From positions 125,302,001 to 125,366,000 of the forward strand of contig OZ024743.1 of NCBI GenBank assembly GCA_964016885.1: a stretch of DNA of 64,000 bases, written 5' to 3'. Origin of the DNA: Eledone cirrhosa (taxonomy: Eukaryota). Each line of letters starts with the position of its first letter. Position 1 is the stretch's first letter. Both the position numbers and the translations under genes were made by a program. This document shows positions 1 through 64,000 of the stretch, in pieces. The notes below the pieces were generated by a model. It had not been told where the DNA came from, ran no database searches, and saw only the letters and a list, made by a program, of their open reading frames with translations.

Positions 1-491
1 TGTATCACTTTTGTGTTCACTGAATCCTTATTATCCCCGATTTCACTTCTAATCGAAGAGAATTCCTTGTGGGGTGTGGCCAATTACCTCTTCTCCTTGG
101 ACACAAATCAAAAATATATGATAATGAGACGAGTTGATACTTGGTTAAATGAATAACGAAAACATATTTTATGTGAAAGGATAATAAGCAATACTAATGT
201 GAATTTTTAACCAACAGATTGAGAAACGTTTATATTTCTGTTTAAAGTAACGTTTCTAAATTCTTATTTACGGTGAAAAACAAAACCTTGCTAGTGTTTT
301 ACTGACGATAATTTTCTCAATAAAAGCAGTTATATGAGAATGTATTCAGTAATTGGATTGCTGAGACCAACAATTACTGCAGTATTCAAGACAGTAAAGC
401 TGCCTTTATTTGTAGGTAATTCTAACCTTTTGTTGCTGCCTTGCATAACTAATTTTTTTTGTCGTTAAAAAGTTTAATTTTCTTTTGGCAG

Positions 492-548
492 GTGTAGTCG
501 GTCAGAATTCAACTGTATATTATAACGAACGACTTTATCTATTTGATG
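492..548 (+). CDS. DUOXA1: DUOXA-like (dual oxidase maturation factor) internal exon; earlier exons lie upstream of the window
   Basis: ttttggcag|...|gtaaaa splice sites. Translates (G)VVGQNSTVYYNERLYLFD, matching the N-glycosylated N-x-T..YNE lumenal motif of DUOXA. Phase is compatible with the next exon. Confidence 0.8.
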
Positions 549-981
549 GTAAAACAGCTTTAAATTCATTTTACATCTTATGAAGCATTTAATATTAATT
601 TGTTCCTTATTTCTAAAATACTGATAGCAGAAAGCAATCCTTAACTTTTCGTTTAATATATAAACAGCTGAACATACATATGAACGTTTTGAGTATATCA
701 GTTTCTTCGAAGTATATTTTTTATTGGATTAAGAACCATCTGCCAGGATAGTATCAGCAATAGAGAGATCAATGGAAACATTGTTTCCTTGGTCCGATCT
801 GACTATCGGCTCCTGTCTTTAATTAGTCAAGCAGCGAAAGAATCTGTATTGGGGTTAACTTGGCCTCTCATTCTCTCGGAGTCGCTGAATTAATGTAGTA
901 GTGAATAAAATTATAATAGACTGACATATTGATAGTGTAGTCTGAGCATGATATTTTGCATACGTCACTTTTATTCTATTA

Positions 982-1916
982 CAGTAGAATCTCGTAGTAC
1001 GAGTGTCCCATTGTACGAGTAATTTGCTGTACGAGCCGAGGCTCGAGCGAACGTTTGTCTTGTAGTATGAGTGGAAATTCGCAGTACGAACGAGTTTCAT
1101 ACAGACGACTGTTAGTCGGTGCTGAGCTCGCACACGCTCTCACAACAAACGTAGCTTCTGGTCGCTCAGTTCATGTGTTTACCTAGTTGTGGGAGTATCC
1201 CTATTGGGTTTTTTCTTAGTTTTGTGAATTAGTTTTGCTATTTTATAAGTGGAAGAGATTCGTTCCCCGGGGGAGGACATTGTAGCGGAGACGGCTATCT
1301 CTACGAGTAACATAAAGGTAGTGTTGGTAAAGTAACAGGATGTTTCTGAATTTGTAGAAAAAAAATCACCCTGAAAAAGTATCTACAGGTCGTGCAGCTG
1401 ATTTACTTAATGTCACTGCTCTGGTGTATTTTCGTAACACTTTGAAAGGCAGGAAAAAGCAGACTTCTCTTGATATGTTTTTAATGAAATGACCTGCAAG
1501 TGTGGAAAGTGTGTCCAAAAAGCCTAAATTAAGCGAAGTGGGAGAGAAAACGCCAGAAATTGTTCTCCCCGAAGTCTTAATTAATGGAAGGAGATTCTCC
1601 TTTCAAACAATAATCCTTCTCCGTCGTCTTCCTCGCGCACAAATCGTCCCATCTTTAAGATAATTAAATTATTAAAACTAGTTTACATATTTCTTTTGCA
1701 TTTTCTTTTATGTTTTTATAATTGTCATTTTCCTGTAACTGCATCTTTTCTGTTTTAAAACCCATAAAAAATTAATTTGGGGTGGTTTTGTGGGTCTGTA
1801 ACGGATTACTTATATTTTAATTAATTTCAATGGGGCAAATTGATTTGTAAAACGAGTAAATCGTAAAACGAGCTTGGTTATGGAACAAATTAAACTCGTA
1901 CTGCGAGATATCACTG
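982..1916 (+). mobile_element. Tigger/pogo-type (Tc1/mariner superfamily) non-autonomous DNA transposon
   Basis: TA|CAGTAGAATCTCGTAGTACGAGT ... ACTCGTACTGCGAGATATCACTG|TA imperfect TIRs with TA TSD. Internal remnant of a transposase C-terminus (..FRNTLKGRKKQTSLDMFL) near 1340-1490. Confidence 0.8.
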
Positions 1917-2811
1917 TACTATGAATGAGCAAGAATTGTCTGTTGAGTATAATCATTGTCACCATTTCCAAAAGTGAAATTCTCAGCTACTCTGAAATTG
2001 AGAAAAGTTTCTTGGTTGGTTCATGATTATTTCTAAAAATCAAAAAAAAAGTTTAACTGTAAAGGATCCACATACAATAAAGCAGTTTTGTTTAAATATG
2101 GGGGAAACGTGTCGACATGGGAGCATCTACAGGGTTACTCAACATGCTAGATATAGCAGTCGAATCTCTTCCAAACCGCACTCTGTCAAAGACAGAATGC
2201 ATTAGATAGTGTTGTCCTAAGTGCTTTAAAAGATTGGATGGTCACACCTAAAATGTCTTTTGATCATATATCTGCTTAATCAAGCCTTACCTGGGGCTAA
2301 ATAGACTTTAATCTAACATGCACGTATGGACGCGTAACTTCTGGTAGTAGTAAGGGAGTGTGATAGAGAAAAAGAAAAATATAGAGGAAGAATTGACCCC
2401 AGTATTGGAACAGCACAGAGAACCGGAACAAATTATGTAAGGTCGCGAAGAAGCACTGCCTTGCGGCATTTTTCTGGATCTTTATTTTCAACTTTGCTTT
2501 TCGAGCTCTATAAAACAAATTACCTGACCAAGAGCTTTCAACGAGATGCATTGTGGTATTTGTTCGACTATTTCGTTCGAATCATGTTGCTTATTTAGAT
2601 GGTATTAATCCGTCTCTTGGTTTAACCCGACCATCTTCCCACATTGGCTGCTTTTAGCTGAGTCTACTCTGTTGCAAACATTCGTGTGAATTCTCCGGTT
2701 TGATGATAACTTCCTCCCACATGTCCAGGAGGCCCTGTAAAGGATAATAGGCACTGTCCTTAACTCCTTGTCTTTTTTTAATACTTCAAACATTTATCTT
2801 AATGTTTTCAG

Positions 2812-2965
2812 CGGATGACCTACAAAGACAATATCACCACAAATTCCAGCTTGGCTTACCATCACCAATTCTAACTCTATGTAATTACATGTCTTATGAA
2901 GGCAGTAACTTAATGTGGGGGAGATATTTCCGTACCTCTGGATACTATGCCTATATATTACTATG
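2812..2965 (+). CDS. DUOXA1: DUOXA-like internal exon
   Basis: ttttcag|...|gtaagt. Translates ADDLQRQYHHKFQLGLPSPILTLCNYMSYEGSNLMWGRYFRTSGYYAYILL, containing the DUOXA GLPxPIL and WGRxxRxxGYY motifs. Confidence 0.9.
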
Positions 2966-3079
2966 GTAAGTATATCTTAAGTCTAAATATACTTCTCTGG
3001 CTTCATGTATCATGCTCAAAGAAGTAAGGGCAACGCCATGCTGTTTAACGATGTCTCTGTCACAATTTTTATTTATTTA

Positions 3080-3500
3080 CTGTTTAGTCAGAGAAAGGGG
3101 CATAGTGCCTCTGTCCATTTTCATGGATCTCCGGTCCGAATAGTTGGACAAATACCAAAGATAATATATCTGGGATACATGCAATCAGAAAATGTGAAAC
3201 GGATATCAAAAGGTGGATTGAAGTAAAGAGGTCATTTGAAACTATATCAAATATACGAACATTAAGAAACATTGATATCAAGAAAGGGTTATTAGTGTTC
3301 CACTCTACTATATGGCGTGGAGTTGAAACATGAACATTAACAACGGTATTATCAAATAGATTAGACGTCTTTGTGATATAGCCATATAGAAGACTTCGGA
3401 AAACATCATGGAAAGATGAAATACTGAGAGTAACAAAAACTAAAGGAACTTTATTATAAACTTGGAAACAAAATGAAATAATTGGAACACTTCGTTTTAA
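3080..3500 (+). mobile_element. Degenerate RTE-type LINE RT fragment
   Basis: Broken frames resembling the RTE RT C-terminus (IYLG.., STLLYGVE.., PYRRLRKTSWKD). Confidence 0.5.
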
Positions 3501-4039
3501 AGTGTTTTACAGAACCTACTGTAAATGTTGACACATAGCTCCTGATTGAATCTTACGGGCGCCGTAGTAACATACTGGCGGAACCCATACTTCTCTAGTT
3601 CTGAACACAACCGATTTCTTCCAGATAAAGAGACATGGTGAGAAAGTTAGAGATATAGAAGAATTGACCCCAGTACTGTACTGGACTGGTACTTTTTATC
3701 GACCCCCAAAGTATGAAAGGCAAACGGGAACTGCAAGTAGAAACCAAAACGAATGGGAAGAGAAAACAAAATTCAAGAATTTTGGATGGATAGGATCAAG
3801 AATTAAACAGAATTAACGCGTTGAATGTATATGGGCTATCGAGACTAAGGTGATGACACCTGATGGGGAAATGCTCTGTTAGAGAAATGTGGCCATGCTG
3901 CAAGAGCTTAGTTGATGACTTAATTTTCAAGCCGGAAATTACGTCGTTGCGACCTTCTTAACCACATAGTTACACACGCGCACGCACGCACGCGCACGCA
4001 CGCGTGCGCACGCGCACACCTCCCTACCTACCTACCTTG

Positions 4040-4825
4040 GCTGGCCATTGATGCAAAAGGGAGTTTGTAGCTGCTGCCACCCTTATTTGCACTTCGCCTC
4101 CCGCTGTGGGTTTATCCAGGATTTTGGCCAGTAGATGTCTCTTGAAAACATCAATATGCACATCATGTAGATCTCTGATTTTTTGGCAGCTCATTAAAAA
4201 GCTGTGATTCCTTGCACCCCAGACTATTGCACTATGTGGTCCTTATTCTTGATGCGATGGATGGGACCTTTGGCACTACGCAGTGACGTCCTGTTCGAAG
4301 GCTGATCCTGCCTTCAATGACAAAGTTTGGTGCTAACGCTTCCAGGATTTTCCATATGATATCACTGCGTATCTCTCCCGTCTGTGTATATATACAGTCT
4401 TTCCCAGACTATACATTCCTAGTTCCACTAAGTTATTGTCCGCAAAAGTTGTTCGTGCCACTTTCACATTTTGGATGATCTCTGTGTTATTCAGGAAGCA
4501 GAGATCCAGGGTATTCTCACTTCTTGTTGGATGAAGTACCATTTGTTCCATGATGAGTCTGTTTTAAGGTCCAACAAGGATTCTGCCGGCCTTTGTTTAA
4601 GTGCCTTCGGGCCATTTAACCTTGGAGAGGTTAAAATCTCCCAGCAGCAGGATGTTGAGACTCGGATACAAATTGATCAGCACTGTTTCAATCTCTTTGA
4701 GACTATCTTCAAACTTGTCCTCATATTTGAGGGCATCTAGTAGTCGATATGTTACACATATTACTATTTTGTGTTGCTTTACGTGTATTGTTAGCGTGTC
4801 ACAGACAGTTGGATACACAAAGCAA
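4040..4825 (-). mobile_element. Degenerate CR1/L2-type LINE: AP-endonuclease fragment joined to the 3' end of ORF2
   Basis: Minus-strand motifs ICVTYR, LLGDFN, QMVLHPTRSENTLDLCF (endonuclease) and RRERY...SQLFNELP (ORF2 end). Confidence 0.7.
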
Positions 4826-4849
4826 CATATATATATATATATATATATA

Positions 4850-6812
4850 TCTTTATATATATAAAAGCGAGGATGTGTGTGTATGTGTACAACTTTGCAT
4901 ACGTAAGGCTTTTACAGTTACCAACTGAATTTGACCAAATTTTCTGTGCACGTTGCACAGGTCGCTACGATTGTCACATCATAAACATTTTTCAAATCGA
5001 CCCACGTTGAGCAATAAAAAATCGATATCAAAATTATTGGTAGAAAAATTGATGTAAGGGAGATAACAAACTTTATTGACAATCCTTATAAAAAAGGGAG
5101 ATAACCAACTTTTCAGAAATATAAACATCACATTCATTTGAAGATAAATCACTAATATTATCGTTTGTTTCTTGTTTCTTTGTTGCACTTTCAAAGTTAA
5201 AAAAACACTTGTTTTAACTTGTTTCACTATATTAAGTGTTAATTTTCGCGCTAAGAGCCTAATCTCGCAGCAATCTCGAATTGACGAGATTTTGATGATG
5301 GTTTGTTTATTTTTAGAACAATCGTTATGGGACTTTCCATTCAAACCATTGGGACCTACAACTTTTACATTTTTAAAACTTTCATAAGCCATGTTGATAC
5401 AAAAAAAAAATTTGTTGCACTTTCAAAGTTAACTGTAACGCTTCAATTCATACATTTTGACTTTACAACTTTTCACCAAATATGCCCCGTAAAAGAAAGT
5501 ATGCACATATTGGCTATCGGTCGAAGAAAACAATGCGTGTAAATGACGCTCCGCCGATAACCGAAAATAGACAATCACTAAATGCGATGAGTACTGTTAT
5601 TGCAACATCTTTGTCCGCCGCTGAGCGTCGGTTAGTGCGGCGAACCAATAATGCTAAAGCAACTGCTGCAGCACGAGCTGCAGAGACTACAGAGTAACGT
5701 GAAACATGCCTTGCTATGGATGCTACAGATACAAAAATATGAAAGACGCCGTGCGCGTAAGGCTTCAGCTAATGTTGCAGCAAGAGCAATTGAGACTGAG
5801 CAAGAACGTCAAAGTCGGCATTTGAGAAATGCTTCATCTACTGCTCCGGCACGAGCTGTAGAGACTGTAACAAGTGAAGCTATTCGGCGGTAACGCTCAA
5901 CGTAGAGCTTTATCGCGGGGTATTTCAAAGGCATCACGCTCACGATGGTACCTTAAGGCAGTTAATTATGATTTTAATGTAAACTATCAAATCCATCCTG
6001 ATATTCAAATATATGCCATGTCAAATACTTGCCAACATTGTAAAGCTAAAAAGTATGGGGGGGGGGGAATCAGCTGGAATGTGCTGCTCCAACGGTAAGG
6101 TTAATTTGCCCACCCTTAGGGAACCACCGCAACCTCTCCAGATGCTTCTAACAGGTAAGCATTCGCAATCACGTGATTTTCTGAAGCATATCCGACAGTA
6201 CAACATTGCGTTTCAAATGACCTCTTTCGGTGCAAAACGTCTGCTCACGAGTTGGCAGTCGAGATAATCTCTTTGCGTTTGTTCCGAAAAGAAAAACAAA
6301 GAATATCGTCTATCCTGAAGTGCTTTAGTGTTAACAAAAAAACTTATAACAGCTCTGCCTTGACTTCACCTTACTTATTACAAAACATACCAATGAATAT
6401 GTCATGCAGGATATTTTGGATTATAAGTTAAAAATTTAACCATACACAGCAAAGGATGCTCTCAAAGAATAGATTTTCTCTTATTCTACTCTCATTGTTT
6501 TTGTTTTTTTGTTTGTATACAACTCTGCTTTCATTACAACTTTTTGTACTTTAGCAAAACTGCCTGTTTTTTTACAGATTTGCAACGTGTATTGTCTTTA
6601 ATCATTTGTATAACTACATCCTGTTCAGTGTTTTCCTTCATTATCAGCATAGTTTTATGTGTACAAAGATTGCACTAAATATTCGTTTGCATTAATTATT
6701 GAAGACTACTACTTATTTTGACAGTTTGGGGACAAATGTTCTTCTTTTACTTCCTAGCTGTATATTCTTAGCATAATTTCAAACCCCGAGCAACGCCGGG
6801 TAAATCTGTTAG
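4850..6812 (+). mobile_element. Internally deleted Helitron
   Basis: 5' TC start (TCTTTATATATAAAAG), 3' hairpin CCCGAGCAACGCCGGG, then a GTTAG|T end. RepHel N-terminal remnant (CQHCKAKKY, GMCCSNGKV, IRQYNIAFQMTSFGA) is fused directly to the helicase C-terminus (CSRVG...TKNIVYPEVL*). Confidence 0.88.
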
Positions 6813-7687
6813 TATATACTAAGTTAAGGTATAACCTATATAATATATATGATTGTTTCTCAACAGAAATGCTCGATGGACTTTTGCCCCGAGCATCAAT
6901 AATATGGGCTTTTCGATCTTAAAGTATGTACTTTTTTTAAATATAACTTTGAAGTTATGAACTGTTGTAAATGAGTTCAAACATGTTAGGACGAGTTACC
7001 TCGTCTACGGCACTGAAGAGGTTAAATATCTTCTGTTATAAAGGGATAAAAGTAAACTTGTAAATCAACACCGTTTTTATTCAACACTACCAAAATGTTG
7101 TTCACCTCTTGATGTCTGTGGACCTCTTTAAGAAGCCCTGACATAGTCGTCGATATTTACATAGTAGATGGGGGTGCATAACAAGAACAGAATGAAGATT
7201 AGACCCTTTCAAAATTGTAAAACCATATGAAATGGCCAACCACGCCCCCTCTAATTTTTGGCCAGGAAAAACTTGCAATATTTAAAATATTTAGTTTATT
7301 GCGTAATTATGAGCAGTCGTGTTTTTTCGGTTTGGGGTTTGGAATTCGATCCTAATGTACAAGTATCTTGTACGTTAACCACATATCGACCAAAGCCTTG
7401 TGAGTGAAATTTTGTTGATGAAAACTGTGCGGTAGCCTATCAACGGGGGCGTTCTTGTTCTTATATGACAGAATTAATCACCACCATTTGTATTTCGCTG
7501 CCTTCAGTGAAGTTTATTCTGTTGCAAACATTCGAAGCCGGTCTCTAATCTGAAGATAACTTCCCTCTTCTCACTAGTCTTGGGGATACTGGAAGGGGTT
7601 GTGAATGCTGATCTTAGGGCTTCTCTCACTAAGCCTTTAAAAGATTAATCTTAACTAAATACTGCTTTTATTGATTTAATTTTTCAG

Positions 7688-7899
7688 TTCGTCTTTCACG
7701 TTTTGGATAATAACAATAATCTTAATGTGCTCGGTTGTCTTCTATGGTTCCCTGATGTTTCTAATAAGTGGACTGACCATGTGTATAACTGTGATCGTTT
7801 ACCACTTGCTTCAGCCACCGATCCCTCTTCAGATTCCCTTTAATGGAGAAGTGCTTGAAGTTAGCTACGGATGGTGTTTCTATCTTGTATTGATAACTG
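7688..7899 (+). CDS. DUOXA1: DUOXA-like internal exon (transmembrane helices)
   Basis: ttttcag|...|gtaaga. Translates SSFTFWIITIILMCSVVFYGSLMFLISG...PLQIPFNGEVLEVSYGWCFYLVLITG, with the DUOXA YGWxF motif. Phases 2/1 fit both neighbours. Confidence 0.9.
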
Positions 7900-7984
7900 G
7901 TAAGAATATTGTTCTTTTCATGTCTTTACACCTTTAATAGTAAATTAAAGTAGACAATTGTATAAACCCTTACTCCATTAAAAC

Positions 7985-8170
7985 TATGGCGAATTGACAG
8001 AAGAACGATATGCCTTGCAGTGTTTATTCCCCTTCTTTTTATTCTGAGTTCAAATCCCGCCGTGGTAGACTTTAACACCACCTGGCTCTTATGTCCCTTT
8101 AGTAGATTCCACTCTTTTGCAGTCATTTAGGCTAGATACTCGATCTGAGCATAACTGACCCTCTCCCGCT
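7985..8170 (+). mobile_element. tRNA-derived SINE (octopus-type), degenerate
   Basis: B-box-like GAGTTCAAATCCCGCC followed by the family body seen in other copies in the window. Confidence 0.55.
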
Positions 8171-8787
8171 AATGCAGGTAACGCTGAAAAACTACCATAG
8201 ACACTGCTCTTTTTCCCGACCAAGAGGTAAAATAAATAAAGTATATTTCCATTAAACAAAATTACTAGTAATACTATTTAAGTCTAATGTGAAGCAGTAC
8301 AGGCTGAACTTTAAAAACCAGTCAACCTTTGAACGAAGCTATTTCCTGACCACGGAAAATGCCAGAAAACAAATTGGTTCGCAACGATCTAAATCAACAT
8401 ATATATCAACATTTTATCAAATCTATAACAAGGCTTCAAATAGAAAATTATCCAACTAATAAGGCTTCCAAAAAGTTTTTATTGTTTCTCGTAATATAAA
8501 TTCTGAAACAAAAAGCAATTATTGTACAAAGCACAAAAATAATAGTACAAAACAGAATTTAAAAAAGTGTCGGACCATCAGTTACCGAGCCGTGAAGTGC
8601 CACATACAAGAAGTCCAGCCTGCACTATTTTCAATCGAACACTTACTTTATTTTTATAACAAAAAAAGTTGATTACTTTTCTATATATTCATTCAGTTAG
8701 TAAATTGACTGACTTTTCTAAACCTTTCCTGAAACCTAGTTTGCTTTAGTTCTGAATTTCAATTGCAGTAAATATTTCTCTTTAAAG

Positions 8788-8921
8788 GTGTCATTATTTC
8801 CCTGATTGGTTCGTCTTTTTTGGCACTGAACGCTTTTGATCCACAAAAATTGCTTCTTTTATTTGAACTCGAGGAGGAAGAAGAATTAATCGAGGAAAAA
8901 AACAGTACTAATGGATATGAG
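8788..8921 (+). CDS. DUOXA1: DUOXA-like internal exon (last TM helix and acidic segment)
   Basis: tttaaag|...|gtatct. Translates GVIISLIGSSFLALNAFDPQKLLLLFELEEEEELIEEKNSTNGYE, in frame with the previous exon. Confidence 0.8.
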
Positions 8922-8999
8922 GTATCTAAAATTACTTTTTTATTTTTTATTAAATATTTAAGCGTTGGACAAAATACTTGGTCAATTTTGCTTTTCATC

Positions 9000-9408
9000 T
9001 AGGGTCATTAAAATAAAGTTCCAGTAAAGTACCAGGGTCGATAAAATCGACTTTCCCTTTTCCCATGTTGCTGACCTTGTACCTGAATTAGAAACCATCA
9101 TTAAATTCTATTTTGGGGGACAGTGGATTGCTAGAATCGTTAATGCCAGAGAAAATGTTTAGCACCATTTGTTCCGGCTCATTTTTATTGTCTTTCATAC
9201 TCCCAGTATCGATAAAATGAAGTACCAGTAAGGTACTGGTTTTATTCAATCGACTTTCCTCTCTCCGCAACATTGCTCACCTAGACACTAATTTAGAAAT
9301 CCCGCCGAGGTTAACTTTGCCTTTTATCCTTACGGGGTCGATAAAATAAAGTACCAGTAGTACACTAGGATAATTGCTGGCCTTGTGCTAAAAGTAGAAA
9401 CAATTATT
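9000..9408 (+). mobile_element. Cluster of octopus-type SINE fragments
   Basis: Repeated GTACCAG / GGGGTCGATAAAAT / CTGGCCTTGTGC..TAGAAACAATTATT motifs. Confidence 0.7.
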
Positions 9409-9580
9409 AAATTCTATATTGTTTAAATTTAGAGGGATACATCTGACCGGGCAAATAGGCAGCTCAAGTGGCTGATGTGAGGTCATTCATAAATATTATT
9501 ATATACACTTGTTCTTTAATACCCTCAAATGACCAAAAACCTCACACATAAGAGATAATACATATATAAAAGAAAAAACA

Positions 9581-9784
9581 ATGACGACTAACCAGCACGC
9601 TTACAACAAACAACATTGGTCTGAGAATGAAACCAACCTCCTCATAAATGCATGGTTTTGTCTTTCCCAAACTGAAAATATAGACGCTTCATGTCTGAAT
9701 GATATTGCCGAAAAAATAGCTCAAATATTCATCACTAGGTCTGTGAAGCAGATACGAAGCAAACTTAACTATATCGAGGTCTGA
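9581..9784 (+). pseudogene. Myb/SANT-like domain ORF remnant, probably transposon-derived
   Basis: HWSENETNLLINAW...IAEKIAQIFITRSVKQIRSKL fits the W-S-x-x-E...RS-x-x-Q-I-R-x-K Myb/SANT pattern. It is followed by broken Thr/Pro-rich sequence. Confidence 0.45.
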
Positions 9785-10989
9785 GTCACTTTGCTATATT
9801 TTTTCCTCAAATATTGGTCAAGCAAATCATCGACAAGAACAGCAATCAGAACATCAACAACCACTCCTAAATGTCAGCACAGTAGTAGATTTACTCAATG
9901 ACAGTATCACTTCACCACTTCCTCCCAGCAACCACCATAATCATCACTACCACCACTACCGCCATCGACTTCTACTGCTACTACTATTAACCTTTCTACC
10001 ACCCCAACAACTAATAATAAACTACTGCTTTCTTCCCCTACATCGCCACCTCAATCCTTCAGTGCTATAAAACACCTGTCAAAACAAGAAACCCCAAAAT
10101 ATGCCATTATTCACTACACCAGAGACTCTGCACACGCAGTGACTGCATCTTCACAATCTACCTGGGACGAGACACACAATTCATATGAACCCCACCAACC
10201 AAAGCCAAAGCACACATCCCACAATAACATCAACACTACACAATAGAAAACCGAACGCTAAAACACACGTAACTCGGAATCCTAACATCTGCCGGTATTT
10301 CCAACGCGAGAGACTGTCTGCAGCGTGACTCTCTTCACTCATCTTCCAGGGACTCGATGCAGTAACAGAAATGGGACTCCAAACCAACACATAAACCACA
10401 GTAGAAACACCCCTTGCTTCATTAATACTGGTCCAGACTTTTCACGAAGGAACAAAATCCAAAATAACTGTAAACTACAACCCTATCCAACAGTGCAATC
10501 ATTCCTCCAATCAAAGATTGCTCCCTAAACAAGAAAACTCTTTTTTAGCCATGATGAACCTAGCAAAAAACTTCTAGCTATCACACAACACCATCCTATG
10601 CTATTAGCCTAGTGCACCAACTCTCCCCATTGCTTTCATTAACCAGCAAACACAAAGCAAACCCCCTGAAACAGTCAAAACCAGCCACTGGCCTTCCCAC
10701 CTCACCCATCCTGATTCAATCGTTTTTTTTTTGTTTTTTTTTTCTCCCCAATTTTTTTTTTGTCCAACTTCCCTGCTCTCTCTCTGAACATTCTTCTTTC
10801 CTGGCAAGGGGCTAACGTTCAATACAGTGAAACATTCATTTCTTTTTTTTTTTTTCGACAAGCGTGAAACTACTAAAATTTGGTTATTGTATCTCTGACT
10901 TCGGCTTGTTTATCATGATTATATATATATATATACAAGGGCGGTGCCCCAGCATGGCCTCAGCCGGATGGCTGAAACAGGTAAAAGAG

Positions 10990-11024
<35 letters not shown>

Positions 11025-11140
11025 AAAGAACACAATCATATATACGGCTCTGCTCCAAAGCATAGAGCTAATTATTATGCGGCCAATACCTTAATGGGAC
11101 ACGGGTATACAATACCTAACTCCTATTAACCTAAGTATAT

Positions 11141-11420
11141 ATCATCATCATCATCACCGTTTTACGTCCGTTCTTCCACGCTAGCATGGGTTAGACGGGT
11201 TGTCCTGTTGTGTGCAGTGTCTGGTCGGCTGACCGTGCCTTGCTCATACAGGAACTGATCTGGCTTGATTTCTACAGCTGGATGCCCTTCCTAACACCAA
11301 CCTCATTTACAGTGAGTGCTGGGTGTTTTTTCGTGGCGCCTACACGTCCACTTTACAGTGTGGGCTGGGTGCTTTTTTGCCGTGGCACCTCCACGACCAC
11401 CTTGCGGTGGGGGGTGTGGC
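11141..11420 (-). mobile_element. SINE with (GAT)n tail
   Basis: Reverse complement of the GGTGTTAGGAAGGGCATCCAGCTGTAGAAA core, with a (CAT)n tail at 11141-11156. Same family as 24765-25415 and 39719-40060. Confidence 0.7.
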
Positions 11421-11567
11421 GGCATATTGTTTATATGCTTCAGCATGTACCCATGGGAGGTCGGGTACTCTGTATTACTGCGTGACGCCAGAAGTCACGG
11501 TCGTGTGTCATTGTCTTTGAGAGGTGTAATTGGGTAAGGTTGGCTTTTATCACCTCATCCCAATTAT

Positions 11568-11607
<40 letters not shown>

Positions 11608-11609
<2 letters not shown>

Positions 11610-11790
11610 ATAATTGTTTCTACTTTAGGCACAAGGCCAGCAATTACCCAGTGCATTACTGGTACTTTATTTCATCGACCCCGTAAGGATGAAAGGCAAA
11701 GTCAACCTCGGCAGGATTTGAACTCAGATCGTAAAGGGACGTAACTATGCTGGAAAGCATGGTGTCTGACCCTCTACCGATACTGCCATA
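11608..11790 (-). mobile_element. Octopus-type tRNA-derived SINE
   Basis: Near-identical to 37912-38125 and inverted relative to 9297-9408; B box GAGTTCAAATCC on the minus strand. Confidence 0.75.
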
Positions 11791-11830
11791 GTAATAATAA
11801 TACTACATGCGAACAAATATCGTCCGCACC

Positions 11831-11886
<56 letters not shown>

Positions 11887-12287
11887 CCATCCTTGGAACT
11901 TAACTTAACAACCGGCTCAACCCCGATCTAATCCGCCGTGACCTTTCTCCGAACTTTACACACCTTCCCACACTTTGTCTTTCCTTCCACGCATTACCTC
12001 TGTTTGATTTTGTTACCGTACCCCTTTTTTTTTCCGTATATGATTCTTTGCCTGTGTTCCTACAATTGTATTCCATGATTTTTTGTTCACGATCGCCTGT
12101 GTCATTACCTTTATGATATTTTGTCTTTAATTTTCCGGTGTTTACTCCCCCCCCCTCCCTACGTTTTTCTGGTTCTTTTTCCCTTCCCCGTCTCTGCCTA
12201 TCCTTCGCACTCACCCCTTCGTTCACTCCATCCCGCTTCACACCCCCGCCCTCTCATCCCTCCCCCTGCTTTCACCCAACGCCCATC

Positions 12288-15056
12288 ATGGCCAACCTGA
12301 GATCCTTTCTCCACCAACTCCATAATCGCCTCAAACTTTTCCTCACCCGCCTCCTTCCACCCTGCTATCTCCCCTCCGCCCTTCAACTCTCCTACCTTCT
12401 CTTCGCCAAAACCCGGCACTCCAGCCACATCCATTTCCTCAGCCACTGCCTCCGCCTCCACCTTATCCCCCTTCGCTTCCGTCTACACTTCCACCCCTCC
12501 TCCGCTGCCTCCCCATACGCGCAACGTATCCTCACCCGATCCTCACGCCTTCTGATGCGCAACTCCATCCGCGCCTCCCGTTCCACCCTCCGCCTACTTG
12601 ACCACCAACTGACCCCCACCCTCCTCCGCCTTTACTCCACCTGCCACCCCTTCCTCGCCCAAGCCATCCTCTCCTTCATCCACAACCTCAACCACAACCT
12701 CTTCTCGTTCCTCAGCTCCACCAAAGCTCGCAAGCTACACCCCCCCCCCCCCCCATCCACCACCACCCTCCCTTCCCCATACGCCCACCTCTCCCCCCCA
12801 CCCCCACCCAATCTCCACCCCTCACCACACCCTCCCTTCCCTCCCCTAACACCCAAACCCCACCCCTTGTTGTCACCATACCCCCTGACCTCCCCCTCTC
12901 CGCACCTGAGCGCTCACTCCTTAGTAGAGGCCTTCGCTTCATACCCCACACTCCGCTCAGCGACGAGTTCCGCACCCGAACGGAAGTCGAGCGATTCGTG
13001 CGACGCACTAAGCTACAGGCACATTTCAGCCGAACGCCACCGGCTCCGGACGCCCCAGACCCGTTTCTCGCCCTGGGCCGACGACCATCTTCTTGGACGC
13101 CGGCCCCAGGGCAATTTAGCACCCTGGACGCCTTCGTCGATGCCAGCCGTAGCGCAGTAAATCGTTTCGACTTCCGCCACCGTTCCAAACGGCACAACAT
13201 CTCACGGGGCGAACTCCTCGCTCTCCGCTCCCTCCGTAGCCGAGATGACATCGTCATCAAACCGGCGGACAAGGGAGGCGCCGTGGTGGTATGGCGCGCG
13301 GACCTCTACACGGCCGAAGCCCTCAGGCAGCTCTGTAACCCCCTCTTTTACCGCCCTCTACCCTCCGATCCCACCCCCCTCTACCAACAACAAGTCTCCT
13401 CCACCATCAAAGACCTTATCGCCCCCCCCCCCCACGGCTTCCCACCTCATCGTCCGCACACCCCGCACCCCCACCATCTACTTCCTCCCCAAACTCGACA
13501 ACCCCGGCCGCCCCATCGTCTCCGCTTGCAACTGCCCCACCGAACTCATCTCCGCCTTTCTCGACTCCCTCCTCGCCCCCCTTGTCACCACCCTCCCCTC
13601 CCACATCTCTGACACCAACCACGCCCTGCGCCTTTTCGACTCCTTCACCTACCTACCCGGCCCTCAGCCATTCCTCTTCACCCTAGACATCAAGTCCCTC
13701 TATACCGTCATCCCCCACGCCGACGGTCTTCGCGCCCTCAAACACTACCTCGACCTTCACCCCTCCCCCATTCCCTCCACTCCCACCCTCCTTCGCCTCG
13801 CCGAGCTGGTCCTCACCCTAAATTGTTTCTCCTTCTCGGGTGAGTTTTACCAACAGGTCACGGGGGTAGCCATGGGCACAAGAATGGGCCCGAACTATGC
13901 CAACCTTTTTGTTGGCCATGTTGAGGCCCAAATCTTTGCCCAGTACACCGGCCCCACGCCCGAACTGTACGGTCGTTACATTGACGACTGTATCGGAGCC
14001 ACGACCCTCACCCGAGTACAGCTCGACTCCTTTCTCTCCTTCTTCTGCTCCTTCCACCCCTCCCTCCACTTCACCACCTCTATCTCCACCACCCACGTCC
14101 ACTTCTTGGACATCTCCGTCGCCTTCGACCCCTCCCACCACTCCCTCGTCACCTCCACCTTCTTCAAACCCACCGACTCCCACTCTTACCTCGACTTCAC
14201 CTCTTCCCACCTCACCCACACTAAACTCTCCATTCCCTACTCCCAACTTCTCAGGATCCGCCGCCTCTGTAGCCGAGATGCTGACTTCGAGTCCCAGGCC
14301 CTTTCCCTAGTCAGCCATTTCATCCGCAGAGGTTAACCCCCCCCCCCCCCCCCTCTCGTCCACACCGCTCTCACCCGCGCCCGTGCTATCTCCCGCTCCA
14401 CCACCCTCACCCCACGCCACCGCACACACACCCACCGTCTCCCCTTCCCCATCACCTACCACCCATCCACCTTACCCCTCCACCGCACCATCCGCCGCCT
14501 CTTCCGACACCTCCAGTCCGACCCCTCCACCTCCCACATCTTCCCAACCCCACCACTCCCCTCCTTCAAACGCGCACGCAATCTCCGCACCATCCTCGTC
14601 CACAGCTCCCTACCCCCCAACCCACGCTCCGTTTCTCCCCCCGGTTCCTTCCCCTGTTCTAGGCCCCGCTGCAACACCTGTCCCCACATCACCAACACCA
14701 CCACCTTCCAGGGTCCCAACGGCCACCCTCTCTCGGTCCGGCATGCCTTCCGCTGCACCTCCTCCAACCTAGTCTACGGACTTCGTTGCACGAGGTGCAG
14801 CGCGACTTATGTCGGACAGACGACGCCGCCTGGCGGACCGAGTCACGGAGCACCTCCGGGACATTCGTCTCGGGGGCAGTTCCCCCATCGCCCGCCACTT
14901 TGGTGGCCCTGGACACTCCGCACGCCATCTCACAGTCTGTGGCCTACTCCAGTGCCACGGAACACCCGCCCATCGCCTCACGGTCGAACAACGTACTATC
15001 TTCATCTTACAGACCCACACTCCCCCGGCCTGAACTCCCCACCCTTATTCCTTTAG
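12288..15056 (+). CDS. Penelope-like RT + GIY-YIG endonuclease polyprotein, frameshifted
   Basis: IVIKPADKGGAVVV, PGRPIVS, DIKSLYT, GVAMGTRMGPNYANLFVG, RYIDD, FKPTDSHSYL, the linker PCSRPRCNTC, and NLVYGLRCTRCSATYVGQT..RLADRVTEH (GIY-YIG). About five frame breaks, mostly at poly-C runs (~12745, ~13425, ~14340, ~14820, ~15025). Confidence 0.9.
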
Positions 15057-15504
15057 CGTTCGACCGCCCCCCTCCCCCACTTATCCCCCACTAACACCAC
15101 TAACACACGCCTCCTTTTCACCGCCCACCCCACACTAACAATACTAACACCTCCACTCCACCTCACCCCTCATCTAACCACCCTTCCCCAACTAACATAC
15201 TAACATCCCTTCCCTCCCCTCTTCTCCTCCTCCCCCCTCCTCATCACACGCACACACTTACACCACCCACCCCACACGCAACTAACATCACTAACACCCT
15301 CCAACCCCACGCACACGTACCCACACACCCTCGTACACCACCAACTCTACACACCCTACCCCCACTAACACCTGCATTCCACCCCTTCCACCTCCCGTCT
15401 ACTAACACCCACTAACACCTCCTCACCAAACTACACACACACCAGTACACCACACTCCTTCCATAGAACCACACATCCCCTTCTCTCTCCTCTCCACTCC
15501 ACTC

Positions 15505-15633
15505 CACACACACACACACACACACACACACCACACACCACACACCACACACACACACACCCACACACCACACACACCACACACACCACACACACCACAC
15601 ACACCACACACACCACACACACCACACACACCA

Positions 15634-15707
<74 letters not shown>

Positions 15708-15735
15708 ACCCACCCACCCACCCACCCACCCACCT
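15505..15735. repeat. (CA)n / (CACACACCA)n / (CCCA)n microsatellite within the PLE 3' region
   Basis: Directly visible. Confidence 0.95.
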
Positions 15736-16284
15736 CTCTCCCACTCCAACACCTACCCATCCCTCGCCTCCCTACCATTCCGCTGACTGCTGCTATGCCC
15801 TTCCGACCACTGTCTCAGCACCAACTGACCACAGCACTTCCACTGCTGACCACTTCCTGTTGCGCGCGCACCCCACATCTCTCCTCTTCCGACCACCGCT
15901 TCTTGGATTACCTACACACAAAAACACCCACCACACACACCTTCCTGAACATGCAACCCCGTTCTTCCTCCAACCCTCACTTTCACATACACACACACCA
16001 CCTTCAGCCCTCCCCGCTCGGATACCCCGTCTCCCTCTCCCCACTCCACCCGCCACCACCTCTACTCACCCCACACCCTTCCACCACCTGTTTACCCCCC
16101 CTTTTAATTTCAGTTTATTTTGATCATGCCTTTCTTTTTAAATGTTCTCATTCCTTGTATTTTGATCATGCTTTATTTTTATTTATTTATTATATTTTTG
16201 TCTTTATTTGTTAATTTTTCATTCGCACCGTTTCCTTTCGCTATATGTCTCTCCACCAGTCCCCTACACACCTTTTGAACTCTC

Positions 16285-16316
16285 ACCTGAAGAAGGGCTT
16301 ATGCCCGAAACGTCGT
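16285..16316 (+). ncRNA. Minimal type I hammerhead ribozyme in the PLE pseudo-LTR
   Basis: CTGAAGA-A-GGGC(TTAT)GCCC-GAAA-CG-TC: conserved core, 4-bp stem II, palindromic ACGT stem III and GUC cleavage triplet. Stem I is weak. Confidence 0.75.
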
Positions 16317-16430
16317 CCTCCACCTGCCCCCCACTCTCCTGAGCGTGAATTTAATAAACATTTATCGTACTGCCTCTCTGTTCTGTCCCTGTTCAATTTT
16401 TCATTATATATATATATATATATAATATAT

Positions 16431-16483
<53 letters not shown>

Positions 16484-16529
16484 ATATATATATAATGTAT
16501 ATATATAATATATATATAATATATATATA

Positions 16530-16561
<32 letters not shown>

Positions 16562-16714
16562 ATATATAATATATATATATATAATATATATATATATAAT
16601 ATATATATATATAATATATATATATATAATATATATATATATAATATATATATATATAATATATATATATTGTATATATATATTGTATATATATAATATA
16701 TATATATATAATAT

Positions 16715-16746
<32 letters not shown>

Positions 16747-16769
16747 ATATATATATATATATAATATAT

Positions 16770-16801
<32 letters not shown>

Positions 16802-16822
16802 ATATATATATTATATATATAT

Positions 16823-16877
<55 letters not shown>

Positions 16878-16897
16878 ATATATATATATATATATTG

Positions 16898-16949
<52 letters not shown>

Positions 16950-16969
16950 ATATATATATATATATATTG

Positions 16970-17076
<107 letters not shown>

Positions 17077-17123
17077 TGTATATATATAATATATATATAT
17101 ATAATATATATATATATATATTG

Positions 17124-17165
<42 letters not shown>

Positions 17166-17205
17166 TATATATAATATATATATATATATAATATATATAT
17201 ATAAT

Positions 17206-17237
<32 letters not shown>

Positions 17238-17274
17238 ATATATATATATAATATATATTGTATATATATAATAT

Positions 17275-17317
<43 letters not shown>

Positions 17318-17367
17318 TATATATATAATATATATATATATATAATATATATATATATAATATATAT

Positions 17368-17401
<34 letters not shown>

Positions 17402-17518
17402 ATATATATATATAATATATATATATATATATTGTATATATATATATATAATATATATATATAATATATATATATATAATATATATATATATATATAATA
17501 TATATATATAATATATAT

Positions 17519-17563
<45 letters not shown>

Positions 17564-17579
17564 ATATATATATATATAT

Positions 17580-17622
<43 letters not shown>

Positions 17623-17652
17623 ATATATATAATATATATATATATATATAAT

Positions 17653-17684
<32 letters not shown>

Positions 17685-17787
17685 ATATATATATATATAT
17701 TATATATATTATTATATATATATATATATTATATATATATATTATATATATATATATATTATATATATATTATATATATATATATAT

Positions 17788-17830
<43 letters not shown>

Positions 17831-17880
17831 ATTATATATATATAATATATATATATATAATATATATATATATATATAAT

Positions 17881-17914
<34 letters not shown>

Positions 17915-17973
17915 ATATATATATATATATTATATATATATTATATATATATATATATTATATATATATATAT

Positions 17974-18043
<70 letters not shown>

Positions 18044-18093
18044 ATTATATATATATAATATATATATATATAATATATATATATATATATAAT

Positions 18094-18174
<81 letters not shown>

Positions 18175-18183
18175 ATATTATAT

Positions 18184-18216
<33 letters not shown>

Positions 18217-18223
18217 TATATAT

Positions 18224-18280
<57 letters not shown>

Positions 18281-18296
18281 TATTATATATATATAT

Positions 18297-18364
<68 letters not shown>

Positions 18365-18366
18365 AT

Positions 18367-18400
<34 letters not shown>

Positions 18401-18410
18401 ATATTATATT

Positions 18411-18516
<106 letters not shown>

Positions 18517-18545
18517 TATATATTATATATATATATATATATTAT

Positions 18546-18589
<44 letters not shown>

Positions 18590-18635
18590 ATATTATATAT
18601 ATATATATAATATATTATATATATATATATTATAT

Positions 18636-18711
<76 letters not shown>

Positions 18712-18713
18712 AT

Positions 18714-18759
<46 letters not shown>

Positions 18760-18763
18760 ATAT

Positions 18764-18853
<90 letters not shown>

Positions 18854-18859
18854 ATATAT

Positions 18860-18891
<32 letters not shown>

Positions 18892-18896
18892 ATATA

Positions 18897-18927
<31 letters not shown>

Positions 18928-18957
18928 ATTATATATATATATATTATATATATATAT

Positions 18958-19000
<43 letters not shown>

Positions 19001-19004
19001 ATAT

Positions 19005-19094
<90 letters not shown>

Positions 19095-19100
19095 ATATAT

Positions 19101-19167
<67 letters not shown>

Positions 19168-19186
19168 ATTATATATATATAATATA

Positions 19187-19217
<31 letters not shown>

Positions 19218-19243
19218 ATTATATATATATATTATATATATAT

Positions 19244-19275
<32 letters not shown>

Positions 19276-19350
19276 ATTATATATAATATATATATATATA
19301 TTATATATAATATATATATATATTATATATAATATATATATATATATTAT

Positions 19351-19420
<70 letters not shown>

Positions 19421-19714
19421 TATATTATATATATATATATATTATATATATATATATATTATATATATATATATATTATATATATAATATATATATATAT
19501 ATTATATAATATATATATATTATATATATATATATATTATATATATATATATATTATATATATATATATATTATATATAATATATATATATATATTATAT
19601 ATATATATATATTATATATATATATATATTATATATATATATATATTATTATATAATATATATATATAATATATATATATATATATAATATATATATATA
19701 TATAATATATATAT

Positions 19715-19745
<31 letters not shown>

Positions 19746-19901
19746 ATATATATATATATATATAATATATATATATATATTATATATATATATATATTAT
19801 ATATATATTATATATTATATATATATATATATTATATATAATATATATATATAATATATATATATATATAATATATATATATATATATAATATATATATA
19901 T

Positions 19902-19932
<31 letters not shown>

Positions 19933-20030
19933 ATATATATATATATATATAATATATATATATATATTATATATATATATATTATATATATATTATATAT
20001 AATATATATATATATATATTATATATATAT

Positions 20031-20073
<43 letters not shown>

Positions 20074-20211
20074 ATATATATATTATATATATATATATAT
20101 AATATATATATATATAATATATAATATATATATTATATATATATATATATAATATATATATATATAATATATAATATATATATTATATATATATATATAT
20201 AATATATATAT

Positions 20212-20313
<102 letters not shown>

Positions 20314-20363
20314 TATATATATATAATATATATATATATATTATATATATATATATATATAAT

Positions 20364-20411
<48 letters not shown>

Positions 20412-20611
20412 NNNNNNNNNNNNNNNNNNNNNNNNNNNNNNNNNNNNNNNNNNNNNNNNNNNNNNNNNNNNNNNNNNNNNNNNNNNNNNNNNNNNNNNNN
20501 NNNNNNNNNNNNNNNNNNNNNNNNNNNNNNNNNNNNNNNNNNNNNNNNNNNNNNNNNNNNNNNNNNNNNNNNNNNNNNNNNNNNNNNNNNNNNNNNNNNN
20601 NNNNNNNNNNN
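20412..20611. other. Assembly gap (200 N)
   Basis: Run of N. Confidence 1.
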
Positions 20612-20634
20612 TATAATATATATATATAATATAT

Positions 20635-20678
<44 letters not shown>

Positions 20679-20693
20679 ATATATATATATATA

Positions 20694-20725
<32 letters not shown>

Positions 20726-20743
20726 TTTATATATATATATATA

Positions 20744-20777
<34 letters not shown>

Positions 20778-21001
20778 TTTATATATATATATTATATATA
20801 TATATATTTTATATATATATTATATATATATATATATTTTATATATATATATATAAATATATTTTATATATATATATATATATATTTTATATATATATAT
20901 TATATATATATTATATATATATATATATTATATATATATAATATATATATTATATATAATATATATATTATATATATATATATATATAATATATATATAA
21001 T

Positions 21002-21033
<32 letters not shown>

Positions 21034-21424
21034 ATATATATAATATATATATATATATAATATATATATATAATATATAATATATAATATATATATATAA
21101 TATATATATATAATATATATATATATAATATATATATAATATATATATATAATATATATATATAATATATATATATAATATATATATATATATATTATAT
21201 ATATATATATATAATATATATATATAATATATATATATAATATATATATATAATATATATATATAATATATATATATAATATATATATATATATATTATA
21301 TATATATATATATAATATATATATATAATATATATATATATAATATATATATAATATATATATATAATATATATATATATAATATATATATATAATATAT
21401 ATATATAATATATATATATATAAT

Positions 21425-21475
<51 letters not shown>

Positions 21476-21531
21476 ATATATATATTATATATATATATAT
21501 AAATTATATATATATATATTATATATATATA

Positions 21532-21658
<127 letters not shown>

Positions 21659-21726
21659 ATATTATATATATATATATTATATATATATATTATATATATA
21701 TATATATTATATATATATATATATAT

Positions 21727-21761
<35 letters not shown>

Positions 21762-22254
21762 ATTATATATATATATATAATTATATATATAATATATATA
21801 TATATATATAATATATATATATATATATAATTATATATATAATATATATATATATAATATATATATATATATATAATTATATATATAATATATATATATA
21901 TAATATATATATATATATATAATTATATATATAATATATATATATATAATATATATATATATATATAATTATATATATAATATATATATATATAATATAT
22001 ATATATATATATAATTATATATATAATATATATATATATAATATATATATATATAATATATATATATATATATAATTATATATATAATATATATATATAT
22101 AATATATATATATATATATAATTATATATATAATATATATATATATAATATATATATATATATATAATTATATATATAATATATATATATATAATATATA
22201 TATATATATATAATTATATATATATAATATATATATATATATAATTATATATAT

Positions 22255-22300
<46 letters not shown>

Positions 22301-22588
22301 ATTATATATATATATATTATATATTATATATATATATATATTATATATTATATATATATATATATTATATATATATATTATATATATATATATATTATAT
22401 ATATATAATATATATATATATATTATATATATATATATATATTATATATATATATATATTATATATATATATAATATATATATATATATTATATATAATA
22501 TATATATATATATTATATATATATATAATATATATATATATAATATAATATATATATATTATATATATATAATATATATATATATATT

Positions 22589-22630
<42 letters not shown>

Positions 22631-22642
22631 AATATATATATA

Positions 22643-22727
<85 letters not shown>

Positions 22728-22776
22728 ATATATTATATATATATTATATATATTATATATATATATAATATATATA

Positions 22777-22922
<146 letters not shown>

Positions 22923-23013
22923 ATATATATATTATATATATATATATATTATATATATATATATATATTATATATATATATATATATTATATATATATAT
23001 ATTATATATATAT

Positions 23014-23047
<34 letters not shown>

Positions 23048-23231
23048 ATATTATATATATATTATATATATATTATATATATATATATATATTAATATAT
23101 ATATTAATATATATATATATATATTATATATATATTATATATATATTAATATATATATATATATTAATATATATATTAATATATATATATATATATTAAT
23201 ATATATATTAATATATATATATATATATATA

Positions 23232-23270
<39 letters not shown>

Positions 23271-23276
23271 TATATA

Positions 23277-23317
<41 letters not shown>

Positions 23318-23375
23318 TATATAATATATATATATATAATATAATATATATATAATATATATATAATATATATAT

Positions 23376-23451
<76 letters not shown>

Positions 23452-23642
23452 TATATATATAATATATATATATTATATATATAATATAGATATATATATA
23501 TATATTATATATATATATTATATATATAATATATATATAATATATATATATATGTATATTATATATATATATATATAATATATATTATATATATATGTAT
23601 ATTATATATATATATATATATTATATATATAATATATATATA

Positions 23643-23689
<47 letters not shown>

Positions 23690-23791
23690 ATTTTATATAT
23701 ATAATATATATATATAATATATATATATTATATATATATATATATATTATATATATAATATATATATATAATATATATATATATATATTAT

Positions 23792-23843
<52 letters not shown>

Positions 23844-24104
23844 ATTATATATATATATATATATAATATATATATATAATATATATATATATATATTATA
23901 TATATATATTATATATTATATATATATATTATATATATATATTATATATATATATATATATTATATATATATATTATATATATTATATATATATATTATA
24001 TATATATATTATATATATAATATATATATATTATATATATATATTATATATATATATTATATATATATAATATATATTATATTATATATATTATATATAT
24101 ATAT

Positions 24105-24136
<32 letters not shown>

Positions 24137-24157
24137 ATTATATATATATATATATAT

Positions 24158-24189
<32 letters not shown>

Positions 24190-24331
24190 ATTATATATAT
24201 ATATTATATATATATATTATATATATTATATATATATATTATATATATATATTATATATATAATATATATATATTATATATATATATTATATATATATAA
24301 TATATATATTATATATATTATATATATATAT

Positions 24332-24387
<56 letters not shown>

Positions 24388-24764
24388 ATATATATATTAT
24401 ATATATATTATATATATATTATATATATATTATATATATATTATATATATATTATATATATATTATATATATATTATATATATATTATATATATATTATA
24501 TATATTATATATATATTATATATATATTATATATATATTATATATATTATATATATATTATATATATTATATAAATATATATATATATATATTATATATA
24601 TTATATATATATATATATATTATATATATATATATATATTATATATATATATATATATTATATATATTATATAAATATATATATAGATATATTATATATA
24701 TATTATATAATATATTATATAATATATATATAATATATATATATATTATATATATATATTATAT

Positions 24765-25415
24765 TGGTCCCACAACATCCAGGCCGAAACAAATGAGATC
24801 GTGTAGGTGTCACGACAAAAAACACACAGTCCACGCTGTAAATGTGGCCGTGTAGGCAACACGGTAAAAACCTCCCAGCCCCACGCTGTAAATGTGGCCG
24901 TGTAGGCAACACGGTAAAAACCTCCCAGCCCCACGCTGTAAATGTGGCCGTGTAGGCAACACGGTAAAAACCTCCCAGCCCCACGCTGTAAATGTGGCCG
25001 TGTAGGCAACACGGTAAAAACCTCCCAGCCCCACGCTGTAAATGTGGCCGTGTAGGCAACACGGTAAAAACCTCCCAGCCCCACGCTGTAAATGTGGCCG
25101 TGTAGGCAACACGGTAAAAACCTCCCAGCCCCACACTGTAAATGTGGTTGGTGTTAGGAAGGGCATCCAGCTGTAGAAAACCCGCCAGTCAGTCCACGCT
25201 GTAATGTGGCCGTGTAGGCAACACGGTAAAAACCTCCCAGCCCCACACTGTAAATGTGGTTGGTGTTAGGAAGGGCATCCAACTGTAGAAAACCCGCCAG
25301 ACAGTCCTATGCGAGCAAGACAACCACTCTTGCCTCAAGTGGGAAAACCCCCGTCCAAACCCATGCAAGCGTGGTACACGGACGCTAAACCTGATGATGA
25401 TGATGATGATGATGA
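24765..25415 (+). mobile_element. (GAT)n-tailed SINE with internal tandem expansion
   Basis: GGTGTTAGGAAGGGCATCCA core occurs twice; (GAT)n tail at about 25393-25415. Confidence 0.75.
24831..25130. repeat. 50-bp minisatellite, 6 identical copies
   Basis: CCACGCTGTAAATGTGGCCGTGTAGGCAACACGGTAAAAACCTCCCAGCC starts at 24831, 24881, 24931, 24981, 25031 and 25081. Confidence 0.97.
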
Positions 25416-25918
25416 TTATATATATATTATATATATATATTATATATATTATATATATATATTATATATATATTATATATATATTATATATATATTATAT
25501 ATATATTATATATATATATTATATATATATTATATATATATATTATATATATATATATATTATATATATTATATATATATTTATATAATATATATATTAT
25601 ATATATATTTATATAATATATATATTATATAATATATATATTATATATATTATATAATATATATATTATATATATTATATATATATATATATTTATATAA
25701 TATATTTATATAATATATATATATATATATTTATATATATTTATATAATATATTTATATATATTTATATAATATATATATATATTTATATAATATATATA
25801 TATATATATATTTATATAATATATATATATATATTTATATAATATATATATATATATATTTATATAATATATATATATATATATATTTATATAATATATA
25901 TATATATATATTTATATA

Positions 25919-25975
<57 letters not shown>

Positions 25976-25987
25976 TATATTTATATA

Positions 25988-26040
<53 letters not shown>

Positions 26041-26091
26041 ATATATATATATATATTTATATAATATATATATATATATATTTATATAATA

Positions 26092-26123
<32 letters not shown>

Positions 26124-26633
26124 ATATATATATATATATTTATATTTATATAATATATATATATATATTTATATAATATATATATATATATATTTATATA
26201 ATATATATATATATATATTTATATAATATATATATATATATATTTATATAATATATATATATATATATTATTATATAATATATATATATATATATTTATA
26301 TAATATATATATATATTTATATAATATATATATATATATATTTATATAATATATATATATATATATATTTATATAAATATATATATATATATATTTATAT
26401 AATATATATATATATATATTTATATAATATATATATATATATATTTATATAATATATATATATATATATTTATATAATATATATATATATATATAATATA
26501 TATATATTTATATAATATATATATATATATATTTATATAATATATATATATTTATATAATATATATATATATATATTTATATAATATATATATATATATA
26601 TTTATATAATATATATATATATATATTTATATA

Positions 26634-26665
<32 letters not shown>

Positions 26666-27393
26666 ATATATTTATATGATATATATATATATATTTATAT
26701 AATATATATATATATATTTATATAATATATATATATATATTTATATAATATATATATATATATATTTATATAATATATATATATAATATATTTATAATAT
26801 ATTTATATAATATATATATATATATATTTATATAATATATATATATATATATTTATATAATATATATATATATATATTTATATAAATATATATATATATA
26901 TATTTATATAATATATATATATATATATTTATATAATATATATATATATATATTTATATAAATATATATATATATATATTTATATAATATATATATATAT
27001 ATATTTATATAATATATATATATATATTTATATAATATATATATATATATATTTATATAATATATATATATATATATATTTATATAATATATATATATAT
27101 ATATATTTATATAATATATATATATATATATATTTATATAATATATATATATATATATATTTATATAATATATATATATTTATATAATATATATATATAT
27201 ATATATTTATATAATATATATATATATATATATTTATATAATATATATATATATATTTATATATTTATATAATGTATATATAATATATATATATATATAT
27301 ATAATATATATATTATATATATATATTTATATAATATATATATATAATATATATATATTATATAAATATATATATATAATATATATATATATT

Positions 27394-27442
<49 letters not shown>

Positions 27443-27583
27443 ATTTATATAATATATATATATTGTTATATATATTGTTATATATATTGTTATATATATT
27501 GTTATATATATTGTTATATATATTGTTATATATATTGTTATATATATTGTTATATATATTGTTATATATATTGTTATATATAT

Positions 27584-27680
27584 TGTTATATTTGGGGAGG
27601 GTCATATTTGCGTAATATTGCCAGAATTAATAACAGAACACACTCACTGTTTGGTTGGTTTTCGCTTCTCGCTGTCTTTT
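27584..27680 (+). mobile_element. Solitary TGT-starting transposon end (copy 1)
   Basis: TGTTATATTTGGGGAGGGTCAT... Identical to 32907-33003 and related to the MITE TIR at 41502. Confidence 0.55.
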
Positions 27681-27814
27681 ATATATATATATTTATATAT
27701 ATATATATATTTATATAATATATATATTATATATATTTATATAATATATATATATTTAAATAATTTATATATATATATATATATTTATATAATTTATATA
27801 TATATATATATATT

Positions 27815-27855
<41 letters not shown>

Positions 27856-27907
27856 ATATATATATATATATATATTTATATAATATATATATATATTTAT
27901 ATATATT

Positions 27908-27939
<32 letters not shown>

Positions 27940-28053
27940 ATATATATATATATTTATATAATATATATATATATTTATATATATTTATATAATATATATA
28001 TATATGTATATTTATATAATATATATATATATTTATATAATATATATATATAT

Positions 28054-28192
28054 AACGAAGGAAATGTGGTAAGGAACCAGGTGGACCATAACGCACCAAA
28101 GTACTCAATACTTGAGGTAGTAGAGTGGGTAATAGGAACCAGTCTTACTGGTTCCTATATATATATATATATAGGAACCAGTCTTACTGGTT

Positions 28193-28196
<4 letters not shown>
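28054..28196 (-). mobile_element. Penelope-type pseudo-LTR relic with fold-back end
   Basis: Inverted homolog of 35012-35100. Ends in the palindrome ATAGGAACCAGT-CTT-ACTGGTTCCTAT, which is present twice. Confidence 0.5.
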
Positions 28197-28240
<44 letters not shown>

Positions 28241-28362
28241 ATATATATATATTTATATAATATATATATTTATATAATATATATATATATATATATTTAT
28301 ATAATATATTTATATAATATATTTATATATATATTTATATAATTTATATATATATTTATATA

Positions 28363-28394
<32 letters not shown>

Positions 28395-28411
28395 ATATAT
28401 ATATTTATATA

Positions 28412-28443
<32 letters not shown>

Positions 28444-28539
28444 ATTTATATATATATTTATATATATATATATATTTATATTTATATAATATATATATAT
28501 ATTTATATATATATTTATATATATATATATATTTATATT

Positions 28540-28582
<43 letters not shown>

Positions 28583-29055
28583 ATATATATATATATTTAT
28601 ATATATATTTATATAATATATATATATATTTATATATATATTTATATAATATATATATATATTTATATAATATATATATATAATATATATATAATATATA
28701 TATATATTTATATAATATATATATATAATATATATATATATTTATATATTTATATATATATATTTATATATTTATATATATATATATAATATATATATAA
28801 TATATATATATCTTTATATATTTATATAATATATAATATATATATAATATATATATATATATTTATATAATATATATATATAATATATATATAATATATA
28901 TATATATTTATATAATATATATATATAATATATATATATATTTATATATTTATATATATATATATAATATATATATAATATATATATATCTTTATATATA
29001 TATATAATATATATATATAATATATATATAATATATATATATATATTTATATAAT

Positions 29056-29086
<31 letters not shown>

Positions 29087-29405
29087 TTATATAATATATA
29101 TATATAATATATATATATATATTTATATAATATATATATAATATATATATATATTTATATAATATATATATATAATATATATATATATATTTATATAATA
29201 TATATATAATATATATATATATTTATATAATATATATATATAATATATATATATATTTATATAATATATTATTTATAATATATATATAATATATATATAT
29301 ATTTATATAATATATTATATATAATATATATATAATATATATATATATAATATATAATATATATATTATATATAATATATATATAATATATATATATATA
29401 ATATA

Positions 29406-29448
<43 letters not shown>

Positions 29449-29491
29449 ATATATATTATATATATTATATATTATATATATATTATATATA

Positions 29492-29543
<52 letters not shown>

Positions 29544-30576
29544 TATTAAAATAACAGATTAAAGTTTAAGCAAAGAATCGCTGCTTTCACCCTTAACAGG
29601 ATCTTCTGAAACTAACAAAGTCAATCTGTAAACGCAGAACTGGATATTTCAAAAAACGTTGCAACCGGAGGAAGACAGGAAGACGATACTTTGGTTCATG
29701 GTGACGTTCGCTGGCAAAGAACGGGAAAAAAAAATATATATATATATATAATATATATAATATATATATATATATATAATATATATAATATATATATATA
29801 TATAATATATATATAATATATATATATATAATATATATAATATATATAATATATATATAATATATATATAAAATATATATAATATATATATAAAATATAT
29901 ATTTATATAATATATATATATATATTTATATAATATATATATATATATATTTAATATATATATATATATTTAATATATATATATATATATTTATATAATA
30001 TATATATATATATTTATATAATATATATATATATATTTAATATATATATATATATTTATATAATATATATATATATATTTATATAATATATATATATATT
30101 TATATAATATATATATATATATATTTAATATATATATATATTTATATAATATATATATATATTTATATAATATATATATATTTATATAATATATATATAT
30201 TTAATATATATATTTATATAATATATATATTATATAATATATATATTATATAATATATATATTATATAATATATATATATATAATATATATATATATATT
30301 TATATAATATATATATATATTTATATAATATATATATATATATATATATAATATATATATTTATATAATATATATATATATATAATATATATTTATATAA
30401 TATATATATATATATAATATATATATATATTTATATAATATATATATATATATATTATATATATATATATATATAATATATATTTATATAATATATATAT
30501 TATATATATATTATATATATAATATATATATATATTTATATATATATATTTATATAATTTATATATAATATATATA

Positions 30577-30616
<40 letters not shown>

Positions 30617-30662
30617 ATTTATATATTTATATATATATATTTATATTATATATATTTATATT

Positions 30663-30694
<32 letters not shown>

Positions 30695-31115
30695 ATTTAT
30701 ATATAATATATATATTTATATAATATATATATATATTTATATAATATATATAATATATATATATATATAATATATATTTATATAATATATATTTATATAA
30801 TATATATATATATATAATATATATATATATATAATATATATATATATATAATATATATATATATATAATATATATATATTATTTATATATATATATATAT
30901 TATATATAATATATATATTAATATATAATATATATATATATATATATAATATATATATATATTATATATATTATATATAATATATATATATAATATATAT
31001 ATATATTATACATTATATATATAATATATATATATATAATATATATATATATTATATATTATATATATAATATATATATATAATATATATATATATATTA
31101 TATATATATATATAT

Positions 31116-31149
<34 letters not shown>

Positions 31150-31312
31150 AATATATATATATATTATATATATATATATATATAATATATATATATATAT
31201 ATTATATATATATAATATATATATTATATATATATAATATATATATATATATTATATATATAATATATAATATATATATAATATATATATATATATTATA
31301 TATATAATATAT

Positions 31313-31346
<34 letters not shown>

Positions 31347-32014
31347 TATATATAATATATATATATATTATATATATATAATATATAATATATATATATT
31401 ATATATATATTATATTTATATATATATATAATATATATATTATATAATATATATATAATATATATATATATATAATATATATATATTATATATATATATA
31501 TAATATATATATATATAATATATATATATTATATATATATATTATATATATAATATATATATATATATAATATATATATATATTATTTATATAATATATA
31601 TATTTATATATTTATATAATATATATATATTTATATATTTATATAATATATATATATTTATATATTTATATAATATATATATATTTATATATTTATATAA
31701 TATATATATATTTATATATTTATATAATATATATATATTTATATATTTATATAATATATATATATTTATATATTTATATAATATATATATTTATATATTT
31801 ATATAATATATATATATTTATATATTTATATAATATATATATATTTATATATTTATATAATATATATATATTTATATATTTATATAATATATATATATTT
31901 ATATATTTATATAATATATATATTTATATATTTATATATATATATATATATTTATATATTTATATAATATATATATATTTATATATTTATATAATATATA
32001 TATATATATTTATA

Positions 32015-32045
<31 letters not shown>

Positions 32046-32087
32046 ATATTTATATATTTATATAATATATATATATATATATTTATA

Positions 32088-32118
<31 letters not shown>

Positions 32119-32489
32119 ATATTTATATATTTATATATATATATATATATATATTTATATAATATATATATTATATATATATTATATATATATTTATATA
32201 ATATATATATTATATATATATTTATATATATATATTATATTTATATATATATATTATTTATATATTTATATATATATATTATATATATATTTATATATAT
32301 ATATTATATTTATATATATATATTATTTATATATTTATATATATATATTATTTATATATTTATATAATATATATATATTTATATAATATATATATATTTA
32401 TATATATAATATATATATTATTTATTTATATATATAATATATATATTATTTATATATTTATATAATATATATATATATATATATTTATA

Positions 32490-32520
<31 letters not shown>

Positions 32521-32906
32521 ATATTTATATATTTATATAATATATATATATATATATATTTATATAATATATATATTATATATATATTTATATAATATAT
32601 ATATTATATATATATTTATATATATATATTATATTTATATATATATATTATTTATATATTTATATATATATATTATTTATATATTTATATAATATATATA
32701 TATTTATATAATATATATATATTTATATATATAATATATATATTATTTATATATTTATATAATATATATATTATTTATATATTTATATAATATATATATT
32801 ATTTATATATTTATATAATATATATATTATTTATATATTTATATAATATATATATTATTTATATATTTATATATATTATATATATATTTATATATATTAT
32901 ATATAT

Positions 32907-33003
32907 TGTTATATTTGGGGAGGGTCATATTTGCGTAATATTGCCAGAATTAATAACAGAACACACTCACTGTTTGGTTGGTTTTCGCTTCTCGCTGTCT
33001 TTT
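32907..33003 (+). mobile_element. Solitary TGT-starting transposon end (copy 2)
   Basis: Direct duplicate of 27584-27680. Confidence 0.55.
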
Positions 33004-33073
33004 ATATATATATATATTTATATATATTTATATATTTATATAATATATATATTATATATATATATATTTATAT

Positions 33074-33250
<177 letters not shown>

Positions 33251-33280
33251 ATATATAATATATATATATATATTTATATA

Positions 33281-33311
<31 letters not shown>

Positions 33312-33332
33312 ATATATATATATATATATATT

Positions 33333-33371
<39 letters not shown>

Positions 33372-33560
33372 ATATATATATATATATATATTTATATAAT
33401 ATATATATATATATATATTTATATAATATATATATATATATATATTTATATAATATATATATATATATATATTTATATAATATATATATATATATATATT
33501 TATATAATATATATATATATATATATTTATATAATATATATATATATATATATTTATATA

Positions 33561-33591
<31 letters not shown>

Positions 33592-33612
33592 ATATATATA
33601 TATATATATATT

Positions 33613-33659
<47 letters not shown>

Positions 33660-34577
33660 ATATATATATATATATATATTTATATAATATATATATATAT
33701 ATATATTTATATAATATATATATATATATTTATATAATATATATATATATATATATTTATATAATATATATATATATATTTATATAATATATATATATAT
33801 ATATATTTATATAATATATATATATATATTTATATAATATATATATTATATATATTTATATAATATATATATATATATATTTATATAATATATATATTAT
33901 ATATATTTATATAATATATATATTATATATATTTATATAATATATATATTATATATATTTATATAATATAAATATTATATATATTTATATAATATAAATA
34001 TTATATATATTTATATCATATATATATTATATATATTTATATCATATATATATTATATATATTTATATCATATATATATTATATATATTTATATCATATA
34101 TATATTATATATATTTATATTATATAAATATATATATTTATGTTATATATATATATATATATTTATATTATATATATATATATATATATATTTATATTAT
34201 ATATATATATATATATTTATGTTATATATATATATATATTTATATTATATATATATATATATATTTATATTATATTTATATATATATATTTATATTATAT
34301 ATATATTTGTTATATATATATATATATATTTATATAATATATATATATATATATATTTATATTATATTTATATTATATATATATATATATATTTATATAA
34401 TATATATATATATATATTTATATTATATATATATATATATATATTTATATTATATATATATATATATATATTTATATTATATATATATATATATATATTT
34501 ATATTATATATATATATATATATATTTATATTATATATATATATATATATATTTATATTATATATATATATTTATAT

Positions 34578-34611
<34 letters not shown>

Positions 34612-34630
34612 TATATTTATATATTTATAT

Positions 34631-34662
<32 letters not shown>

Positions 34663-34719
34663 TATATTATATATATATTTATATATATATATATATATTT
34701 ATATTATATATATATATAT

Positions 34720-34753
<34 letters not shown>

Positions 34754-34934
34754 ATTATATATATATTATATTATATATATTATATATATATTATATATAT
34801 TATATTATATATATTATATATATATATATATATTTATATTATATATATATTTATATTATATTATATATATATATTTATATTATATTTATATTATATAATT
34901 ATATTATATATATTTATATTATATATTATATATA

Positions 34935-35101
34935 GCAAAAGAGTCAGGACCCCGATGGCTGCGCTCCGACAGCTGTCGAAACGGCCGGAGCTCAGCCGTC
35001 GGGGTCCTGACTCTTTTCCTATTACCCACTCTACTGCCCTAAGTATCGAGTACTCTTTTGCGTTATGGTCCACCTGGTTCCTTACCACACTTCCTTCATT
35101 G
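34935..35101 (+). mobile_element. Penelope-type pseudo-LTR relic with half hammerhead and inverted 5' duplication
   Basis: About 30-bp inverted repeat AAAAGAGTCAGGACCCCGA...TCGGGGTCCTGACTCTTTT enclosing GACAGCTGTC-GAAA-CGGC..GCCG-TC. Confidence 0.55.
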
Positions 35102-35537
35102 TATATATATATATATAATTGTTGCTGAGAAAGACGGTGCAATGGATCTGTGTGAAAAGGTTGATATCAAATCTAAAAATACTGTGATCTGGCGGCCTGT
35201 AGCGTTTGGGGGAGTCGGGCTACTGACTGCGAGATTCTAATCTTCCCTGGCGGCTCGCGTAACTGAGGTAAGTGGTGATGCTCGCGAGGGTGTTTGGTTG
35301 TTCCAGCGCATCAGCCACGCCATCACCCGAGGTAACGCTGCGAGCGTGCTAGTTTGCCTCAAAAATTATTAGAGAGGTTTCTCGATGCTCCTCGCGAAAA
35401 AAAAGTAGATATAAACGAAATAAAACAGGAAAATTGGAACCGGGGTCCTTGATAAATATTTGTAGGCATTTGACTAACTCAAATATAACTTTACAAACCA
35501 ATATCATGTCCTTTTTTTTTATTTTTATTTGTTTCAG

Positions 35538-35789
35538 AAAAATGCAATAACTGTTAATGGTAATGGAAACCATAAACCAATTGACAAACAAAAGAATGAA
35601 CCAAATCTAGATATGCTCCCTGATCTGCAGGATAAAAATGCGACTCCTAATCCACCAAACTCGATGAAAAATGAAAACAGTTTACAAGAGATATCACTGG
35701 AAGAAACTGGAACAAATGGCGATATCAAAATTGCCAGCAATGGAGATTTGTATCACGTTGTTGAGGTATATGAAAATGAACATCTATAG
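35538..35789 (+). CDS. DUOXA1: Probable terminal exon of the DUOXA-like gene (hydrophilic C-terminal tail)
   Basis: Strong polypyrimidine tract plus tttcag acceptor. Phase 0 matches the exon ending at 8921. Open frame KNAITVNGNG...VYENEHL*. The assembly gap in the intron leaves some uncertainty. Confidence 0.65.
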   Translation, partial: KNAITVNGNGNHKPIDKQKNEPNLDMLPDLQDKNATPNPPNSMKNENSLQEISLEETGTNGDIKIASNGDLYHVVEVYENEHL

Positions 35790-35832
35790 AATCTAATTTC
35801 ACCTATTTCATATATATATTATGTGTGTGTTT

Positions 35833-36092
35833 ATCGGGGGTAACCATCACAGTAAGTAAGGTACTCAATACATAGCAGAGAAATGGCTTCTACAGGACTA
35901 GAACTGTTTCTTTCGGGAGAAATCATCATATTTATACTCTGTTATGTATTGAGTACCTTACTTACTGTGGTTACCCCCCGATTGAACCCAAGATAAACTT
36001 ATCTTTTACCACTTCCTGTGCCCCTCTTAACCATCGGGCTTCCTGGTGATTTCTCCCGAATGAAACGGTTCTAGTCCTGTAGAAGCCATTTC
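35833..36092. repeat. Interleaved inverted repeats A-B-A'-B' (pLTR-like relic)
   Basis: A (35833-35880) pairs with A' (~35936-35982); B (35880-35927) pairs with B' (~36046-36092). Confidence 0.85.
36037..36087 (+). ncRNA. Type I hammerhead ribozyme with a mutated core, downstream of the DUOXA stop codon
   Basis: Stem I GGCTTC/GAAGCC; core CTGGTGA (canonical CTGATGA); stem II TTTC-TCCC-GAAT; GAAA; stem III CGG..CTG; GUA cleavage triplet. An inverted partial copy at 35881-35928 retains TGATGA and perfect stems II and III. Confidence 0.7.
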
Positions 36093-36981
36093 TATATTAA
36101 ATAAAAATAATATATATATATATATATATATAAAATTGGTTGTTTTGGAAGCCTCAACAATGCAGATGGGTAAATCTCCGGGTTACAGAATCGAGTGGTA
36201 ATGAGAGAGATGTAAGGGAATGTAGAATGAGAAGTATATGGTGTAGAGGAACGTAGGAAAGAGTGTAAAAATAATAACACGGGATAGTTACCTTGGAAGT
36301 GATTTAATTGTCCCTATATTTCACATTTTGCATCCATCAACTGGTGGTTTTCCGAGGGGAAAAGTTTTTAGCTGGAGAGGGGCAACATGTGGCCTCTGTT
36401 CTCTATCGTGTGTGTACAACTCTATATATATATATCGTGTATATAAAGACAAAATTCAAAATCACAAAATTATAATTTAAGGTTTCAGAAGTGCTTGAAG
36501 ATTTTAGAATGCATTATTTGTGTGTAACCAGCAGTGGATGATAACTCTTATCTATCTTCAAAAACAGACTATTGCAAGATAAGACTTTGCTAACGTGTGT
36601 ACATAATTTTGTTTTAAAGTGTTATACTATATTTTAAAAATATTTGTCTATCTGGATTTTATTGAATATTTATGAATTACCCATTGAACAAAAAATATTT
36701 TAAATGCTTTTTTTTTTTTATGGTGGAGATAATTGTTTTATATTCAAATGTTTCGCCAATTTCCTGGCTTCTTGAGAGCTTCGGAGTTTTTGTCAACATA
36801 TATGCATTCTGGAAAACAATGGATTTTTGTTTGAATAAGTTTAAGAGAAGACAGTTAATGTGTGTTAATCTTGTTTCTGGGTATCATCTCATATATTTCT
36901 TTTGCAAATTAAATCAACAGGGATCTATAATTTTAAATATTTATTTTCTTTCAATAAACTGTTCATGGCAAACAAAATAAA

Positions 36982-37022
<41 letters not shown>

Positions 37023-37391
37023 TGATATATTTGAATACCTCAGTCTTTTAGAAAAAGAAATTCAGATATTATTTAATAAGCAACAATTTGGCTGTTGTGG
37101 AAGCGATGAATTAAATTCATTACTACAATTGTTCCAGTATCTGTGCTGAGTTTAAATCTTGACGTTGATAAAGTACCAGTTCAGAATGATTGGTTGATTG
37201 AATTGTTAGGCATATCTTTTCTGGCTCTGTGCATTCTGAGACCAAATCTCACCCCACCTCCGTCATCGGAAAAATGATTATATGACATAATAGGACTGGG
37301 GCCCATACGATTAAAACCTATGAGATTACATCTCATAGAAGACCAGTGAAAAATTATGTAGATGTGAGCCGTAACAATAACATTTTACAGA

Positions 37392-37430
<39 letters not shown>

Positions 37431-37911
37431 TTTTATAAAGCATCGTATCTGATCTTTTTAGCATTCAAGTGATTTTTGTTTCGACAACATACGTTTCCAA
37501 TGAACTGTAGGAATTCTAGTTGAAAACTTCATTTTGTTTGTTGTTTCTGGAGTGAGTTGGCCAAATGGTGCTCATTCTCTCGAAGGCACACACATATTTG
37601 GATTTGAATTCTTTAAAATAAGCTAAACAGATATTAGATGATTGCAGTTCATAAAAGTTTTCAAATGGAAGTTGCTTACTCTTCCTACAACAATACCAGT
37701 TTACTTTTAAAATTGAACCAGTCAAAATTAAAAGTACACTTTCTTGTGCAACTCCTGGGTGTATCTGCGGCAGTTAAATGGATATGAACAGTAAATTTAA
37801 CTATGAAATACATCTTACGGCGTAAGTTAGTCAAACATACTGCAGGAAAAGTAATAGTCCAGCCTGTGTAAAAATATATTAGAAATAGTTATATGGAGAA
37901 GAAAGGAAAAT

Positions 37912-38125
37912 AATTGTTTCTACTTTAGGCACAAGGCAGCAATTTTGTAGGAGGGGAGTGTCGATTAAACTGACCTCAGTGCATTACTGGTGCTTTATTT
38001 TATCGACCCCCCCCCCCCCCGTAAGGATGAAAGGCAAAGCTAACCTCGGCGGGATTTGAACTCGGAACGTAAAGGGTCATAACTCTATGCTGCAAAGCAT
38101 GGTGTCTGACGCTCTAACGGTGCCA
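37912..38125 (-). mobile_element. Octopus-type tRNA-derived SINE
   Basis: Homologous to 11608-11790. Confidence 0.75.
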
Positions 38126-38156
38126 ATCCACTACCCTTTCAATAACTCATTATTTA

Positions 38157-38666
38157 CTAGTTGACGTACCCGGGTAAATAGATAAGAGAAAATTACTGTA
38201 TTGGATGTTAGTCTGGTTTACAGTATAAGGTGAGTCTGGTGTGTGTATTACAAAAAAAAATAAACAATAAAAAAAATCTTCCAGTTACACAATTCTTCGT
38301 TTTACCGTTCATGCATAGTATATGAAGATTTCTAGGTGTTGCCAACCATGAACAACCTACATGGGTAAAAAGCAATTCTCTTGTATTCAATTCTACAACT
38401 CTGAGCCTGAACTTTATTTACGGTCATAGCAAAACTGCCTCTAACGGGGAACTGAAGTCTTGAGAATTTGAATGGCAGCTCGGAAGGGGTAAGAGGAATC
38501 TTAGGAATAAATGCATTTTCTCGTTGATGGTTGCCTCCAAGAATATTGACCTCTAGATGATGGTTCATCATCCTCCTGGCTTTAAAGTGAGTCATTGCAT
38601 AGAAGTAGAGGGTCCACGTTTCTCAAAAGTATGATGGAAGTCCATATCTTTTATATTATATATAGA
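38157..38666 (-). mobile_element. Short non-autonomous Helitron retaining the PIF1 helicase C-terminus
   Basis: Minus strand begins TCTATATATAATATAAAAG and ends CCCGGGTACGTCAACTAG|T. Encodes IPKIPLTPSELPFKFSRLQFPVRGSFAMTVNKVQAQS and GKTKNCV. Confidence 0.85.
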
Positions 38667-38678
38667 TAATTGTATATA

Positions 38679-38733
<55 letters not shown>

Positions 38734-39099
38734 CCACCGTCCGAATCGTGTTTAAATCTCTGTATCTGATTAAGTAATTACATGAAGATGTGTGTGTATG
38801 ACACTAAGGCGTAACGTGCGTAACAAACACGCAAACACACACTCGTATACAAAATGTGACGTCGTCGTGTTATAAAATATCCGTTTACTTATAGTTGTCT
38901 ATAGTAGATTACTTTAGATAAAGTGTTATATTGTTTTAATCCAGATGGAAATAAGAATATGTTGTCACTCCCAGGGTTTAGTACTATTAATTTGTAAAAT
39001 TTGATTTGTTCGAGCTGTTTGGGAATGCATAAGGAAGGGACAGACAGAGAGACAAAGAATTTTATATAGAGAGATTCAGACAAGTTTGCGAGATGACTC

Positions 39100-39650
39100 G
39101 GAGACAGTAACGACGCCCAAAGATAAGACATGGAAGGACTTTGGGCTTAAGCTGGAATCCGACTTTAGATCAGCAAATATTGTTTTGACAAACCATCCGC
39201 CGACTTCGTAATAAGAAGCCTTCCTCCACACCTGCTACCAAGAACGCATCTGGGGTTCTCTCTTCGGTGAGGGGGAGAGAATACTTTGCTGATCTCCTAA
39301 ACCTGATCGCAACAGCATCTGATATACACGAGATGCATCTGGGAGTGATGACTAATCTCTTGGAGGCTGAGGTCACAAGAGCAATTAATGAGCTCAAATG
39401 TGGCAAGGCTGCTGGGGAGGGGGGGGGATATGAAATCCGACTCGAGATGTTAAAAGCCTTAAATAGAGTAGGTATTCTCTGGTTGACTCATGTGTGTCAG
39501 GTAGTCTAGATCTCTGGAAAGGCACGTAAACAATGGTAATTGCAAATGATAATACCAATTTTTCAAAAAGGGAGATAAGAGAGATTGTTCCAATTACATA
39601 GGGATCTCCTTGTTAAGCCTCTCCAGTAAAGTCTAAGCAAATTGGAGATG
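39100..39650 (+). mobile_element. Degenerate RTE-type LINE ORF2 fragment
   Basis: EVTRAINELKCGKAAG..EIRLEMLKAL..WLTHVCQV and KGDKRDCSNYIGISLLS motifs upstream of the RT. Confidence 0.75.
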
Positions 39651-39718
39651 CTGATAGTTAATTCAATTAGATAGTAAATTATGTAAAAAGCAGATGAAAT
39701 ATAGAATAAATATATATG

Positions 39719-40060
39719 AAGGCACATGGCTTAGTGGTTAGAGCATTGGCCTTGCAATCGAAAGGTTGTGAGTTCAATTCTCAGACCGGGTGATGTGTTG
39801 TTTCCTTGTGCAAGACACTTTATTTCACATTGCTCCAGTTTACTCAGCTGTAGAAATGAGATGATAGGGACTGGGGTCCATATCATTCCACTGCAAAGTA
39901 GTCATAGAGGTGCCACGGCAAAAAAGCACCCAGCACTCACTGTAAATGAGATTGGTGTTAGCAAGGGCATCCAGCTGTAGAAATCAAGCCAGAATCAGTT
40001 CCCGTCCCACCCTTGCAAGCAGGGAAAAAGCGGACGTAAAATGAAATGATGATGATGATA
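39719..40060 (+). mobile_element. tRNA-derived SINE with (GAT)n tail (repeated in each array unit)
   Basis: A box TGGCTTAGTGG, B box GAGTTCAATTC, AAGGGCATCCAGCTGTAGAAA core and (GAT)n tail. Confidence 0.8.
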
Positions 40061-40419
40061 TTTTCATGGTAAATGCTTTATCCCACATAATTATTTCACA
40101 TAATATCGAATCTATGAGATTTTGAAAGTATTTATTTTGAGAACAATACCTTAACATCAGTTTGAATGACCAGTTACAGCCAGTTTCAACAGAAAGAGGT
40201 AGAGAATTCTGGCCGGTTTGGGCCAGTTTAAACATTAAAGGGTTAAACCATAGTGTACAAGAAATCAAATGAAATAGAGGTGCAGAGACACTTGTGTCCC
40301 CCCCTAGCTGATACATTCACTAGTATTTATGGTTTTCACAAAGATGTTCATTCAAACTGGTGAAATTTCATGTGGTAAGAATACAATCAACATCTGTTGT
40401 GCAGTAAAATTATACTATC

Positions 40420-40700
40420 ACCTAGTCAAGTTTAATATCCAAGCAGCAGCCAATGGTTACCTGGTATTGCAACAAACAAAATAGTCAAGTCTCAATTCCA
40501 AGCAACAATCAAAGTGTGTTTATTACCTAGTATGTTGACAAACCACATAGATATATCTCATTTCCAACCAACAAAGGATTTTTATCATATAGTATGGCAA
40601 AAAAAAACACATAATCACGCCTCATTTCCAACCAACAAAGGCTATTTATGATCTAGTATGGTTACAAACCACATAGTCAAGTTTCATTTCCAACCAAACA
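40420..40700. repeat. Degenerate ~60-65 bp minisatellite inside each array unit
   Basis: Recurring ATAGTCAAGT.TCATTTCCAACCAACAAAGG..TAGTATG motifs, 4-5 copies. Confidence 0.7.
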
Positions 40701-41141
40701 TTTAGGAGGCATGTTAGGTGTAACAAATACAAATAAACAATCCCACTAGTTTTGAAAGATTTATCAACTTAATATCTCTTAATTGTATAGCCAGCCTGAA
40801 GGTTACCATGAAAACATTTATCATAGAAGATAAAATTCTATGAATTACTAGAGCCAAGTTTAACATGATGACAAAATATAGTTCTGGGTTTCATCCTACT
40901 ATGCAGCACACTAGACAAATGTCTTCTACTTTAAATTTGGGTTGGCCAAAGCTTTACAAGTGAATTTCGATAGATAGAAACTGTCTGGCAGCCATCAGAG
41001 AAAACATTCCGGTTTTAGGATGATAGACTAAATATGTTGCCCCAGTTAACATCATTATCTGGCCCTTAGGTACATTTAGCAGCACACACTGTTGTAAATA
41101 TTCAGGCTAGGTCTCCAATATGATTCTTCTCTTCCTCTTAC

Positions 41142-41156
41142 CAGTCTCGGAAGAAC
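41142..41156 (-). other. Candidate 15-nt microexon (repeated in each unit, e.g. 43997-44011)
   Basis: Minus strand reads ttattatttctttgcag|GTTCTTCCGAGACTG|gtaaga, with near-consensus acceptor and donor. Confidence 0.45.
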
Positions 41157-41465
41157 CTGCAAAGAAATAATAAGCATTCCCTTTTTTTCCTCAGACAAAA
41201 CATAAATAAATAAAAAGGAAATTTGTTATAAAATTGTTTTTATTGTATAATTTAAAATATATTTATACATATATATATTGGTATTTGTTGTTGTTGTTGG
41301 TGACATACACGCAGTCTAAATATTTATTCATGGTGTTTCCTCTAATATTGTAAAGAGTCCACTCTGATACAAAGAATTCATTTCTCACATCACCATGTGT
41401 ATAGAGACTACCACAAATAAATCAAGAATTGCCACACTGCAATTACAACTTTGATGAATTGCATA

Positions 41466-41501
<36 letters not shown>

Positions 41502-41505
<4 letters not shown>

Positions 41506-41823
41506 ATACTTTGGGAAGGTCATGCTGACAATAAAAACACACACACCTGTTGGTTTTCACTTCAATTTATTATAAATTTCCAGTTGGTTGGTTGCTTGAT
41601 TCAATAACCAGATGGTTGTTTATATATTGTCAAAGCTCTTTCGTCACACATACTGTGACTGGGTTTTTATTTTGTGTCTCTCCTTTGTTCTGTCCTACAC
41701 CATCTTGTTTTTGTGTGTTGACAACACACAAACCAACCAACTAGCTGGAAATTTATAAATTCAAGTGAAAACCAACAGGTGCATGTACTGTTATTTGCAG
41801 CAAGACACTCCCAAACTATAACA
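41502..41823. mobile_element. MITE with ~90-bp imperfect TIRs, TGT..ACA ends and ATAT flanks (Ginger-like), in each array unit
   Basis: ATAT|TGTTATACTTTGGGA...CACCTGTTGGTTTTCACTT matches AAGTGAAAACCAACAGGTG...TCCCAAACTATAACA|ATAT. Confidence 0.7.
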
Positions 41824-41992
41824 ATATCTGTTTCAACACATGCTTTCAGATAAGAAATCTTGCAAAACGAATTCAAAAACGAAGTATATATATGTGTGTG
41901 TGTGTGATGCCCCAGCATGGACTCAGCCTGTCAGCTGGAATATGTAACAGAATAATATATACATATATATATACTTCTTGTTGAAATATTGT

Positions 41993-42154
41993 TCACGTTC
42001 TTGGGGAATCTTTTGAGTCTTGATTAGAAGTAAAGTCATAAGGCTTCCACCAGTTTGAAAACTGTAAGACTTTCTGTCGTTGAACTTCAAACTTCTCATT
42101 ACGGCTTTTACGGAAAAGATACGTATCAGCATCAATCATACCTCCAATAATTTC
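41993..42154 (-). CDS. CWF19L2: CWF19-like protein 2 terminal coding exon, copy 1 (most distal; Thr variant)
   Basis: Acceptor ...cttggaacacag|. Translates EIIGGMIDADTYLFRKSRNEKFEVQRQKVLQFSNWWKPYDFTSNQDSKDSPRT*, matching the CwfJ C-terminus (EIIGGMLD...QFAQWWKPYDFT) of CWF19L2. Confidence 0.88.
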   Translation of the reverse strand, partial: EIIGGMIDADTYLFRKSRNEKFEVQRQKVLQFSNWWKPYDFTSNQDSKDSPRT

Positions 42155-44320
42155 CTGTGTTCCAAGAAGTAGAGGGTAAAAATATATCAGAAACTATCAT
42201 TATCAAAGTACTTGGAAGTAAACAAATTTGTCAATATATACATATTTTTTAAATGGTAAATACATATTTGTACAAAAACTGTACAAGATTCAGTGGAAAG
42301 TGTGTAAATAAATAAACATACTGACAAATGTAAAAATATCTTTTTTTTTACAGACTAAAATAGAGTGTATATGCTGGCTCAAGTTTCCATTCTAGTTGGA
42401 GTCACCCTCAGAAACTGTGTACAACTCTATCATTCCACAGAGAAATACTCAATTAATGACTTTATAAGCAAACCAAATAAGGCAGATAAGCAAATTGGAG
42501 ATGCTGATAGTTAATTCAATTAGATAGTAAATTATGTAAAAAGCAGATGAAATATAGAATAAATATATATATGAAGGCACATGGCTTAGTGGTTAGAGCA
42601 TTGGCCTTGCAATCGAAAGGTTGTGAGTTCAATTCTCAGACCGGGTGATGTGTTGTTTCCTTGTGCAAGACACTTTATTTCACATTGCTCCAGTTTACTC
42701 AGCTGTAGAAATGAGATGATAGGGACTGGGGTCCATATCATTCCACTGCAAATTAGTCATAGAGGTGCCACGGCAAAAAAGCACCCAGCACTCACTGTAA
42801 ATGAGATTGGTGTTAGCAAGGGCATCCAGCTGTAGAAATCAAGCCAGAATCAGTTCCCGTCCCACCCTTGCAAGCAGGGAAAAAGCGGACGTAAAATGAA
42901 ATGATGATGATGATATTTTCATGGTAAATGCTTTATCCCACATAATTATTTCACATAATATCGAATCTATGAGATTTTGAAAGTATTTATTTTGAGAACA
43001 ATACCTTAACATCAGTTTGAATGACCAGTTACAGCCAGTTTCAACAGAAAGAGGTAGAGAATTCTGGCCGGTTTGGGCCAGTTTAAACATTAAAGGGTTA
43101 AACCATAGTGTACAAGAAATCAAATGAAATAGAGGTGCAGAGACACTTGTGTCCCCCCCTAGCTGATACATTCACTAGTATTTATGGTTTTCACAAAGAT
43201 GTTCATTCAAACTGGTGAAATTTCATGTGGTAAGAATACAATCAACATCTGTTGTGCAGTAAAATTATACTATCACCTAGTCAAGTTTAATATCCAAGCA
43301 GCAGCCAATGGTTACCTGGTATTGCAACAAACAAAATAGTCAAGTCTCAATTCCAAGCAACAATCAAAGTGTGTTTATTACCTAGTATGTTGACAAACCA
43401 CATAGATATATCTCATTTCCAACCAACAAAGGATTTTTATCATATAGTATGGCAAAAAAAAACACATAATCACGCCTCATTTCCAACCAACAAAGGCTAT
43501 TTATGATCTAGTATGGTTACAAACCACATAGTCAAGTTTCATTTCCAACCAAACATTTAGGAGGCATGTTAGGTGTAACAAATACAAATAAACAATCCCA
43601 CTAGTTTTGAAAGATTTATCAACTTAATATCTCTTAATTGTATAGCCAGCCTGAAGGTTACCATGAAAACATTTATCATAGAAGATAAAATTCTATGAAT
43701 TACTAGAGCCAAGTTTAACATGATGACAAAATATAGTTCTGGGTTTCATCCTACTATGCAGCACACTAGACAAATGTCTTCTACTTTAAATTTGGGTTGG
43801 CCAAAGCTTTACAAGTGAATTTCGATAGATAGAAACTGTCTGGCAGCCATCAGAGAAAACATTCCGGTTTTAGGATGATAGACTAAATATGTTGCCCCAG
43901 TTAACATCATTATCTGGCCCTTAGGTACATTTAGCAGCACACACTGTTGTAAATATTCAGGCTAGGTCTCCAATATGATTCTTCTCTTCCTCTTACCAGT
44001 CTCGGAAGAACCTGCAAAGAAATAATAAGCATTCCCTTTTTTTCCTCAGACAAAACATAAATAAATAAAAAGGAAATTTGTTATAAAATTGTTTTTATTG
44101 TATAATTTAAAATATATTTATACATATATATATTGGTATTTGTTGTTGTTGTTGGTGACATACACGCAGTCTAAATATTTATTCATGGTGTTTCCTCTAA
44201 TATTGTAAAGAGTCCACTCTGATACAAAGAATTCATTTCTCACATCACCATGTGTATAGAGACTACCACAAATAAATCAAGAATTGCCACACTGCAATTA
44301 CAACTTTGATGAATTGCATA

Positions 44321-44360
<40 letters not shown>

Positions 44361-44847
44361 ATACTTTGGGAAGGTCATGCTGACAATAAAAACACACACA
44401 CCTGTTGGTTTTCACTTCAATTTATTATAAATTTCCAGTTGGTTGGTTGCTTGATTCAATAACCAGATGGTTGTTTATATATTGTCAAAGCTCTTTCGTC
44501 ACACATACTGTGACTGGGTTTTTATTTTGTGTCTCTCCTTTGTTCTGTCCTACACCATCTTGTTTTTGTGTGTTGACAACACACAAACCAACCAACTAGC
44601 TGGAAATTTATAAATTCAAGTGAAAACCAACAGGTGCATGTACTGTTATTTGCAGCAAGACACTCCCAAACTATAACAATATCTGTTTCAACACATGCTT
44701 TCAGATAAGAAATCTTGCAAAACGAATTCAAAAACGAAGTATATATATGTGTGTGTGTGTGATGCCCCAGCATGGACTCAGCCTGTCAGCTGGAATATGT
44801 AACAGAATAATATATACATATATATATACTTCTTGTTGAAATATTGT

Positions 44848-45009
44848 TCACGTTCTTGGGGAATCTTTTGAGTCTTGATTAGAAGTAAAGTCATAAGGCT
44901 TCCACCAGTTTGAAAACTGTAAGACTTTCTGTCGTTGAACTTCAAACTTCTCATTACGGCTTTTACGGAAAAGATACGTATCAGCATCAATCATACCTCC
45001 AATAATTTC
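44848..45009 (-). CDS. CWF19L2: CWF19L2 terminal exon, copy 2 (Thr variant)
   Basis: Same sequence as copy 1. Confidence 0.8.
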   Translation of the reverse strand, partial: EIIGGMIDADTYLFRKSRNEKFEVQRQKVLQFSNWWKPYDFTSNQDSKDSPRT

Positions 45010-47181
45010 CTGTGTTCCAAGAAGTAGAGGGTAAAAATATATCAGAAACTATCATTATCAAAGTACTTGGAAGTAAACAAATTTGTCAATATATACATAT
45101 TTTTTAAATGGTAAATACATATTTGTACAAAAACTGTACAAGATTCAGTGGAAAGTGTGTAAATAAATAAACATACTGACAAATGTAAAAATATCTTTTT
45201 TTTTACAGACTAAAATAGAGTGTATATGCTGGCTCAAGTTTCCATTCTAGTTGGAGTCACCCTCAGAAACTGTGTACAACTCTATCATTCCACAGAGAAA
45301 TACTCAATTAATGACTTTATAAGCAAACCAAATAAGGCAGATAAGCAAATTGGAGATGCTGATAGTTAATTCAATTAGATAGTAAATTATGTAAAAAGCA
45401 GATGAAATATAGAATAAATATATATATGAAGGCACATGGCTTAGTGGTTAGAGCATTGGCCTTGCAATCGAAAGGTTGTGAGTTCAATTCTCAGACCGGG
45501 TGATGTGTTGTTTCCTTGTGCAAGACACTTTATTTCACATTGCTCCAGTTTACTCAGCTGTAGAAATGAGATGATAGGGACTGGGGTCCATATCATTCCA
45601 CTGCAAATTAGTCATAGAGGTGCCACGGCAAAAAAGCACCCAGCACTCACTGTAAATGAGATTGGTGTTAGCAAGGGCATCCAGCTGTAGAAATCAAGCC
45701 AGAATCAGTTCCCGTCCCACCCTTGCAAGCAGGGAAAAAGCGGACGTAAAATGAAATGATGATGATGATATTTTCATGGTAAATGCTTTATCCCACATAA
45801 TTATTTCACATAATATCGAATCTATGAGATTTTGAAAGTATTTATTTTGAGAACAATACCTTAACATCAGTTTGAATGACCAGTTACAGCCAGTTTCAAC
45901 AGAAAGAGGTAGAGAATTCTGGCCGGTTTGGGCCAGTTTAAACATTAAAGGGTTAAACCATAGTGTACAAGAAATCAAATGAAATAGAGGTGCAGAGACA
46001 CTTGTGTCCCCCCCCCCCCCCTAGCTGATACATTCACTAGTATTTATGGTTTTCACAAAGATGTTCATTCAAACTGGTGAAATTTCATGTGGTAAGAATA
46101 CAATCAACATCTGTTGTGCAGTAAAATTATACTATCACCTAGTCAAGTTTAATATCCAAGCAGCAGCCAATGGTTACCTGGTATTGCAACAAACAAAATA
46201 GTCAAGTCTCAATTCCAAGCAACAATCAAAGTTTGTTTATTACCTAGTATGTTGACAAACCACATAGATATATCTCATTTCCAACCAATAAAGGATTTTT
46301 ATCATATAGTTTGGCAAAAAAAACACATAATCAAGCCTCATTTCCAACCAACAAAGGCTATTTATGATCTAGTATGGTTACAAACCACATAGTCAAGTCT
46401 CATTTCCAACCAAACATTTAGGAGGCATGTTAGGTGTAACAAATACAAATAAACAATCCCACTAGTTTTGAAAGATTTATCAACTTAATATCTCTTAATT
46501 GTATAGCCAGCCTGAAGGTTACCATGAAAACATTTATCATAGAAGATAAAATTCTATGAATTACTAGAGCCAAGTTTAACATGATGACAAAATATAGTTC
46601 TGGGTTTCATCCTACTATGCAGCACACTAGACAAATGTCTTCTACTTTAAATTTGGGTTGGCCAAAGCTTTACAAGTGAATTTCGATAGATAGAAACTGT
46701 CTGGCAGCCATCAGAGAAAACATTCCGGTTTTAGGATGATAGACTAAATATGTTGCCCCAGTTAACATCATTATCTGGCCCTTAGGTACATTTAGCAGCA
46801 CACACTGTTGTAAATATTCAGGCTAGGTCTCCAATATGATTCTTCTCTTCCTCTTACCAGTCTCGGAAGAACCTGCAAAGAAATAATAAGCATTCCCTTT
46901 TTTTCCTCAGACAAAACATAAATAAATAAAGAGGAAATTTGTTATAAAATTGTTTTTATTGTATAATTTAAAATAAATTTATACATATATATATTGGTAT
47001 TTGTTGTTGTTGTTGGTGACATACACGCAGTCTAAATATTTATTCATGGTGTTTCCTCTAATATTGTAAAGAGTCCACTCTGATACAAAGAATTCATTTC
47101 TCACATCACCATGTGTATAGAGACTACCACAAATAAATCAAGAATTGCCACACTGCAATTACAACTTTGATGAATTGCATA

Positions 47182-47221
<40 letters not shown>

Positions 47222-47708
47222 ATACTTTGGGAAGGTCATGCTGACAATAAAAACACACACACCTGTTGGTTTTCACTTCAATTTATTATAAATTTCCAGT
47301 TGGTTGGTTGCTTGATTCAATAACCAGATGGTTGTTTATATATTGTCAAAGCTCTTTCGTCACACATACTGTGACTGGGTTTTTATTTTGTGTCTCTCCT
47401 TTGTTCTGTCCTACACCATCTTGTTTTTGTGTGTTGACAACACACAAACCAACCAACTAGCTGGAAATTTATAAATTCAAGTGAAAACCAACAGGTGCAT
47501 GTACTGTTATTTGCAGCAAGACACTCCCAAACTATAACAATATCTGTTTCAACACATGCTTTCAGATAAGAAATCTTGCAAAACGAATTCAAAAACGAAG
47601 TATATATATGTGTGTGTGTGTGATGCCCCAGCATGGACTCAGCCTGTCAGCTGGAATATGTAATAGAATAATATATACATATATATATACTTCTTGTTGA
47701 AATATTGT

Positions 47709-47870
47709 TCACGTTCTTGGGGAATCTTTTGAGTCTTGATTAGAAGTAAAGTCATAAGGCTTCCACCAGTTTGAAAACTGTAAGACTTTCTGTCGTTGAA
47801 CTTCAAACTTCTCATTTCGGCTTTTACGGAAAAGATACGGATCAGCATCAATCATACCTCCAATGATTTC
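47709..47870 (-). CDS. CWF19L2: CWF19L2 terminal exon, copy 3 (Pro variant)
   Basis: EIIGGMIDADPYLFRK...; acceptor and frame intact. Confidence 0.8.
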   Translation of the reverse strand, partial: EIIGGMIDADPYLFRKSRNEKFEVQRQKVLQFSNWWKPYDFTSNQDSKDSPRT

Positions 47871-50049
47871 CTGTGTTCCAAGAAGTAGACGGTAAAAATA
47901 TATCAGAAACTATCATTATCAAAGTACTTGGAAGTAAACAAATTTGTCAATATATACATATTTTTTAAATGGTAAATACATATTTGTACAAAAACTGTAC
48001 AAGATTCAGTGGAAAGTGTGTAAATAAATAAACATACTGACAAATGTAAAAATATCTTTTTTTTTACAGACTAAAATAGAGTGAATATGCTGGCTCAAGT
48101 TTCCATTCTAGTTGGAGTCACCCTCAGAAACTGTGTACAACTCTATCATTCCACAGAGAAATACTCAATTAATGACTTTATAAGCAAACCAAATAAGGCA
48201 GATAAGCAAATTGGAGATGCTGATAGTTAATTCAATTAGATAGTAAATTATGTAAAAAGCAGATGAAATATAGAATAAATATATATATGAAGGCACATGG
48301 CTTAGTGGTTAGAGCATTGGCCTTGCAATCGAAAGGTTGTGAGTTCAATTCTCAGACCGGGTGATGTGTTGTTTCCTTGTGCAAGACACTTTATTTCACA
48401 TTGCTCCAGTTTACTCAGCTGTAGAAATGAGATGATAGGGACTGGGGTCCATATCATTCCACTGCAAAGTAGTCATAGAGGTGCCACGGCAAAAAAGCAC
48501 CCAGCACTCACTGTAAATGAGATTGGTGTTAGCAAGGGCATCCAGCTGTAGAAATCAAGCCAGAATCAGTTCCCGTCCCACCCTTGCAAGCAGGGAAAAA
48601 GCGGACGTAAAATGAAATGATGATGATGATATTTTCATGGTAAATGCTTTATCCCACATAATTATTTCACATAATATCGAATCTATGAGATTTTGAAAGT
48701 ATTTATTTTGAGAACAATACCTTAACATCAGTTTGAATGACCAGTTACAGCCAGTTTCAACAGAAAGAGGTAGAGAATTCTGGCCGGTTTGGGCCAGTTT
48801 AAACATTAAAGGGTTAAACCATAGTGTACAAGAAATCAAATGAAATAGAGGTGCAGAGACACTTGTGTCCCCCCCCCCCCCCCCCCTAGCTGATACATTC
48901 ACTAGTATTTATGGTTTTCACAAAGATGTTCATTCAAACTGGTGAAATTTCATGTGGTAAGAATACAATCAACATCTGTTGTGCAGTAAAATTATACTAT
49001 CACCTAGTCAAGTTTAATATCCAAGCAGCAGCCAATGGTTACCTGGTATTGCAACAAACAAAATAGTCAAGTCTCAATTCCAAGCAACAATCAAAGTGTG
49101 TTTATTACCTAGTATGTTGACAAACCACATAGATATATCTCATTTCCAACCAATAAAGGATTTTTATCATATAGTTTGGCAAAAAAAACACATAATCAAG
49201 CCTCATTTCCAACCAACAAAGGCTATTTATGATCTAGTATGGTTACAAACCACATAGTCAAGTCTCATTTCCAACCAAACATTTAGGAGGCATGTTAGGT
49301 GTAACAAATACAAATAAACAATCCCACTAGTTTTGAAAGATTTATCAACTTAATATCTCTTAATTGTATAGCCAGCCTGAAGGTTACCATGAAAACATTT
49401 ATCATAGAAGATAAAATTCTATGAATTACTAGAGCCAAGTTTAACATGATGACAAAATATAGTTCTGGGTTTCATCCTACTATGCAGCACACTAGACAAA
49501 TGTCTTCTACTTTAAATTTGGGTTGGCCAAAGCTTTACAAGTGAATTTCGATAGATAGAAACTGTCTGGCAGCCATCAGAGAAAACATTCCGGTTTTAGG
49601 ATGATAGACTAAATATGTTGCCCCAGTTAACATCATTATCTGGCCCTTAGGTACATTTAGCAGCACACACTGTTGTAAATATTCAGGCTAGGTCTCCAAT
49701 ATGATTCTTCTCTTCCTCTTACCAGTCTCGGAAGAACCTGCAAAGAAATAATAAGCATTCCCTTTTTTTCCTCAGACAAAACATAAATAAATAAAAAGGA
49801 AATTTGTTATAAAATTGTTTTTATTGTATAATTTAAAATAAATTTATACATATATATATTGGTATTTGTTGTTGTTGTTGGTGACATACACGCAGTCTAA
49901 ATATTTATTCATGGTGTTTCCTCTAATATTGTAAAGAGTCCACTCTGATACAAAGAATTCATTTCTCACATCACCATGTGTATAGAGACTACCACAAATA
50001 AATCAAGAATTGCCACACTGCAATTACAACTTTGATGAATTGCATAAAA

Positions 50050-50086
<37 letters not shown>

Positions 50087-50573
50087 ATACTTTGGGAAGG
50101 TCATGCTGACAATAAAAACACACACACCTGTTGGTTTTCACTTCAATTTATTATAAATTTCCAGTTGGTTGGTTGCTTGATTCAATAACCAGATGGTTGT
50201 TTATATATTGTCAAAGCTCTTTCGTCACACATACTGTGACTGGGTTTTTATTTTGTGTCTCTCCTTTGTTCTGTCCTACACCATCTTGTTTTTGTGTGTT
50301 GACAACACACAAACCAACCAACTAGCTGGAAATTTATAAATTCAAGTGAAAACCAACAGGTGCATGTACTGTTATTTGCAGCAAGACACTCCCAAACTAT
50401 AACAATATCTGTTTCAACACATGCTTTCAGATAAGAAATCTTGCAAAACGAATTCAAAAACGAAGTATATATATGTGTGTGTGTGTGATGCCCCAGCATG
50501 GACTCAGCCTGTCAGCTGGAATATGTAATAGAATAATATATACATATATATATACTTCTTGTTGAAATATTGT

Positions 50574-50735
50574 TCACGTTCTTGGGGAATCTTTTGAGTC
50601 TTGATTAGAAGTAAAGTCATAAGGCTTCCACCAGTTTGAAAACTGTAAGACTTTCTGTCGTTGAACTTCAAACTTCTCATTTCGGCTTTTACGGAAAAGA
50701 TACGGATCAGCATCAATCATACCTCCAATGATTTC
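50574..50735 (-). CDS. CWF19L2: CWF19L2 terminal exon, copy 4
   Basis: Pro variant, intact. Confidence 0.8.
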   Translation of the reverse strand, partial: EIIGGMIDADPYLFRKSRNEKFEVQRQKVLQFSNWWKPYDFTSNQDSKDSPRT

Positions 50736-52907
50736 CTGTGTTCCAAGAAGTAGACGGTAAAAATATATCAGAAACTATCATTATCAAAGTACTTGGAAGT
50801 AAACAAATTTGTCAATATATACATATTTTTTAAATGGTAAATACATATTTGTACAAAAACTGTACAAGATTCAGTGGAAAGTGTGTAAATAAATAAACAT
50901 ACTGACAAATGTAAAAATATCTTTTTTTTTACAGACTAAAATAGAGTGAATATGCTGGCTCAAGTTTCCATTCTAGTTGGAGTCACCCTCAGAAACTGTG
51001 TACAACTCTATCATTCCACAGAGAAATACTCAATTAATGACTTTATAAGCAAACCAAATAAGGCAGATAAGCAAATTGGAGATGCTGATAGTTAATTCAA
51101 TTAGATAGTAAATTATGTAAAAAGCAGATGAAATATAGAATAAATATATATATGAAGGCACATGGCTTAGTGGTTAGAGCATTGGCCTTGCAATCGAAAG
51201 GTTGTGAGTTCAATTCTCAGACCGGGTGATGTGTTGTTTCCTTGTGCAAGACACTTTATTTCACATTGCTCCAGTTTACTCAGCTGTAGAAATGAGATGA
51301 TAGGGACTGGGGTCCATATCATTCCACTGCAAAGTAGTCATAGAGGTGCCACGGCAAAAAAGCACCCAGCACTCACTGTAAATGAGATTGGTGTTAGCAA
51401 GGGCATCCAGCTGTAGAAATCAAGCCAGAATCAGTTCCCGTCCCACCCTTGCAAGCAGGGAAAAAGCGGACGTAAAATGAAATGATGATGATGATATTTT
51501 CATGGTAAATGCTTTATCCCACATAATTATTTCACATAATATCGAATCTATGAGATTTTGAAAGTATTTATTTTGAGAACAATACCTTAACATCAGTTTG
51601 AATGACCAGTTACAGCCAGTTTCAACAGAAAGAGGTAGAGAATTCTGGCCGGTTTGGGCCAGTTTAAACATTAAAGGGTTAAACCATAGTGTACAAGAAA
51701 TCAAATGAAATAGAGGTGCAGAGACACTTGTGTCCCCCCCCCCCCTAGCTGATACATTCACTAGTATTTATGGTTTTCACAAAGATGTTCATTCAAACTG
51801 GTGAAATTTCATGTGGTAAGAATACAATCAACATCTGTTGTGCAGTAAAATTATACTATCACCTAGTCAAGTTTAATATCCAAGCAGCAGCCAATGGTTA
51901 CCTGGTATTGCAACTAACAAAATAGTCAAGTCTCAATTCCAAGCAACAATCAAAGTTTGTTTATTACCTAGTATGTTGACAAACCACATAGATATATCTC
52001 ATTTCCAACCAACAAAGGATTTTTATCATATCGTATGGCAAAAAAAAACACATAATCACGCCTCATTTCCAACCAACAAAGGCTATTTATGATCTAGTAT
52101 GGTTACAAACCACATAGTCAAGTTTCATTTCCAACCAAACATTTAGGAGGCATGTTAGGTGTAACAAATACAAATAAACAATCCCACTAGTTTTGAAAGA
52201 TTTATCAACTTAATATCTCTTAATTGTATAGCCAGCCTGAAGGTTACCATGAAAACATTTATCATAGAAGATAAAATTCTATGAATTACTAGAGCCAAGT
52301 TTAACATGATGACAAAATATAGTTCTGGGTTTCATCCTACTATGCAGCACACTAGACAAATGTCTTCTACTTTAAATTTGGGTTGGCCAAAGCTTTACAA
52401 GTGAATTTCGATAGATAGAAACTGTCTGGCAGCCATCAGAGAAAACATTCCGGTTTTAGGATGATAGACTAAATATGTTGCCCCAGTTAACATCATTATC
52501 TGGCCCTTAGGTACATTTAGCAGCACACACTGTTGTAAATATTCAGGCTAGGTCTCCAATATGATTCTTCTCTTCCTCTTACCAGTCTCGGAAGAACCTG
52601 CAAAGAAATAATAAGCATTCCCTTTTTTTCCTCAGACAAAACATAAATAAATAAAAAGGAAATTTGTTATAAAATTGTTTTTATTGTATAATTTAAAATA
52701 TATTTATACATATATATATTGGTATTTGTTGTTGTTGTTGGTGACATACACGCAGTCTAAATATTTATTCATGGTGTTTCCTCTAATATTGTAAAGAGTC
52801 CACTCTGATACAAAGAATTCATTTCTCACATCACCATGTGTATAGAGACTACCACAAATAAATCAAGAATTGCCACACTGCAATTACAACTTTGATGAAT
52901 TGCATAA

Positions 52908-52977
<70 letters not shown>

Positions 52978-53464
52978 ATACTTTGGGAAGGTCATGCTGA
53001 CAATAAAAACACACACACCTGTTGGTTTTCACTTCAATTTATTATAAATTTCCAGTTGGTTGGTTGCTTGATTCAATAACCAGATGGTTGTTTATATATT
53101 GTCAAAGCTCTTTCGTCACACATACTGTGACTGGGTTTTTATTTTGTGTCTCTCCTTTGTTCTGTCCTACACCATCTTGTTTTTGTGTGTTGACAACACA
53201 CAAACCAACCAACTAGCTGGAAATTTATAAATTCAAGTGAAAACCAACAGGTGCATGTACTGTTATTTGCAGCAAGACACTCCCAAACTATAACAATATC
53301 TGTTTCAACACATGCTTTCAGATAAGAAATCTTGCAAAACGAATTCAAAAACGAAGTATATATATGTGTGTGTGTGTGATGCCCCAGCATGGACTCAGCC
53401 TGTCAGCTGGAATATGTAATAGAATAATATATACATATATATATACTTCTTGTTGAAATATTGT

Positions 53465-53626
53465 TCACGTTCTTGGGGAATCTTTTGAGTCTTGATTAGA
53501 AGTAAAGTCATAAGGCTTCCACCAGTTTGAAAACTGTAAGACTTTCTGTCGTTGAACTTCAAACTTCTCATTTCGGCTTTTACGGAAAAGATACGGATCA
53601 GCATCAATCATACCTCCAATGATTTC
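53465..53626 (-). CDS. CWF19L2: CWF19L2 terminal exon, copy 5
   Basis: Pro variant, intact. Confidence 0.8.
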   Translation of the reverse strand, partial: EIIGGMIDADPYLFRKSRNEKFEVQRQKVLQFSNWWKPYDFTSNQDSKDSPRT

Positions 53627-56304
53627 CTGTGTTCCAAGAAGTAGACGGTAAAAATATATCAGAAACTATCATTATCAAAGTACTTGGAAGTAAACAAATT
53701 TGTCAATATATACATATTTTTTAAATGGTAAATACATATTTGTACAAAAACTGTACAAGATTCAGTGGAAAGTGTGTAAATAAATAAACATACTGACAAA
53801 TGTAAAAATATCTTTTTTTTTACAGACTAAAATAGAGTGAATATGCTGGCTCAAGTTTCCATTCTAGTTGGAGTCACCCTCAGAAACTGTGTACAACTCT
53901 ATCATTCCACAGAGAAATACTCAATTAATGACTTTATAAGCAAACCAAATAAGGCAGATAAGCAAATTGGAGATGCTGATAGTTAATTCAATTAGATAGT
54001 AAATTATGTAAAAAGCAGATGAAATATAGAATAAATATATATGAAGGCACATGGCCTAGTGGTTAGAGCATTGGCCTTGCAATCGAAAGGTTGTGAGTTC
54101 AATTCTCAGACCGGGTGATGTGTTGTTTCCTTGTGCAAGACACTTTATTTCACATTGCTCCAGTTTACTCAGCTGTAGAAATGAGATGATAGGGACTGGG
54201 GTCCATATCATTCCACTGCAAAGTAGTCATAGAGGTCCCACGGCAAAAAAGCACCCAGCACTCACTGTAAATGAGATTGGTGTTAGCAAGGGCATCCAGC
54301 TGTAGAAATCAAGCCAGAATCAGTTCCCGTCCCACCCTTGCAAGCAGGGAAAAAGCGGACGTAAAATGAAATGATGATGATGATATTTTCATGGTAAATG
54401 CTTTATCCCACATAATTATTTCACATAATATCGAATCTATGAGATTTTGAAAGTATTTATTTTGAGAACAATACCTTAACATCAGTTTGAATGACCAGTT
54501 ACAGCCAGTTTCAACAGAAAGAGGTAGAGAATTCTGGCCGGTTTGGGCCAGTTTAAACATTAAAGGGTTAAACCATAGTGTACAAGAAATCAAATGAAAT
54601 AGAGGTGCAGAGACACTTGTCCCCCCCCCCCCCTAGCTGATACATTCACTAGTATTTATGGTTTTCACAAAGATGTTCATTCAAACTGGTGAAATTTCAT
54701 GTGGTAAGAATACAATCAACATCTGTTGTGCAGTAAAATTATACTATCACCTAGTCAAGTTTAATATCCAAGCAGCAGCCAATGGTTACCTGGTATTGCA
54801 ACAAACAAAATAGTCAAGTGTCAATTCCAAGCAACAATCAAAGTTTGTTTATTACCTAGTATGTTGACAAACCACATAGATATATCTCATTTCCAACCAA
54901 TAAAGGATTTTTATCATATAGTTTGGCAAAAAAAACACATAATCAAGCCTCATTTCCAACCAACAAAGGCTATTTATGATCTAGTATGGTTACAAACCAC
55001 ATAGTCAAGTCTCATTTCCAACCAAACATTTAGGAGGCATGTTAGGTGTAACAAATACAAATAAACAATCCCACTAGTTTTGAAAGATTTATCAACTTAA
55101 TATCTCTTAATTGTATAGCCAGCCTGAAGGTTACCATGAAAACATTTATCATAGAAGATAAAATTCTATGAATTACTAGAGCCAAGTTTAACATGATGAC
55201 AAAATATAGTTCTGGGTTTCATCCTACTATGCAGCACACTAGACAAATGTCTTCTACTTTAAATTTGGGTTGGCCAAAGCTTTACAAGTGAATTTCGATA
55301 GATAGAAACTGTCTGGCAGCCATCAGAGAAAACATTCCGGTTTTAGGATGATAGACTAAATATGTTGCCCCAGTTAACATCATTATCTGGCCCTTAGGTA
55401 CATTTAGCAGCACACACTGTTGTAAATATTCAGGCTAGGTCTCCAATATGATTCTTCTCTTCCTCTTACCAGTCTCGGAAGAACCTGCAAAGAAATAATA
55501 AGCATTCCCTTTTTTTCCTCAGACAAAACATAAATAAATAAAAAGGAAATTTGTTATAAAATTGTTTTTATTGTATAATTTAAAATATATTTATACATAT
55601 ATATATTGGTATTTGTTGTTGTTGTTGGTGACATACACGCAGTCTAAATATTTATTCATGGTGTTTCCTCTAATATTGTAAAGAGTCCACTCTGATACAA
55701 AGAATTCATTTCTCACATCACCATGTGTATAGAGACTACCACAAATAAATCAAGAATTGCCACACTGCAATTACAACTTTGATGAATTGCATAAAAAAAA
55801 AATATATATATATTGTTATACTTTGGGAAGGTCATGCTGACAATAAAAACACACACACCTGTTGGTTTTCACTTCAATTTATTATAAATTTCCAGTTGGT
55901 TGGTTGCTTGATTCAATAACCAGATGGTTGTTTATATATTGTCAAAGCTCTTTCGTCACACATACTGTGACTGGGTTTTTATTTTGTGTCTCTCCTTTGT
56001 TCTGTCCTACACCATCTTGTTTTTGTGTGTTGACAACACACAAACCAACCAACTAGCTGGAAATTTATAAATTCAAGTGAAAACCAACAGGTGCATGTAC
56101 TGTTATTTGCAGCAAGACACTCCCAAACTATAACAATATCTGTTTCAACACATGCTTTCAGATAAGAAATCTTGCAAAACGAATTCAAAAACGAAGTATA
56201 TATATGTGTGTGTGTGTGATGCCCCAGCATGGACTCAGCCTGTCAGCTGGAATATGTAATAGAATAATATATACATATATATATACTTCTTGTTGAAATA
56301 TTGT

Positions 56305-56466
56305 TCACGTTCTTGGGGAATCTTTTGAGTCTTGATTAGAAGTAAAGTCATAAGGCTTCCACCAGTTTGAAAACTGTAAGACTTTCTGTCGTTGAACTTC
56401 AAACTTCTCATTTCGGCTTTTACGGAAAAGATACGGATCAGCATCAATCATACCTCCAATGATTTC
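56305..56466 (-). CDS. CWF19L2: CWF19L2 terminal exon, copy 6
   Basis: Pro variant, intact. Confidence 0.8.
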   Translation of the reverse strand, partial: EIIGGMIDADPYLFRKSRNEKFEVQRQKVLQFSNWWKPYDFTSNQDSKDSPRT

Positions 56467-59146
56467 CTGTGTTCCAAGAAGTAGACGGTAAAAATATATC
56501 AGAAACTATCATTATCAAAGTACTTGGAAGTAAACAAATTTGTCAATATATACATATTTTTTAAATGGTAAATACATATTTGTACAAAAACTGTACAAGA
56601 TTCAGTGGAAAGTGTGTAAATAAATAAACATACTGACAAATGTAAAAATATCTTTTTTTTTACAGACTAAAATAGAGTGAATATGCTGGCTCAAGTTTCC
56701 ATTCTAGTTGGAGTCACCCTCAGAAACTGTGTACAACTCTATCATTCCACAGAGAAATACTCAATTAATGACTTTATAAGCAAACCAAATAAGGCAGATA
56801 AGCAAATTGGAGATGCTGATAGTTAATTCAATTAGATAGTAAATTATGTAAAAAGCAGATGAAATATAGAATAAATATATATGAAGGCACATGGCCTAGT
56901 GGTTAGAGCATTGGCCTTGCAATCGAAAGGTTGTGAGTTCAATTCTCAGACCGGGTGATGTGTTGTTTCCTTGTGCAAGACACTTTATTTCACATTGCTC
57001 CAGTTTACTCAGCTGTAGAAATGAGATGATAGGGACTGGGGTCCATATCATTCCACTGCAAAGTAGTCATAGAGGTCCCACGGCAAAAAAGCACCCAGCA
57101 CTCACTGTAAATGAGATTGGTGTTAGCAAGGGCATCCAGCTGTAGAAATCAAGCCAGAATCAGTTCCCGTCCCACCCTTGCAAGCAGGGAAAAAGCGGAC
57201 GTAAAATGAAATGATGATGATGATATTTTCATGGTAAATGCTTTATCCCACATAATTATTTCACATAATATCGAATCTATGAGATTTTGAAAGTATTTAT
57301 TTTGAGAACAATACCTTAACATCAGTTTGAATGACCAGTTACAGCCAGTTTCAACAGAAAGAGGTAGAGAATTCTGGCCGGTTTGGGCCAGTTTAAACAT
57401 TAAAGGGTTAAACCATAGTGTACAAGAAATCAAATGAAATAGAGGTGCAGAGACACTTGTCCCCCCCCCCCCCCCTAGCTGATACATTCACTAGTATTTA
57501 TGGTTTTCACAAAGATGTTCATTCAAACTGGTGAAATTTCATGTGGTAAGAATACAATCAACATCTGTTGTGCAGTAAAATTATACTATCACCTAGTCAA
57601 GTTTAATATCCAAGCAGCAGCCAATGGTTACCTGGTATTGCAACAAACAAAATAGTCAAGTGTCAATTCCAAGCAACAATCAAAGTTTGTTTATTACCTA
57701 GTATGTTGACAAACCACATAGATATATCTCATTTCCAACCAATAAAGGATTTTTATCATATAGTTTGGCAAAAAAAACACATAATCAAGCCTCATTTCCA
57801 ACCAACAAAGGCTATTTATGATCTAGTATGGTTACAAACCACATAGTCAAGTCTCATTTCCAACCAAACATTTAGGAGGCATGTTAGGTGTAACAAATAC
57901 AAATAAACAATCCCACTAGTTTTGAAAGATTTATCAACTTAATATCTCTTAATTGTATAGCCAGCCTGAAGGTTACCATGAAAACATTTATCATAGAAGA
58001 TAAAATTCTATGAATTACTAGAGCCAAGTTTAACATGATGACAAAATATAGTTCTGGGTTTCATCCTACTATGCAGCACACTAGACAAATGTCTTCTACT
58101 TTAAATTTGGGTTGGCCAAAGCTTTACAAGTGAATTTCGATAGATAGAAACTGTCTGGCAGCCATCAGAGAAAACATTCCGGTTTTAGGATGATAGACTA
58201 AATATGTTGCCCCAGTTAACATCATTATCTGGCCCTTAGGTACATTTAGCAGCACACACTGTTGTAAATATTCAGGCTAGGTCTCCAATATGATTCTTCT
58301 CTTCCTCTTACCAGTCTCGGAAGAACCTGCAAAGAAATAATAAGCATTCCCTTTTTTTCCTCAGACAAAACATAAATAAATAAAAAGGAAATTTGTTATA
58401 AAATTGTTTTTATTGTATAATTTAAAATATATTTATACATATATATATTGGTATTTGTTGTTGTTGTTGGTGACATACACGCAGTCTAAATATTTATTCA
58501 TGGTGTTTCCTCTAATATTGTAAAGAGTCCACTCTGATACAAAGAATTCATTTCTCACATCACCATGTGTATAGAGACTACCACAAATAAATCAAGAATT
58601 GCCACACTGCAATTACAACTTTGATGAATTGCATAAAAAAAAAATATATATATATTGTTATACTTTGGGAAGGTCATGCTGACAATAAAAACACACACAC
58701 CTGTTGGTTTTCACTTCAATTTATTATAAATTTCCAGTTGGTTGGTTGCTTGATTCAATAACCAGATGGTTGTTTATATATTGTCAAAGCTCTTTCGTCA
58801 CACATACTGTGACTGGGTTTTTATTTTGTGTCTCTCCTTTGTTCTGTCCTACACCATCTTGTTTTTGTGTGTTGACAACACACAAACCAACCAACTAGCT
58901 GGAAATTTATAAATTCAAGTGAAAACCAACAGGTGCATGTACTGTTATTTGCAGCAAGACACTCCCAAACTATAACAATATCTGTTTCAACACATGCTTT
59001 CAGATAAGAAATCTTGCAAAACGAATTCAAAAACGAAGTATATATATGTGTGTGTGTGTGATGCCCCAGCATGGACTCAGCCTGTCAGCTGGAATATGTA
59101 ATAGAATAATATATACATATATATATACTTCTTGTTGAAATATTGT

Positions 59147-59308
59147 TCACGTTCTTGGGGAATCTTTTGAGTCTTGATTAGAAGTAAAGTCATAAGGCTT
59201 CCACCAGTTTGAAAACTGTAAGACTTTCTGTCGTTGAACTTCAAACTTCTCATTTCGGCTTTTACGGAAAAGATACGGATCAGCATCAATCATACCTCCA
59301 ATGATTTC
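59147..59308 (-). CDS. CWF19L2: CWF19L2 terminal exon, copy 7
   Basis: Pro variant, intact. Confidence 0.8.
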   Translation of the reverse strand, partial: EIIGGMIDADPYLFRKSRNEKFEVQRQKVLQFSNWWKPYDFTSNQDSKDSPRT

Positions 59309-61476
59309 CTGTGTTCCAAGAAGTAGACGGTAAAAATATATCAGAAACTATCATTATCAAAGTACTTGGAAGTAAACAAATTTGTCAATATATACATATT
59401 TTTTAAATGGTAAATACATATTTGTACAAAAACTGTACAAGATTCAGTGGAAAGTGTGTAAATAAATAAACATACTGACAAATGTAAAAATATCTTTTTT
59501 TTTACAGACTAAAATAGAGTGAATATGCTGGCTCAAGTTTCCATTCTAGTTGGAGTCACCCTCAGAAACTGTGTACAACTCTATCATTCCACAGAGAAAT
59601 ACTCAATTAATGACTTTATAAGCAAACCAAATAAGGCAGATAAGCAAATTGGAGATGCTGATAGTTAATTCAATTAGATAGTAAATTATGTAAAAAGCAG
59701 ATGAAATATAGAATAAATATATATATGAAGGCACATGGCTTAGTGGTTAGAGCATTGGCCTTGCAATCGAAAGGTTGTGAGTTCAATTCTCAGACCGGGT
59801 GATGTGTTGTTTCCTTGTGCAAGACACTTTATTTCACATTGCTCCAGTTTACTCAGCTGTAGAAATGAGATGATAGGGACTGGGGTCCATATCATTCCAC
59901 TGCAAAGTAGTCATAGAGGTGCCACGGCAAAAAAGCACCCAGCACTCACTGTAAATGAGATTGGTGTTAGCAAGGGCATCCAGCTGTAGAAATCAAGCCA
60001 GAATCAGTTCCCGTCCCACCCTTGCAAGCAGGGAAAAAGCGGACGTAAAATGAAATGATGATGATGATATTTTCATGGTAAATGCTTTATCCCACATAAT
60101 TATTTCACATAATATCGAATCTATGAGATTTTGAAAGTATTTATTTTGAGAACAATACCTTAACATCAGTTTGAATGACCAGTTACAGCCAGTTTCAACA
60201 GAAAGAGGTAGAGAATTCTGGCCGGTTTGGGCCAGTTTAAACATTAAAGGGTTAAACCATAGTGTACAAGAAATCAAATGAAATAGAGGTGCAGAGACAC
60301 TTGTGTCCCCCCCCCCCTAGCTGATACATTCACTAGTATTTATGGTTTTCACAAAGATGTTCATTCAAACTGGTGAAATTTCATGTGGTAAGAATACAAT
60401 CAACATCTGTTGTGCAGTAAAATTATACTATCACCTAGTCAAGTTTAATATCCAAGCAGCAGCCAATGGTTACCTGGTATTGCAACTAACAAAATAGTCA
60501 AGTCTCAATTCCAAGCAACAATCAAAGTTTGTTTATTACCTAGTATGTTGACAAACCACATAGATATATCTCATTTCCAACCAACAAAGGATTTTTATCA
60601 TATCGTATGGCAAAAAAAAACACATAATCACGCCTCATTTCCAACCAACAAAGGCTATTTATGATCTAGTATGGTTACAAACCACATAGTCAAGTTTCAT
60701 TTCCAACCAAACATTTAGGAGGCATGTTAGGTGTAACAAATACAAATAAACAATCCCACTAGTTTTGAAAGATTTATCAACTTAATATCTCTTAATTGTA
60801 TAGCCAGCCTGAAGGTTACCATGAAAACATTTATCATAGAAGATAAAATTCTATGAATTACTAGAGCCAAGTTTAACATGATGACAAAATATAGTTCTGG
60901 GTTTCATCCTACTATGCAGCACACTAGACAAATGTCTTCTACTTTAAATTTGGGTTGGCCAAAGCTTTACAAGTGAATTTCGATAGATAGAAACTGTCTG
61001 GCAGCCATCAGAGAAAACATTCCGGTTTTAGGATGATAGACTAAATATGTTGCCCCAGTTAACATCATTATCTGGCCCTTAGGTACATTTAGCAGCACAC
61101 ACTGTTGTAAATATTCAGGCTAGGTCTCCAATATGATTCTTCTCTTCCTCTTACCAGTCTCGGAAGAACCTGCAAAGAAATAATAAGCATTCCCTTTTTT
61201 TCCTCAGACAAAACATAAATAAATAAAAAGGAAATTTGTTATAAAATTGTTTTTATTGTATAATTTAAAATATATTTATACATATATATATTGGTATTTG
61301 TTGTTGTTGTTGGTGACATACACGCAGTCTAAATATTTATTCATGGTGTTTCCTCTAATATTGTAAAGAGTCCACTCTGATACAAAGAATTCATTTCTCA
61401 CATCACCATGTGTATAGAGACTACCACAAATAAATCAAGAATTGCCACACTGCAATTACAACTTTGATGAATTGCA

Positions 61477-61533
<57 letters not shown>

Positions 61534-62020
61534 ATACTTTGGGAAGGTCATGCTGACAATAAAAACACACACACCTGTTGGTTTTCACTTCAATTTATTA
61601 TAAATTTCCAGTTGGTTGGTTGCTTGATTCAATAACCAGATGGTTGTTTATATATTGTCAAAGCTCTTTCGTCACACATACTGTGACTGGGTTTTTATTT
61701 TGTGTCTCTCCTTTGTTCTGTCCTACACCATCTTGTTTTTGTGTGTTGACAACACACAAACCAACCAACTAGCTGGAAATTTATAAATTCAAGTGAAAAC
61801 CAACAGGTGCATGTACTGTTATTTGCAGCAAGACACTCCCAAACTATAACAATATCTGTTTCAACACATGCTTTCAGATAAGAAATCTTGCAAAACGAAT
61901 TCAAAAACGAAGTATATATATGTGTGTGTGTGTGATGCCCCAGCATGGACTCAGCCTGTCAGCTGGAATATGTAATAGAATAATATATACATATATATAT
62001 ACTTCTTGTTGAAATATTGT

Positions 62021-62182
62021 TCACGTTCTTGGGGAATCTTTTGAGTCTTGATTAGAAGTAAAGTCATAAGGCTTCCACCAGTTTGAAAACTGTAAGACTT
62101 TCTGTCGTTGAACTTCAAACTTCTCATTTCGGCTTTTACGGAAAAGATACGGATCAGCATCAATCATACCTCCAATGATTTC
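62021..62182 (-). CDS. CWF19L2: CWF19L2 terminal exon, copy 8
   Basis: Pro variant, intact. Confidence 0.8.
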   Translation of the reverse strand, partial: EIIGGMIDADPYLFRKSRNEKFEVQRQKVLQFSNWWKPYDFTSNQDSKDSPRT

Positions 62183-64000
62183 CTGTGTTCCAAGAAGTAG
62201 ACGGTAAAAATATATCAGAAACTATCATTATCAAAGTACTTGGAAGTAAACAAATTTGTCAATATATACATATTTTTTAAATGGTAAATACATATTTGTA
62301 CAAAAACTGTACAAGATTCAGTGGAAAGTGTGTAAATAAATAAACATACTGACAAATGTAAAAATATCTTTTTTTTTACAGACTAAAATAGAGTGAATAT
62401 GCTGGCTCAAGTTTCCATTCTAGTTGGAGTCACCCTCAGAAACTGTGTACAACTCTATCATTCCACAGAGAAATACTCAATTAATGACTTTATAAGCAAA
62501 CCAAATAAGGCAGATAAGCAAATTGGAGATGCTGATAGTTAATTCAATTAGATAGTAAATTATGTAAAAAGCAGATGAAATATAGAATAAATATATATGA
62601 AGGCACATGGCCTAGTGGTTAGAGCATTGGCCTTGCAATCGAAAGGTTGTGAGTTCAATTCTCAGACCGGGTGATGTGTTGTTTCCTTGTGCAAGACACT
62701 TTATTTCACATTGCTCCAGTTTACTCAGCTGTAGAAATGAGATGATAGGGACTGGGGTCCATATCATTCCACTGCAAAGTAGTCATAGAGGTCCCACGGC
62801 AAAAAAGCACCCAGCACTCACTGTAAATGAGATTGGTGTTAGCAAGGGCATCCAGCTGTAGAAATCAAGCCAGAATCAGTTCCCGTCCCACCCTTGCAAG
62901 CAGGGAAAAAGCGGACGTAAAATGAAATGATGATGATGATATTTTCATGGTAAATGCTTTATCCCACATAATTATTTCACATAATATCGAATCTATGAGA
63001 TTTTGAAAGTATTTATTTTGAGAACAATACCTTAACATCAGTTTGAATGACCAGTTACAGCCAGTTTCAACAGAAAGAGGTAGAGAATTCTGGCCGGTTT
63101 GGGCCAGTTTAAACATTAAAGGGTTAAACCATAGTGTACAAGAAATCAAATGAAATAGAGGTGCAGAGACACTTGTGTCCCCCCCCCCCTAGCTGATACA
63201 TTCACTAGTATTTATGGTTTTCACAAAGATGTTCATTCAAACTGGTGAAATTTCATGTGGTAAGAATACAATCAACATCTGTTGTGCAGTAAAATTATAC
63301 TATCACCTAGTCAAGTTTAATATCCAAGCAGCAGCCAATGGTTACCTGGTATTGCAACAAACAAAATAGTCAAGTGTCAATTCCAAGCAACAATCAAAGT
63401 TTGTTTATTACCTAGTATGTTGACAAACCACATAGATATATCTCATTTCCAACCAATAAAGGATTTTTATCATATAGTTTGGCAAAAAAAACACATAATC
63501 AAGCCTCATTTCCAACCAACAAAGGCTATTTATGATCTAGTATGGTTACAAACCACATAGTCAAGTCTCATTTCCAACCAAACATTTAGGAGGCATGTTA
63601 GGTGTAACAAATACAAATAAACAATCCCACTAGTTTTGAAAGATTTATCAACTTAATATCTCTTAATTGTATAGCCAGCCTGAAGGTTACCATGAAAACA
63701 TTTATCATAGAAGATAAAATTCTATGAATTACTAGAGCCAAGTTTAACATGATGACAAAATATAGTTCTGGGTTTCATCCTACTATGCAGCACACTAGAC
63801 AAATGTCTTCTACTTTAAATTTGGGTTGGCCAAAGCTTTACAAGTGAATTTCGATAGATAGAAACTGTCTGGCAGCCATCAGAGAAAACATTCCGGTTTT
63901 AGGATGATAGACTAAATATGTTGCCCCAGTTAACATCATTATCTGGCCCTTAGGTACATTTAGCAGCACACACTGTTGTAAATATTCAGGCTAGGTCTCC

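Follow-up and report, generated by a model that had tools for sequence, protein, structure and literature searches.

According to PMC3018141, the human macrosatellites TAF11-Like, SST1, PRR20, ZAV and D4Z4 consist of near-identical, kilobase-sized coding units placed head to tail at one locus. Tandem terminal cassettes behind one donor occur in the 3′ variable regions of Drosophila pip, PGRP-LC and CG42235, which also contain an inverted docking/selector-like pair and for which PMC9013439 and PMC6191721 give alternative use and experimentally tested pairings. The "mirages" of amphioxus are tandem repeats of an intron-exon boundary with units of 10–160 bp; according to PMC3087553, their length is unstable, normal splicing is seemingly undisturbed, and boundary units escape homogenisation. 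Set beside these, the array analyzed here is like the macrosatellites in its near-identical head-to-tail coding units at a single locus, but its unit is promoterless and takes in only the last exon and 3′ flanking sequence of the conserved, single-copy gene beside it. It shares tandem terminal cassettes, a single donor and the inverted pair with the Drosophila genes, but its copies are young and 99–100% identical, and only the proximal one is represented in a transcript-like contig. Like a mirage it is apparently unstable in length, seemingly leaves splicing undisturbed and has boundary units (16 and 17) exempt from homogenisation, but it repeats 2.86 kb with a whole exon, stop codon and poly(A) hexamers. 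A literature search found no paper on this locus. We consider it probable (about 0.75) that the 3′ end of CWF19L2, a single-copy gene in this octopod, has been multiplied into a young, SINE-seeded tandem array whose proximal copy works while the distal ones are unselected passengers.

Results

The array begins in the window (the whole 64,000-nucleotide stretch analyzed) and continues for 24.7 kb past its end, comprising 17 full head-to-tail units of ~2.86 kb plus a 427-bp partial unit at 39635–88699 in continued window numbering (ending at G000:C4:125390699), with no N gap across that interval. Units are numbered from 1, farthest from the gene, to 17, the proximal copy, which lies outside the window. 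Anchors in the window are at 39635, 42488, 45343, 48204, 51069, 53960, 56800, 59642 and 62516 (spacing 2840–2891 bp); across the full set of 17, lengths are 2793–2891 bp and pairs differ by 0–28 substitutions, i.e. are 99.0–100% identical by substitutions. The sequence-only reading had proposed at least 8.5 tandem units of ~2.85 kb, and the array is thus real and longer than claimed. Genome-wide, the exon peptide gave 17 matches among 20 candidates scored and a unique 441-bp flank segment gave 17 full-length matches among 41 listed, all of them in the array; no second-locus or dispersed exon copies were found with the peptide or, among the matches listed, with the flank. An 18.5-kb TA satellite containing a gap sits 4.7 kb from the array.

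Table 1. Features of the CWF19L2 last-exon array and its surroundings (window positions unless marked otherwise).
Feature	Position	Strand	Remarks
LINE-like dispersed repeat	39450..39644	+	broken at distal array boundary 39634/39635
Tandem array, units 1–8 and part of unit 9	39635..64000	.	unit 1 is most distal from gene
SINE-like element, in each unit	39699..40059	+	includes ~20 bp AT-rich flank and (ATG)n tail
Truncated MITE-like dispersed element, in each unit	40060..40250	.	candidate "selector"
63–64-bp minisatellite, in each unit	40471..40697	.	about 3.6 copies
3′ UTR inverted repeat	41498..41827	-	two ~100-bp arms, 82% complementary
Last-exon copy 1	41993..42154	-	Pro11Thr variant; most distal copy, quoted in the sequence-only reading
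Last-intron 3′ end, in each unit	42155..42487	-	acceptor, pyrimidine tract, branch-point-like motif
Other exon copies in window (starts)	44848, 47709, 50574, 53465, 56305, 59147, 62021	-	44848 is Pro11Thr
Intronic SINE copy	88337-88699 (continued numbering)		beyond window
Proximal exon copy 17	G000:C4:125389873-125390034	-	beyond window; sole copy fitting transcript-like contig
Penultimate exon with phase-0 donor	G000:C4:125394037-125394138		beyond window
Remainder of CWF19L2 gene	to about G000:C4:125446583		

There were eight complete exon copies in the window, all on the minus strand (41993–42154 through 62021–62182), and every copy has a pyrimidine tract, a CAG acceptor, 53 codons and a TGA stop, so that the exon composition first described holds for each complete unit. 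The CWF19L2 identity proposed for 41993–42154 was borne out, its peptide matching Pfam CwfJ_C_2 (PF04676; E 1e-8, 36.3 bits against a cut-off of 28.8) and residues 848–892 of human CWF19L2 (chain 6id0_U; E 1.7e-12). Upstream, CwfJ_C_1 and the N-terminal exons are colinear and in frame with the last exon; with tblastn, residues about 434–467 of the O. sinensis protein gave no match. All 17 acceptors are intact and in frame with the single phase-0 donor, and the encoded peptide is identical in 12 of the 17 copies, the other five changing conserved residues. The 16 upstream exons found and the promoter side are single-copy, and there was no CWF19L2 match in the 56 kb to the left; dosage tuning, one of the roles suggested for the array, was rejected on these grounds, since duplication of the 3′ end leaves CWF19L2 dosage unchanged.

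Read depth does not show a single-copy locus. Contig depths on units were 66.9 and 73, compared with 10.8, 9.33 and 7.76 on single-copy flank (6–9x), implying 7.0–10.2 units per haploid genome versus 17 in the assembly, although contig depth is an approximate measure and the DNA run may be the assembly's own source and hence not independent of that animal. A pure assembly artefact of one exon is scarcely credible: depth falls below the 17-copy prediction and the gapped satellite is nearby, but depth is still several times that of the flank, the majority DNA contigs carry units 6/7/9/15 haplotypes with the exact C-run of unit 15 and not those of unit 17, and 29 informative variants are common to several units. 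Depth and haplotype data refute it unless the DNA runs were mislabelled. The 17 units of the assembly either belong to one long allele or result from the merging of two haplotypes. The latter, in which two allelic arrays of ~7–10 units each were joined in tandem by the assembly, has a little less than an even chance of being correct, and concerns copy number only, so is compatible with distal passengers. Depth amounting to about half of 17 would fit it, flank contigs with 0 differences over 2.8 kb suggest that the homologues' haplotypes are similar, and units 2–6 resemble units 11–15 at a lag of 9 (mean 3.8 substitutions). That likeness has a borderline permutation p of 0.053 and could also arise by block duplication within one array, so cannot separate the two; the array has no gap; and the same depths would be expected of a 17 + 1 heterozygote or of a sample from another animal whose alleles are shorter. 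Five of the 15 listed runs were covered. In RAD runs X13 and X14 the array/flank background ratio was 23 and 6 without one stacked flank bin, and 2.9 and 1.0 with it; the values hinge on that bin and are therefore not taken to support the array in other animals. A lone X13 RAD read carries unit-1/2/11 alleles at two unit-2 sites, too thin to count. In run X5, from another species ~7–10% diverged, exon and flank depths were 16.5 and 17.7 compared with 15.6–24.5 on six other listed contigs, and this species appears to carry a single copy.

Evidence on which copy is transcribed comes from run X4, one sample that cannot cover tissues or stress, that is not the sample of the DNA runs and could come from a second animal, and that was deemed transcript-like from contig structure alone, not being recorded as RNA. 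One X4 contig is 2845 nt long with only 174 nt on the stretch, at the exon, and 2521 nt before it; for the O. sinensis orthologue the coding figure is 2481 nt. Bin depths on the last and penultimate exons (9.43 and 5.73) were near those predicted for one contig of depth 18.4 (9.59 and 5.62); the joint between these two exons was not among the X4 joints listed. This spliced-like contig differs from unit 2 by 2 substitutions and 0 gaps, a count that fits one of the 17 units, unit 17, with the diagnostic base at exon position 6 deduced from the difference count. The adjoining X4 3′ UTR contig carries unit 16/17 alleles. Proximal copy 17 is thus likely the one used by the available transcript, and the suggested bank of alternative last exons finds no support in the sole transcript-like contig. 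A second X4 contig (40541–41218, depth 6.37) has counts fitting units 4, 6, 7, 9, 10 and 15 (6/17) and not unit 17; it could be DNA carry-over, read-through, another allele or distal-unit mRNA. Contigs keep the majority path only, leaving minority distal-exon use invisible, and for this reason, together with the low-depth contig, minor use of distal copies is possible.

Patterns within the unit are consistent with an origin between mobile elements. The SINE label was given by eye, from a Pol III box-like head and thousands of dispersed candidates; ARAGORN found no tRNA gene in the unit. Compared column by column with the majority base in 42 dispersed copies, the unit SINE departs at 8 positions and the intronic SINE at 4 that the other lacks; they have a single departure in common (column 11), which falls in the AT-rich flank, upstream of where the two sequences begin to differ. 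By this yardstick there were two independent, same-family, same-orientation insertions at the ends of the duplication. Between the unit and intronic SINEs 12 of 361 sites differ, whereas divergence over the remainder of unit 17 is 0.9% (Poisson p 2e-4); the excess is weaker against the intron part alone (~4/300 sites). The unit SINE would then be a hybrid, its left flank from the intron and its body from an insertion other than the intronic copy. Unequal recombination of the Alu-Alu type duplicates the sequence between two family members that point the same way and leaves a hybrid element at either junction. As the unit reaches across two independent SINE insertions, one on either side of the exon, such recombination likely seeded this array, which then apparently grew to many units and lost its first distal flank. 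The ancestral locus may have had one SINE ~1.9 kb past the stop and a second, equally oriented, 2.85 kb away in the last intron, and misaligned crossing-over near their 5′ edges would have produced the first duplicate; this pair is reconstructed, since the assembly no longer has the downstream flank of the ancestral locus.

The units are mosaics, and units 16–17 are excluded from homogenisation. The four-gamete test was failed by 60 of 406 site pairs, and mean divergence among units 1–15 is 0.29%. Further unequal crossing-over and gene conversion may have expanded and shuffled the array. Unit 17 is without ~95 bp of the last-intron 3′ end, 66 nt upstream of its acceptor. At the distal end, the broken repeat, which we take to be LINE-like from its reading frame, had no Pfam match; its dispersed copies run on into sequence that matches the start of the unit at ~8 of 11 bases, for which reason the junction is likely a microhomology-mediated deletion, a later event that would have taken away the original distal end of the array.

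The distal exons show no sign of selection. Variable sites number 5/162 in the exon and 34/2689 in the remainder, so that if anything the exon is the more variable (Fisher p 0.067), and two of the five exon changes are non-synonymous. Distal-unit alleles are marked at exon positions 6, 31, 54, 109 and 150. Pro11 is kept in all three octopod orthologues, human and worm, and Lys37 in the three octopods and human, with Glu in worm. The exon is not more conserved than its flanks, nor have the cassettes diverged into distinct products. Intact acceptors are to be expected at 0.3–0.9% divergence, where the computed chance of zero acceptor-AG changes is 0.97 and ~0.09 nonsense changes are expected.

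Discussion

There is one gene with one phase-0 donor, followed in the assembly by 17 near-identical units of acceptor, exon and 3′ flank that are multi-copy in reads. Since acceptor 17 and its poly(A) signals would be the first that polymerase reaches, the transcript would be spliced and cleaved at the proximal copy, and units 16 to 1 would fall in a post-cleavage or untranscribed zone. In unit 1, AATAAA hexamers lie ~322, 422, 665, 749 and 1469 nt past the stop, with matching places in 17/17 units (~328, 440, 692, 776 and 1495 nt in unit 17), and the 3′ UTR inverted repeat of unit 17 has a predicted fold of -135.9 kcal/mol (z -10.6). The 3′ UTR hairpin contains two candidate A-to-I sites. Of the options in the sequence-only reading, neutral copy-number variation is the one supported; as to 3′ UTR tuning, there is little to tune because the units are nearly identical and most encode the same peptide.

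An alternative explanation could be that the last exons are genuine alternatives among which competing RNA pairings choose, with the intronic element at 88876–89031 (continued numbering) as docking site and the unit copies, labelled MITE-like by eye from their TTAA-type ends, as selectors. The unit element is inverted relative to the intronic copy, which is in the unique last intron (87% over 159 bp). Pairing with unit k would loop out copies 17 to k and bring the next acceptor, ~760 nt past the selector, near the donor. The single intronic element, 842 nt upstream of acceptor 17, has 17 complementary partners, the predicted docking/selector duplex is -205.6 kcal/mol in the four units analyzed, the arrangement resembles the PGRP-LC/pip model of PMC6191721, and the low-depth X4 contig fits distal units. 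We regard this explanation as unlikely. Both arms are dispersed elements, with a chance inverted match in 7% (at least 150 bp) to 17% (at least 100 bp) of 843 overlapping 3.3-kb windows nearby; the first selector, at 1811 nt beyond the stop, is transcribed only after the five hexamers; unit 17 is the sole unit that fits the spliced-like contig; and the selectors analyzed are equally strong and most products identical, leaving little for selection to act on. Quite improbable also is a pip/Dscam-style docking-site/selector system at birth, made entirely by transposons, letting a core spliceosome-disassembly gene draw on distal last exons, Pro11Thr and Lys37Gln variants among them; the SINE pair would have duplicated the exon, and the straddling inverted MITE-like pair would thereby have become one docking site and 17 selectors.

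Distal copies might instead be retained as back-up terminal exons or poly(A) sites rescuing read-through, or to buffer chromatin or termination. No unit has lost its acceptor, reading frame, stop or AATAAA hexamers, and distal-type sequence is present in X4, but such intactness is expected by chance, a single back-up would suffice, and the related species appears single-copy, and we judge retention of this kind very unlikely.

According to PMC13736545, CWF19L2 encloses the lariat branch point in spliceosome termination, and given this role Pro11Thr or Lys37Gln copies, if used, could matter; the literature search found no paper on a structural role of human P858/W861 (numbering from the human chain alignment). 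With 12 of 17 peptides identical, copy switching would alter little. The array provides a natural test, with up to 17 SNP-marked, nearly identical acceptors and poly(A) regions in series, and could show how strictly "first come, first served" rules terminal-exon choice. It also bears on whether duplication alone creates competing RNA pairings, a question that PMC9013439 leaves open. The locus also calls for care when cephalopod assemblies are annotated or used to call copy numbers. If the distal copies are indeed unselected passengers, the locus would be a clean case of mobile-element pairs making an exon-bearing macrosatellite with the product of a conserved gene unchanged.

Array structure and the host gene

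The present analysis favors, with a probability of about 0.75, a young, SINE-seeded passenger array at the 3′ end of CWF19L2 in which the proximal exon is in use. The gene lies on the minus strand and units are numbered left to right, unit 17 being proximal and unit 1 distal. The sequence-only reading had described tandem minus-strand units of ~2.85 kb with an intact acceptor, a 53-codon exon and a stop, and these were found as such: units in the window are anchored at 39635, 42488 and onward to 62516 (spacing 2840–2891 bp), and there are eight complete last-exon copies, each a pyrimidine tract, CAG, 53 codons and TGA. Its count of at least 8.5 units is borne out and extended, with 17 complete units plus a partial one of 427 bp in the assembly once the next 200 kb are included, ending at 88699 (positions above 64000 continue the window numbering) and with no N gap across them. 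Read from the left, a unit begins with 64 bp of intron and a 361-bp SINE-like element, continues with 3′ flank (1.9 kb) and the exon, and ends in intron. Assignment of the peptide to the CwfJ C-terminus of CWF19L2 was confirmed by matches to Pfam CwfJ_C_2 (E 1e-8), to residues 848–892 of human CWF19L2 (E 1.7e-12) and to named octopod CWF19L2 proteins (84–88%; three matches among six candidates). Genome-wide, 17 of 20 scored candidates matched the exon peptide, and 17 of 41 listed matches to a unique flank segment were full-length, all of them in the array.

The upstream exons were each located once by tblastn with the O. sinensis protein, with GT/AG sites visible beside most matches; O. sinensis residues ~434–467 had no tblastn match at the locus. 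The donor that closes the penultimate exon is in phase 0 and fits the frame of each of the 17 last-exon copies. Amplification is limited to the 3′ end and gene dosage is therefore unchanged, contrary to an earlier suggestion of dosage tuning. In spliceosomes undergoing termination, CWF19L2 surrounds the branch point of the lariat (PMC13736545, in excerpt).

Features in and beyond the window
Feature	Position	Strand	Remarks
GC-rich (59%) retroelement	12117–15056	+	reverse-transcriptase frame, split over several frames
Degenerate (TA)n satellite, 18.5 kb	16405–34934		small repeat insertions; ends 4.7 kb from array
200-N gap inside (TA)n satellite	20412–20611
Single-copy open segment, 75 codons	35539–35766	+	flanked by AG and GT
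Second SINE copy, in true intron	88337–88699		right end of array
MITE-like repeat in unique last intron	88876–89031		inverted to copy in every unit
16 upstream CWF19L2 exons	144583–92037	−	each once

Among neighboring features, the retroelement, which we take to be Penelope-like, has a reverse-transcriptase frame matching PF00078 below the cut-off (E 6e-5); in the frame after it a GIY-YIG-like motif was recognized by eye. The open segment, a possible exon of a convergent gene, has one match in the genome and none in Pfam.

Copy number

In sequencing run X1, depth was 66.9 and 73 on unique parts of the unit (two contigs), compared with 10.8, 9.33 and 7.76 on single-copy intron (three contigs, with no differences from the assembly), and array contigs carried distal haplotypes (units 6/7/9/15, with the exact C-run of unit 15). 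Because depth is multi-copy and these contigs contain distal haplotypes, a single-copy assembly artefact, against which a read-depth check had been proposed, is excluded. The copy number is uncertain. With 17 units, 31-mers would have average multiplicities of 16.4 and 14.4, whereas observed array/intron ratios of 6.2–9.4 correspond to 7.0–10.2 units per haploid genome, contig depth being an approximate measure and X1 possibly the source of the assembly. The shortfall fits a heterozygote with arrays of 17 and one, two arrays of ~7–10 units merged by the assembler, or reads from a different animal; resemblance of units 2–6 to units 11–15 (p 0.053) mildly favors merged arrays (or block duplication). 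In run X5, from another species, exon and flank contigs showed 17 differences in 261 bp and 46 in 452, and their depth (16.5 and 17.7) resembled that of the six other X5 contigs listed (15.6–24.5), which suggests one copy of the unit in that species. In RAD-seq runs X13 and X14 the array/flank ratio varied with the treatment of one stacked flank bin, being 23 and 6 with the bin omitted and 2.9 and 1.0 with it included.

Age and origin

Among units 1–15 the mean pairwise difference is 8.3 substitutions (0.29%); between these and unit 17 it is 24.7 (0.9%). At 2.4e-9 per site per generation, a rate from another octopod (PMC7656900, in excerpt), these values give roughly 0.6 and 1.9 million generations, both underestimates if conversion occurred. 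Among 406 informative site pairs, 60 failed the four-gamete test, and mosaicism is visible in units 10, 12 and 16, a pattern that unequal crossing-over and conversion would be expected to leave.

At the right end, homology stops exactly at the tail of the intronic SINE. Unit and intronic SINEs differ at 12 of 361 sites, compared with 0.9% elsewhere (p 2e-4), an excess that is weaker when contrasted with the intron part alone. The intronic SINE has 97–99% identity with unrelated dispersed copies vs 96.1% with the neighboring unit SINE. Scored against the majority base per column among 42 dispersed copies, chosen as best matches to the two SINEs, there were eight private departures in the unit SINE, four in the intronic SINE and one common to both, in the AT-rich 5′ flank. 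The two SINEs are therefore separate insertions and the unit is the interval between them, a hallmark of unequal recombination. Such recombination between the two SINEs, with a crossover near the 5′ edge, would have produced the first duplicate. Distally the array adjoins a LINE-like repeat; dispersed copies ran on past the junction in seven of seven examined, the continuation matching the start of the unit at ~8 of 11 bases, and the original distal flank was probably lost in a later deletion.

Use of the copies

Run X4, listed without a library record, was taken as transcript-like from its contig structure and comes from a different sample than the DNA runs, possibly another animal. One 2845-nt X4 contig aligns to the stretch solely at the exon, together with the two bases shared by the acceptor and donor-side exon end (44838–45011), with 2521 nt before the exon vs 2481 coding nt in O. 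sinensis; we read it as spliced mRNA, the splice joint not being among the joints listed. With two listed substitutions and no gap relative to unit 2, it is compatible with unit 17 alone among the 17 units. Depth at the proximal locus was 9.43 in the last-exon bin and 5.73 in the penultimate-exon bin, in agreement with the 9.59 and 5.62 predicted from this one contig, and the next 3′ UTR contig (depth 22.8) carried unit-16/17 alleles. A contig 775–1452 nt past the stop (depth 6.37) fits units 4, 6, 7, 9, 10 and 15, not 17, as judged from difference counts with alleles mostly not displayed, and its haplotype nearly matches the majority DNA path. A simple explanation is DNA carry-over or read-through, magnified by the number of copies, such background being seen in an X4 intronic contig of depth 3.1; distal-unit mRNA or another allele is possible.

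Near 88100, beyond the window, the unit 17 intron has lost ~95 bp, 66 nt upstream of its acceptor; because distal units retain this segment and an X5 contig extends 24 bp into it, the probable working copy is here the derived one. Units 3–10 and 12–16 (13 of 17; e.g. window 47890) have C changed to G in the pyrimidine tract, a difference that could make these distal acceptors slightly weaker. At two sites of the unit 17 3′ UTR, X4 has C in place of T on the plus strand, A>G on the mRNA (L035:2136 and 2140), both in UAG triplets, unpaired in a predicted hairpin (z -10.6) and facing C on the other arm; the arm with these sites corresponds to window 41731–41827 in unit 1, and the G form at either site was absent from the 17 aligned units. 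Given the preferences of ADAR they are likely A-to-I editing sites, an allele of another animal being possible.

Selection and comparison with known systems

Intact acceptors are no evidence of function, because intactness is expected at this divergence: the probability of an unchanged acceptor AG is 0.97, and ~0.09 nonsense changes are expected. Twelve of the 17 copies encode the proximal peptide, three have Pro11Thr (units 1, 2, 11) and two Lys37Gln (units 9, 10); Pro11 is kept in three octopods, human and worm, and Lys37 in all but worm. As between the alternative last exons and neutral copy number variation raised by the sequence-only reading, the passenger array is favored, the transcript-like contig being proximal and the exon not more conserved than its flanks (variable sites 5/162 vs 34/2689, p 0.067). 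Among arguments for a function the strongest is docking/selector choice of the last exon, by pairing of the intronic MITE-like repeat with its inverted copy in the units (87% over 159 bp), but it seems improbable. The predicted intron-unit duplex is -205.6 kcal/mol in four of four units tested, and pairing with the copy in unit 17 would loop out exon 17, putting acceptor 16 759 nt beyond; but such an inverted match arises by chance in 7–17% of 843 overlapping nearby windows, five AATAAA hexamers come before the first selector, and the X4 transcript-like contig fits the proximal copy. The arrangement is, from sequence, that described for PGRP-LC and pip (PMC6191721, in excerpt), and the idea of competing pairings as a by-product of duplication has been raised (PMC9013439, in excerpt). 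Pip-type terminal-exon clusters are defined by diverged, selected cassettes, unlike the CWF19L2 array, and by alternative use; in X4 the spliced-like contig fits unit 17 and the depth-6.37 contig fits distal units.

In the literature searched, no paper turned up on CWF19L2 in octopus or on its residues, nor a comparable cephalopod case among the papers listed, though a mention in the tables of a genome paper may have escaped this search. The CWF19L2 array resembles a gene-bearing macrosatellite (PMC3018141, in excerpt) and, on a larger scale, the amphioxus mirage, in which repeated splice signals seem to leave splicing unaffected and boundary units are spared homogenisation (PMC3087553, in excerpt).
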